Source: Lama guanicoe
Taxonomy: Eukaryota
Reading direction: 5' to 3'
NCBI GenBank assembly: GCA_013239625.1
Contig: MU053917.1
Coordinates: forward strand, 20,170 to 84,169
DNA length: 64,000 nt
Part shown: positions 1 to 64,000 of the stretch, piece by piece
Position numbering within the stretch: position 1 is the first letter of the stretch
Layout of the letters: each line of letters opens with the position of its first letter
The notes under the pieces: generated by a model
Told to the model about the DNA's origin: nothing
Seen by the model: the letters and a program-made list of their open reading frames with translations, nothing else
Databases searched by the model: none
Program-made: the position numbers and the translations under genes

Positions 1-51
1 CTTTAACCCAATCATATATGGATTAGTTACTATTGCTTAACCATAACTTAC

Positions 52-72
52 TTCTATTTCCTCAGCCAAGTT
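52..72 (-). other. Candidate 21-nt micro-exon (NLAEEIE in phase 0) of the unidentified minus-strand gene
   Basis: Minus strand reads tttgctgcttag|AACTTGGCTGAGGAAATAGAA|gtaagt: AG acceptor, consensus donor, length divisible by 3. Confidence 0.35.
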
Positions 73-959
73 CTAAGCAGCAAATGTATTTTTAAATTTG
101 GGAACATTTTCTCAGTAAACTTCTAAAATATCAAGTTATAATCAATCTTTTCAAATTAGATTTTACTGAGTCAACTGGATGGGTAAATTTCTAACATAAG
201 ATAACAGTGTTCTTTTTCTACAAAATTTCCCTCAAGAGACTTGTATTCAATACAGCAGATAATTAGTAATTCTCAAAATGCAAAATAGAATTTAATGTTA
301 ATAACCCCACTCTACAAATTTGTAAAAACTAACCACTCCTATGCTCCCTGCTCTTATTACCAACAGAGTTCACCTTAATTTTAATTATGTAGAACAGTTC
401 ATCAATCTTACAACAAAAAGAATCATCTGCTCTACATTTTAAAGACATATATGATAAGAAACACAGAAAACAAACTCATCTTCCAATCACCTAACACAAC
501 CTAAAGTTACAAAATAGGGACTAACCCCAAGGCAGTGTTAAGTCCTAAAGAAACAAAACAAAACAACAAAAAAAAAACCCTCTCAGTTACTCAATACATG
601 CTAATTAAGTGTTGAAAGTACTTCTTCACCATCTACTATGGTGATTTGAGCCATTTTCCAAGGAGTGGTATTCATTTGAAGCATGTAACTATGTAAGTAA
701 TAAATACTATGAAAATTTAATTCCTTTGGTTAGGGAGGAAATATGAAATGTGTACTTAGTCAAATTACAAAAGAAATGTTCCTTTTTGACAGTTTTGACC
801 AATTCACTATCAGATAGTGAAATTGCCTTTTTAGAATCAATGTGTGTGTATAAGATTTCCAAAGTTAAAACATCCCCATTCTATTCTAACATATGTAAGA
901 CAGTAATTTATGAATAATTTATGATAATGCTCCAAGTACTATGCTATGAATTTTATTTA

Positions 960-1052
960 TTTTTAAAAATTCTTTTTAATTTAATTTAATTTTTAAATTA
1001 TTTATTTAATCTGGGGGGGTAATTAGGTTTACTGATTTATTCATTTTTAGAG
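960..1052 (-). mobile_element. Camelid-type tRNA-derived SINE, 3' tail only
   Basis: T-rich tail followed by ggggggtaattaggtttactgatttattc, the reverse complement of the recalled AAATAAACCTAATTACCTCCCC tail of camelid SINEs. Confidence 0.55.
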
Positions 1053-2095
1053 AATATTCATTTCTCTAGAGAATTCACATTTATTCATTCTTTTATATGT
1101 GCTTCTTAGACTCAACATGGGTTTAGAGAAATTATGAAAATGATTAGATGTAGACCTTCAATCTTAAATAACTCAGTTCAACCACTGCAGACAACCATGC
1201 AAAAAAAAAAATCAGGTGCATGTATATGTTCTATAAATAAACATTGTTTTTATGCAAGAAGTTGAATTTTTCATGACTGACAATAAACACAAGGAAAGGA
1301 AATTCAGTCTAGGTTGAAAGAGCTAGAAGATTCATTTCACCATGTTTTTACTTCGTTTCCAATTTTGCTATAAAGGTTATTAGGGCTTTGGAAGAAACTG
1401 GCCAGTCCGTTATCTCAGGCACATTGTTAGTAGCATCTCCATAATTGGACGTTCATCAGGCTTTCTTGAGCCACATGGGCGCTGTCTCTCTCCCTCTCCC
1501 CCCTTCTCCCCTCACCCGCCCCCTTCTTGCTTTCCTTATTTTTCTTCCACTCCTTTTCAGGGGAACTCCCAAAATATGTTTTAGTAATTTTTTTTTCATA
1601 ACAAATGTGAGGGAAGCTCTAGGCAAATATGGTTTAAAAAAAAAAGAAAGATTATTTCTTGATTTCCAGGGGCGGAAAGATAGTTTTAAACAGAAACAAG
1701 AAAGAGATCAGGGATTCAGCTGGAGATGAAAATAGCTGTATTCATTAAGGAGAGCCATGCAAACAGCTGTAAATTTCGATAATAAGCAAGGAAAGATATT
1801 TGAATTTCATTAGGCTCTTTTCCTCTATAGTTAGCAGATGTCTCACCTTCTAAAATTACTTCAATTGTGATTCACCACAATAAGCGTGTAATTGACACTG
1901 AAGAGTGTTCACTAGGTGAGAGAAGTTGATGAAACAAGCCAGGAGAGGGGACTGGAAAGTGTGAGAAGGAACACATTCCACTTGGGAAGATATTTTCGGA
2001 GATGTAATATGGGGGAGGATGTCAATCGATTAGGTGATGCGGGTTCAAGACTCGCATGCGGAAGCGAAGTCACCAGGATGTTTTTTGGTCATGGA

Positions 2096-2350
2096 CATTC
2101 ATTCATTCATTAAATCATTATTGATTGAACACCTGTTGTGTTTTGGCTTCTTTACCAGATACTGGGAGAACTGTTCGCTGGGAACGCAGTTTCTGGATTC
2201 AAGCATTATATTCTCTAGAAGGTGAGAGAAGAATAAAATGTAATGAGCTCTAATTACGGGGAGAAGTAGAAGTACTGTTGGCATTGCTGTGCAGGGCGTG
2301 GGGTGGGGGAAGGGGTCTGTGACCCAGGCTGGGCACAGGCTCAGTGCCAT
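2096..2350 (-). mobile_element. LINE-2 3' end fragment (ancient)
   Basis: (ttca)n start followed by ttattgattgaacacctgttgtg, typical of the reverse-complemented L2 3' terminus; boundaries approximate. Confidence 0.5.
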
Positions 2351-2836
2351 GGCCTTTGTTCTTGCTTGGGTTGCTGGCTATGCAAGCAGTTACAGTGGAG
2401 CATAATTATTGCCCTTATGGCAAGATGTTCCAATACTATGCTCCATGGGGAGTACACTAGGCGCGCTTATTCATTCTAAATGGATGTGTCAGGGAAGGCA
2501 CATGAAAGGAGAAATAGAAACCAAGTCCAGAACAGTTAGCAAGAGTCTGCAAGTTGAACTATTTAGGGAGACAGTCCATGATTCTTTTGAGTAGAGTGTC
2601 AAAAGGTAAGAAAGAAATTTAGGTGAATTGAGCATTGCCAGAGTTGAACTGTTGGTGGAGTCGTGTTATAAAATGAGATACACAGAAACAGAGAGGATGA
2701 TCAACAGAGGATCCTTTGGATCATACATAGAGGCTCAATGAATATTTGATGAATGAGTCTTAGATTGTGATACGGTAATTGCTGTAATTGAGAACTAGAT
2801 CATGGCTGTTAATAGTTGTAAGTGAGATATTCACAC

Positions 2837-2915
2837 CTCTTTAAAGAAGTATCAGTTTTTTCCACCTGAGGGGGTATATCCATGTCACTGGGCTGTGCAG
2901 TTACTATCCTAGAGC
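2837..2915 (-). pseudogene. Candidate exon (SRIVTAQPSDMDIPPQVEKTDTSLK) of the unidentified minus-strand gene
   Basis: Strong acceptor tttattttttatctctcaccag|, open in phase 1, donor AG|gtgtga (alternative CAG|gtggaa ending at 2866); in frame with the 30-nt exon upstream. Confidence 0.55.
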
Positions 2916-3018
2916 CTGGTGAGAGATAAAAAAATAAAGTGGCAAAGAGCATCTGACAAAGAGCGTGAAAGCAATGAGTAAACTGGGGCAACATTTGCAA
3001 CACATGAAGCTGGCGCAC

Positions 3019-3048
3019 GCCAGTGCCTTCCTGTTACTGCCTTATATT
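3019..3048 (-). pseudogene. Candidate 30-nt phase-1 micro-exon (YKAVTGRHW)
   Basis: Acceptor ttttttttttctgctttgcag|, weak donor gtgcgc; symmetric length; joins in frame to 2915-2837. Confidence 0.5.
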
Positions 3049-3136
3049 CTGCAAAGCAGAAAAAAAAAATCAGTTGGCTCAAATCTGAAAAGCTGAAGTG
3101 CTACTTGTTGGTTTACTAAATGTCTAGACCACTTAC

Positions 3137-3211
3137 TCCATCATCCTCCTGGTCTCGCTGGAGCAGCTCCTCAGCCTGACTGTCCCCGTTGTTAGTTTTG
3201 CAGTGTATTGA
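3137..3211 (-). pseudogene. Candidate 75-nt exon; phase-1 reading NTLQN*QRGQSG*GAAPARPGG*W has three stops
   Basis: Acceptor gtgttctttcag|, consensus donor gtaagt, symmetric length. The stops TAA/TGA/TGA are each one C-to-T change from CAA/CGA/CGA. The phase-0 reading is open. Confidence 0.5.
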
Positions 3212-4131
3212 CTGAAAGAACACTTTTAGGTGACTTATGCTTCCTAGGACCTAGGGTAAGTTCCAGTGGGGGTAGATTTGTTTATGTCCCCTGAATTGTT
3301 TTTATGAATGCAATTCCCATATTTTCAAGCCCTACAGTTTTCATGCTCAGCTGACGGTAGAGTTAAGGGTAGAGAGATTCCTTGATTGTTAAACAGCTAG
3401 TGGTTTCAGATGCATAGACATTTCCTTCCAATTCAGATCTTCATACTGAGGCTAATTTAGTTCCTTACAATAACATATTTTAAGGTCCTTTTTTTTTATT
3501 AAAGCAGGAATTAGAATAATTATCATTTAGAAAATGCTGCTTAATATAAAAGGAATTCCAAAGAAATTATAATCGCTCTGTAAAATGGAAGGTAGAAAGC
3601 ACTAAAAAATTCATGACTATGAGAAAAATATGCTTCAATAAAAATGCGTGTGGAGCCAAGTTGTGTTTTAGAATAGAGCTCGGAGTGTTGTGTTTGCATC
3701 GAAATGAGCTCCCAAAACAGAAAATCCTGATTAAAAAAAAAATCCCCTAAAGTAATGATAAACATATTTCCTATAATTGAACAGCAAACACCTAATATGG
3801 ATCAATAGTGTGTATGGTACCAGATCCTCGTTTGCTGTTTGCCTATGCTGGTGAATGTAGCCCCACTTCTAGGTATAATGTAAAACAAAAGTTCATGTGC
3901 CCCCAGCCATGGCATAGAGTGAAGGGTCATTACAGTTGTGAGGAGTGTTTCTCAACAGGATCATTTTTGGTATTTTGGGTGGGGGTGCCCTTTGTAGCGT
4001 GGGACTTTAACACTGCACAACGTGAATCAGCCCTGGCCCCACAGAACTTCACGATGATCGGAACATCCAAACTGGCTTCTAGGAAAGATCATCTGGTGAT
4101 ACAGCTTTCTGCTCAGATCAACTGATGTGGA

Positions 4132-4350
4132 ATAGGGGCTGGCGACCTTTTTCTGTAAAGAGCCAGGTACTACATATTTTCAGGTCGGTGAGCCAAACAC
4201 TCTCTGTTACAACTACTCAGTACTACTCTTGGAGCAAGAAATCAACCATAAGCAATAGGAAAAAGAGTGGCTGTGTTTCAATAAAACTTTATTTACAAAA
4301 GCAGGTGGTTGACAGGATTCACCTGTGGGCTGCACTGTGCCAGCCCCGCT
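4132..4350 (+). mobile_element. MER58A-like hAT-Charlie MITE
   Basis: aggggctggcgaccttttctgtaaagagccag ... ggctgtgtttcaataaaactttatttacaaaagcaggtgg ... tgccagcccc matches the recalled MER58A structure, with inverted ends. Confidence 0.8.
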
Positions 4351-5192
4351 GTATGTGCTGCAAGTCTGCCAATGTCAACATCAGGGATGTTACTCGGAAG
4401 CCATCAGTAATAGGTCAGTTAGGAGGCTTTTGAGCTGCAAGTAATATGAAATCATATCTACCATTTCTAAAGGCAGGGTGGCTTCAGCCTTGGCCAGTGG
4501 AATGTATTATCGTCATAAAAGACCCAAGTGCCTTCCTTCTTTCTGCTTTGTTATCCTCAGCTGTTGGAGGCTACCGAGTGGACGCAGCAGTGTCACGTGC
4601 TGTTACAGCAGCGCACAGGGAGGAATGACGTGCCTGTCTGTCCCCTAGGAAAACCTTCCCCAGAAGTCCTTAGCTGACCTGCTGTCAGATCCCAACTTCA
4701 ACTAAAAGGGCAAAGTGGAAATTCCAGTCATGTGGAAGTCCACTTAATTGAGCAGGACCCAGCCCTGACCCAAAGCTGTGGATGCACAGTATTTGAGTGA
4801 ACTGAGGTTGTGTTCAAGAGGAAGAGCCCCAGGCTTTGGGGGTTAGTGCAGGACCACGTCTATGAGATGCAGTATTTTCCTTGCCAGTTACATTATCGTT
4901 TCAACCTAATCTGTACTCAGTGCTGTTTGAGGCCCTTTGTTTTCCACTGTTCCTCATCTATTCAGAGGGAGGGTTCATGCATGCCTGTTTGGGGGCACAG
5001 GAGAGACAGGAGCCTGGATCAAGGTTCTACCCACTGACTGTGGGTAATTTCTCTCAAGTACTGAAGAGCCACCTGTCGTGAGGTCAGAAACACCAGTGTG
5101 TGAAAGACCACGTTTAAATTTGGTTAACAAAGATTACTTGGCGGTCCGTACAGAATATTTTAAATAAGCCCCCGATAGTCACACATAGTTAC

Positions 5193-5219
5193 CATATCAT
5201 TTGGTTTGCACTATAAGAA
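5193..5219 (-). pseudogene. Candidate 27-nt phase-1 micro-exon (LIVQTK*Y)
   Basis: aattattttcag|TTCTTATAGTGCAAACCAAATGATATG|gtaact; the TGA could derive from CGA. Confidence 0.45.
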
Positions 5220-5361
5220 CTGAAAATAATTGGTTGCAAGGCATTCACTGAAATGTTGTAACTATGCATGTCAGTCTCAAATGCGAATGCAGAAGGCCAT
5301 CTGGTTCTTCCAGGCTCATGAAGGTGCCGCCCTGTAATTTCAGATGAAGCGGGTGACTTGC

Positions 5362-5385
5362 CTGCCGAGACAGTCACTTCGGCGT
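5362..5385 (-). pseudogene. Candidate 24-nt phase-1 micro-exon (AEVTVSA) with a GC donor
   Basis: tctgtatttttcag|ACGCCGAAGTGACTGTCTCGGCAG|gcaagt; strong acceptor and CAG|gcaagt donor. Confidence 0.45.
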
Positions 5386-5515
5386 CTGAAAAATACAGAT
5401 ATAAGCAAAGACTGGTTTTCCCACTGCGTGTGCTGTGTTCCCTGCATTACGTCCTGACCCTCCTGGAGCGGAGTGCCTTCTCAGAAGACCTGATGCTTGT
5501 CAGTAGGGATGGCTC

Positions 5516-5610
5516 TCATTCGAGTTCTGAATTTTTTCCTGGAGTTGCTCCAGAATCCTGAGCTCTCGAAGCTGTCGGCATTGGGGTAGAACAACTTCCT
5601 TTAGATGCGC
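5516..5610 (-). pseudogene. Possible exon (ASKGSCSTPMPTASRAQDSGATPGKNSELE); donor not identified
   Basis: Acceptor aacacag| at 5611, open in phase 1 until TGA at 5516-5518; 3' end uncertain. Confidence 0.25.
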
Positions 5611-5734
5611 CTGTGTTCACTTTAGTGAAGAATGACACTAATGTCTTGTGGGTAGATTCATTCAGGAGGCCTTGTTTTGCATCCCTGTGATGTCTTTGCA
5701 TTACATCAGCCTCTTTTATGCTAATTGTTTATGT

Positions 5735-6840
5735 ATGTGTTTATTAAAAATATCGAATTCGCAGTGTTGTCCTCAAGGATTCTGACATTCCAGCGTGATA
5801 GAGACAAATGATTGAACAATTGAAATGGAGTGTGAACAGGGCTCACTGAGAGGAAGCAGGGTGTGCTCCGAGAGCAAGGCTGGGTCTAAGACGTTCAAGA
5901 AATGACGTGTTTCAGAGCATAACGGAGAGTAAGGCAAGTGAAGAAAACAGGGAGACGCTCCCCTGTGGGAGGAAAGACACGATCAGAGGCTGAGAGGTGC
6001 CAGGACGTGGCGTGTGCCGAGGACAAGGCGCGCTGCACTAAATCTCGAGTTCATGGAGACTTGAGATGCGAGCCGGATGGATGCTATGTAATGAATCAAT
6101 ACTGAAGGCCAGCAGATATAATTGGAGCTTTATTCTTCTGCCGTGGAAGTCAGCAGAGGCTTTTCAACACAGAGTAACATGGTGTAGTTTTTACTTCGAG
6201 GGAAAAAAAAAACCCTGCTGCGTAGAGGAGGAATCAGAGCAGGGGCTAAGACTGAAGGCAACATGACTGGTCCAGAGACTTTTCAATAATCTGAGGAAGA
6301 AATAATGACGGCCTTGTTTAAGGCAGTGGTGATAGAGAAAAAAAAGTGGTATTTATGAAATATCAAGAGAATTCTTTTGACCTAATGAATATTTTGATGC
6401 AGGAGGTAAGCGAAAGGAAAAGGAATTAAAATGACTCCTACATTTCAGACGGGGCTTGATGGATACATAGCGGTTCTGCTCCGATGACAGAGGAGTTGGA
6501 CCAATTTGGAGGGAAAGGTGATGAGTTCACTCTTAAGTGTGTTGACTTGGAAGGGTTTGGAAAACTAGTAAATGATTGCTTCCAGGGGGCTGGAATCCAG
6601 GCGGAAGCCCTGAGCTAGAGAAATAGATTTGGGAGTTTTCAACAGAATATAAGCTACAGACATGAATGGCAGCAGCCGGATACTGTGTGTAGGGCAGGGA
6701 AGGACTGAGAACAGGATGCCAGAAGGGTAGAGGAAGACCAGGAGAGAATGGTGTCTTTGAAACCATGGCCAGAGCACCATATTAATATTGTCAAATACTG
6801 CTGAGAATTCAAGTAAGGTAACTGAAAAGGAGGCCACTGG
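5735..6840 (-). mobile_element. Degraded LINE-2 body
   Basis: Purine-rich stretch with L2-like phrases (ggagctttattcttctg, gagatttgggagt, gaagaccaggagagaatggtgtc); boundaries approximate. Confidence 0.5.
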
Positions 6841-8035
6841 GTATTTTGAGGTGATAGATTTATCTTTATTTAGATAAGGTATATATGATCATTATATAAG
6901 TTGAATATATATATATATATATAAGTTGAGTATATATATTCAACTTACATAATGATCTATATATAGTGAAAATATGTGTTTAGTGAAAAATATATATAAT
7001 GTATAATTTAAGAATTTCCCTAAATCCCAACACCCAGCATAACTATTGTTAACATTTTGATGCATATTTTTCCAGACTTTTTCTATATGTAAATGCATTC
7101 TCTATCTAGCTATATCTAGATATATATGTATATATAACAGAAGAGTTCCTACTCTAAAAATATGAGACGCTGCATGAATTTGCTTGTCATTCTTGCCCAA
7201 AGACCACGATCACCTTCTCCACATCCTTCCAGTTTTAGTATATAAGCTGGGGAAGCACATGGCGTCCACTGCATCAAGCAACTAGGAGACCATTTGTAAC
7301 TTTGCAAGGCTAATTTCGGTGGAATGGTGCGGGTAGGAGCCAGATTGTGCGGGGTGGGGAATGGGTAGGCAGGGAGGAAACGGAACAAACATTAGAGCCT
7401 GCCCTCTCAAAGAAACAGGCTGTGAAGGGAAAGAGAAATAGAAGATGTCAAGAAAGGAGTAGGATGGAGAGCGTTTATTTTTTCTTTTATATTTTCGTTG
7501 TTTAGTTGGACAGGACTTCCCACTGACTAGAAGGAGCCAGCAAAGGGAGATGAAATGAGGATACGATGGAGAGGCTGTGATTGATGGATCTGGGAGTCAG
7601 GAAGGGATGGGGTAGAGGAATCAGGAACCGAACCCCATCTTCCAAGAAGGCCAGTAGGAGGGAGGTGAAGGTGGGAAGAGATGCTGCTACGTTTGGGGAT
7701 GGGTCACCTCAGAACGAAGATGGCTGGTACCCACATGTAGTCAGTTATTTGATGGAAGTCTTTCTGAACGTGTGTGAAACCAAGGGCTGCCACATTGGAT
7801 ACGATCCATTATCTGTCCCCTCGTATCCCGAGAGTGGTGCCAAGAGATGTATGTTAGAAAGGTCTGGCCTTCTCTGACAAAGTGAAACCTCGGGAACGGT
7901 CCCCAAACGCTCTGGTTACCTTAAATAACCCACGAAGGAGTTATTGTCCACCTATTTCTGTCAAAGCTACTTGAAGCTGTGTGTTTTGGTTTTGTTTTTG
8001 TTTTTTCATTTGTCTGCCCCTCAAGACATACTAAC

Positions 8036-8175
8036 TGTGAAGTAAAGCATTTAACCAAGGGAAGTTGCTTTGTACAGTAGGAAAACGGATTTGAAACAAA
8101 TCTGGTCGAATTCCATTCACTTTGACAAAATAACGTCCTTGAGCTTTGGTTGTCTTCCCTTGTGAGACTGGGATC
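8036..8175 (-). pseudogene. Candidate exon IPVSQGKTTKAQGRYFVKVNGIRPDLFQIRFPTVQSNFPWLNALLH (resembles the C-terminal part of a PH domain)
   Basis: Branch-point-like cactaac and a pyrimidine tract upstream, acceptor gtgacag|, open frame (in ORF 8031..8240), donor A|gttagt; W-x-x-A-L helix pattern. Confidence 0.55.
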
Positions 8176-8315
8176 CTGTCACGTTGACCTCGTAGCGGAC
8201 AGGAGGTAGCGTAAGGTAATGATGGTGTTAGTGTCCCCACAGGCGGCTGTCCCGTACGCGTCTTGTCACTCCCGGTGTTTGAGGGCTCCTTTCAGTGCTG
8301 CACACCAGCACTTGC

Positions 8316-8488
8316 TGACAGAAGCAGGGAGCTCATGATAATGAAAATAAGCTTTGGTCAGTGAGCAAGAAAATTTTGGCTATTGCGAAATGTGAATATG
8401 ATGAAGCAGGTGGAAAGGACTAACCCCTGGCCATGCAGACTTCGCAGAGCCCGTCTGCATGTCCTGAAGGCCGTGGTACGTTTCATGT
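8316..8488 (-). pseudogene. Candidate exon (...GLVLSTCFIIFTFRNSQNFLLTDQSLFSLS*APCFC), disrupted
   Basis: Acceptor ttttgtaaaatacag|, GC donor gcaagt; phases fit both neighbouring candidate exons, but there is an in-frame TGA. Confidence 0.3.
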
Positions 8489-9024
8489 CTGTATTTTACA
8501 AAAGCGTTATCACCTCAGGTACCTGTTGTCTCATAAGCACCGAGTTAAATGCCACAGAGGACCAGAAGGAAACCTGGGTTATTGTTCCTTTTTTCACATG
8601 TGACTTTCCGTGACAACACGCTTAATGAGGTGATTTACCAGCAGGCATGTGTGGCTGGGTAGCGCTGGTGCTGAAATGTCAGTCCTCCCCACAAAAGACA
8701 CCTAAGCAAATACAATTGCTATAATGTGTTATGACCTTTCAAGTCCAGTAATTCAGTTGAAAGGGGCGAGGGTAACACAAGGCAGGTGAATTATCTCCCA
8801 TTGACTAAGCTGCCACCAGACGCCCAGCTGTACCCGCACGTTCTACCTGGTGAAGGACCCACTTTAAAATGGGAGAGGGGCGCTCAGAGAGGCAGCGGTG
8901 TCCGGCTTGAATCAGTTCTCGAGTTTCTGCAGCTTAACTCCTTGTTAACTCACCACAACCTGAATGGATTTAACTTTGACTTTAAAGATAAGAACTTGCT
9001 TAAAAGAATCCAAATCCCTTTGAA

Positions 9025-10368
9025 CGTAGTCCGGTGGCCTCAGAAGCGGGTGTGCAGGGTGCCCACTGGATTCGTGGCTTGGCGGCAAAACGCGCTTGGG
9101 AGGTCGCGGGGCGAAGGGTAGGGCCAGGCTGGGGGCGCCCTTATCCATGTTCAGCGATGATGACGGCCACCGCGAGGATGGTCCCGAGCACACAGCTGCT
9201 GTGCCCACCGCCAGGGAGATGGAGGAGAAGTTCCAGGCCTCGAGTGAAGCGGTGTCCCGGCTGACCCCAGGTCTCCGCGGGCCAAGGCCGCGGGTACCTG
9301 CGCGGGAGGGTGAGAGAGAGCGGGTCAGAGAGCTGCGTCCTCGGCCACAGGCCTCAGCCTTCCTCCTAGATACCCCCCCAAACGTCCAGCATTCCCTGGG
9401 AATAAGAAGGCCTCCTCTCCACACCCCGCCTCCATTCCCTCCACCAGCCCCCCCACCCCTGCACCAACTGGAGGATGGCAGTGATGCCCGCGGGCCACAA
9501 GCGGCGGCCGGAGGGCCGCACCCCGATGCGCACGAGGTCGTGCAGCGGTCGCGGGGGCTCCAGCAGGGCCGGCCCGGGGCCCCGGGAGGCCGGCGGAGCC
9601 TGGAATTCCCTCGGCTTCCCCCCGGGGGCCCGTCTGCATAGGGCTGTGGAAGGAGGGTGGTGGGGAGAGGCCGTCACTCTTACGCTCGCTGAGCCCACCA
9701 ACTGCACGTGTCTGGCCGAGACAGAAGGCTGTTTCCTTCTTTCAGACCGCCTCTGGGCTAGCAGGGCCTGATCTTCGAGCCGACGGACCGCTGGACACGC
9801 CCTCCCCCTCCAAAGGCCTTTCCCCTCGTCCCTCCCTCCCCGTGGCCCCAGAAGAGCGCCTTGCCCCCTACCCCACCAGCCCCCAGCCCCCAGCCCATCC
9901 CCAGTTCCCCTCCACTGCTCCAGCCAGGCCCGGGCAGCCGGGCGCGCGGGGTGCCCGCGGGGAAACCGGCAAGTGGGCGGGGCCGGGCGGCCGCCGAGGG
10001 AGGGGCCCGCAGCCCCTAGTTCAGTGCGCCCAAGCCGCGTGTGCGTGGGCAGGACCGGGCCTGCGCGGCCTGGGGGACGGGGGCGGACCGGGGGCTTGTG
10101 GCGGCGGGTCGGTCCCTGGTAGCGAGTGTCCTGCAGGTAAGGGTCGGGTGGCCTGCGGGGCAGGACGAGGTGGCCGCCGGGCGGGGTCCGGCTTGGTGTG
10201 GGGGGCTCGGCAAGGTGGCGGGGGACCGGGGAACCATACTGAGCGGTGGCCCCCGAAGCCAGGCCCCGTGCTCCTCAGCGCAGGTGGGTGGCGGTGGTGA
10301 CAGTAAGGGTGCAAAGAGGGGGCTGCGTGTTGGGGCAGCGTGGGAGGTTGGGCTGGGGGGCATTGTAG
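9025..10368 (-). pseudogene. PRRT1: Unprocessed, truncated PRRT1 (SynDIG4, CD225/dispanin family) pseudogene fragment: exon 2 part 10368-9950, exon 3 9643-9459, exon 4 from 9297 with stop at 9143-9141
   Basis: Minus-strand peptides YNAPQP, ATLPSPPHQA, PPDPYLQDTRYQG, PYADGPPGG, GPGPALLEPPRPLHD, WPAGITAILQLVQ, VPAALARGDLGSA, ASLEAWNFSSISLAVGTAA and LGTILAVAVIIA match recalled PRRT1 (YNAPQP, ATLPRPPHHA, PPDPYLQETRFEG, PYAGGTPGG, GPGLALLEPRRPPHD, WPTGIIAIFKAVQ, VRTALARGDMVSA, ASREARNFSFISLAVGIAA, LCTILTVVIIIA). Both introns keep their AG acceptors; both GT donors are lost; several frameshifts. Confidence 0.93.
9030..10345. promoter_or_regulatory. CpG island coinciding with the PRRT1 fragment
   Basis: Visibly very GC-rich with dense CpG over about 1.3 kb, between AT-richer flanks. 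Confidence 0.75.
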
Positions 10369-10650
10369 AAAAAAAGAAAACCCTAAAACAAAAAATGAAA
10401 CAAACGTATAGAGTAAGACACAGACTCATAAATACAGGGAGAACAAATCAGTGGTTACCTGTGGGGAGGGGGGTGTGGGGAGGGGCAAGATAGGGCAAGG
10501 GGCTTAAGAGGCACACACTGCTAGGTATAAAATAAGTAAGATGTGCCGATGTCATGTACAGCACGGGGAATATGGCCAATGTCCTATAACTTTGAATGCA
10601 ATATAATGAATAAAAATACCAAGTCACTATGTTGTACACCTGAACTATTC
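10369..10650 (+). mobile_element. LINE-1 3' UTR fragment abutting the 5' break of the PRRT1 fragment
   Basis: acagactcataaatacagggagaacaaatcagtggttacc ... gtataaaataag ... gtacagcacggggaatatggccaat ... cactatgttgtacacctgaa is a typical L1MA/artiodactyl 3' end. Confidence 0.85.
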
Positions 10651-10659
10651 TTCAGTATA

Positions 10660-11345
10660 AATACAGTGAATTTTTCACTGTTGGATACTATTTCATGATA
10701 TCAGCAGAATATTATTTATCATTCATTGTTGACAGATGTTTGCAATGTTACGGTGTTTACCTACAGTGAGCAGTGCCCCCAAAACCATTCTTTCCTGCAG
10801 CTAAAGCGCACGTACGGGAGTGTTTCTAGGTTGTGTGCGTACCATTGGAATCACCAGATCATAGGTTATGCCCAAGTTCAGCTTTGCTAGGTGGTCCCAA
10901 CTCGGGTTTCTTTTTTTTTTCCCGGTTAGTTTGACCAGTTGATAGCTGCTTCTGCAGTGTGCGAACGTTTCCATTGCTCCTCGTGCTCACCAATATTTGC
11001 TGTTAACTTGAAACGCCTGCTAATATGGTCTGTGTGAAATGGAATGCTTTTGTGCTTTTAGTCTCCGTTTCCCTGATAACTGAGATTGAAGCTCTTTTAA
11101 TATGTTTGGAAGCCATCTGGGCCGGTTCTTTGGTTAAAATTTTTTTGTTCCTTTTGCCCATCTTGAGTTATCTGTTGATACCGGTTTGTAAGTGTTGTTT
11201 ATCTAATCTTGGTATTGAGTCTTTATCATTAGTATGCATTTCCCAGCTTATAGCTTGTCTATGTTGCTTTTGGATAACATATTCTATACTTTTTAATATA
11301 GTTGAAAGCCAACCTGAGTTTTTGCTTTGTAAGATTTTGTGTTTT
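10660..11345 (-). mobile_element. Old L1M fragment (ORF2 end / 3' UTR), degraded
   Basis: tttccattgctcctcgtgctcaccaatattt and tttccctgataactgagattgaagctcttttaatatgttt are reverse-strand L1 signatures. Confidence 0.65.
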
Positions 11346-11565
11346 ATTTTTTCAGCTTTATGGAATTATAACTGACAAAATTGTAATATATTTTTAAAAA
11401 TACAGATCCTTTAGTACTAATTAAGTATTCTTACAGGCACTTAATTTCGAACGGGCCTAATGTAAATAGCTGCATTTATTTCTTTATATTATATCTTAAT
11501 ACTCTGATTACTTTGTCTTCTTGACTCTCCATCCTGGGGTTACTTGAATGCTTTTTCATACTCAC

Positions 11566-11715
11566 TGTTGTTTTTGGCCTTTTTCTGGCAGCAATTCAAA
11601 AGGGCATTGAATATTTCTCCATCATTCTGCTGCACAAAGTGCTCACTATCACTCCACCAGTGCATGCGAAATTTGAAGAAGTATTCTTGGTTACCTATCA
11701 CTTGACCTAAACGCC
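11566..11715 (-). CDS. Candidate 150-nt coding exon RLGQVIGNQEYFFKFRMHWWSDSEHFVQQNDGEIFNALLNCCQKKAKNN of the unidentified gene
   Basis: cctttcatttcaccag| acceptor, A|gtgagt donor, phase 1-1, stop-free, in frame with exon 13940-13654. Confidence 0.6.
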
Positions 11716-12132
11716 CTGGTGAAATGAAAGGATCCTGGCCCCCCAGATGCCCCTGCCCAGCTGAGCTCACTCTCTGAACTCTCCTCCCTCGCTGAACGGT
11801 TCTTGCTTTTACAGTCTGATGAGTCAGAGGCGGTCTCATCTCGCCAGTCAGCATTAACAAGTCTGATACACCTCGATGTTTCACACAGCGCCTGCCTGGG
11901 CCTCGCACGCTTTGCGTGGTCAGTGCATTTGCCCTGAATGACTGGATGGATGGATTAAATGAAGGAAGGAAGGAAGAAATGGAACATACGGTATTCAACT
12001 TTTCTGTTAGAATATTGAAGGCATTCTATGGGATGAAAACCACTTTTTCTTTTGTTTTTTCAGATAAATGGCATCGAAAGTGGTTCATTCTGATTAAAAA
12101 ATCTCCTTTTTGCCCAAGAGTCTTAGTATTCT

Positions 12133-12828
12133 ATTTTTTTTATTGAGTTATAGTCAGTTTACAATGTTGTGACAATTTCCAGTGTAGTGCACAGTTTTTC
12201 AGTTGTACTTGAACGTACATATATTCATTGTCACATTCTTTTTCACCATGAGCTACCACAAGATCTTATATATATTGCCCTGTGCTGTACAGTATAATCT
12301 TGTTTCTCCATTCTATATATACCTGTCAGTATCTACAAATTTCAAACTCCCTGTCTGTCCCTTCCCACCCCCCTCCCCACTGGCAACCACAAGTTTGTAA
12401 TCTATGTGAGTCTATTTGATATTTATGTTCATTTGTCTCTTTCTATCTTTCTTTCTTTTTAGATCCACATAAGAACGATCTCATATGGTATTTTTCTTTC
12501 TTTTTCTGGCTTACTTCACTTAGAGTGACATTCTCCAGGGATATCCATGTAGCTGCAAATGGCGTGTTGCCATTTTTCATGGCTGAATAGTATTCCATTG
12601 CGTAAATATACCACCTGTTCTTTATGCAGTCATCTGTAGATGGACATTTAGGCTGTTTCCATGTCTTGGCTATTGTAAATAGTGCTGCTATGAACATTGC
12701 AGTGCAGGTGTCTTTTTGAAGTAGGGTTCCTTCTGGATATATGCCCAGGAGCGGGATTCCTGGGTCATATGGTAAGTCTATTCCTAGTCTTTTGAGGACT
12801 CTCCACACTGTGTTCCACAGCTGGTGTT
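12133..12828 (-). mobile_element. 5'-truncated young LINE-1 (ORF2 C-terminus and 3' UTR)
   Basis: ORF 12443..12895 gives [29 protein letters not shown]...WKQPKCPS...YAMEYYSA, the L1 ORF2 C-terminus; T tail near 12135. Confidence 0.95.
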
Positions 12829-12840
12829 GTATTTTAACTT

Positions 12841-12863
12841 TGTGTGTGTGTGTGTGTGTGTGT
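12841..12863. repeat. (TG)n microsatellite
   Basis: Pure TG run read directly. Confidence 0.95.
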
Positions 12864-13653
12864 GATTGTGAGACTTGAATGTGGCAAAGAAACAAGTCGA
12901 CGACTGCTCAGAACATTTTTACTCAATGACCAGTACTGTGCTAATCACTGTGAAGGGGGCCGAGTCCCTGTCCCTGAGTGTATTTGAGAGGACAAAATTT
13001 ATATAAGGCAAACAGAGAGCAACAGAAGACAATTTGTATTCAAATTAAATGTTATGTGGTACTTGTTCTAATTAGTGGGATAGCGATGGAATTCAGAGAA
13101 AGGAGGCGTCATTGGGCCTTGGGGACAAAAGGCAATTTGGGTCACTGAGGAGAAGGAAGACACTTCCCAGAGGGCGTTGTGGGCCAACTTGTAGCTTGTA
13201 CTGTTCTCCACAAAGAGACCCCCGTGTGGGTCTCTGCAGTGAATCAGATACCAAGGCAGACCTCACTAGTTTCCTGAAGGAAGCCCCGAGGTTACTTTTT
13301 CATGAACAAAAATGACACCCAGATTTAAAACACATTAAATAAAAACTAATGATCCAGTTAAAATCCGTAGTGAAACTATATATTTTTAAAACATGTGAAT
13401 AAAAGAAACCTAAATATAAATTGTGTTCTCTGAGCCATACCAAGGTATCCTTTGTTTTAGGTCTCTAAGGAAGTACCGGCCAAAGAATATGTCTAAAAAA
13501 TCTGTCCAAAAGATACTTTAAAAATTATTCCTCTCCAGGAAATGGATTCTAGTATTGAAAAGATGAAAAGTTGATACTTGAAAAAAATCAAATAAATATT
13601 TGGATCATACTTTATGTATGCATACGTAAAACATTTATGAAAGACCTACTAAC

Positions 13654-13940
13654 CTATTATAATATTGATAGAGAAGAGGTAAAAAAAGTTGATTTGTGCC
13701 CTAATGAGTTTGTGATCTGGTCGGTTATCTAAAACTAATGTCAATTTCTTAACAATGAGCCAGTTTAAAAAAAATGTTTGGTTGTCCGTTACTGACTGTA
13801 AATCCGTAGCAGTGCAGGGTCTGTGCAGAAGATGCAATGGGAAGATGTCAGCAGTTGGATTTTGGGGGATGAGGAGGACTGTGTTCCAGGTGGGGACTTT
13901 GGGAAGGGACATGAACCCTCTGTTATGAGGTGGTCCATAC
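13654..13940 (-). CDS. Candidate 287-nt coding exon YGPPHNRGFMSLPKVPTWNTVLLIP...QTFFLNWLIVKKLTLVLDNRPDHKLIRAQINFFYLFSINIII of the unidentified gene
   Basis: Acceptor cttctgttccaatcag|, donor AG|gttagt. One frame (ORF 13649..13960) is open across the whole exon in AT-rich DNA and ends in phase 1, matching the next exon. Confidence 0.55.
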
Positions 13941-14526
13941 CTGATTGGAACAGAAGCCATATTAAAGAAATGAGATCCAGGGGACCATGGTCAGAAAGTG
14001 GAGTGACAGCCTTGTTACAAAGACTTGGGACTTGCTGGAGAAGAGAGTTAAGCAGTTACTTTGTCCTAGAAAAAGGCATGTTTCAGAAAATTAGTTGGGC
14101 TGAATTATACAGCAAGATGAAAGATAAGGAGAGCAGTTTGTGGTTATTTTGCTATAATCTGAATATGAAATCTTGAGATCCTCGTGAAGATTAAAGTTAT
14201 ATAATCATTGCATGTGGAATTCTAATTTACAGAAGGCTACAAGGACACAGAATAAATTCATTGCCAATTAAATAATGCCTTCCTCTTAAATAATTTGAGA
14301 TTGCTTTTGGGCTATAAAGATAACTTCTCAAAATACATTGTCTGAAATACTAATGGCTCTTATTTTCGGCTTTTGGAATCTGTTGCGCAAATCAGAATTG
14401 CAATGCTGCTGAGGATGTTAGGTAGAACAGGGTTAACCTTTGGTCAGATACACTTTGTTTAGGAAAACTGAGTCCTTGATGGGACTTTGGAGACCTAACT
14501 TCGCAAACGGAGTAAGCACAGCTCAC

Positions 14527-14589
14527 CTGGGTATCACACACGCTCACATCCAAATGGAAGACAAGCCATAATTTAGGAGGAGATTGAGC
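14527..14589 (-). other. Candidate 63-nt upstream exon of the unidentified gene
   Basis: ataaacag| acceptor and CAG|gtgagc donor. The frame compatible with the next exon reads ...WM*ACVIPR, so it is either 5' UTR or a decayed coding exon. Confidence 0.4.
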
Positions 14590-15079
14590 CTGTTTATGGT
14601 CCAAAATGAATTTAAATGATGAGGCTATGAATGTAGTGAGAAGCAAGGAAATGAAATTGACAGATAGTAGCTTTCATTTTGAATTTCAGATTACTGGCTT
14701 TCTATTAGCATACTCTGGGAGTAGCGAATTCCTATTAAGTTGGCACCTAGATTTAAATTTCATGAATAGGCAATTGTAGGTATAAACACTCATTTCAGTG
14801 AGCTATGGACATGGCGATTTCCTTCCTAAATCAGGAGGCTATAGGCTAGATATTATTAGTCTAAACTTGTCATCCTGCCTTTAGGCGGTAGGAACTTTCT
14901 TCATCTATTCCTTTTGGTTTTGTTGATTTGGGTAGAACAACTGAGCGGCTCTAAAGAGAATGTAATAGTTTAATTCTTACTTAATATGTGTTTAAAAATA
15001 TTAAAGTATTTTAGTAGACATTTATGCCTAGACATGAAGTGTTAGAAACTTTTGAAATGACGAGAATGACATTTCTGTC

Positions 15080-15345
15080 CAGCAGCCGTCCTCGGGCTGT
15101 TTGGCTAGAAAGCCTGGGCTCGCGGTGGCTAGAGGTCTCGCAGGTCCTGTAGCACGTGGGGGCGGCGGGCACTCTGCTCGACAGCCGCACGGAGAGCTGC
15201 CCCGCCCACCTCTGCCGCAAATAGCAGAGAACAGGTGGACATTAATCGCTTCAGCTCTGAATTTAAACGGCGATGCATCCTCTGATTGCAGCAGCGACGT
15301 GCATCGCGGGCCCCAGTCAGTTCCCTGAGCCGGGGCTTTGGATGG
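15080..15345. promoter_or_regulatory. Small CpG-rich element with GC boxes and an E-box
   Basis: Local CpG cluster with cacgtg, gggggcgg and ccccgccc motifs in AT-rich surroundings. Confidence 0.35.
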
Positions 15346-16639
15346 TTCTCTAGGGGACAGGGATGGGCGATACGCTGCCTCCTTATAGTCAAAGGAAGAG
15401 AAAGTGAGCTTAAAGTGAGTGATGTTGATGGAGAAAAATCAACAGCAGTACTTTCCCGTCTCTAGGCTGTGAGGCCAGGCCATCTCCAAACCCAGGGTAC
15501 CACCAGGAAGAGAGCCGAATCTCCCTCACCCTCTTTTTAGACCTGGTGCGGGTGCAGGTGCCAACCAGGGTGCCTTTTACTCTCTGGGGATGTTTGAAGT
15601 GTAATCAGATGCCTCCTTCTCTGTTTTTACATCTCAGCCTCTACTCCTGCCTGTGATGCACATACACACGTCAAGTTCTCAACTTAGAAAAGCCCCTCTC
15701 CCAGGAGGGGGCCTGAATAGTAGAGGTTCCTTCCTTTAGTAACAGCAGAAAATTAGGACGCTTACCCCATGGCAGCTCATAAGGAAGCTCATGTTACTCT
15801 GGAATGCCTTTTTGTCAGGTTTTGCTTTTTCTGTCGTGAGTGACGAATGGCTCTGGCCAATCCTGGCCCATGTCTCTTCCTCACCTCCCTGGAGAGTCTG
15901 AATTTGCGAGGTATTACCGTGTAGGATATTTTATCACCTTCCCTGGATGTGCAGCTTGATACCTTTCAAGAAGAAAATCTTCTCAGAGATTGAGTAAATT
16001 GCTAAGAGCTTGTTCTTAGACTTGTGCAATTACGATGCGTGGATGAAGACAACTCGGTTATCTTTCGTTTTTTTACAGCCCCTGTTTTTCTCTCTATCAT
16101 TGTGTCTAGTCACATTCTAAGTTTCTACCAAAAGCAAGTGACATATGTACATTTCCTTTGAACTTAAATCATTGGCCAAAAAGATGCATTTTCTTTACGC
16201 AGGATTCTTTGTGGGCACAGCAGACTGCGTTCATTGAGCAGACGTGCAGTGTGGATTTGAGAGCTGTTCCTTCGACACGTGAGAGGCCGGTGTGTGTGAC
16301 TACACGCTTCACTTGTTCTCCCGGCTTCTTGTCTGAGTCAGTTTGCTTGTTCCACACGGAGGAGCATGTCTCTATGACTGGGTTTTTCCGTTCAAGAAAT
16401 TAATACCGTACAACCTTGCCTTGCCTTGTGCCATTGACTGTTACCTGTGTCCTCAGAAGAGGCTGAAAAGATTGATCCCCAAAGGAATGAATTAAGTCAA
16501 GTGATTTGCTCTGTGACTCTCGTCTTTCATTTTTAGTTTTATAAGTTCCCTGTGACCTTCAGGATCCAAGGCCCTGTTCCATCTAACTCTGCTTGTTGGC
16601 TCATACTTGGGTTGAGGTCTTTGTTGAAGGTCTCCCATT

Positions 16640-16765
16640 TCTTCTTCTTTTTGTTTTTATAATTTTTATGGGGGAAGGGAATTAGGTTTATTCATTGATT
16701 TTTAGCGGCGGTAACTGAGGATTGAACCCAGGACCTCGTGCACACTAGGCATGCACTCTCCCATT
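16640..16765 (-). mobile_element. Camelid-type tRNA-derived SINE
   Basis: ggggaagggaattaggtttatt ... gaggattgaacccaggacctcgtgcacactaggcatgcactct, including the reverse complement of a Pol III B box. Confidence 0.8.
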
Positions 16766-18574
16766 TCTTCTTGCTGTAGGCTAGAGTCATGTCTCTGATA
16801 CGGTTGTCCCAGCATTTTTGTTTCTCACCTCAGCAGTGTTTGAGTGCCATTTCTGTACATCAATGCATGGGAACATCAGTAAAAGGGTTTGTGTGCCTTC
16901 CTTGGTCGGCCGGCTTCGCCTGTGTAGCAGAGGTGATTCTGTACACAGTCTAACTCAGTACCTTTCACTGTCCTGTTAAAATGACCTCACTGCCTGACAG
17001 TTAGTTACCCAGCTTGCTTTCCTCCAGGACCTCCCTGTGCTGCACTGTTACTGTGCCACTCACTAGTCCATCAGAGCTTGACAAGGGTACTCAGAGTTTG
17101 CAATCATTGTGTCCTCAGTGCTGGGTTACTGAGGTGGGTCTGGCTCCAGCCGGGATGCGGGTGCCCTGTGTGGAGAGAAAGCATCTGGTCTCTCCATCCT
17201 GCCACAGCGCAGGAAGGTGTGTTGCCTGGCAGCAGAATTCCGCGCACGTCGTAGCTGCTGGCGGCAGTTGGCGGTGTGAACGGGAAACGTGTGAAGTGTT
17301 TGTAGGTTTCTGGAGGACAGGCCGCGTGTCCTTGCAACTGTTGTTGTTGTGCAGGAACCCAAATCTAAATTGCGCTGTGTGGCTCGGTCGCTGTGCTTCA
17401 TTTATTTAAAACACGGCATTTGGAGAGAGTTAAATACCGGCACACTGTGTCTTCGCCTGGTTTTTTTTCCCCCCTGAAGCAAATTTGTTGGGTGTGTTTG
17501 CCAGAGGCTTAGCAGGAGCTGAGCAGTGAAGGAGCACGTGCCTAACGTGATAGGCCTTCTTTGCCGGGTTCATTCTGACAGAAGTAATCATCTACATTGA
17601 TTTATAAGAGTGGGATTGAGTGGGGACATTGATTCAAAATAAGAGAACGGCTGTGAACAGTTTGATTTATGAGGGTATGAAAGCAGATGATTCAGATTTC
17701 ACTTTGTTCGATCTAAGGTGGCTGGCCCAGGGGTTAGTTGTCAAAGTACATTCAGCAAAGAGCAGTCGGTTTCGCGATGAGAAACACACCCCTGATAGAA
17801 TGTATAATTTACTCCGTTGAGGCCGGGACCACGTTGTGTGCTTAATACGTGCGTGCGAGGCTGTTACCTACGTATGTGTGGGAGAAGATTGCTTCAGAGG
17901 GAGATAAGTAACCTTATCAGACACTCATGGGACAAGAATACGAGTGCAGGGAGTGATCAGAGGGCTTGCAAATAGCCGCGAGCTGATTTTCAGAGCCGTG
18001 GCCACTCGTTTTGCAAGGTACTTTTCCCGTTTAAGAGAATGAAGCTCGGCTCTCCTGGGGAGTGGAGTGTCCTCAGGGCTCAGTTATGATGGGGGGAAGA
18101 AAAACAAACAAAGAGCCCTTTTGTTGGGACATGCAGCCCCTCCTCCGGTGATCATGGCGGCTTTGCTGTGCTTCCTGGAAGCCACTGTTGGGTTCCCCAG
18201 ACCCCCTTCGGTGTTTGTCCCTCAGGTCTCCCAAACCCCTCTCTGATTCCGTGATCACAGCACGGGTCCTGAAACCGTCAGCTACTCAAGGCCACGGTCC
18301 AAGTCCTTCCCAGCAGGTAGCAGCTGGATACGGACACCGCACACTGAGGAAGCGACGTATTTCAGTGTCAGTTGGGTCCCAAGAGTTTGTCTAAGGAATA
18401 CAGGTGCCCTCAGGAAGCATCCATTTTTTAAATCTGATCCAACATCAGCAGCTCATACAGTTCTGCTCCTGATTTCCCCGACTCCGGCTTGACGGGGCTG
18501 GGCCAGGCTTGGCGACTTGCTCACAGGCTGTCTCCGTGCTCATTATTTCTGACTGGCGATGTGTGTCTCTGCAG

Positions 18575-18681
18575 GGAGCATGACCTCGGCAGCTTCGCCT
18601 ATCGTATTAAAATGGGACCCCAAACGTTTGGAAATCCGGACGCTGACCGTGGAGAGGCTCTTGGAGCTGCTTGTCACACAG
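18575..18681 (+). pseudogene. CTNNA2: Alpha-N-catenin first coding exon copy; ATG at 18580, MTSAASPIVLKWDPKRLEIRTLTVERLLELLVTQ
   Basis: tctctgcag| acceptor, CAG|gtaaga donor, 107 nt. Four differences from recalled CTNNA2 MTSATSPIILKWDPKSLEIRTLTVERLLEPLVTQ (T5A, I9V, S16R, P30L). Confidence 0.92.
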
Positions 18682-19324
18682 GTAAGAGCTCCTTTGAAAC
18701 GCTTTGTGACATGTGTGTTTCTGCTGGGATTATATCATGAGTTTCCAGGGATCTTAGAAACCCTGAAGAGTGAGTAAATCCCGCTATAACGCTGAGCACT
18801 GAGGATGCGTTCCCGCCTGAGCTGTGGACAGTTTTTTTTCCGCCCAGTGAGGTTTGGAGTGCCTTTGAGGAAGACTCTTCATGTGACTTTTGAGATTAAG
18901 TTGAGGAGGTAATTAAAGGGGGGCTTTGGTGAAGGGCGCTCTCATTTGCAGTAATGGATTCGCAGTCTAAATAAACCGTCCTGCCTTACTTTCAGATGCT
19001 AATGCAGTCAGGAGGAACTGCCCTGAGGATTTAAGGGCAAAGTGTTTTTATTGAGTTACTTTTTTCTTTGGTTTACAAGGGGAAATTCATCATTTTGAAA
19101 TGATGGAAGGTTCCACTTTGATGTTGTCACAGTTGTCACATTTCCGCAAGACGACTGTTAGCAGAGAAACACTCTTAGGATTTTTAAAGTTGTAAAACCT
19201 AATTTTTGCATCTTGTGAAGCATGCTCTTTGCTGTGTTAAGTAAGAATTTCATGGAATGTGAAAGTTCAGGATTTTCCATGGCGTATGTATAGAGATGTA
19301 TGATGTCAAGTTAAGTAGGGGGCA

Positions 19325-19803
19325 CCGAAGTTGGTTTCTTCCTGCTGCTGTAGCAAATTACCATAAGCGTAGTGGCTGGAAGCCTCCCCGATTTATTACC
19401 TCGCGGTTCTAGAGGTCAGGACTCCTGACGTCAGGGTGTTGGCAGAGGTGTGCTCGTTTTGGAGGCTTTCGCAGAAAATCCTTTTTTTTTTTTTTCACCT
19501 TTTCCAAATTCTAAAGGCTGCTCCCTTTTCGGCCCCTTCCTCCAGGTTGGAAGCCAGCTGTGTGGCGTCCTCAGATCTCTCTCTGACTCTGCGCTCTGCT
19601 TCTGCCCTCGCATCACCCTCCCTCCCTCTTATAAGGACCCTTAGGATTACATTGCGCCCACTCGGATACTTGAGAATAATCTGACCTCAAGAGCCGTGAC
19701 CAGATCACATCTGAAGAGGCTCTTCTGGCATTTAAGGGGACATATTGAGTTTCCAGGAATTAGAACATGCACATCTTTGGGGGTCGTTGTTCAGCTCGCC
19801 ATA
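19325..19803 (-). mobile_element. MLT1 (ERVL-MaLR) solo LTR
   Basis: gctgctgtagcaaattaccataa ... gttctagaggtcag ... cttataaggacccttaggattacatt ... atcacatctg ... catctttgggg are MLT1 hallmarks. Confidence 0.85.
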
Positions 19804-19989
19804 GTCCCCCCTCCGGCCACCCTCCCCTACAGTTCACGTCCTTGCTACACAAAACACATTCACTACGTCTCTAGAGCCTCAGTAGACTCAGCCCATTACA
19901 GTGTCATCTCAAGACCAAAACCCCGCCTGGAATTCATCCGGTTTTAAACTCCAGGTTTGTTTTTTTTTTATCACTTCGGCTATCTGATA

Positions 19990-20612
19990 TCTTTTTTTTT
20001 TCACATTTTTTTCTCTGTGATTTATCATAACATTTTGTGTATATTTCCCTGTGCTATACAGTGTAATCTTGTTTATCTATTCTACAATTTTGAAATCCCA
20101 GTCTATCCCTTCCCACCCTCTACCCCCCTGGTAACCACAAGTCTGTATTCTCTTCCATGAGTCTATTTCTGTTCTGTAATTATGCTTTGTTTTTGTTTGT
20201 TTGTTTGTTTTTGTTTTTGTTTTTTAGATTCCACATATGAGCGATCTCATATGGTATTTTTCTTTCTCTTTCTGGCTTACTTCACTTAGAATGACATTCT
20301 CCAGGAGCATCCATGTTGCTACAAATGGCGTTATGTTGTCGGTTTTTATGGCTGAGTAATATTCCATTGTATAAATATACCACATCTTCTTTATCCAGTC
20401 ACCTGTTGATGGACATTTAGGCTGTTTCCACGTTTTGGCTATTGTAAATAGTGCTGCTATGAACATTGGGGTGCAGGTGTCTTTTTGAAGTAGCGTTCCT
20501 TCTGGATATATGCCCAGGAGCAGGATTCCTGGGTCATATGGTAAGTCTATTCCTAGTCTTTTGAGGAATCTCCATCCTGTTTTCCACAGTGGCTGCACCA
20601 AACTGCATTCCT
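19990..20612 (-). mobile_element. 5'-truncated young LINE-1
   Basis: ORF 20224..20601 is an uninterrupted L1 ORF2 C-terminus; very similar to the copy at 12133-12828. Confidence 0.95.
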
Positions 20613-22035
20613 GTCTTACTCCCAGTAGTCTGTACCTCCCGCTCTCCTACCCCTTTCCTGCCCCTCCCCACCTCTCCCCACTGGTAACCACTGTTCTGTT
20701 CTCTGTATCTGTGAGTCAGGTTCTTCTTTTGTTATATGCGCTACTTGGTTTTTTTTTTAGATTCCACGTATAAGTGATATCATACAGTGTTTGTCTTTCT
20801 CCAACTTATTTCACTTAGCATAATGCCCTCCTTGTTCACCCATGTTGCTGCAAGTGGCAAAATTCCATTCTTCTTCATGGCTGAGTAATATTCCGTTGTG
20901 TATATGCCGCATCTTCTTTATCCCTTCATCTGTTGATGGACACTTACGTTGCTTCCAATGGTAGCAGTAATTCCAGTACTTGGCAATAGTAAATAATGCA
21001 GCTGTGAACATTGATGTGTGTGCATCTTTTCAGATTAGTGTTTTGGGTTTGTTAGAATATTTACCACGGGAGTGGAATTGCTGGATCCTTTGGAAATTCT
21101 GTTTTTAGTTTTGTGAGAAACCTCTGTAGTGTTTTCCACAGTGGCTGCACCAATCCCATAACACGCAACAGTGCACAAGGGTTCCCTTTTCACCACATCC
21201 TCACCAGCATTTGTTATTTGTGGACATTTTGGTGACAGCCATTCTGACAGGTGGAGGTGATACCTCTTTGTGGCTTTGATTTGCATTTCTCTGCTGACTA
21301 ACAATGCAGAGCATCTTCTCGTGTTCCTGTTGACCATCTGCATTTCCTCTGTGGAAAAATGTCTGTTCATTTCTTCTGCCCATTTTTTAATTGGGTTGGT
21401 TTTTTTTAGATATTAAGCTCTATGAGCTGTTTGTATATTTTCGGTATTAATCTCTGACAGGTCATATCGTTTGCAAGTATTTTGTCCCATTCAGTAGTTT
21501 GTTTTTTCCCTTTATTGATGGTTTCCTTTGCTGTGCAAAAGCCTTTAATTTTAATTAGGTCCCATTTGTTATATATTCTGTTTCTATTCCCTTTACTTTA
21601 GGAGATGAATCCAAAAAGATATTGTTGAGATTTATGTCAAAGAGTGTTCTGCCTATGTTTTCCTCTGGGAATTTTATAGTATCCAGTCTTACATTGAGAT
21701 CTTCAATCCACTCGGAGTTTATTTTTGTATGTGGTGGTAGAGAATGTCCTAACGGCAGTCTTGTACAGGCAGCTGTCCAGTTTTCCCAGCACCACTTATT
21801 GAAGAGGCTGTCTTTTCTCCATTGTATAGTCTCACTGCCTTTGTCATAGATTAACTGGCCGTAAGTGCGTGGGTTTGTTTTAGCGCTCTCTACCCTGTTC
21901 CGTTGATCTCTGTGTCTGTCTGTGTGCCAGTCCCTCACTGCTTTGATTACTGTAGCTTTGTAGTGTAGTCTGAGGTCAAAGAATGTGGTTCCTCCAGCTC
22001 CATTCTTCCTTCTCAAGATGGTTTGGGCTATTTCA
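20613..22035 (-). mobile_element. Older LINE-1 fragment (ORF2 3' part and 3' UTR)
   Basis: ORFs 21555..22016 (WRKDSLFNKWCWENW) and 21035..21370 are frameshifted L1 ORF2 pieces. Confidence 0.93.
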
Positions 22036-24459
22036 AATTGAAGTTCGCACAGCGGGAGAGATCCCTCACCGGCTGCAGGTGCTGCACGTGCTGGGGGAAA
22101 TGTACCTACAACCCCAGCACATACGATCGAAAGTAATCACTCACGCGATGTGGCGGGCCAGAGAGCCAGGGTCAGGATTTAACAAGCGTTTGGATCTTTG
22201 TGCTCCCAGGTACACAGCCTGAACTCCTGTTGCTACATTTGAGGAACAGTAGGTGACCCCAGAGAAATGGAACTTGCAGTCACTGAAGGAAGGGCTCCCT
22301 CACAAGCACTCTGTTCCAAAGCTAATCTTTCCTGCTTCAGACCACTCAGGGACGGGGGCCATTCTGGATCTGGGGTGTGACAATCCAGTGGGGCTCAGGG
22401 CTGGACAGGATGGAGGGAAATAGAAGAGCCAGGAACATAAGCAGGTGAGAGCAAACTGCAGCTGTGCAGCCAAGGGTCGGGGGACCTTAGAAGGATGCAG
22501 TTCCAGCCTTTGGGATGTAGTTTTGAAGATTATACATTTTGTATATATTTTTAATCAAAGTAAAGCTTTCCATGAAATACCATTTATGCATACTGCAAGC
22601 ACTACTTTCTGGTAATTTCTCTTTCCTCTGCCTTGCCCTATTGTAATGCAATTTATTCTGTAAAATTTTTAAAGAAGTGTCTGACCTCAAATCATTAAGT
22701 TGATGTGGAAACCCACTAATGGGTCATGACTTGTCATTTAAAAAACTGGAGTCTAGTTTTAACATGTTTATATAATAGTTAAGTAAACAGAACGTAGATC
22801 AACACTGACGGTTGGGGTCTGCTGGAGTGTTTTTAAACAGACGTCAGAGATAACGTATGTGAAGTACTGAGCAAGGGCTGTGACATGCAGTGCAGAGTCG
22901 TTCAGTACTGACACCACCACCATCGAGAAGGTGAACAGAGAGTCCCGGACAGGTGTCCTTGAGGTGACCCCAAAATAGCACATGAGCCTGCTGCTCACAT
23001 CCCACGGCCACGCTTAGTTGCAGGGGACGGTGGGACATGCACTCTGTGTTGGACAGGCACCCTGCTAAACCGTGGGTGCTGTAAGGAAGGAAGGAGGACC
23101 GGAGAAAGGAAGGAAGTCAGCGTTCTCTGCCGAAAGCTCCGGAGGGGTCGGCAGTGAGGAGGCGGCTGGAGAAAGCGGGGGATGGGAGTGAGTGTGCCAG
23201 TGACCCTGAAGCCTGTGGGAGAATAGGGAGAAGCAAACAGACTTTGTAACAAAGTGTCAAAAATGCGGTGAGAGGCATGCACAGAGCACCGAGCCCCGAA
23301 GGCCCCCAGTGAGGGCAATGCAACCCAGACTTGCAGGTAGAATCGGAAAGGCTTCCCATCCGGGTGGAGATCTGAATCGTGAAGTTAGCTACCAGATGAT
23401 AGTTGGGTGGGATGCTCAGGGCAGAGGAAGCATAAAATTCCAAGGCCCTGACATGAGCATGAGCATGGAGTGATTAAGAAACAGAAAGAAGTTCAGTCTG
23501 GCAGGTAGGCGCATGGAGGGCAAGGGGAGACAAGAAATGGGGCTCTGGGAAGTGAGCTGGAGGCAGGTGATGCTTTACTGTACGTTAAGGAGACTAAACT
23601 GTGTCCTCAAGGCAAGAGTTCAGTTAAGGAGATGGATGGATGCATTATTGTAAACCCAGCCTGAATTATCGCTGCCACGCTAGTCCCCGGAGCCAAAGGA
23701 GGAAGGTGCAAAACATGAGAAGTTTCCGCTCCATCCTTGAGAGGAAACCTCATATAAATGTTTCCAGTGTGGCTCAGTGTGATTTTCATATAGCACGATC
23801 TGGCTGCAAAATACTTTCTGTGGGTACTGATAATTGAGTTTCTGTTCTGTGTCTTACCCATTGACTGAACTGGGTTAGGGGTGTACACTGAGAAACAAAT
23901 CAAAGAGTCAGTCTACAGTGAACACAAAATAGAATTCCTCTGCATTATAAACAGGTTGATCAACAGAATGAGAGAGGGAAGTAAGAACCAGAAAGGGAGG
24001 TGTCGTAGACATTTAACAAAACAGCCAGCCGGATGGTGGAAGACACGAACGTGGCAGTGGTGCCTGGTGGTGTCATCCAAGCACTGCCTCGCCGCTTTCC
24101 CACCAAAGCAGCTCAGGGAATCTGGTGGTAAAGCCGCGGGTGGTTGGTAGCAACTTTGACGAGGTTTCTTAAAAATTTCAATTTCAGTTTTAAGACGAAT
24201 TAAATTCTGTAGAACAGATTTATTCTTCTTTTAATAAGGAAAAGAAACTGTCTTTTCCTCTGTTTCTGTTAAATACTGTTCCAAGAGTGTGTCCTGTACT
24301 TCTCACATACTATGGTACTGCACAGTGCGTACCTGTTAATATGGAAATCTGGATTTGAAAAATACCGATCTGGTCAACGTCTAGACTGAGAGGGGGCTAA
24401 GAGACAGTTAAAATTCATGAATGAGCCAGGGGGTCACCTGAAGTGCCACTCCGTTAGTT

Positions 24460-24615
24460 TAATTTGGGAGTCTGAGATTTGCAAATGATAACCACTATAT
24501 ATATATATATATATAGAGAGACTATATTCTATATCTTGTAATAACCTTTAATGAAAAAGAATATTAAAACAAATAGATGTGTGTGTATATATATATATAT
24601 GTATTTATGTATATA
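24460..24615 (+). mobile_element. LINE-1 3' end fragment with (TA)n
   Basis: tttgggagtctgagatttgcaaatgataaccactatat ... tatcttgtaataacctttaatgaaaaagaat. Confidence 0.8.
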
Positions 24616-26034
24616 CCAAGAGAAATGACTGGAGCCTGGACTAGAAACAGCCCTGTCGGCATGAGCAGCATCCTCTCTGCTCACAGACAGGCTTATGTAG
24701 GAATCAGGAGGTTGCTGGGTGAGCACGGAATCGAGAGTTTCAGATGAATGAAGTAGAAGGACCCCCTGCTGGGACAGCAGGATGCCCCAGTTCACTTCAG
24801 ATCCAAGTGTTAAATTTTAGTTTAGCTTTCACATAGTCACCTTGCATCTCTCATGTTCAAGTTTTTAGGGGCCCAGTCACCCTCCAGTGTTTATCGGCCT
24901 GCAGAAGAGGATCTGGGTTAAGAACAGAAATAGTTTCGGTAGTATAGTGTTAAGCAGCAGCAAGAAGCCACTACATGTAATTTGGACCTTTTTTTTTTTT
25001 TTTTGCACTACCAGATGCTTTTTCTTAGCAGCTTTCACTTTTATTTGCACTGGCCAGAGAGAACAGACTGGCCTCTCTCAGGGCTGAACCCACCTTGTGG
25101 TGTTTGCTTTGCGGTACATTTTTCTAACTGGGCATGTCACATGAAAAGCATTTGTAAGTCTGGGTTCCTGGCTGCCATCGTGAAGGCATGCACAGAGGTG
25201 TCTGGGTATCGCAGTGATTCTTCTAATGACTATAACTGAGATGCTAGACAGGATGTAAAGCATCCTTCAGACGACCTGGGAGAACAGTGACAAGTCCCAG
25301 AATGCTAAATAATAGAAGAGAAAATGGCAAGCTTGAAAGGTAGGTGCCCAAATTAGACTTCACCTTACAGTTGTATGTGAAGGTGCAATTCCATTTTCTG
25401 CTAAAGGAGGCACAGCCCAGAGTAGAAGGACGTGAAGTCTGTGTTCTGCTGGAGCTGGAGAGGAGGAGAGGAGCCTCCCCTCAGCCAGAAACCTGGAAGC
25501 CACCTGGAAGCAAGCTCAGTCCACAAAGAGTGAAGCCATCTTGTCTTCGTTAACCTGAGCCTGGGTAGAGGAGAAAAAAAGGTTCCCTTGAAAATCTGAG
25601 TTGGCCTTAAACAGGTTTTGCAACTAGAATTCATGCTATCTGTGCGGTCAAACCCCAGATGGAGAATTTAATGTGAGATAGTCCCAGGATGACAGTGAAC
25701 TCGGTAAGCAATAGGCAGAAACAGGTTTTTTGAAAATACGAAACTTCGCATAAGGAGTAAATAATTTCTAAGATATTTTTCAAGTTATACTTCAAAAAAA
25801 TGATGTGTTTGAGGTAAAAAAAAATTATCAATATATACCACAAGTGAGAGCCAGCAAAATAAACAGAAGACGCAGGAGAGTCACAGCCATAAAAGCTACA
25901 GTTACTGGACTTATCAGACATAAATATAAAAAATAATTTTCTGTGATATGTTTTAAGAGTTAAGAAAGGCTTGAAAAATGTTAGCGATGAAAAAGACATT
26001 AAAAACAGCACAATTTAAAGTGACCCAAATATCT

Positions 26035-26200
26035 ACTATATATACAACAGATGAACAATAAGGTCCGGCTGTATAGCACAAGGAATTATATTCAATATCT
26101 TGTAATAACCTATAATGAAAAAGAATATGAAAAGGAAAATATATATACATATAAACTGAATCACTGTGCCGTATACCAGAAACTAATACAGCATTGTTAA
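26035..26200 (+). mobile_element. LINE-1 3' end fragment
   Basis: aacaataaggtccggctgtatagcacaaggaattatattcaatatcttgtaataacctataatgaaaaagaatatg. Confidence 0.85.
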
Positions 26201-29200
26201 TCACCGTTAGCCCATCTGGGGCATTTTTATAAATTACACGAAGGGCCGGAAGGCTACTTGGAGAGGCACCTTTTTCACTTTGCCCGGGACGTGCTTTGTC
26301 CACCCCGGGACGACTGGCCGTGACTGCCGGCCTGGTGAGGGGGAGGGGAGTTGGATTTCAGTCTCACTTGCACCCCTCCTCCCAGCGCCTTTGTAGAGAC
26401 CATAAGCTGTACGTTGCACGCAGGGGCTCTGAAAAGGCGAGCTGAGAGCCATGATCCGTGTGGCAGGTAAGTGATACGCACTTAGCACAAGTGCTCATAC
26501 AGAAAGGGTGGATATGTGTATGTGGGTGTGTTTGTGTGTCCACGTGTGTTTGTAGAACCGTGTCTCTATGAACCTCTCACCCCACCTCCTTAAGAAGGTG
26601 GAAGGTGTGCTTTGGGAAACTCCTGCATCCTGGTCTGTGTACCCTCTGTGTCGCGTGCCTTGCTGCTGGAAGTGGGGCTTTTGTTACTGCCCAGAGGAAT
26701 TCCTTCAACTCTGCAGCCTCATTCTATGCAGTGTCCTTAGCAGTCGCAAGTCTGGGCCAAACCCGGGCACTCAGACCCGTTCTTCTCCCTCAGCGTCCTC
26801 TCTGACAAGTGCGGGCTCTGACCGCACATGCACCTTGCAGTCCGCCTGGTTCTCCTCCACGCCACAGCAGCCCAGTGTCCCCCACCGAGGTCGTGGGAGT
26901 AGATGCGGTGCTTCGAAGCCCTCCTGACCGGTCAAGAGGGTTTCCGTCTTCACTGGGCCCTGTAGACGGCTTCTCACATTGTTCCAGTGACGCTGAGCTC
27001 CGGGCCCTGCGCCGGGGTTTCTGCTCCAAACACACGGTCCTCCCTCGAGGCATTCGGGAGTTTACTTCCTCAGTGAACATCACTGGGTGTCAAGTCCCGG
27101 GCTGGCGTCCTAGTGTCTGACTTTTCCTGGACATCCTGTGTAGTTCCTCACAACAGACAGATAGGGTGAAGATAAGAAATTACATTTAAATTCCAGAAAC
27201 CATATCGCCAGCTCTGTCCTGACCTCACAGTTAGCGATGTACAGACCTTTCTCTCCTGTGCAGCTTTGCAGTGATATAGTATCAAAAAACCTCAGACGCC
27301 GGTTGCCGTGGTAGTGCGCACCGCCCGTTTGCAGGTCGAGAGGCTGTCCAGGGAGCTGACACGCTGCCGCTGCGCCCTGACCGGGGGCTTACTTGATGCG
27401 TCCTGCTGGTTTCTGTGGGTCACGCTTGTCCCAGCAGCTGGCACTGCACTGCAGAAGCTGGGACAAGTGTTCCCCACGCCGGGCTTCGCCTCCTGATCGT
27501 GCCCTGTTGACGAGCCCCGCCCTCGAAGTACGTACGACCTTCCGTGGGGTTATTTTTCTCTCCACCTGATTAATATGGTTTTGCCCTTTCTTTAATGTTG
27601 AGCAGGAACTTTATTTCTGTTTTTATGTTATTCAGTTTCTCCCTTGATGTGTTTATAAGCTGTGTGCTCCGGTGTCTCAGTTTCCACACCCTGTTCAGCT
27701 ATTTTAAATGTCTTAAAACTTTTAATCTTTGCTCACATTAACATTCACAAAGGTTAAAAAATCAAAGAACATAAAATGCTTTAAGAAACAAATTCATCCA
27801 TTTTTTGTATGCCTGTGTACTGTACTAATTTCAGAATATGTGACTTCAGTGTGATTTTACACGTGTAGATATCTTAAGGATAATAAGAATAGTTTTGCAA
27901 AGAATAAGAAAGTGTATCTTCAGAAAATCATAGTGTTTTTGAAAACAGGCATCCGCTGCCCATCATTTCGGTGGTAACTTTTGTAAATCAGTATTTATGG
28001 AATTCATCTTAATCAAATGTCCTTACATAGGAAGACTGCTGCTTGACGTCAGTCCTCCTCTGTAAGAGACGGCAGGACAGGTTTAGAAATTATGGCAGCC
28101 TCCCTGGCCAGAGGCAGTCACGTGCTACTTAACATTGGTCAAATGGTCTTTCTTTTTTCAAACTGAGTGAAGATGGCGAGAAAGTCCTTGATATTCTTGA
28201 CCTGTTACAGTTTTAAATGTTTAGTCTGAGGATTTCCATTTCAGTCAGGCAGCTAGAGTGGAATAAAATAGAACAGCAAGAAGAATCATGTTTCCTTCAC
28301 TGGCTCTTTCAAGTTCAAGCAGGAGCCTTTAATTTACCACGTGGGCTGGTGAAGGGCCATCTTTGTCTTGAATCAAGAAGGTGTGGACCCCAGGGAAGGT
28401 GGCACCTCTTACTTTTGAACCTGGCACAGGCCGAGTCCTCATAGTTAATCAAAAGCCATTTTATCTGAAGATGAAGAATTTGAACAAAAAGTTACAACAT
28501 CATGCGTCTTAAGGTTATTACCAGAAGAGGCAGAGGTGAAGAGGAGACGGTTATGTAATTTAATAACTATGTAAAGAATATGAGCCTATGGAAGGCGTTA
28601 TACCAGGGACTAAGGGCCGTGGAAAGTCGCCAGACTCCCCTGAGTTTGGCTCTTCCTGTCGGTAAAATGTGGGTGACATGCAGGTCTTACAGGGTGGCTG
28701 GAGGGATGAGGAGTAATGCATTAAATATCCTTGGCACTCCAAACCCTAAAAGGTCACCGTGACTGTTGGAGATGTTTCCCCAGTGTTTAAATCATCTAGG
28801 TCGTCATGCAGACTAATAAATGTGAACAGGAGAGGAAAAAATAATAATAATAATAGTAAAAAAAATGGATGTAGCTAAGGAGTTTGCAGTTTTTTGCAGG
28901 CACTGGGGTCTCGTTGAAGCTTCAGCGCAGGAGTGACTGCCACGCTGTTGCCAGAGCGCAGCTGCCTTGGGACTAGCTTCGGGGGCAGAAACAAGAGCTA
29001 GGCGGGCAGGCTGGAAGGACTGCGATTGCTGTGCTCTTCCGGGGCAGAAGTGGCCGTGGAAGCTTGAACAGGATGGAGGGGAGGGTGGAGTTGTGGAGGA
29101 GGACTGAAGGAAGGAAGGAAGGATGCAAGAGGTAGTAAGGTCATGGAGTCAAAGGCATTACTGCTTCCGCGTTTTCAGGGCCAAGGAACAGAAGACACCA

Positions 29201-30344
29201 GCTCAAGGGCGGGTGGGCATTCAGGTCCAGGGAGAAAACAAGCAAGCTCTGCTGTGGACAGACCAAGTTTGAAGTTCGGTAACAGCACCCACTGGCTGTT
29301 GACACTGGACAGGTCATTTTCTCCAGGGAGGAGCTTTGTCGGGAAAGAATTCCTGTCTTTATCTCTCATGAAGTCGGGAGACCTGTGCACAGCGAGAGAG
29401 AAGGCGTGTTTAGGTCACTTTGCAGAGCTGGGTAGACGGCAGGGACTCTGAGTCAGGCAGCTTCTTCCTGAGAAGCTCTGAGAGGTTGTGTTTCTCACAA
29501 GGGATGAGGCCTCGCGGTTGCTGTGTCCCGCGAAGAAACAAGAGACAAATTTCCTTAATGGTGATACTGCTTATCTTGAGATACTGTTACTTCTGATGTG
29601 CTTACCCTGAGCTACTGGGTCAAACCACTTTCAGAAAATACTCAAAACCTACTTTGAGAACCTGTCTAGGAACACGTGAAGGTCAGGTCCTTCTGTATGT
29701 AGGAAACACTATTATATTTGTTTTACTTATCATTATGTTATATTAGAGAGAAGGTGGGAATGGATGCGTTTGTCAGTGGAGCATGTTTTGAGTGGTGAGA
29801 GATACCGTGAACGCAGTGAGAACATTTAATTCAAACATCCTTTCATGATCTCCGTTGCTTTTTCTGAGATGCCACAGAGGTGTCTGCTTGTGAGTTAATT
29901 TCAGCCACAGCCCATCAGCTTGTAAACACGACAACACAAAGAGAAGACAGGATACGTGTGTGTGTCTGTGTTTGTGTTGATGCACATGCGAGTCTGTCTG
30001 TGGAGACACATGCATTCTCACTCAGTCATGTCCACAGCCTTCGTTTCAGAGAACTGTCTGGGGAGACTTAAAAGCCCACATCAGTGGTCCCATTAGTTTT
30101 GTTTTCCTTTTCGGTTGGAGCTGTCGTGTATCCACAGTCTTCATGGGCTGGATGTACCCTGAGATATTCTTAGCAAAGGGTACCTTTTGTTTCAAACACA
30201 GTCATACACACAGCTTCCAGCTGAACAGAAGGGAAGAAAGATTTCTTGGGGTGTTAGTCAAATACTGTCATTTTTGCCTTGTTATTTTAAAGCCTAGACA
30301 TAGTTTCCAAACAGCATTGAGCAAAAGTAGACTCTCAGGACACT

Positions 30345-30812
30345 CACTTGCGTTCTCAGCAACGTGGACGGACCTGGAGAATGTCATTCGAAGTGAAGTC
30401 AGCCAGAAAGAGAAAGAAAGCTACCATGCGATACCACTCATATGTGGAACCTTAAAAGAAAAAAGAAAAAAGAGGACCCTAAGGAACTCATCTACAAAAT
30501 GGAAACAGACTCGCAGGCAATAAACCATATTATGGTTACCTGGGGAAAGGGGGCAGGAAGGGATAAAGTTGGGAGTTTGAGATTTACAAATGTTAGCCAC
30601 TATATATAAAAATAGATTAAAAAAAAAGTTCCTGCTGTAGAGCACAGGGAACTGTGTTCAATATCTTGTAATAACCTGTAATGAAAAAGAATATGAGAAC
30701 GAATATGTGTATGTATGTATGTGCATGACTGGGGCGCCGTGCTGTACACCAGAAATTGGTACAGTGTAACTAATTATACCTCAATTTAAAATAAATAAAT
30801 TAGGAAAAAAAG
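30345..30812 (+). mobile_element. 5'-truncated LINE-1 3' end with A-rich tail
   Basis: ATWTDLENVIRSEVSQKEK ORF2 end, followed by 3' UTR and A-rich tail. Confidence 0.92.
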
Positions 30813-31395
30813 AAAGAAGAAACTTGCTGTGGACTGTGGGTGGCTGTAAGGCAGAACAACTCCAGCGAGGTTTTACCCTTGTTTGAATTGAGAAACCCTG
30901 TGGCAGCCTCTCAGCCGCTCTTACCTGGTTTACCCTTCATTTCTCTGTCTGGTGGCAGCGAGAACAGACTGAAGCCAGAGCGGCTCAGGGACTGCTGTTG
31001 ACGGCGCGTGTAGCTGCAGCGCGTCGCTCCTGCCTTGCCTTTCCTTGGATTCCAGAGAGACTGCAGAAGGTGAGCGCCTCTGGCCCCTGAGCTGCCATCT
31101 GGTGACTCGCACTGGAACTTGAGCTGGCCTGATCTCTTTCTTCCTCTCTTTCTGCCCCCAGCTTCCTCTCTGAGGCAAAAGGAGGGGGGACTTGAGATAA
31201 AAATGAAAGACAAACAGGGTACCACAGGCCTTCAAGACTTTTCCTGACAATGGCAAACTGTTTGGTCATCCTTTTCCCTTACTTCCTTATAAAGAAGAGG
31301 TAAAATGAGTAGCTACATACAGGAGACAGAAAGGAAAAGAAATCCGGACTCAGGGACAGCTCGTCGGAAACCTTGAGCTTGAAAGTGAAGAACAA

Positions 31396-31724
31396 AGGCT
31401 GGGGAACCTTTTCTTTAAAGGGCCGGAGAGTCAGTCCTTCGGGCCCTGGGGACCCCAGGGTATTCAGATTCATAACGGCTACCGAGTTACGCCTTTGTAG
31501 TGAGAAGGCAGCCTCAGACAACACGGAGACAGACGTGTCTGTGTTCCCACAAAGTGTATTTATGGAAAATTAATTCGAATTTTATAGATTTTCATGTATC
31601 ATGAGTCATGATCTGTTCGATTTTTAAAACCACTGAAAGATGTGAGTATCAATCTTCGTTTGCGGGCCCTGAGAGACAAGTGGTGGGTCGGACGTGGCTC
31701 GTGAACCACAGCCTGCCAACCCCA
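31396..31724 (+). mobile_element. MER58B-like hAT-Charlie MITE
   Basis: ggctggggaaccttttctttaaagggccggagagt ... cacagcctgccaaccccag, with the AT-rich internal part recalled for MER58B. Confidence 0.7.
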
Positions 31725-31774
31725 GGATGAGGAGGAGAATGTGTGCTGTTCATGGGACATTGATGACAATGGCA

Positions 31775-32065
31775 ATAGGTCCCGTTTATTGAGCACTTAC
31801 TGTATACAAGGCATTGTGCCAAGCACTTTACTGTGTCAGCTCGTTTAATCTGGAAGGCAGTTCTGTGTCAGGTGTTCTCAGTTCAAGCCTGAGAACCAGT
31901 TTGGGCTCAGAGAATTTAGGAAGCTTTCCCGGCGTCTCCTTGTTGGTAACTCAGAAGTCTTGTGTTCAACTCTCACCAGGCAGTGCGGCCCTGGGAAAAA
32001 CTCTGCGTCTTTAGATTTTCTGCCCCTCATTTGTAAAATCTTAAGTGTTATTCCTGCTCTCGTTG
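31775..32065. mobile_element. MIR fragments
   Basis: tttattgagcacttactgtat ... gtgccaagcacttta and cctcatttgtaaaat MIR core motifs. Confidence 0.6.
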
Positions 32066-32139
32066 CCTTGTGGTGGTTGTGAGGCGCCTCCAGTTCTGAC
32101 AGCTCTGAAGAGCTGTGCGGCGTTAGGGAGTTAGCACTC

Positions 32140-32285
32140 AGACCGTTGGCCTCGGGGGCAGAGCGCAGGCTTCGCCTGCCCGAGGTCTTGGGTTCAGTCC
32201 CCAGCACCTCCATGAATGAAGTGAGTAAATAAAGAAATACACCTAACTCCCCACCCCAGCAAAAAATAAAACAGAACAAACAAAG
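32140..32285 (+). mobile_element. Camelid-type tRNA-derived SINE with a GC-shifted 5' part
   Basis: gaggtcttgggttcagtccccagcacctccat ... aaatacacctaactcccc and an A-rich tail. Confidence 0.8.
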
Positions 32286-35200
32286 AGTACTGGAATCAAG
32301 TATGAAGTTGTTCTTCCCTCCAGCTCTATAATCCTGTGCATAGCCATTAGCAATGTATTATGATTAGAAAGAAAAAAAATGCTCCCTCAGTCTCGTGGGA
32401 TTAGTGATAAGGCGGTATGGCAACAAATGACAGAGTGTAATTTAAACAGATGATACTGTCAGTAAAGGGAGATACAGCAAAGGAGAGGCAGCAGAGAACA
32501 GCGCAAGTCAGGGAAGAATTCCCTGGACGGGTGAGATGCAGACTAGTTTGAAAGGGTAGCGTAGACTGAACTTTGCCAAAGGGTGTCAATACGTATTCAA
32601 GAACGACAGATATTTGTCAGTGCAAGTTTCCATCACTGACATGAGTGATTGAGTCATTAATGCGATGTACTAAAATTGTTGAATTTTAAAAGAATGTATG
32701 AAAAAAGATAATGTTTAAGAAATCATAAATTGTGCATAGACAAAAAAAAACAAACCTCTAATTTTGCAGTAATGTTCACAAAAGTGGAATATGCTTGTTC
32801 TAGAAACTCAGCATGAGAAGCCGAAGTAGGGTGCAGAGCAATATTCGAGAACAGATTTTTAAGCAGCAGGTAGGTGAGTCCTTAGAGAAGAAAACACTGG
32901 TATCCTGCCAAGGTTTTTGAAAGGAAGGAAGGAACGAGGTCAATTCAGGTTAAAATAAATTCATTTTTAAATTGGACTTTAAAAATGTCCCCCCAAATCA
33001 TGAGTTCAGTCTATAAATACTGCTTAAGAACCTGCTCAGTCTTGGGAACTGTTCTGATGGCTTGGACTCTGTTGATAAACAAAACTGACCAAGACCCCTG
33101 CCCTTGAGGGGCTTAACATCCCTGCAGCGGTGCGGGGGGGTCCCCGTGCTCCCGGCTCTGCGAGGAGCCCCTGCTGCCTTTGTCCCTCGTCACTGCTCAG
33201 GGCATCGCTCGTGGTCTGGAGACAAACACGGGTAGGGAGGCAGAGAATGTTCCCATTTCCGGCTGTGTTCACTTAGATTTGTCCCCATCGCCATGGATGC
33301 GCTCATCACGCTTCATAAAAGTGCTGGCTTAGCTGAAGAAAATGAAGTAGGAGGGGAAGACCATGAAAAAATATGACTAATGTCTAAGTCGAGATGAAAA
33401 GCTCCGAAGAATTTAAACTCTCCCTAGGGGCCCCCCGTCGATTTCTCGACGTCTCCTCGCTCCCCCGCCTTGACCCTGCAGGAGGACCAGCGCTGACTCA
33501 GACAACCTGTGTGTGAACAGAAGAAGCTGCCCGTCCCCCTGGGTGGCCACTGGGGTTTAGGAAGTGGAGTGAGGGCTGGGCTGGACCCTGCTTGCCCCTG
33601 CGTCCAGTGCCTGTGCGTAGGGCACAGCCTGCCCCACCGTCGATGGCAGACTCCCCCTTCCTCCACACGCAAGTGCATGTTTCCAAGTGTGAGCCATGCT
33701 GTCGGACACTGTGCCCCAGGGTCCCAGCAGAACAGTGCATGATGACCTTTGGCCAGACAGACTCAAAAAGCTGACCAGGGCAGCTCTGGAGATCTGAAGC
33801 ATCAGCAAGTTCACAGAATCATGCTGCTGTACTGTGTCCTTAAAAATGGTTTGAGATGGTAGATTTTAGGTTATGTGTGTTTTACCACAATTTTTAAAAA
33901 CTCTGTCCAGGGCAAGTAGGGGTGCAAGGCGGTGCCCCCTTACTGCAGAACTGCAGGCATCTGTTTGTTCCCGAAGCTGTTTTGCTGATATTAATTGTAT
34001 TAGACACGAGCTGACCTCCCAGTGACCAACCATGACTGTTGTAGATGGTGCTGGCTCAACACGAGGGAAGTAACTTTCTAACCGCCTGCTTCCCCACCAA
34101 TGTGCAAAGAAGTACACCCTTTACAGGTAACTGCATGATCTGCTTTATTCACTGACACAGTGTTTATTACTTCTCACGTGAAATTAGCAAGTGCATTTCC
34201 GACGTATCTGACCCAGCTTCATGATAGGAGAATTGCCTCCTTTCTCAGTGATAAAACCCAGTAGAGACTTGAGGAATCACACCCAGTGATACACCCACCC
34301 TATACTGTGGGTATACGAGAGGCTTATGACATGCCTGCCATAAAGCTGGACACTATTAATAAGTTAATTGTCAATGAAATTGGTTCATTAATTGTGGAAA
34401 TCTCCAGTTTCCCCCGAGTCAGGTAGTTAACAGGGATAAAAGATGATCGGTCCCCACTCCGTCCTGCTGTAGAATTCCTGCTGCCTTTATCCATTAGTTT
34501 GATGTGGAAAGTGAGCGCATGTAATTCAGGCTGTGACTGAAAGATGAAGCCCCCGGGAATGCATCGCACCTGAAAGTTAGACCTCACTTCTTCAGGAGAC
34601 ATCCAGCTCGTTCCCCTTAGAAATTACTTTCATCGCCTACTTTCTGGCTTATTAAAAAAACAGATAATTTAGTGCACACACATATAAAGAGCAGCTATGA
34701 TTATTGTCCTTAAGTGATTGTAACATTGTCTTGCATGAGTTTCTGTCTGAAATGTCTGATGCTTTCAGTGGGAAAGCTAGTATACATGGCAGCATACTTT
34801 TAGGGCAATTTGTTACCCTTCTTTTAACTCTGTACAAGACCTAGGGAAGAAATGCCACGTGGAATAGCATATCTGCATGTGTTTTGTGATGAGAAAACCA
34901 TCTATAAACTAACATGGGATTTAAGAGTCAACATATATAATTTAACTTCTCATTGGTTCAAAAAACTGTGATTTATATACCACACTGTACTTTTAACTGA
35001 GCCGAAGCTCTCAGTCATTAACCCCAGTTCCCGTGTTTCATAGTCTGATATGTTCTCCGTTGGGTGTCTGGAGGTTTCTGCTCTACGTGTGAGATCCTGT
35101 GTCGCACCTGCTTTTCCAAACAAATTGCTTGTAGGCAGGAATGGTGTTACCTATACACAAACACATGGATTTACTCCCCAAATGTTATCTGGTCAGAGAG

Positions 35201-37441
35201 CGTTCTGTGTAATCATAGGTACTAAATAATTTTGAATGCTAACGGAGAATATCAAAACCTTTCCATGTTGTACCTCTTCTATCGAATATATTCAAATGTG
35301 GTGTTCGAATCCCAGAGAATCCTCATCATTAGGAAAAACAGGCTGTCACCGTTGTATGTTCTGGTCTTCAAATCAACGTATTGGAGTGAGGACGGGAAGC
35401 AATCCCAGCTTTGTTGGGGCCGCGTTATGGATACAAAGGAAAATGTTTTCTGTTTTGACAGTAGCGCTGTACATGCACTGAATATGGGCTGAGATTTAAC
35501 TAAATCAGAAAAGAGATCAGAAACAGAGTGTTTACAAGAACATTTGTTGCTATTGCATCCTTTTCAAATGGACTTTCTGCAGCAGTCTTTTCTATTTGAA
35601 TTGGATTCAGGTTTTTAAAATGTAAATGACACAGAAACTTAGTAGGAGCAGCTGTAATCATTTATTCATTCAACTTGCATTTTTGAAGACCCACCCTCAG
35701 CCACGCTGTCTGTGAGTTCTGGGCACATAATGGTGAGCAACAGAGGTGCGGGCTCATTGCCAGTGAGAAGGAAGAAGGTATTGACCACATTTAATAAAGC
35801 CAGATGCTGAAATGGGCCAGCGAGTGGGTGAGGGGTGAGCTGGGCTGGATTTTACCATCTGATGTGGAGCCTTGGTTGGATGGATAGGGACCTTCACGCT
35901 CCTGAAAACGTGCGCGGAGTTAACACACAGGCCGTTAGTGGAAGTGCTGACTGAGCGTCTAGGGTGGTTAATCGTTAGAAGAGAGAAGTTTTCCACAATT
36001 ATCCTGACTTGCTGTGTCAGCATCAAGTGGTCCTCAGATCTCACAGAATCCGTCTCCTAATCGTCCAGCCTCACCCCGCAGTCTCTCCCGCCCGCCCATC
36101 TGAGGAGCCCACCCCCTTCGTTCCCTCTCAGAGCAAGCCGTCCGTTTCCTGTATCTCACCGTGCAAGCTTTGTCTTGTGTCCTTACTGCATTTACTCCTT
36201 CGATGTTTTTGTGCCCCCCACCATTCGATTCAAATGCCACGAGGACAAGGCCGATGACTGTTTCCCTCACCTGGGTGTATCCATTGCTCGGTAGCCTGAA
36301 TGGCACGGAGACGTGGCTCAGTAACTCCTCGTTGCAGCTGAAAAACGAGCTGCTAAGTCTGAACACCCACTTTGTGGCTGATCATGGTCACGCAGTGGAG
36401 AGTAATGTCATTCTGAAGTGTGATTCTGTTGAAGTGTGATTCTGTTTTTTTTTTTTCCCTCTGCAAACTTTAGCCTTTCTACAAAATGGGAACTGCCTTT
36501 TATTTTTATTTTGAAAGAGATCGTATGTAAGTATAAAGGGCAATGAAAGGAAGTAACTCTGATGAAGTAAGAAAGTCAAAGAATAGATAAGTAGGATGCT
36601 GTAACATTTCTAAAGGTCCTTTGCATTTTTGCTTTCTGCTTTGGTATTTTCAAAGTTTTAAGGAAAAGTTTTCTGCCATAAGGCCAAGAGGAGTTAGATG
36701 GCTGCCGTCCCCGCTCCCTGAAGACGCACTCGGCCCGTCGTCTCACTCCTTTGTGAGTCCTCTTGGTCTTGTGAAGGTCGGGTGGCTTTTTCTTTTAAGC
36801 CAGATTTGGAGTAGGGCCCTCTTGACGCCCCGCCGCCTCCTTTGGCAACCGTTTCTCCTCTCTTGTGAAAAGAATCTTTTCGGTTGCGTTGTTTACCAGA
36901 AGTCATTTGTAAACATAGATCGCTTTCCCCCCCCCCGCTGGCGTCAGTGTGGCCGTTGAGAGTTCAAACGGGAGATGCGTTCTAAAACGAGAGAATGAAC
37001 TGGGGAGAAGGCCACGTGGTTACATTTTATCTACCAGGTGAGAATTTTAATTTTTTACCCATTGTTTGAATGACTGCATGATCCAAATATATATAAATGT
37101 GGCCTGTGTGCGTACCACTCCCTCGTCAGCTAGGCAGACGGTACGAATTGTTCCCAGGACGTGGCTGCGCTGCTCGGCCCGAGGCCCCACCTGGATACAC
37201 GCTGGTTCCGTGCACGGGTCTGGGTGCGTGTGTAACGGGAAGGTACCCGGGCTGGTTCAAAGGCGAACGCGTGCGAGAAGCCCGGGCCCGTCCAGTCTGC
37301 AGGGCAGTCATGACGCGAGCAGGAAGCGTCTCTGAAGCATAATTCCTGCCTTGCAGCTCGTGAACCTGCGTCCTGTCCTCGTGTCGTACATGCACACCCG
37401 CTTTGTGTCACGGAGGTGGACACGTGTGAGCGTCCGCCCCC

Positions 37442-37766
37442 CCAGGCCGGCCTTGTTCCCTTGTGCTGCACTTCACTGTGCTTCGTAGATACTGGGGCGT
37501 TTTTTGTTTTGTTTTGTTTTGTTCTCACGAATTGCAGGTTTGTGACAACTCTGCGTTGTCAGAGGACGGTTAGCATTTTTTATCAATAAAATTTAATTTC
37601 TAGGTTAAGGCAGGTGCACTGTGTTTTAGAGCTCGTTACTGTTGCAGACTTTGACGGACTGCAGTGTGCTGTGAACAGGACTTTGTGTGTCCGGGAAGCC
37701 GGGGAGCGCGTGTGAGTCGCCGTGCATCCCGCGCCCCACCTGCCGCGTCTCCGCGGGCGGCTGTCT
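37442..37766 (+). mobile_element. Tigger1-derived MITE, strongly GC-shifted
   Basis: gcttcgtagatactg ... aattgcaggtttgtgacaactctgcg ... ggttagcattttttatcaataaa match recalled Tigger1 ends. Confidence 0.75.
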
Positions 37767-39682
37767 GTTGGTTCGGTGTTTAGGGCTGATCTTTTGATGG
37801 GTTTCCCTCACCTCTTCTCTCTCGGTGCTGGGTTCCTTCTCTGTCCTAAAGCCCAGTGAGTAGCATGGGGACTGCATCTCTGCCGAGCTCCTGGCTCTCA
37901 TATCTCCTGGCTGAGTTCAAAAGCCTGAATCCTGTCTCCAGACCCCTCAGCCGCTGCCTACGCGTGGCCTTGGAGGGACAGGTTGCTCTGACCCACGTCG
38001 ACATCAGCCCAGAACCCCCACTGCCGTCTCCCGCCCCGCCCGCTGGGGCTGCCCCCTGGGTGTTGCCTGCGTCACCGGCCCAGCAGGAAGCACCGTAGCA
38101 CCTGCTGGCCTCGGGGGGCCCTGGCCCATCTCTGCAGTTGGCTCCTCTGCTTCTCTTGCTCATTCGCCTCAGTTAGCTCTGGGTTCCGTCTGATGTGCCC
38201 ACACGTATCGTGACAGTGACAACTCATAGGGGAAGAAGGCACAGGAAGGGGAGGCGAGGGGCCCTCACGTCTGTTTGGGATTTGATGCCCTGTGAATCCC
38301 TGGGGACGTGCCCCTTCGCTTTCCCGCTTTGGCTGGTGTCTCTGGAAACCTTCCTGAGAACACGGGGAGCCTCCGCTTCTCTTAGACCCCGTGTTGTTCA
38401 CTGGAGATGTCTGCGTTCAGGGCTAGCATCGCTGTAGAGGAATAATGAGTCAGTGTGAGTGAGTAGCTTGTCTGCACCGCACACCGGCCCTGGGGCACCC
38501 GCTCCCTGGTCACCGTGCCGTCCTGACTGCGTGCCGAGCGCCTCGGGGTGACGGCACAGCGCAGCTAGACGGGGCCGCAGAAGGGCTCGGCGCAGGGCTC
38601 TCGCTGCATCCGTCTCACATCTCACAGGATTCGGGCCCGGAGCCTGAGCTGCGTGCGCCCTCGTCGTCTTTAGGAGCTGATTCTCATGCCGTGACGACAC
38701 GTGGCTTTCACGTTTAGCGTGTCACAGCGCTCGCTTCATGGGAACTCTATCTGAGTGTAGATTATAAAGTGGAGCGTCTCTAAATTGCCCGAGTCCATCG
38801 TGCGAGGCAAACGTGAAACGAAGGTGATCAGGCGAGGATGCGACGAGAGGGAGTCGGTCTGGCTGCGAGGCCGGACCGCGCCGCTGGCTTCCGTGTGACC
38901 GTAAGCAAGTACCCGTCTGGTGTCGCTTCCCTCTGGCAGGAGAGTCGTGTCATCATTCCGTGTATGTGTGCAGATTCGTTGAGAGGAAGCATCGTCAGTT
39001 CCAGGAAAAAAAGCTTTTGCGGAGCACACGTCCAGGCACGTGCTTTCCTTCCTTCCTGGCAGGAGGGCCAGTTGGTGACTGTTGGTCTAAGATTTTCTAA
39101 TGTCCTGAAGTTGGTAATAAACAGGTGACGTCACGTGGTGCTGGGTGAGGTCTGAGACCTCCTCCTGGGGTCTCATACCTCTGCTTATCCAGGTACCGAG
39201 GCAAATCTGACCATCCCATCACTGTAAAGGACTGTCGTCTCTGCTTTTCATCCTTCTTTTCTTTTCTTTTCCTTTTTCAGTTGTCGGTATTGTGGAATAT
39301 AATTACCACACGATGGAATTGTCTGTGTGTGATGAAACGCCTTCCCCCCTTAATGCTTTGAAGGCCCTCCTGTTCTTCCCTACGAAACCCCTGCCACCCT
39401 CAGATTCACCACACACCTTTCACGGACCCTCTTTCCCCGGTGCTGCCTGGGAGGCGCTCTCCCAGCCCAGGAGGAAGCAGTAAGAACGCAGCGGGTGAAT
39501 GGCGAGGGGCCACGTCGCTGCTGAGAAAATGCGTGTGAATCGTCTGCGTGGCGTTTGTCCACGTGCCGGGTGTCCCGCGGTTTGCGGGTCTCAGAGTGCA
39601 GGGGTGAGATTGTGCGTGTGTGGGCTTTAGGTGCGTAAACCGTAGGAACTTCAGCCAGCAGTTCGCAGGGGTGTATGTATGT

Positions 39683-39704
39683 ACACACACACACACACAC
39701 ACAC
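39683..39704. repeat. (CA)n microsatellite
   Basis: Pure AC run read directly. Confidence 0.95.
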
Positions 39705-41419
39705 ATTTGTGTGTTCTCCCTCGTTTTCATACACACAGCTCAAGAGCATATGAACAGTGCTCGAAAAGGAGTGGGATTTGTCGTGCAGTCTGGTGATTTC
39801 AGGTTGAACTTTGGGGATGTCCTCAGTGTCTACAGGGAGGGGAGGAAGCAGCGTGAGAAGCAAGCACGCTTTGTCCTTCTCCATCTGAAGTCTGGTAACG
39901 CGAGCTTTATAGTCGGTTGGCTTCAGTGTTTATAGTGCCAACGAGGCCAGTCTTCTCAGATTCGATCCCTAGGCCAGCTAAGTGTATTGATTTTTCTTAA
40001 GAGCGAGTCAGGCATGAGAAGAAACATTGTGAGAGCAGTAGACTGTGTGGCTTTCTGTCCTTTATATATGGAGCACATTTTATTACTCTTACCCCCTGTG
40101 CTAATGTTAAAGTACCACGGAAAAAATCAGATTTAACCAATGGTGCCTAGAACAAGAAGAAAAATAGGTAAGACTTGAGACCACATATTATGTTTTGAGC
40201 TTGTAATTTTGAGTTCAAAAGAAATTTCCTTAGCTATAAAAAGTGAGTGGGTTTTAAATAGTCTAATCAGGCAATCACCTGTTGCTCACCTGTGTTTACA
40301 AAGAGCAAAGGGAGAACCAGAAGTGTTCTGTACGTGTTGCTTAATTAGTCCGATTAAACACCTGCCTGAGACATCCTGGCTCAGTAGGTCCCCCTTCTCA
40401 GAGTCACTAGCACATGGCTAAAAATACAATTTTTCCAAATGTAAATATTTAACTTTAAAAATTGTTGAACTATTCTCCATACTGTGTATGAAAAAAATGT
40501 ATATGAATTATGCATTGCTTACAACACACAAAAAAATAGACTCTGCAATTAAGCTCATTTAATGGTGCTATTTACAGGAATATTCAGTTCACAAGCTTAT
40601 AAAAACATAATGGGAAAAAAAGTAAGGTGCATGTCTAAAGAAAATTATGAGGAATTTCACAAAATACTTGGGTGAAAAACTGGAGTGGGCCCCCAGGGGG
40701 CAGCAGGACCCCCATAAGCCCCAGAGTGCTTTGGGTAAAGCACCCAAATTATTCTGAAAATCCCCAAAAGGAGGTTTCAGATACTCCTTTGTTAACCCCT
40801 CTGAATTTTGACCTCAGAAAATTCATTGCTAAATTAATACTCTCCCAATTCTGTAGTGTATCTGAGTGGATACAGAGAACAGATTTCAGATCTTTATGCC
40901 CCACATTGACCATCATGAACCACAAGTCAAGAACTGAATTTCGTTAAGATACGGAATGTAGGAGTTTGAAGTCACTTAGGATAATTTTTAAGTTTGAGCT
41001 GAGGAAAAGAAAAAGAGATTCATTGTCCTGAGAATCTCACAGGTAGTGAGTGGGTGGGGCTCATTATTGTTCTTGGGACCCCTCCTTTGTTGCAGAGCTG
41101 AGTGCTTTAAGCTGTCAGATTTAAACTTCTCAACATCCCTGTGAGGTATATGACATTGCCCTCGTTTTTCAAAAGAGGAAGCCAAGTCTCTGATGCAGTC
41201 ATTTCTCACCCAGATGAGACCTGGCAGCTCCACAGCCTGCATCCTCTCCACTGCCACATGCCACTGCCTTTTACTGACGACTTGCTCCGCAGTGTTGCTT
41301 CGGTCCCGATCCTCTACACCCATTCTGCAGTTTCAGAAATGCTCATCCACTTTTTTTAAAATCCATGGTTTTTATTTTGCCAGTATCTCCACAACATCAT
41401 GTGTAACTTTTTAAACTTC

Positions 41420-42147
41420 TGTTTTTTTAAATTGAAGTATAGTTAGTTACCTATGTGTCAATTTCTGGTGCACAGCATAATGTCCCAGTCATGCATATAC
41501 ATACACACATATATTCCTTTTCATAACAGGTTATTATAAGATGTTGAGTATAGTTCCCTGTGCTATACAGAATAAATTTGCTTTTTATCTATTTTTATAT
41601 ATAGTGGCTAACGTTTGCAAATCTCAAACTCCCAAATTTATCCCTTCCCACCTCCTTTCCCTAGGTAACCGTAAGATTGTTTACTATGTCTGCAAGTCTA
41701 TCTGTTTTGTAAATGAGTTCATTAGTGTCCTGTTTTTCTTTTTTCAGATTCCACATATGAATGCTATCATATGGTATATTTCTTTCTCTTTCTGCCTTAT
41801 TTCACTTAGAATGATAATTTCCAGGACCATCCATGTTGCTGCAAATGGCATTAGTTTACTCTTTTTTGTGGCTGAGTAGTATTCCATTGTATAAGTATAC
41901 CACACTTCTTTATCCAGGCATCTGTCACTGGACATTTAGGTTGCTTCTGTGTCTTGGCTATTGTAAATAGTGCTGCTGTGAACACTGGGGTGCATGTGTC
42001 TTTTGAAATTAGACTTCCCTCTGGATATATGCCCAGGAGTGGGATTGCTGGATCATATGGTAAGTCTGTTTTTAGTTTTTTAAGGAATTTCCATACTGTT
42101 TTCCATAACGGCTGCACCAAACTACATTCCCAGCAGCAGTGTAGGAG
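41420..42147 (-). mobile_element. 5'-truncated LINE-1
   Basis: ORF 41851..42120 [32 protein letters not shown]; 3' UTR and T tail. Confidence 0.95.
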
Positions 42148-45100
42148 ACTTTTTCAAGAGAAATGATACTTGGAATTAGAAAATGAGATGCTTCCTTTTT
42201 TGGTGAGTTGTCCAAATACATGTTCACGAGCAGAGTCTAGACAGGGTAATTACAATCTGCCCATTTCCCCCTTTACAATCCCCTAGAACCTTGAGCCTTT
42301 GAGAAGTGATGCTTAAGGAGTGCAGCTAGACGACACGCCTGTGCACTCAAGTGTAGGGCTGGCATTCTGTCCACAACGAGATGACCCTGCAGTGAAATGT
42401 CAATGTGGTCTTTATTCAAGCCATTGGCATTTTACCAGACGTTTGGAGCTTAATGAGAGGATAATAATGTACTCTTACATATCAAGATTCAAGAAATGTC
42501 AGTGGATATAATGATGATCTCTTTGGGGGAAAAAAGAGGGGCCGTTTGGGTATGTCACGCACACTGTAGTGAAACTGTGTAGCCACATCCATTTTCTGCC
42601 CATAAAGTACAGTTGGTTTTGGTCTTAGAAATTTGTACTGTGTGTAAACTAAGGCAGGTGTGTGTTGAGCATTATCTTAGGGGAAGAAACTGCCAGACAA
42701 AGTAACACTTGAAATCTCCGTGCTTGGTGGTGTTATCTGAGTCAGAGAGAGAACACTTTGTTTCCTGATTCAAGCAGACACCTGTGGTGTGTGTAAGGAG
42801 CTGGGCGTATCTGGGGGACATTTATTGTTTAGGGGTCTGTTAAGGAAGGAATAAGGTGGCATCATCCATCGTGATTAATTTGGGTTCCAGAGCAGAGACT
42901 ACTCCACAAAAGAATGAGGTTTTGGTGGGGTTCTTCTGCTTGTTGTTTTGGAAGAAACTTTCTAAATATGGTGGTGGAGAAGCGTAGTTTTTACCCCAAA
43001 CTCAGTAGGTTTTCTGTTAAATCCCCCCTGTGGCTTGCAACTATCATCCCCTTTACGTGAGACGAGTAATGTCAGTTCCGTTCCAAGAAGTGCTAATGGC
43101 TTCTATGGTTTTCTTTTTGGTGTTAATTCCAGCTATGACTTTTTTGAGTTCACCAAGAATCTAGAGTTCCTAATTAGTACTTCCAAATGATGGCTTGAAA
43201 TTTACATCTCAAATATACTATAGTTAGCAGCTGGAATTTGACAGTATTTTAAAAATATGTGTTATATGAAAAAAACCGTGAAAGTCAAAGTAGCGTGGTA
43301 AAAATTGCAGCCTGTGTCTTCTGTGCGTGTGTGTTGAGTGTGCACTTGTGCACACGCAAGGGGGGAGGGGAGGGAGGAGGGAAAGTAAGGACACACTTAA
43401 TGGCTGCTGCAAAGTAATGAGAAAACGAACAAATCGTTTTTATTTCATAAGATAAAGTTTCTATCCCTACGTTCCTGCTGGATTAGAAGTTTCGATCAGC
43501 TCGATCTTTTAGCTAACCTGGCACTGATTGGAACGTATTTTTTACTTATTGCGGTCTCAGATTTGTGTCTCCTCTTTCTTGTAACGGTCTATTTTGTTTC
43601 ATTTTATTTCAGCCTTCGTAAATCCAAAATAGTGACTCGTTAACATAGTTTAGTCATTTTTCAATTGTTAGGGACATTAAAAACAGCATGGGGTTTCCTC
43701 AGATGGGCACTGATGGTCAGAACAATTCAGGGGTTTTAAAGACAGAAATGTTTTCTTACTCACTTAAAGTCCCTGCTTCTAAGCTGTTGCTCCTTCAGTG
43801 AATTCTGCCGTTGCTTCTGTGTCTTAATTTTGAGTATCTTTTCTCATCGCCCTAAGAGTAGACATTGCACGTTGTGCAGATTCTAGGAAAATCTAGTAGG
43901 CTTTTAGCAGATCCTGTAAACAAGTTTATTTCTTGGGATTGTTTGATTTGCTGTGTTCTGTCAAATCTCAGATGCCGTCAATTATAAGATATATATTTAA
44001 GTACCTTTAAGAAAAAAATAAAATTCTATCAAATATACCTTCTTAGTGACACAGGTTGTAGGAGTCATCCTTATTGTTTGCATATGTAGAAGTGTGGGGA
44101 AAAAGTAAATCTTAGAATTGACAGAATATATTTTACTGTCTTCCATAAGAAAAGTTTAGACTTTATTAGACTTCAGGTATATAAAGTACTGGAAGGTTAA
44201 CATGCCTTGAAGGAAAATGATTAAAAAAAAAACACCAAAAACCAAGATGAATGTAAGTATGGATAAGGAGCAAAGACTGAGACTAATTCAGTAATAATAA
44301 TCGTCAAATTGCATGCTTTATAATGGGGACCATATACTTGGGTCAAGCTTTTCTTAATTGAAGTCAGTGTGAAAAAGAATAATTAATTTATTCCACAATT
44401 TAATGCCCATGAAATAAAATCAAACCAGGTTCTAAGGAGAAAAATAAATAAAGCTCCAATATTCTTGGTACTAAAATCATACAAAGATTTGTCTGCATAA
44501 CGTAAAGAATGGTACCTTAGCTGTAACCGCAGGGCGCACACAGCTTCCTAAAACCCTTTGTGGGGCTGCCTCTCCACCGAGGTCACTGGTATCACACGAA
44601 GGCAGGTGGAGACGTTTCCATCAGTGTCCAGTATAATAACGTGTCTCTCTGCTTGTCTGCTTTACATTAGTGTGGTTGGGGTATTATAATCGGTGGAGAG
44701 AGAGTTGGACTGAACGTCCTTCAAGCCAAAGTAAATGTTGTTTCTCTCAGATAAGCTTTTGGGTGGCAGTGAATCTAGACCGTATTCCCTGGAGATTACA
44801 TCAAGTTAAGTCCCTCAAGCTGCTACTTTAACGTGACACAGCTCGCCTGAGCAGGGAGTGGAGAAAATGTTAGTTTAACATCTTCTAAGGGAAACTGAGT
44901 TTCTTCTGAAGAAAAAGTGCCTAAAGAGAAGGGCCCCCTGTTGCGCCTTGGCTTACAGCCACTCTGGAGAGATTCCTGCTGGGAAATAAGTTTGCGTCAC
45001 TTCTGACCTGCAGGATGGATGGTCCAGTGCCCAGTTGTTCTACTCTGTAAATTGCAGCCGCAGAAAGTTTAGCCCAGAAAAAAGAAAGAAAGAAATAGAT

Positions 45101-45204
45101 AGGTATAACTGGCTATTACTGCTCTTGGCCTTAGAAACACCTCAACACCGGTCATAGCATTTCTGCCGTGGGGTTAATTTCTGAAATCTACTTTTTGGTA
45201 TTAT

Positions 45205-45665
45205 GGATCTTCCTTGACTTGCAATGGGGTTGTGTCCCAATAAGGTCATCGTTTCAGCTGAAAATATCGTCGGGGCAAATTCATTTACTGTCACTACCCT
45301 ACTGAACGTCATAGCTTAGTGCCGTCTGCCTTTAATGTGCTCAGAGCAGAGCTTACCGTTGGGCAAATTATGTGGCACAAAGCTGTGAAGTGTCGAAGAG
45401 CTTATTGAATCCTGTGCTGAAAGTGAAAAACGGGGTGGTTGTGCGGGTACAGAACGGTCAAGGTTCCCTTCCTCTCCCCTGCGCTCCCGTCGCTGAGCGG
45501 GGGCTGTGGCCGCCGCTGCCCGGCATCGTGAGAGAGCGCCCTGCCGCGTAGCGCTGACCTGGGAAGCGGTGAGAAATCAGAATTCAGAGTGTGGTTTCTA
45601 CTGAAGGCATGTGGCTTTCTCACCACTGTAAAGTCGGAAAATCAGTTAAGTCGAAGTGTATCTGT
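45205..45665 (+). mobile_element. MER47/Tigger5-family DNA transposon remnant
   Basis: cttgacttgcaatggggttgtgtcccaataa ... tgaaaatatcgt ... catagcttag ... ctgaaagtgaaaaac ... ggtttctactgaa ... gtaaagtcggaaaatc match recalled MER47A/Tigger5. Confidence 0.8.
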
Positions 45666-45761
45666 ATGTTCTTCAAGATAAAGTATTTGGGAAGCATATA
45701 CCAAAGCAACCGAGAGAAGGCTCGCCTTGGACCTCATTGAGCAGGTCAGGGTGAGCCTGCA

Positions 45762-45777
45762 AATAATAATAATAATA

Positions 45778-45819
<42 letters not shown>

Positions 45820-45823
45820 TAAT
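45762..45823. repeat. (AAT)n microsatellite
   Basis: Near-perfect AAT run read directly. Confidence 0.95.
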
Positions 45824-47409
45824 AACAGCAACTTCAACGGCATACGTCATGTATAGGCTCTCTTTACAGCCATACGTAACCAGCACCAGTCCAGGTCTGT
45901 TTCAGATTAAATGACAAAACCTTGTCTTCAGAGCTGAAGAATGCCTGCCTGCAGGACTTGGGCGTCAATGAACATACATCCTGATCTGCACTGTCAGTGT
46001 CAGCCACCTGGGAGGAAATTTCAAAGGCAAAGAGGATAATTCTGATTTCTGCCTTCTGTAAACTGCCAGTGCATGATTAAACGACCGTTTCTTTGTGTTT
46101 TGATTCTCAGTTTTAAAGCTGTGGAAGGATCAGTAACTAGTTCTTACGATGTACTTCTGTTTGTCTAAAACGGGATGTGGAGTTTTGTCTGGGAAGCAAG
46201 ACCAGTTCATAGGAAATGCTGGCGTCATCGTTTCTGCCACACGGAAGTCTTACTTCAGTGACTAGTGAGGTCACGGAAATCTGTGTTATCGCCTCCTTTC
46301 GCTCAGGCACTGGTGTCACCGCGCTGGTCTTATTTCCTCCAAAGTGCACCACATGCGCGTGTCTCAGATGTCATGGAAAGTCCGTACTAGGAAATAATCT
46401 CTCATGGGTTTTCCCACAAGGGGAGCATTTACCTGCTCATGTGTTTTATAAGGAGAAGCACAAGCCGTATCTGTGTTGACCGTGTAACTGCTGGGTGACC
46501 AGTTCGGGTTGTCGAGGAACAATTCAAGGGAGACGTCATTTTGACGCATTGCTTGGCACTTGTTTAACTCGGCCGTTCTTAATACCTGACTGAAGATTTC
46601 TCCTCGAGGCTTCGTGTTATCAAATATATTCCCCTTGGAGCATTTAACTCTTTTCTATCTTAAGTTAGAAGAGTTTTCCTCTTTAAGGAATTCTTAAATT
46701 TATCTGCAGTTGCTCCTGGAATAGAAGAATTTGTTTTTGATCATTTTGTTTTCAAATATTCACCTCACAGTGCTCTTGATTTTTTTTTTCTTTTTTAAGC
46801 TGCAGCAGTAATCAGAGCCCTCTGTTACGTTAGCTGAGTGATTGTGACAAATGAAATGCTTCACAGCCGTGCAACAGTGGGATTCACAAAGGCTTCCTAC
46901 TCACATGTGCCAAGTGCATGAATCTAGCAAAACGGTGCTCAGGGTTATCAATGTTTTAGTTTTTTGCTCTTGGTTCTCCTTTAGTGGCTTCCTGGAGAGC
47001 TCAAATAATGGCTTGATTCATAGCATTCACATGTGTGTACTCTTGCTTCTGCAAGTGCCTCCTGGCTGCCTGGTCTGATAGAGGAGGGTGCCTTTCGACA
47101 ACTTGACCAGTGCATCAGCGGGTTGTTTTTGAGGACACGTGATCTGTGATGGCACCTGAAATAAGAGGAAAAGTTTGCCTTTGGAAAATCACTGCTCTGT
47201 CTCTCTCACTTTCTTTTGCTTCAGCTAGAGTGCTGTTTCTGAAAGTAAATCCATTAACCACGTATGTCCTAGTTCCCTGAGATTGGACGTGAGATGTCCT
47301 GCCAGAGACCTCCCTGGGCAGGAGCCCCGCAAGGTCTACAGATCCGCCTGCTGACAGGCATCTTGGTGATTCTGAGATGCGATGCCGTCTGATGATCGTG
47401 GTCCTAGAA

Positions 47410-47550
47410 TTCGGTGCTTCTCAGATTTTAATGTGCATATGAATTACTTAGGGTTCTCATTAAAATGCAGACTCCCTTTTAGTAGGTCTGGAGTGGGGCC
47501 TGAGAGTCTGCATTTCTGACAAGCCCCAAGTGACAGTGATGTCTCCGAAG
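47410..47550. mobile_element. MER5-family hAT MITE
   Basis: gtgcttctcagattttaatgtgcatatgaattac ... taaaatgcagact ... gtaggtctggagtggggcctgagagtctgcatttctgacaagc. Confidence 0.8.
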
Positions 47551-49761
47551 TGCACCTTCAGTTGCCTGCCCTTTGGGTGAGGCTTAGACAAACTACCCTG
47601 CTGCTGGCTCTGGGCAGATGGGACAGAGTGACCGAGACCAAGGCCTTGGTGCCCTCACTGTTGCTTGTTGTTTTGGAAGAAGTCTTCCCAGTCTGTCAAG
47701 CGTGTGCGTCTGGAAGCAGAGAACTGATCCGGTGGAAGAGACATGGTCAGATAAATTGTCATAAAAGCACTGTAAGAGAAAGAAAGGAGTGAAGTGGCGC
47801 TGGCTGCTGCATTCCCGACCGCCACCGTGCAGGAACGGGGCCCTGCTCCTAGGACATCAGGCGACGAGTCGTCTGCACCAGCCTGTGCCTCACGGGTTTA
47901 CCCTCAGATCCTACCATCACTGTGTCTGAGAACAGTGGTGCCCACCCTCTGGCTGTCACTGAGACTTTCCCATTGGCCGGGGTCCACCAGGACCCTCATT
48001 ATGTCCTGGTCCTAGGACCACGAACCACTTACGCTCTTATCTGTGAGCTACAGAATTTCTTCTTTGATGTGAGGTGGAGACATTGAGGAAATATTTAGGG
48101 GGGACTAGAGAAAACCAAGCATGCTTTTAAGCTAAGGCTGACGGGCCTACAGACAAGGGGCCGTGTTGAAGGTTTAGAGGGAAATTGGCTCGGCTAATGC
48201 CTCTGAATGATGTGGTCAGAAGATCGGGGTGATTTAAAAGGGCGGTGGTAGCAGCATGCCTTTCCTGGTGTAGGAGGGGGGAAGAAAAACATGGGCACAG
48301 AGAGAAGGGAGTTTGACGGTCCTTTTGAAAGCTCCCGGAGTTTAGAGAAGGAAAAGATTGTTACTAAGAGAATTAGCCAGGAGGTGTTTCCCGGACAAAG
48401 GAGAGTTGATGTGACAGATCAGTATGATAAGACAGAAATGACTTGATTCGGGGAACTTATCGGTTACCTTAGAGATCAGTTTAAGAAGTGCTCCAGGAGG
48501 TGTGGAAATGAAAGCGCAATTTCTGAGCAGTGTATGGAAAGAGAAAACGGACACTTTAACACGTGCACTGCTATTTAAAAAAATTTTTGGCAGTGACTAG
48601 TAAGACCTAAACCCCTCAGCTCGGCTCTCAGAGGCCTCAGAGGCTTTGCTCTGCTGCGTCTGTCCGACCTCGTCTCCTATGTCACATCCGAGTTCACCCT
48701 GTTGCTCTTGTCTCTGTGGCTGGAACGTTGTGTTTTCCTCTTTTCTCTGCCGCACAGCAGATGGGCTCACAGATCGTTAGCAAAGGAGAGCGTGTGGGTC
48801 TTGAGTGACGCTCGCCTGGGGTGGCATTTGGTGTGGGGACTGGGGAGAGAGCCTGGATAGGGTAAGGGGAGACGTACCATTCAACCAGGAGTTTCTACAG
48901 AATAACCACCTTTTACAAGTTTGCCAGCGAGCTGCCCTAGGCATTTAAAGGCCTGTAAGCACCGTCTCCCCAGGATGCAGCATCACACCGGTCGTCAGAC
49001 CTGGACCCGGGCAGCCAGCCTTCGCAGCTCACTGGGGTGTCCCTCTGCTGTTAAGACCGTCCTCTGTGTTCTCCCTTGCAGTGGTAATTTTCCTCACGCA
49101 GCAGTCTCTACCTTGTGTGACGGTTATCTCTGATAGTATGAGTGTGTGGTGATAGGATGTTTACAACTGGATTTTTCGCTGGGACTGCTGCTCTGCTAGG
49201 TTTGTACTGTTTAAATCTAATGTTTAGCCACCCAGCTCTTTGCTCCTAGAGTGGTTGTAATAGTTTGTCTTTTAACTCTTCTGCGTTTTCTTGATGCAGT
49301 CACGTTTTCTGCAAGGAATGAAGAATAACTTAGTCTCGACCATTCTAGTGCTTGTATCTTGTCCTTGTCTTTTCTTATCTAACTTGTTGACTCTGTCCTT
49401 CAGCGAAACACTGAATAGCAATGGGGAGGATGAACGATTATTTCCTTATTCAAAACTGATTAAGGCGTGAGCATTAATGGGGCCTCGTAACGCTCCTTCT
49501 GTTCTTCTCTCTCACGTCTCTTTACGTTCCGCCACACGCGGAGCTGAGAGCTCTTCCTAACGGAGGACTGAATTGATTTGCTTCATTTGAAAGTCATCAC
49601 ATGTTTCTTAGGACCTTCCTGGTCATGTCCCATGTTTATTTCTTCCCACATAACTGATAGCTCCTTACCGGCTTGTTATTATGAGCGTTGCCTGAATTGT
49701 GCTCGATAGAGTAATGCGCCGTGAGATAACAGGAAAAGTTGCACTTTGTTTGCCTTGCCAG

Positions 49762-50665
49762 NNNNNNNNNNNNNNNNNNNNNNNNNNNNNNNNNNNNNNN
49801 NNNNNNNNNNNNNNNNNNNNNNNNNNNNNNNNNNNNNNNNNNNNNNNNNNNNNNNNNNNNNNNNNNNNNNNNNNNNNNNNNNNNNNNNNNNNNNNNNNNN
49901 NNNNNNNNNNNNNNNNNNNNNNNNNNNNNNNNNNNNNNNNNNNNNNNNNNNNNNNNNNNNNNNNNNNNNNNNNNNNNNNNNNNNNNNNNNNNNNNNNNNN
50001 NNNNNNNNNNNNNNNNNNNNNNNNNNNNNNNNNNNNNNNNNNNNNNNNNNNNNNNNNNNNNNNNNNNNNNNNNNNNNNNNNNNNNNNNNNNNNNNNNNNN
50101 NNNNNNNNNNNNNNNNNNNNNNNNNNNNNNNNNNNNNNNNNNNNNNNNNNNNNNNNNNNNNNNNNNNNNNNNNNNNNNNNNNNNNNNNNNNNNNNNNNNN
50201 NNNNNNNNNNNNNNNNNNNNNNNNNNNNNNNNNNNNNNNNNNNNNNNNNNNNNNNNNNNNNNNNNNNNNNNNNNNNNNNNNNNNNNNNNNNNNNNNNNNN
50301 NNNNNNNNNNNNNNNNNNNNNNNNNNNNNNNNNNNNNNNNNNNNNNNNNNNNNNNNNNNNNNNNNNNNNNNNNNNNNNNNNNNNNNNNNNNNNNNNNNNN
50401 NNNNNNNNNNNNNNNNNNNNNNNNNNNNNNNNNNNNNNNNNNNNNNNNNNNNNNNNNNNNNNNNNNNNNNNNNNNNNNNNNNNNNNNNNNNNNNNNNNNN
50501 NNNNNNNNNNNNNNNNNNNNNNNNNNNNNNNNNNNNNNNNNNNNNNNNNNNNNNNNNNNNNNNNNNNNNNNNNNNNNNNNNNNNNNNNNNNNNNNNNNNN
50601 NNNNNNNNNNNNNNNNNNNNNNNNNNNNNNNNNNNNNNNNNNNNNNNNNNNNNNNNNNNNNNNNN
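49762..50665. other. Assembly gap (904 N)
   Basis: Run of N. Confidence 1.
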
Positions 50666-51676
50666 GTTCACTGTGACCTTAGTCACTTTGCTTGCTCTCG
50701 GATCTGAAGTAAAGAGCAGAAACTACAGCATTTGGAGCTTTGCTGGGGACTGACTTTCTTGGTAACCTCCAAAAAAACCTTTAGTCTGCTCGCCAGGACG
50801 CGTGCCGGTGACAGTGACCGCAGCCCCCGCGTTCTTATGAAGCGGATTAAAAAATGCAGAGGTGTCGATGGCTCGGTGAACAGAATGTGGAGCCGTGGCG
50901 TTCACTTCCCTTTCAGACTTCTCACTGCCAGAAAATAAAGGTTCAGAAGTACGTAGGAGAGAAGTTCTTTGTAAGATAGTAAAAGCTGTGTTACAAGATT
51001 AAGCAGCTCTAGATACAGAGCAGAAAGAGGTTTGGCAGCTGAGATCTGTATCCAAATTATAATACTTAGTCAAGGAGTGAGAAATTCAATCTGATTTCAG
51101 TTCTCAAAGTTTTAGCTGGTTAACGAAATCCGGGTACTGCGTCATTCAGTCCCTTCAAATCAAATTCACTGTTTTGATTTTATAAGATGGAATTCAGAGA
51201 TAGCAGAAGTCTTCCCGAAGTCCTCGGTGACTGACCCATGAGCAGAGGGCATCAGTGGCCCACCGTGTGTCGACCCCTCGCTCACCTCCGCCCTGACTCT
51301 GAGGCTCAGGATCGGGTACTGGTTCTCCTCACGCAAGGCTCAGAGGCGGTTCCACGTTGTGTTCTGTTGTATCTCCTCCCTGAGGCTGGCTACCCTGACC
51401 AGCACTGCACAGGTCAGTCTGCGAAGGCGCAGCCTCCAGTTGGCTGGAAATTTTGAGCTACTGGCACATCTGGCCTTCGTCCTGATGACCTGAGGTCATC
51501 TGCGTGAGGTGAATAGCAGTTCCTTTGCACGCAAGTCCGTGTCCTTCCACGTCTTCCGGAGGATGAGGCTGTTTGATGTGTGTGTGCAATGTCGTGAGCG
51601 AAGGCTGAGTAAAAATGGCGAGATGACAGTGCTGTTTCTTGGCAGTTAATTTCACAGTTGTCCTTTTATGTTTAAG

Positions 51677-51864
51677 GTGACGACCCTTGTCAACACAAGC
51701 AACAAAGGCCCATCTGGTAAGAAGGGGAGGTCAGAGCCACGTGCTGGCCGCGTCTGTGGAGCAGGCCACTCAGAACTTCCTGGAAAAGGGCAAGCAGATC
51801 GCCAAGGTGAGTCAGGATCTCAAGGAGGAGCTGGTCGCTGCCGTGGAAGACGTGCGCAAGCAAG
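51677..51864 (+). pseudogene. CTNNA2: Alpha-N-catenin second coding exon copy, frameshifted
   Basis: ttttatgtttaag| acceptor, AAG|gtaggc donor. VTTLVNTSNKGPSGKKGRS then a frame change to HVLAASVEQATQNFLEKGKQIAKVSQDLKEELVAAVEDVRKQ. Length 188 nt against the 196 nt implied by the recalled sequence (SGKKKGRSKKAHVL): a 3-nt and a 5-nt loss. Confidence 0.93.
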
Positions 51865-52404
51865 GTAGGCCGATGGTGCTGCTCCATGGGCGGGAGGCTG
51901 GGGTGGAAGCAGGGGACTTTTCTCTAGGAAAACAAGGCTGCTCAAAGCAGTGGCCTTCTTCCTTTTTCGTCTCTGTCTGCGCCTGTCGCTTTCCATCTGG
52001 GCTGGAGCTGGGTGCAGCAGACAGGGGGAGATGCCGCTGTATCAAGTGCAGCCACGAACACTCCTCATCTGCTGCTGCTGCTTCAGATCCTTGAAGCTGT
52101 TTTCTGAGTAGATGAAACCAGACACCTGTGTGAAACTCAGGCTTTCGGGAGTTTCGTGTGAGAAGACTTTTTGTTAGAGTCCCTGGAAATCCAAGATTTT
52201 AAGGATGCAGGGAGGAGATAAATGTGAAGTAGTGAAATAGCATTATTGCTGCTTTGTGTGATTCCCGTGATTTGTATTTTCAGTTCGTAGCTTTCCTCAA
52301 AAATCCATCCAGCCAGCTAGCTATTGGCGGAGCAGTCAATTATACAGCTAGAGAGTTAGCTCTGAGACTGTTTCATTCAGCGTGCTTTAAAATTTCAAAT
52401 GGTG

Positions 52405-53405
52405 AAATGCACGTAACATAAAATGCATCATCTCGCCCATGTTTTAAGCGTACAGCTCAGCAAAGTAAAGTGTGCTCACCTGGTTGGGCAGCCAAGCTCC
52501 AGAACGACTGCATCTTGCAAAACTGAAATTCTGTGCCTGTTAAACGGCCCTGGTTTCGCCCTCCCCCAACCCCTGGAGACCACTGTTTGACTTTCTTTTT
52601 CTATGAGTTTCACGACTCCAGTGCCTCATGTACGTGGAATCATGCAGCATTTGTCTTCTTGTGACTGGCTTACCTCGCTTAGCGTGATGTCCTCCCAGCT
52701 TCTCGTGCTGTGGCACGTGTCAGAGCGCCCTTCCTTCGGGGGCTGAGTAATATTCTGCTGTGTATTTATACCACATTTTCTTTATCCTTTCATCTGCTGG
52801 TGCATGTTTGTGCTCCTTTCGCCTTTTGGCTATTGTGAATGATTCTGGTATGAACACGGGTGTACAAAGGTCTCTTCAGGACCCTGCGTTCAATTCTTTT
52901 GGATTTGTATCCAGAAGCGGTACTGCTGGATCACATGGTGGCCCTATTTTTAATTTTCAGAGGGATCGCCATACTGTTTTCCATGGCAGTTGCCCCATTT
53001 GGCACGTCCACTAACAGTGTCCACGGGTTCCAGTCTTTCGACGTCCTTGTGGGTACCTGGTACTTCCTAGGGTTCTTTTTATCGCAGTCATCATGATGGG
53101 TGTGAGGTTATGTCTCGTTGTGGTTTTGATTTTCATGCTCCAGTGATCAGTTACCCTGAGCCTCGTTTCACGTGCTTGTCGGCCACATCTGTATCTTCTT
53201 AGGAGAAACGCGTTTTCAAGCCCTTTGCCCATTCTTTCACCAGGTTGTTTGTATTGTGGCTGCTGTTGTTGAGCTGTAAGAGTTCTCGGCATTAAAGCCC
53301 TTATCAGATACTGTTTTGCAAATATTTTCTCCCATTCTGTAGGCTCCTTTTGCAGTCTGTTGATTGTGTCCTCCGATACACTGAAGCTTTTCATTTTGAT
53401 GTGTT
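52405..53405 (-). mobile_element. Old L1M fragment
   Basis: ORF 53011..53580 contains TINRLQKEPTEWEKIFA; L1 3' UTR motifs follow. Confidence 0.88.
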
Positions 53406-55268
53406 GTTGTTCAGCAGCTTGAGTTGAAAATTCTGACATTGTGAAATTAGAACAAACACCTCCGCCTAGCCTGGTTTCCCGCCGCCGTTTTCTGAGTGAA
53501 TGCCCTGCGGACGTGTTCAATTGCGTAAAGCTTGGTATCGTTCTTCCTGCTTCCCTCTCCTTCCAGATGCCGTCTGTCACAAAGACACGTAGGTTTTAAC
53601 TCCTGAATATCTCTTACATGGAGCAGTTTCTGGTTCAGTTATTCCAAAGCACCGTGTTTTACCTTCCCCAGGGCCTTTACACATGCTGTCCCCTCTCACG
53701 CAGTTAAGGATGACTCATTCTGCACATCCCAGCTCAGGAACACCTTCCCGGGGGAAGCTTCCCTGACACTCCTGTCACACTTTCTCATGGATCTTTTCCT
53801 TGCGGGAATATTAGTCATTATTAAGGTGACTTGATTGATAGCTTTTTTCCTCTGCCGCACTAGAAGTTAATGAAGGTGGAGACCACACCGTGGCTCTTTG
53901 TGATCATGGATTTGTAATGCTTAGTACTCATAAGGTGTAAATCAATATTTGTCTACTGAATGAAGGAGTAGATGGATGAATGCTTTGTCCCCTTTCTCCT
54001 TGCAAACCTGCCACTTCCTAAACTCACAGATGGATATTTAGTCCTGGGAGAGACCAGCCACCCATACCAGCAGCCACCCTTCCTCCTGCTGCCTTCTTCT
54101 CATTCTCTTCTTCCCTCCAAAAGTTATTTTGTTTTTAACATTACACTGATGTAAATTGTTGCCTTCATTTGAAATGTTAAACCTTACATATTTTACCTCA
54201 TGTGGATGGAGGGTATTTGTGAGTGTGTTTCAGCAACAAGAATGTTCTCAAGTTTCCGAGTTTGAACACTGGTGTTCTTGCTTTCCTGCAGACGGACACT
54301 TGTGTTCATACATGTGTAGCCAGGATACTTTTTCTCCCCCCTTATTTTTACGTCGACTGATAGATAATAAATTTCATATGTTTAAAGTGTACAGTTTAGT
54401 AAGTTTTGCCAGGTGTGTCCACCGTGAACCCGTCACCGCCGTCCAGATGGTGCACTTCTCCCCCGTGTGGAGAGTTTCGATTAACTGGCCCCCAGGCCAT
54501 TTTCTCGGAGGTTTGTCTGTTATGGTCTTACAGTTTTCCATTTAGTTTCCTCAGCAACCTCTTAGCTCTCCTTTATTTTTCCCTTAGAAGGCAGTTTCCA
54601 CACCTGCTGTAGAAACTAATATGGTAGATTTCTCCAGTCTTACAGGAAGTGATGCTTTGTGGGCGTAATGTAGTAAACAACGTAGTTCTTGGCCAGACTG
54701 TCCTGGGATTTCAGGGTGAGAGATTTTAAAGATGCTAATTTAAGCTTCTCGTGGTGGTTCTTCTAGAGGATGTTTTAAATTTCCATTTCACTACGCATTT
54801 CTTGTTACAGAATAATCATGCATAAGGAAGAATGCTTACATTTAAAGCCGACCGCCACGTGCCCCTTTTTCTGAACAGGGTTGAATTGCAGGAAACCCTG
54901 CTATACGAGCAAAATACAAACTTTACCGGCAAAAGCCTTTGAAATTCTCGTTTTTGCGTCTCTCATCTTCAGGCGCCCCCGCTGTCCGGTGCACTGCGGG
55001 TGTCTGGCCCGCGTGGGGGCGCCTCTCCTCCCGGGCAGCAGGTCCTCAGCTCCTCCTCACGTTCTGTGCCCACAGGCTCTCTTAGCTGCTCGGGTCCCCG
55101 ACTCAGTTCTGTAGTATGTGAGCTCCTTGGTCCGTCTGGCTTTACCCACATTTTCTGTTTGCCCATTACCCAGATTTTATTCACAAATGCGAGCCTGAGT
55201 TGATTCTCAGAGAGAGTTGGGAAGAAAAAGAGTTTGAGGAGAACAGGTGAGGATTAGGGCAGAAGTAC

Positions 55269-55745
55269 TGTTGCTGAAAAAGCAGCCTCTCCAACAGGCA
55301 GATTGAGACCCGGAGGCGGAGTTCTGGGAGACGTAGGAAAGAACAGCTCCATGGCTTTGCCCGGCAGAGGGGTCACAGCGGGCTCGTGCCTCAGAGACTG
55401 GGAGCCCATCTTGGGGCTGGGGTCTTGAGGTTTGACAGAAGAGCTAGGTGGGACAGAAAGGCAACAACAAACAGGGCACTTTTCCAGGGTGCTCTATTCT
55501 TCTTAGTCTTGACGAATCCACCTGGAGTCACGGGGAGACTCCGGAGGGTCTGGTGATTCCACTGAGGCTGTCAGCCCGTGGCCTCCCTCCTGGAGCACAG
55601 CTCCTGGGTCAGGGGATAAGTGATTCTGGGTAAAGAATGTCTGGCGAGTGGAGAGTGTAAGGGCAAGGCTGGGGGCTGCTAAGCACAGAAATAGTGGAGC
55701 AAGTGAAGCCAAGGTGGGGGTTTGTTAGAGAAAAGAGAAAAACAA
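55269..55745 (-). mobile_element. Probable ERV solo LTR
   Basis: Begins tgttgc; gagttctgggaga...gaaagaacagct...gctttgcccggcagaggggtcacagcgggctcgtgcctc resembles reverse-strand cetartiodactyl ERV1 LTRs; right boundary uncertain. Confidence 0.5.
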
Positions 55746-58700
55746 GTTGCCGGAATTTTAGGTCAGAATGAATCAGCAAAGAGCTTTAGCATCAGGGAAG
55801 CCATCTTGTTAGTTAGTTTCCCAGTCTTTTCAGTATTTAGTCATTGGAATTTTAAAACATAGCATCTTTCCTTCCAACATAGCAGTCTACTTTCTAATAC
55901 ATAAGACGACATTCAGAAGCTATGAAAACACAGACATTTGGGAAAAAATGTCCTCCTTTGAAGTGGCTCAAGCTGTCATCCATGCTTGCTTATTAAATGA
56001 CATATAGTTTAGGAATTATGCCTGTTAAAGATAATCTTTCACTATTGAGTTGTTTCGCCTTGTTTAAAAATCGAATGGTGAAAAGGCTCGCCACGCTTGA
56101 AGAACATTTTCAGCATGAGTAAATGCCTGAAATTTGAGAACTATACATCTCCATTTTCATATTTTTAATACAGAACCATTTACTGTTGTTCCTTTGAAGT
56201 TTCACAGCATTCATGATTATAATTACTGTGATCTGCCAAGATTATATATGAAATTGTCTATTTAACTATGTCATTATTGTGTCTCATGGTTAAACTTAAC
56301 GTTGTGTGAATTTATCATTTGAAGAGTACATCTTTTAATCCTAGACTGCCAGGGTGTTTTAAGTGCTCAGTATGTGTGGTGACAGTATTTGCACCCTACA
56401 CTGTTTCAGCGGGAGAGTTCCCTGTGCTTGTAAGTTATAAACTGAAAAAAAAATAGGTTTGTGACAGCATTTATATTAAAAGCAAGTAACGAAAATAAAT
56501 TACCAAAATGTATATAAAGAAGAGAAATCATACTCAAGCTTACAACACTGGGGAAGGCTAGCAGAGAAACATTGCAGACTTAAGCAGTCTGATTTTACAA
56601 GGCAAAGCCATAATGACGTTGGTGACTGGGGGACGGATCCAGAAGCTCTGAGTGGATGAGAGGTCTTCTGTTCAGGCATAATTAGAATAGGCAAGGTGAC
56701 GGAAGGGGACCAGGTTGGGGAAAGTTCAGGAGCTGGGTTTCGTGTAGACAACATAATGAAGGACAGACAGGAAAAAAAATGCTTTGGTGTCTACCCATTT
56801 AAGTGATGTTTTAGAGAGATTCTTTTGGCAACTTCATGCAGCGCTGGCTAAGTCAGAGAAAGACTAGAGTCAGATTGCTTGGGTATTACTGTAATATGGC
56901 AGAGAAAACAAAACAGGAAAGAAATGCTTTGAGAGTCTGGGATTAGAGTCATGGTCGTGGGAATAAAAGTAAAAAAGTAGATGTTAAGACATTGCCAAAA
57001 AAGAATAAAAGAGTCACCACTTGTTGAAGGGAAGAGGCAAAACTCTATGCTTATTCTGTGTTTTTGGCCCTAGGCAACTTAATTCAGGCATCTTAAGGGC
57101 TGACGGTGGGGGCGAGGATCCCTTGGATTTTAGACATTGATGGAGAAGGGGACCCTGCCTGTCAGATGGTTAATGCTACGGAAATGGAACTTTGGGGCAA
57201 CAAAAATGTGCACGTTTTTGGAGCTGATAAAGCTTTCAGAACTAGAACTTTCTTTGATTACTTGCCAATTGGTAAAGAAGAGAAGAGGTTTTGTTCTGAA
57301 AGAAAGGCTGAATTAGGATTAGAAATTGGAATAGAAATGAGTCTGAGAGGGAAGCCTTGCCTTGAAATGGGACCAGAGAGCAAAGCTAATGCAGAATCCT
57401 GAAATCCAAGAGAACAGGATATTCTGCAAGAAAGACAGTGATCAGTCTAGTCTCTCGAATGTTGTTGCAGTCATGTCAAACTCTCCTGAGATCGTGGAGG
57501 ATGAATAATGAGAGAATGTCCTGGATTTTGCCAGAATGGTGTCATTAATTATATTTAAAGTACGTATTCAGGAAGCTGCAAGGATGATCGTTAAATAAAA
57601 AAGACGCCGAAAGAACAGAGTAGATGGTGACATAAAGAACGTAGGCAGGAAAGCCACCCACCCCCTTTTCTGGTCCTCATTGCTGCATATGCTGCACATA
57701 CTATTTTTTGTTCCTGAGGATATTCTGGGACTCAGATGTGGGACCCTGTGTTATTATTTTGTGTTATGTCTGGAGCCTGGGACAGTGCCTGGCCCATGTG
57801 AGCACTTAATGCACAATTCAGAAGACTGTCACAGAAGGGAAGGAGAGAAATAGAGGAGTAATTGGAGAAAACGTTAAGGGCAAGCAAAAAATATAATTAC
57901 TTGTTTGCTTGCGTGCTTATTTTGTTCGGCGCAATTCAGAATTTTCAGAACATACGTCGAGAGAGGGAGCCACTGGTGAGGCCCAGTGTGGATAAGAAGG
58001 GACAAAACGCAGGTTGGTCGCAGGAGGTGACACAGATGGGACATTTCTCTACCTAGAAAGCTGGTAGGGAAGAGGGACACAGCCGGCAGTGGTTTTACAG
58101 AAAACCCAAGCACGGAAGCAGAGTGGACAGAATGATCTCAGTTATTTTGAATAAGAAAGGGGGTAGTTTTAACGGACCACGGAGATCTGATGTGAGACCA
58201 CTGATGTGGATGTTTGCGTGTTTTTGTCTGTTGCTGGCATCTGCGTGGATAGCATATGTTTCAAAGGATTTTATTTATTGAACACTCATTCCTTGGATGC
58301 AGCTAAAATGGCCAATTTATAACAGGCTTAACTGTCCAAGAACTTTTTATGTGATGTGTTTATTTGGAGTGTAACAGCGTCTGCTAGCGACGGGAGGCTC
58401 ACCCAGCGTCTGCGCATCGTCTCAGATTTGAAATAGGTCCGGAAGCCGTCCTTTGAAAGGAAGGCGCTGCCTTTCATGTTTGCTCAGTCAGGGAACCCGT
58501 TCACTGGTGGGACGCAGCCCTGGTTCCTGTGCTGCTCCACAGGCCTTGGGGCCGTTGCCTGGGTTTCCTGTCTTCAGGCAACGGCCCACTCTCTGTCTGG
58601 GGCATGACCCATCGAAACAGGTAAGACCTGGCCTGGCCGAGAAGCTGTGCCAGGCGAGGGTGTGAACAGAAACGTGCATGGCCTTAACCCAGTTTTAAGA

Positions 58701-59934
58701 GGGGGGTCACAGAGCAAAATGACCAGAGGTACAGATGAAAGAAGTGACTTCTTCATGTAGCCATCTCCTGAATGAAAGAGCTGGTCTAAGCTTTCACTGC
58801 TCACTTAGGATTGTCTTTGATTTATACAACATCAGATGTGGAGTGATGCGCTGATGTCAGCTGTCCCATCGCTGTTACTTTCTCACCCAGTCAGTATTTA
58901 CTGAGTCGCTGATGACCACTGGGCCGAGACAGACAAGACTGAGACAGAGCTGTAGAGGGAGGGAGAAAGGTGGCCTCAGTTCTCTGAGGTGACTGGGTGG
59001 CCTGGCGGCTTTCTCCTTCCCCACACACTCTGGGGTTGGGATGCAGCCTTGGTGGAGTGTGTTATCCAGGACAAACCCCAGGGTCTGTCAGCTGCATGAC
59101 GCCCCAGCTGAGAGCTGGTGGCAGGCCGTCCGTGGACGAGAAGCTCCCGATGCTAAGTGGCCCTGCCTCTCCTCCTCCCGCCGCCCTCTGATATGGAAAG
59201 CAGCGTGGTGGGGGAGGATGGACGGGTGTGTCCTCTTTCTTGCCCCACTTTCCAGAGTCAGTCTCTCTAAGGAGGAGGAGCAGTGGGGGTGCTTTTGCAA
59301 GGATTCCAGAGTCCCCCGCGTGTCCTCTTTCTCAGGGTCCTTTGCTGTAGGACCCTGCTCTTTGCATCCTGAATCCTTGTGTCTCCTAGAGCTACTGAGC
59401 TTCCTTGTGTGTGCTGGGCCCCTGGCTCCTTGCCCGTGCACGTGGACACACTGGCAGGTGGCAAATAGACAGGTACACAGAGCAGGTGCCTGAGAGCAGG
59501 GCCAGGGCCCGTGTCAGGGCCCCAAGCCCGGGGTGGGCACTGCCTCCAGTGTGCCCGAGCCCCAGCCTCCCTGGGGGCTCACAGTCCCCTTCTGCTTTCT
59601 CTTCCAGCTGCTGCTGGCAGCCCCAGGCCAGGGTTAGGAGCTCGGACATTAGGAGCCACCACTGCCCCCTCAGTCACCTGGAGCCCTCTCTTCCTCCTGC
59701 CCCCACTCAGAGCCCCTGCCTCCTGGCCCAGCCCAGCCAGGCCCACTCGCTGCCAGACCCTGGCATGTCCAAGCCTGGCCCGTGCCTGCCTGCCTAGCCC
59801 GGGGGACCCCTCAGCTAGGATGAGGGGCCAGGCCGCTGCCCTGGCACCCTCTGGATCCTGCATTCTTAGTTGCTGCTGCTCACATTGCTGCTGCTGGGGA
59901 CCCAGGGCCATACATATCCAACTAAAGACTTGTA

Positions 59935-60915
59935 ACTAATCGATATAAGGAACACTTATAACTCAATAAGGCAAACAATCCAGTAAAAAAACAGAGACTC
60001 TTACTAAATAAGCTACTTGAAAAAAAAATGGCCCAAAATCTTCATTAGGGAAATTAAAATTAAAATCATAATGAGATACCACCATACAGCCACTAGAATG
60101 GCTAACATTCAGAAGCCATCCACACCAAGTGCAAATGAAGATGTAGAGCAACTAGAATTCGCATATGCTGCTGTCAGGAACTTAAAATGGTACAAGCAGT
60201 CTGGAGAACAGTTTGGCAGGTTCTTAAAAAGTCCAACAGATACCTGTCATAAGTCCCAGCAATTCTACTCCCAGAAATTTGGCCTAGAGAAAAGAAGACA
60301 TGTCCAACAAGCACATGTACTTGAATATTTATAGCAGCTTTATTTGTAATAGCCCCACATTGGAAACAGCTCAGACATCCATCAGCCGGTAAATGGATAA
60401 ACAAATCATGATATCTCCATACAATGGAACACTACTAAGCGATTAAAAAATAGATGATTATTAAGATGCATGACAGCCTAATACTATAAATAATCCAATA
60501 CTGACAGTCAAATCAACCAACTTTTATAAAAGCAGTGCAATGGAGCACCATAGAGCAATGAAAACAATGATTGCTACAGGCAGTGATATGGGTACATATA
60601 CAAACATAATAATGAGGGGAAGAAAGCCAGACACAAAATAATGCTCTAGGTTTTTATGTATATAAAGTTTTTTTTTTTTAAGGTAAAACTTACCTATTTT
60701 GGTAGATGTTCAGGGCAGTGATTACTTTGGGGAAAAGGAATTAGTGACTTAGAAGGGGCATGAAGTGTATTTTGAGGTGTTGAATTTGGGTCTGTTTCTT
60801 CATGTGAGTGGTGACTCTGTAAGTATGTTCATTTTGTCAAAATTTATTGATCTTTACGTATGGTTTTTTTCCGTTTACTCTAGTTCTATTTTACTTCACT
60901 AAAATAATTTATTTT
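59935..60915 (+). mobile_element. Old L1M fragment (ORF2 end and 3' UTR)
   Basis: IREIKIKIIMRYH..TRMANIQK ORF2-like peptide and tggataaacaaat...catacaatggaacactac. Confidence 0.88.
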
Positions 60916-61029
60916 AAGAAGTTTAAGAAGAAACTAAAACTGTCTGAATGATCTTGGTTACGACCTCTAATAGAGACCCACTATGACTCAATGAAATCTT
61001 AGAGGACAGCAGTTTTTACACGTGAGCCC

Positions 61030-61810
61030 TGAGCGCGCAGCCCCGCCCACAAGCCACAAGAGGCAATCCGCGCGTGCGCAGCACGGCCCCGCCCCAGCGC
61101 CCTCCTCTGCCACGCCCCTTCCCCCGCCCACCCAATCGTCAGTTCGTCAGTTGGGCAGGCGGCAGTAGGTCGAGCGGGCGGCGGCTCCGCGGGTCTTCCC
61201 CGGGGGCGCCGGCCCTGCTCCCACCCGCCAGCGGCGGCGGCTGCAGCGGCGGCGGCTGCAGCGGCGGCCGCGCGGTCCCCCCGCGCTCCAGCAACCTGCG
61301 ACCTCGGCGAGGGCTCCCACGGCGTGGTGTGGTGAGTGCCCCCGCCCGGCCTCGGCGGACGGAGCTGCGGCGTCGGGCCCGCCCCGGCCCCGACCCAAGC
61401 CGGGCTGCCCCGCCGTCCGCGCGCCTCGGGTCTCGGCGCGGGGGAGGGGGGGGAGCCGGGCCGCTCGGGCTGGGGCGCTGCTCGCGGCGCTTCCCGGGCG
61501 GCCTTCCCTGGGCGCGGGGGGTGGGGTGGAAACCGGAACCCCTCACCTAGGGACCCCCCCCAGAACGGGAACTAAGGCTCCCCACCCCCGGGTGCTGGCC
61601 TCGCGGCCTAACCCTTGACGTCCGACTGTGAAGCCGCGAAGTCGTTCAGATGCTCGCGGCGGCGGCCGTGGTCTGGAAAGGGGTTCGCAGCGGCGTGTGT
61701 GCACAGCCCCGAAATCATTGTCTTGTTTCCCCCCCTCGCCTGCGTTTTCCGCGGACGGCTTTGGTTCAGCGCCTTCCGTGGTGCCAGTGCTAAATTGCCC
61801 ATCACGTCCT
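61030..61810 (+). promoter_or_regulatory. CpG-island promoter of an unidentified plus-strand gene
   Basis: Dense CpG; GC boxes near 61041, 61087 and 61122; NRF1-like cgcgcgtgcgca at 61069-61080; KLF-like ccacgccc; CCAAT near 61132. Confidence 0.85.
61140..61331 (+). other. Probable non-coding first exon (start approximate)
   Basis: Lies just downstream of the promoter motifs, has no ATG, ends at GTG|gtgagt (donor 61332). Confidence 0.65.
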
Positions 61811-62249
61811 TGGGCCCTTAAAAGAAATTAAAGCTTAAATGTGTACTGAAAAAAGTCCTTAGTTTCATGACGCGTCAGTTGAAAAGTTGTTTTGTTTTTT
61901 TAATCTGATAAGAATTTTTCCTAGCCTGAAGATGATTGATATCTGGTAACTTTCTATCACGGCTGTCGACTTCCGTGACTTATGTCTCTGTTAGATGAAA
62001 TGTCAAGTCCTCTTAGTGTAATTGTTTTCCCTTTTTTAAGTAAGATCCACATACAAATAATGGAATTGGAATCCTGGGTCCAGATGATAGCTTTTAATCT
62101 TCAGGTTGATGATATTTAATATAAGTTTAATCTGTATTGTGCTTTATTAGTATTTAGTAAATGTTGGTTAACAGTGCTGGGTTTCTAAAGGATTTCTTGA
62201 TTGACAGATTAATGATATTTAAATAACTGATATATTTACTTATTTAAAT

Positions 62250-62432
62250 TTTTTCTAATTGAGATGTAGTCAGTTACAATGTGTCAATTTCTGGTATACA
62301 TCATAGTCATACGTATATATACATACACATGTATTTGGTTTCATATTTTTTCATTAAAGGTTACTATAAGATATTGAGTATAGTTCCCTGTGTTATAGAG
62401 AAGAAATTTGTTTTTTGTCTATTTTTTATTTT
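62250..62432 (-). mobile_element. LINE-1 extreme 3' end
   Basis: aattgagatgtagtcagttacaatgtgtcaatttctggt ... ggttactataagatattgagtatagttccctgtg. Confidence 0.85.
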
Positions 62433-64000
62433 ATCTTCTTGATTTCTTGATTGAAATATTAATAATATTTGAATCACTGATTTTTTTAAAGCTTAATGTT
62501 TCCAGAAGGACTTAAAGATTTTGAGGAAGAAAATTTTTTTTTCATTTTCTGAATCTGTCATTAGAAATTTTGCCTTTTCTGTGCAAAGTCCTTTCCTAAT
62601 CATTACGTAGAGGACATAAAGAGTGGAGTTTGAATTGAGCCCTTGCGAGTGCGTGTGGTTTTAGTAGGAAGACAATAGGTGCAAGTGACAGTCTAAGCTA
62701 TGGAATCCTATCCTGGAAAAGGACTTGTCTCGAGCTACCCGACCCCACGTCCAGCCTGCTCTGCCCGCCCACCCGCCTGACCCTGAGATACTCTTTCTTC
62801 CTTTTTGCTTCTCTTTTCTCTTTCACTTCTTAGGGCTCCCATACATTGGAAAGCCAACAGGATGGATGTTCTCCAAGTTCTCTGTCCAGTGCGCAGTCTT
62901 AGGGCAGGCTCTGGGCTCTGAACCCCTCCATGGCTGGTGGGAGCTGGGGGTGGGGTGTAGGGGTGAGGTCTGCGTGGACCTCACCATGACCAGCTGACTA
63001 GCGTTAGTTGCAAGCTTGCCTTAGGTGCTGTGGTTTCAGTCATTTTCATCCTCACCTTTGAGGTATTAGTTTTTTACTTACAGATAAGGAAACCAGGTCT
63101 CTGATAACTTGTCTAGGGTTCACAGCCAGTAAATGTGCAGCAGAACTGAGATTTGTCTTGATCTCAAAACGTGTAATTTTTTCCCCCAGAACTACTGTAG
63201 ACTTTCCTGTGCTACAGCGAGTTACCTGGAAACGTGCTTCCTGCAGCCTGGGTTCCTGAATGTGTTGGCACCAAAGTATGAAATGATGTTTGTCATGACC
63301 AGCTTGGGCCTGTTGTGGAGATTCAAGAGGGGGGAACCAGAAACTTGGAAGGGGTGAGGGAGGTAGAGTCAAAGCAGCTTCATTTTTATCAGAAGGGTGT
63401 TCATCATTCTCACTCGTTCTACGTCCTCCACCAGTTGCTTGATTTTCATCCATTTAGTAACGTTATTGAGTGTGTACCTTGACTTACGTGCTAAGCAGTA
63501 GGATTGAAGTGGTTTTTACACTCTGGTGTTTACTCTCTAACGGGAAAGTGATCACATTTACTGAATATGGTGAGGTGCAGAGTGCTCCCTTTTATACCCA
63601 TAAAAAGTGGAGCAAAAGTTTGCGGAGTAGTCCAGGAGGGTTTCTTGGAGGAAGTGCTGTTTAAGCTGGGACCTGGAGAATGACGTGGAGCTAGCTGAGG
63701 GAAAGGTGGGGAAAGGTGCTAAAGCGTTTGAGGCACGGCTTGTAGAAAATAGGCTGTAGAAGTTGGGAGGTTTGTGATTAAGATCCAGGGATGTTTCTCA
63801 TGATGTTGCAGGGACAGGAAGAGCAGTTCCAGTTTCAGGTATGGATGTAACCAGGAACTAAAAACGACCAAGGCAGCTACTCCCCTCCCTCTTTACATTT
63901 ACAAAATCTTGCATCCTGCATCTCTGCACAGCTGTTCTTTTATTTTTTTCCTCTTTTCACTTTTTACCACATCCCCATGCACTTGGCAGAAGAGAGCTGA

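Follow-up and report, generated by a model that had tools for sequence, protein, structure and literature searches.

Introns in a gene copy usually mean that the gene was duplicated as DNA. A fragment of PRRT1, the brain gene of proline-rich transmembrane protein 1, which lies with its introns in a stretch of 64,000 nt of Lama guanicoe DNA (the window, from whose first base all positions are counted), raises the question of how such a piece was copied, into what kind of surroundings and how long ago. The first-pass annotation of this DNA had described an unspliced copy of about 1.3 kb, not a normal retrocopy, and had left open whether DNA or pre-mRNA was the template; the description stands, as both introns are truly those of PRRT1, and the choice of template is weighed below. 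Added here are intron 2 (307 nt), the inverted 3' end of an L1 element abutting the fragment, its CTNNA2 host and an age shared with Camelus ferus.

Anatomy and decay of the PRRT1 fragment

The minus strand of positions 9028-10368 (1341 nt) is certainly, to judge from its sequence, a decayed unspliced PRRT1 pseudogene fragment. A phmmer search with the fragment's own 301-residue frame retrieved four matches among 1.84 billion proteins (best E 5.8e-8), all four with a CD225 domain, which are open frames on genomic contigs where PRRT1 exon 3 is read through into introns. A search with one of these four led to 78 proteins, the majority named proline-rich transmembrane protein 1 and one of them from Camelus dromedarius, and a cluster look-up added Vicugna pacos; a word-based protein search with the fragment's long frame gave no match among 8000 scored candidates. 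The exons were placed on the minus strand by frameshift-aware alignment against PRRT1 proteins, which bears out the part of exon 2, the exon 3, the intron and the exon 4 that had been recognized at first sight, and in which the exon homology keeps the order of the parent gene.

Of exon 2, the part from Tyr20 onwards is present (9951-10368), with 81 of 133 aligned residues identical to PRRT1 sequence P0125 and about 80 nt shorter than the corresponding stretch of the parent. Intron 2 follows at 9644-9950 (307 nt, donor lost and acceptor kept) and aligns with the intron read-through of P0125, the one such sequence tested, at a score of 132 against a maximum of 60 in 30 shuffles. Exon 3 (9459-9643) has the 185 nt, one base short, that were first counted, owing to the loss of 1 nt near 9583; 33 of its 61 residues are identical to those of alpaca P0107, and the hydrophobic character of the first CD225 helix is gone. 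The 161-nt intron proposed earlier is intron 3 at 9298-9458, whose donor has changed from GT to GG and whose acceptor is kept. Two of four read-through proteins exceed all 30 shuffles in this intron (82 versus 40 and 48 versus 29), the read-throughs P0006 and P0009 do no better than shuffles, and the end of the intron together with the start of exon 4 reaches an alignment score of 83 versus 44 in shuffles. The remainder, 9028-9297, comprises the coding part of exon 4 and then about 115 nt of 3'UTR, to which the 3'UTR read-through of P0020 aligns at 62 against a maximum of 46 in 40 shuffles, with the last identical codon ending at 9029; the tail of alpaca isoform X4 scored marginally here (37 versus a shuffle maximum of 33) and was set aside. 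At the opposite end, no collinear continuation of PRRT1 was found beyond Tyr20 (48 versus a shuffle maximum of 44). The limits originally given as 9025 and 10368 can thus be kept on the right, while the left one moves to about 9028, and both ends of the fragment fall within the PRRT1 transcribed unit. By these alignments the sequence between the exons is PRRT1's own introns, matching those of other mammals.

From exon 2 to exon 4 the fragment is divided into exons and introns in the same way as the parent gene (DSPD1 of the dispanin/CD225 family; PMC3282796), and the conserved splice site that separates the two hydrophobic helices is among the shared positions. Unlike the parent, the fragment has no promoter, exon 1 or start codon, is frameshifted, has lost its donors and gives no CD225 match. 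The donors read CC and GG in place of GT, both acceptor AGs are retained, and the coding part carries 10-13 frameshifts in total (exon 2 has 7-10, a number that varies with the aligner, exon 3 has one and the coding part of exon 4 two), in agreement with the multiple frameshifts and the loss of both donors reported before. Poly(A), likewise noted as missing from the start, was not found at the PRRT1 3' end, and neither AATAAA nor ATTAAA is present on the minus strand of 8000-11000. A processed pseudogene, i.e. a retrocopy, is ruled out by the presence of both introns and the lack of poly(A) at the gene's 3' end. Separately, a metagenome scan with alpaca PRRT1 confirmed one locus among 103 pattern matches, a fish-like PRRT1 exon (L001 236-430), which is host DNA inside a metagenome collection; it has no DNA match to the window and confirms the GT donor at the end of exon 2.

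Amino-acid-fixed sites, that is, codon positions determined by the amino acid of the parent, are changed at 77 of 365 (21%), a value which is a floor for exon 2, where the alignment is optimised. The substitutions are one-sided, as A/T has become G/C at 39 of 131 sites and G/C has become A/T at 15 of 234 (p 6e-9), which makes the former change about five times as frequent as the reverse. A one-sided gain of G/C is usually due to GC-biased gene conversion, which would be the cause in this fragment as well. In the two long frames neither CD225 nor any other Pfam family was found at E up to 1. The 302-codon stop-free frame was rejected as a gene because shuffles yield such a frame in 34 of 500 cases, and a functional dispanin (CD225) gene was rejected because no open frame carries the domain. 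One RNA run holds 5% of the sampled words of 8200-11000, which is no evidence of expression. The fragment is dead and makes no protein, and no function is claimed for it.

The CTNNA2 host and the age of the insertion

The neighbours of PRRT1 in human, which we take to be FKBPL and PPT2, had not been seen around the fragment, and the wider search agrees with this. Among 249 stop-free frames of at least 70 aa outside the fragment, one rises above the Pfam cut-off, a member of the Vinculin family that is CTNNA2, and none is another MHC class III coding piece, a search which short or decayed exons could escape. A Pfam PRR18 match at 47776-48012 falls below the cut-off (21.7 versus 27 bits), and Rfam gave no match in 10400-64000 (53,601 of the 64,000 bases). 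The location of human PRRT1 in MHC class III, stated in the first-pass annotation, is supported by the accessible part of PMC8193847, and the camelid MHC is placed on chromosome 20 in that of PMC6598621.

The fragment instead lies antisense in intron 1 of CTNNA2, 8.2 kb before exon 2. The copy of coding exon 2 (18575-18681, plus strand, ATG at 18580) has intact splice sites and matches catenin alpha-2 at E 5e-13, but carries T5A, I9V, S16R and P30L in a string that is unchanged in 104 of 120 CTNNA2 matches, absent in 14 and different at one position in two. The copy of exon 3 (51677-51864, plus strand), its splice sites intact too, has 188 nt versus 196, the missing 8 nt causing a frameshift, and carries E76K and E81V. 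In alpaca an intact CTNNA2 is found on an 18.1-Mb contig. By its sequence, the host in the window is a dead partial CTNNA2 duplicate, which contains exons 2-3 with introns and takes up at least 9-59 kb of the window. Of the fixed sites in the CTNNA2 exon copies 5 of 153 are changed versus 77 of 365 in the PRRT1 fragment (p 3e-8), which makes the fragment several times as old as the release of the CTNNA2 copy from constraint; the CTNNA2 duplication itself may be recent or New World-specific.

Several features mark out the surroundings. An assembly gap of 904 N (49762-50665) lies about 1 kb before the exon 3 copy. About 9 kb past that copy, a CpG island occupies 61000-61700 on the plus strand (67% G+C, observed/expected 0.98); it has a CCAAT box and a GT donor near 61335, together with a GC-rich stretch that resembles an exon 1. 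This island suggests that the CTNNA2 duplicate ends near 59-60 kb, before the promoter of another gene. Positions 1-1000, with 29% G+C and no CpG in 1000 bases, contrast sharply with the remainder and may mark where the duplicated or G/C-biased block ends on the other side. At 36000-40000, intronic sequence and old repeats (CpG observed/expected 0.6-0.8, up to 61% G+C) present the window's strongest sign of G/C-biased substitution.

The best match of the CTNNA2 exon 3 copy is a hypothetical protein of Camelus ferus, EPY79942.1, on a 5.0-Mb scaffold. Of nine stretches of this predicted gene model, which covers the PRRT1 part and not the L1, seven occur in the window in the same order, some 5% distant at the nucleotide level: the PRRT1 fragment on the opposite strand, two pieces of intron 1, exon 2 (read out of frame), exon 3 and two pieces of intron 3. 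Two were not found, one of which could lie inside the 904-N gap. The model is a false one, assembled from the fragment on its opposite strand, CTNNA2 intron DNA and CTNNA2 exons. Its PRRT1 part corresponds to 9153-9308 read on the plus strand, with 49 of 52 codons identical.

This arrangement bears on the idea that the fragment could be a lost PRRT1 orthologue or a misassembly, for which no supporting point was found. Since intact PRRT1 proteins are on record for alpaca (Vicugna pacos, XP_072801404.1) and dromedary (Camelus dromedarius, KAB1262116.1), on 44- and 43-Mb contigs, the fragment is not a lost orthologue, a possibility that had been raised at the first reading; its flanks are those of CTNNA2, not of the MHC. 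C. ferus shows the same arrangement, and 19 of 24 listed sequencing runs hold 81-87% of the 287 words sampled from 8200-11000, the 19 positives coming from six studies with six organism labels, none on record as RNA, and one of them perhaps the source of the window. The fragment is not an artefact of one sample, its junctions being supported by these word shares together with the C. ferus model, and we consider loss of the orthologue or misassembly extremely improbable.

Because the C. ferus model has the fragment in the same order, the insertion predates the split of camels and llamas, dated to about 16.3 Ma (Camelini/Lamini; accessible part of PMC12337305), and it is probably much older than this split of some 16 Ma. 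The camel CTNNA2 exons are canonical except for N43S, and in exon 2 all three visible differences between window and camel are amino-acid changes on the window's side. Counted over all lesions, eight fall on the window's branch versus one on that of the camel (p 0.04); with substitutions only, the ratio is 5 to 1 (p 0.22). The comparison is moderate evidence for a working gene at the camel locus, in which case the fragment would also sit in working CTNNA2; alternatively, the camel model could represent the same duplicate in a less decayed state. As to the donor, residues of the fragment fit a laurasiatherian one (T-H-T in exon 2), and the fragment shares a one-codon loss with ruminant-type sequences, whereas its exon 3 lacks the alanine with which that of ruminants begins. 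In a fragment that loses codons often, and in a comparison made up without a pig or horse stretch, these residues hint weakly at an early cetartiodactyl or camelid-stem origin.

The fragment might also have been kept as a regulatory element in CTNNA2 intron 1, either as a CpG-island promoter or as a cryptic antisense exon. It has 71% G+C and a CpG observed/expected ratio of 0.65 over its 1341 nt, and the ab initio model takes 9153-9308 as a plus-strand exon. Yet the window is CpG-rich throughout (median 0.45, with 12 of 116 other segments reaching 0.65) and the gain of G/C follows from the substitution bias, so that the island-like composition needs no function to account for it. The model, moreover, is a prediction which reads CTNNA2 exon 2 in the wrong frame, and 3 of 52 codons differing from camel in the fragment versus 14 of 97 in the other intron pieces are too few to show constraint. 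A regulatory role is, on balance, very unlikely.

The L1 end at the breakpoint and the route of copying

At the base after the end of the PRRT1 match starts a 5'-truncated L1 of about 300 nt (10369-10665, plus strand), which consists of 3'UTR only and is oriented opposite to PRRT1. In comparison with four other L1 3' ends in the window, this piece scores 120-142 (shuffle maxima 64-82), the alignments beginning at its base 1-3 and reaching the L1 end; with two shorter L1 tails, the scores lay close to the shuffle maximum. We presume that it belongs to an L1MA9-like subfamily and that the young L1 and SINE copies of the window are camelid types. The TA at 10366-10367 can be assigned to either partner, which makes a 2-nt overlap at the junction, and is also the reverse of the Tyr20 codon; in three other L1 copies the same A-rich stretch comes after the ORF2 end, in two of them directly after a TA. 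With 10 pieces of L1 present in the window, the probability that the 5' end of one lies by chance within 5-20 nt of either end of the insert is 0.4-1.3%, a figure which leaves aside adjacency made by a later deletion or by a later L1 insertion with deletion.

Directly behind the L1 tail lies an older and heavily decayed fragment of an L1 ORF2 end (10670-10910, minus strand; 82 versus a shuffle maximum of 66.5 in the best of six comparisons, the others being marginal). As its continuation was not found left of the insert, where 8600-9024 behaves like shuffles in five of five comparisons, a deletion behind the L1 tail is probable. A search of the left flank against the 3' end of the L1 for a target site duplication (TSD) found none of at least 7 nt with one mismatch (chance median 8; three pairings negative); at more than 20% decay and with a probable deletion behind the tail, such a duplication would hardly stay visible. 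The 10369-10665 piece has no clear poly(A), and no obvious L1 endonuclease site was seen.

The best reading of this structure, although we rate it a little below an even chance, is that unspliced PRRT1 RNA was copied in one event of L1 twin priming; this reading covers a variant in which template switching added an antisense transcript. The course of events that we infer, with a single event on an RNA template at its start, would be the following. In an ancestor of the camelids, normal target-primed reverse transcription of an L1 would have begun on the right-hand side of a target in intron 1 of CTNNA2 and yielded a cDNA of about 300 nt from the L1 3' end, while the other, left DNA end would have primed within the 3'UTR of an unspliced PRRT1 transcript, which would have been copied back to Tyr20 in exon 2. 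The two cDNAs would then have been joined head to head, which amounts to twin priming on a second RNA. The copy would have decayed with a strong A/T-to-G/C bias, and much later a CTNNA2 block of at least 50 kb, from intron 1 to intron 3, would have been duplicated with the fragment inside, the window holding the dead duplicate.

Twin priming on PRRT1 RNA would yield the opposite orientations, the kept introns and the missing PRRT1 poly(A), the last of which the abutting inverted L1 3' end would explain. It is consistent with an L1 that starts exactly where the oppositely oriented PRRT1 match ends, and with a PRRT1 piece that is cut about 115 nt into its 3'UTR, without a poly(A) of its own; the L1 adjacency tilts the odds towards an L1-driven event. 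Against it stand the TSD, L1 poly(A) and endonuclease site, which are not seen and which age and deletion could have erased, the kept introns, which fit a DNA template equally well, and the fact that the two partners can also be brought together afterwards, by a deletion or by an L1 insertion accompanied by deletion. The inverted partners known from publications are also short, U5 being cut at 36-48 nt and ANKAR comprising 196 nt, compared with 1341 nt here. A literature search for intron retention in PRRT1 found no paper.

The kept introns lead to the competing proposal that a piece of 1.3-1.5 kb of the PRRT1 locus was copied as DNA into a double-strand break, which would make it a class 2 templated sequence insertion; the L1 would then have come independently, or the piece would have been captured as DNA at the 5' junction of the L1 insertion. 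Besides both introns, the missing TSD and a PRRT1 end that has neither poly(A) signal nor tail, absences also expected from age alone, agree with such a patch, as do the signs of deletion next to the L1 tail, and these are class 2 features according to the accessible part of PMC5110952. The same source argues that patches of this kind are often RNA-templated, so that assignment to the class does not prove a DNA template. A DNA-level patch accommodates everything except the exact L1 adjacency: if the two insertions were independent, an L1 5' end precisely at the breakpoint would still need an explanation. We hold this proposal to be a serious possibility, though a tentative one.

Deletion is also central to the view that the fragment is the trimmed remnant of a larger segmental duplication of MHC class III, joined to the L1 by a later deletion. 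Losses in the region are indeed considerable, exon 2 by itself being about 80 nt shorter. The frames of the window contain no other MHC class III coding piece, however, the fragment is flanked by CTNNA2 intron DNA that is common to C. ferus, and both its ends lie inside the transcript, which together make a trimmed duplication unlikely.

Returning to twin priming in its strictest form, 1.3-1.4 kb of unspliced protein-coding pre-mRNA with two whole introns would have entered the early camelid or cetartiodactyl germ line in a single event. We regard this strict form as a real possibility, though less likely than not.

Known counterparts and meaning for camelids

Both candidate mechanisms are already known, and an intron-bearing human precedent exists. 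The accessible part of Law and Burns (bioRxiv 10.1101/2025.02.02.635956, PMC13174262) describes 17 human gene/L1 chimeras, of which 15 are in sense orientation and the two antisense ones are ascribed to twin priming. As in the guanaco fragment, the antisense mRNA/LINE-1 chimeras of that source carry a piece of an unlinked protein-coding gene, without the first exon, inverted at the L1 5' end. In the ANKAR row of Supplementary Table 5 (PMC13174262), the gene piece continues past the listed exon for 78 nt of intron, as the PRRT1 fragment runs into introns, and has a 15-bp TSD; read by eye, the ANKAR piece is antisense. The PRRT1 fragment differs in its two whole introns and greater length, in an L1 part of about 300 nt compared with about 6.4 kb and in its far greater age, and it retains no TSD or endonuclease site that would prove a single event. 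PRRT1 and CTNNA2 are absent from the text of Law and Burns and its six readable supplements, one large supplement being excluded from this statement.

The same geometry, a 3'-truncated inverted cellular RNA followed by a 5'-truncated L1, is described for twin-priming chimeras of U5, U1, U2 and U6 with L1 in the accessible part of Doucet et al. (2015, PMC4476161), where internal priming leaves the partner without poly(A). Those partners are short snRNAs and TSDs are present, whereas the partner proposed here is a protein-coding pre-mRNA and the TSD is missing. The class 2 templated sequence insertions, as far as they are presented in the accessible part of Onozawa and Aplan (2016, PMC5110952), resemble the fragment in being short copies of a distant locus, with the donor intact and with no TSD and no poly(A) signal or tail; they are human polymorphisms and experimental patches of 73-414 nt, unlike the fixed and old fragment, and need no adjacent L1 3' end. 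Among the matches listed in literature searches on PRRT1 pseudogenes or antisense transcripts, alpaca CTNNA2 and alpaca segmental duplication, the fragment is not described. It is longer and older than the published cases with which it was compared, and resembles a twin-priming gene/L1 chimera, to which group it may be assigned as a candidate.

The importance of the locus is modest. It provides a testable example of an intron-bearing gene piece that possibly moved through RNA, which would blur the equation of introns with DNA-level duplication, and a record of strong G/C-biased decay. It also misleads annotation, as the public Camelus ferus protein EPY79942.1 illustrates. For camelid and perhaps cetartiodactyl history, and for the partial CTNNA2 duplication, the fragment is a dated marker. 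If the single twin-priming event on unspliced pre-mRNA is true, the fragment would clearly exemplify a 'duplicated' pseudogene with introns that in fact arose through RNA, and would reside in intron 1 of the working CTNNA2 of all camelids, and twice in those of the New World.

Follow-up and report, generated by a model that had tools for sequence, protein, structure and literature searches.

CTNNA2-like exons in the window

The window (the whole 64,000-nt stretch of the Lama guanicoe assembly that was analysed) carries on its + strand a copy of the first two coding exons of CTNNA2, the gene for alphaN-catenin. The exon 2 copy (18575..18681, the first coding exon) has an AG acceptor, an ATG at 18580 and a GT donor that matches the consensus at 8/9 positions, and its 34 codons differ from mouse alphaN-catenin (PDB 4P9T; E 5e-13) by T5A, I9V, S16R and P30L. 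The canonical residues are present in 6/6 protein-search matches to this exon, where the four changes of the window are absent. The intron between the two copies (18682..51676, +) measures 32,995 nt as assembled and contains repeats that we take to be L1-type. It also contains a scaffold gap of 904 N (49762..50665), so that exons 2 and 3 lie on different contigs, with exon 3 at 1 kb from a contig end, and the link between them rests on scaffolding. Much of the intron retains more CpG than we would expect for methylated mammalian DNA, GC-biased conversion being one conceivable cause; the intronic stretch 36001-40000 has a GC content of 0.54 and a CpG observed/expected (o/e) ratio of 0.75, with no Pfam match in three frames. 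A search of metagenome contigs with a 21-base intron pattern gave 0 matches.

The exon 3 copy (51677..51864, +) retains AG/GT ends and measures 188 nt, instead of the 196 nt needed to encode residues 35-99 of the camelid protein XP_072807663.1 and one further base. One lysine codon (3 nt) is absent, and 4 nt at 51734-51737 stand in place of three codons (5 nt lost), which together account for the net loss of 8 nt. As a consequence, the catenin frame is lost from 51734, after 53 residues (34 from exon 2 and 19 from exon 3), and E76K and E81V lie in the old frame beyond the shift. This pair of changes is absent among the best 120 of 141 protein matches to exon 3. Of 14 long frames of the window compared with Pfam, only that of the exon 3 copy gave a match (Vinculin, E 6e-11), and this exon is closer to alphaN- than to alphaE-catenin (E 4e-19 vs 1e-15). 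No stop interrupts the shifted frame before the exon ends, which gives a 97-residue read-through ORF whose stop at 51866-51868 falls within the intact donor region (51865..51868, +); the hypothetical product would consist of 53 catenin-like and 44 unrelated residues. When residues 101-944 of the camelid protein were compared with the whole window by tblastn, the best E value was 2.6 and no later exon was found. The disabling lesions, as seen in the assembly sequence, are thus the 8-nt net loss and the truncation after exon 3. The initial annotation of this locus had described correct splice sites on both exons across a 33-kb intron, four amino-acid changes in exon 2, an 8-nt net deletion with E-to-K and E-to-V changes in exon 3, and about 53 catenin residues before the frameshift, and each of these features was recovered here.

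An intact CTNNA2 of full length is known from the camelid Vicugna pacos (XP_072807663.1, 944 aa, on an 18.1-Mb contig), and the corresponding UniRef entry has two Camelidae members. Conservation of the changed sites was assessed in the best 120 of 732 longer full-length relatives, of which 117/120 show 0 or 1 differences from the camelid protein over the first 100 residues. T5, S16, P30 and E81 are each conserved in 120/120 and I9 in 119/120 of these sequences, whereas position 76 is E in 107 and D in 13, so that all six replacements of the window copy fall at conserved sites. The copy agrees with canonical alphaN-catenin (XP_072807663.1; mouse PDB 4P9T and 4ONS) in the sequence of exons 2-3 and in the borders and phase of these exons but covers residues 1-100 only and carries the six replacements and the frameshift. 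Alpha-catenins are described as comprising N1, N2, M1-M3 and actin-binding domains (PMC4957052), of which the window copy lacks N2, M and the actin-binding domain. With its frameshift at 51734, and as no exon encoding residues 101-944 was found within the window, the locus does not have the open frame of a functional CTNNA2.

Surroundings of the exon copies

Upstream of exon 2 lies a CpG island (8901..10330, +; GC 0.68, CpG o/e 0.67) that contains a candidate non-coding first exon and is common to Camelus ferus. The donor after 10136 matches the consensus at 8/9 positions, a level reached by 31/4074 GT sites on the + strand, and lies 8.4 kb before exon 2; the stretch 10020-10136 is ATG-free. 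Judged by these sequence features, the island is a possible promoter for the CTNNA2 copy. Further upstream, a U6 snRNA-like copy at 7156-7258 (-), probably a retrocopy, scores 49.6 bits, above the gathering threshold of 44.

Downstream of exon 3, AATAAA signals occur at 54366 and later. A GC-rich, CpG-depleted block (58851..59910, +; GC 0.63, CpG o/e 0.24) is unlike the DNA before it, and the CTNNA2 segment therefore likely ends between 52 and 59 kb. Within this block, 59608-59910 contains an acceptor, a start codon at 59820, a frameshift and a stop; we take it to resemble, in decayed form, the 5' portion of ADGRB1 (BAI1) coding exon 1, presumably cut off by an L1-type piece. A literature motif search, the protein atlas and PDB returned nothing for this ADGRB1 identity. 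A second CpG island (60991..61780, +; GC 0.74, CpG o/e 0.94; donor after 61331) starts ~9.1 kb past exon 3 and carries CCAAT-like and GC boxes as well as GCG repeats, a composition that suggests a promoter-like element. The earlier statement that no further catenin exon precedes another gene's promoter is upheld as regards the exons, while the promoter is here a CpG island that is promoter-like by composition. At 62191-62488, a 48-nt direct repeat (85% alike, copies 250 nt apart) flanks a short L1-type 3' end and is longer than a usual target-site duplication. Tandem Repeats Finder, at periods up to 500, reported 9 short rows, none exceeding 64 nt, and no satellite array.

A collinear block in Camelus

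A protein search with the upstream frame 9147-9284 returned two matches, of which one was genuine, namely EPY79942.1, an automatic gene model on a 5.05-Mb contig of Camelus ferus. The second, a Phytophthora repeat protein, had no matching stretch and no tblastn match and was dropped; Pfam, the protein atlas and PDB gave no known protein for this frame. Pieces of EPY79942.1 match the window from 9.1 to 59.0 kb, over ~50 kb, in the same order and on the same strand. They comprise an upstream piece inside the upstream CpG island (9147-9299, +), two non-coding anchors before exon 2 (11591-11695, +, with 26/30 residues alike over 11591-11680; and 16205-16279, +, with 24/25 residues alike), exon 2 read off-frame, exon 3, and two downstream non-coding anchors (58577-58600, +, with 7/8 residues alike, weak alone at E 5.7; and 58827-58952, +, with 35/41 residues alike over 58830-58952). 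Exon 3 of C. ferus keeps its frame, and N43S is its sole departure from the full-length camelid protein; S43 is found in 3 of the best 120 relatives (one snake, one shark and one toad).

A further camel model, the Camelus bactrianus 'catenin alpha-2-like' protein A0A9W3F780, consists of 107 aa encoded by an ORF that ends in intron 3; its exon 2 is canonical and its exon 3 is identical to that of EPY79942.1. The intron run-on after exon 3 is common to the window and A0A9W3F780, which is 1/278 compared proteins, in keeping with a camelid host, as are the L1 3' ends of the window, which we take to be camelid-like. Both camel models resemble the window in containing exons 2-3 only with intron run-on after exon 3, and EPY79942.1 also in having the flanking pieces in identical order; unlike the window copy, both have an intact frame and a single replacement (N43S), as automatic models. 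The literature search found no study of either model. Both models carry N43S, a change not present in the full-length camelid protein, so that the block seen in camels and the parent locus are likely two different sequences. We infer from the sequences that the camel models represent the same duplicate and not the CTNNA2 parent, taking the second Camelidae member of the UniRef entry to be Camelus and relying also on the downstream anchors; the camel block would then be either an ortholog or a sister copy of the window block. The presence of a collinear C. ferus model from another assembly at ~4% divergence indicates an old block that has been assembled independently in the two species.

Divergence and selection

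The non-catenin pieces of the window and the camel differ at 14/153 residues after trimming of splice edges, and the window-camel divergence amounts to ~4% at the DNA level (interval 2.2-6.8%). It likely reflects the split between Old World and New World camelids, given as 16.3 million years in the source (PMC12127551), which would put the window on the branch opposite to Camelus. Replacements between window and camel affect 7/97 exon codons, a rate similar to that of the non-coding pieces (Fisher P 0.65), which, together with the six replacements, indicates that purifying selection has been lost in the window copy.

Of the seven exon replacements, 6/7 are on the side of the window and one on that of the camel, with none common to both. 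Tested as a binomial, 1 vs 6 gives P 0.125 and, with the two deletions included, 1 vs 8 gives P 0.039; finding at most one camel replacement where 4.4 are expected under neutrality has P 0.064. These values serve as a lead only, because the tests were picked after the data had been seen and assume equal rates in the two lineages. The asymmetry between camel and window is only suggestive, and pure neutrality explains it only moderately well. P30L and E76K are the changes that CpG decay would be expected to give.

Origin and status of the copy

The favoured reading, to which we assign a probability of about 0.8, is that exons 2-3 of the window stem from a genomic duplication of the front of CTNNA2, truncated at the 3' end but with the intron retained, and that this copy is probably a pseudogene in this camelid lineage. 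Segmental duplications are usually defined as stretches of more than 1 kb at more than 90% DNA identity. The partial segmental duplicate proposed by the initial annotation is corroborated by the full-length camelid CTNNA2 on record and by the same 50-kb arrangement in C. ferus. Three hallmarks of an unprocessed pseudogene are found together here, namely a retained exon-intron structure, disabling lesions (in the assembly) and the loss of purifying selection, whereas a processed pseudogene is ruled out by the 33-kb intron with its splice ends. According to this scenario, an incomplete duplication at the DNA level in the camelid ancestor would have copied at least the stretch from exon 2 to approximately exon 3, along with flanking DNA, and the duplicate would have been joined to other sequence in a mosaic block before the split from Camelus; the mosaic reading leans partly on the name ADGRB1, itself tentative. 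The copy would thereby have lost everything after residue 100, and in the lineage of the window it may then have gathered replacements at approximately the flanking rate, plus the frameshift, by neutral decay. Even if transcribed, it would have no catenin function, since its product lacks the beta-catenin-binding and dimerisation region.

An observation that counts against a decayed pseudogene is that all four splice ends are still intact, and it may be asked whether the duplicate is still active here, with the CpG island driving a spliced exon 2-3 transcript that acts as a non-coding RNA or encodes the 97-residue chimeric peptide. The island with its strong donor 8.4 kb upstream and the ATG-free stretch 10020-10136, the splice ends, the shifted frame open to the exon end and the AATAAA from 54366 onward are all compatible with such a transcript, and the human 3'-truncated duplicates examined in the source were all transcribed (PMC6169893). 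We nonetheless regard an active copy as improbable: the replacement rate equals that of the flank, the version of the window is unrecorded among the best 120 and the 6 protein matches, splice sites would be expected to survive by chance at ~2% divergence per lineage, and transcription by itself would not prove function. Two RNA-seq runs of one study contained 0.12 and 0.09 of the sampled words of the exon 3 region, which is not evidence of expression.

The lesions themselves may be questioned, in that the deletions and some of the replacements could have arisen through misassembly, or could be confined to a single allele or a single one of several copies, with the main copy in frame as in camels. 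Of 161 words sampled from the 1.5 kb around exon 3, a fraction of 0.81-0.88 was present in 18 of the 24 listed sequencing runs, these 18 covering four organism labels and eight studies, one possibly that of the source sample; no listed run reached 0.9 of the words. The parent locus alone would be estimated to give 0.02-0.73 of the words, if introns diverged like replacement sites, and the higher fractions therefore indicate that the exon 3 stretch is common, real DNA. They are no confirmation of the deletions, because the lesions touch only ~6% of the sampled words, and it is compatible with an error or allele that the best run stopped at 0.88, that exon 3 lies so near a contig end and that the camel exon 3 is in frame. 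Against this, the six replacements are distributed over two exons on separate contigs, their number matches the neutral rate of the flank, and P30L and E76K would fit CpG decay; an artefactual origin of the lesions is thus considered about as doubtful as an active copy. Least probable of all is that the species has no CTNNA2 locus besides the one in the window, which would then be genuinely broken or wrongly scaffolded. One gap does lie inside the locus and the parent locus was sought only outside this assembly, but a full-length camelid CTNNA2 is on record, C. ferus has the same truncated arrangement with an N43S that the full-length protein does not have, and biallelic loss of CTNNA2 is reported to cause severe cortical malformation in people (PMC7596222).

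A different history is conceivable for the camels, in which an alphaN-catenin mini-gene (exons 2-3, ~107 aa) dating from the camelid ancestor would have been kept in frame under selection in Old World camels and lost here. If so, its product might serve as a shortened partner of, or a decoy for, either beta-catenin or full-length alphaN-catenin. The absence of any replacement common to both lineages and the imbalance of 1 vs 6 replacements plus 2 deletions (P 0.04-0.13) are in its favour; on the other side, the reading frame terminates within the N1 bundle, the camel models were generated automatically, and the same pattern would arise if the lineage of the window mutated faster. We consider a mini-gene unlikely, if somewhat less so than an active copy or an artefact in the window.

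Relation to known truncated duplicates

The genes SRGAP2B/C, ARHGAP11B and NOTCH2NL are described as human 3'-truncated segmental duplicates, which are usually transcribed and sometimes functional (PMC6169893). The window copy resembles them in covering just the 5' portion of a large neural gene, duplicated incompletely as DNA with introns kept and placed beside other sequence, as far as these genes are portrayed in that source. The human set is reported as >99% identical to the parent genes, expressed and in some cases endowed with a working domain (PMC6169893), whereas the window copy is old and frameshifted at residue 54. Unlike duplicates of the SRGAP2C type, it has no intact ORF with an interaction domain but 53 catenin residues only. 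In camels the frame of the copy is kept, but its catenin sequence stops at residue 100, whereas the protease-resistant beta-catenin-binding and dimerisation fragment of alphaE-catenin, a stable fragment, is given as aa 82-287 (PMC4957052).

Within camelids, pseudogene-rich duplicated blocks with fragments of NEK10, FMN2, ATF5 and ABHD17A have been described on alpaca chromosomes 11, 17 and 36 (PMC13751797). These blocks are likewise camelid, contain fragmented, decaying copies of unrelated genes and are attributed in the source to segmental duplication and decay, but they are multi-copy, satellite-mixed and absent or reduced in Camelus (PMC13751797), whereas the window has no satellite array and its collinear block is present in C. 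ferus. The accessible text on the alpaca blocks, including one supplement file, does not name CTNNA2 (PMC13751797), nor is a catenin named in the available part of a camelid copy-number preprint (10.1101/2025.08.28.672513). Judging by titles and abstract openings, the papers found on CTNNA2 in alpaca or camel and on camelid duplications include none that deals with this copy. Camelid genomes commonly contain truncated duplicates of this known kind and, as a pseudogene, the copy is ordinary; new with respect to the initial annotation are the recorded intact camelid CTNNA2, the collinear block in C. ferus and the in-frame camel exon 3.

As a pseudogene, the copy matters chiefly for annotation and variant calling. 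CTNNA2 appears in association and selection scans, and in camelids spurious variants or false calls of 'gene loss' can result from a diverged exon 2-3 copy. The locus further provides one camelid mosaic block dated before the Camelus split, unlike the published alpaca blocks. Should the in-frame camel copy prove to be expressed and constrained, it would constitute a truncated paralog of an adhesion protein with a built-in loss lineage, and the mini-gene, if true, would be a non-primate parallel of SRGAP2C in which the loss lineage is a natural one.
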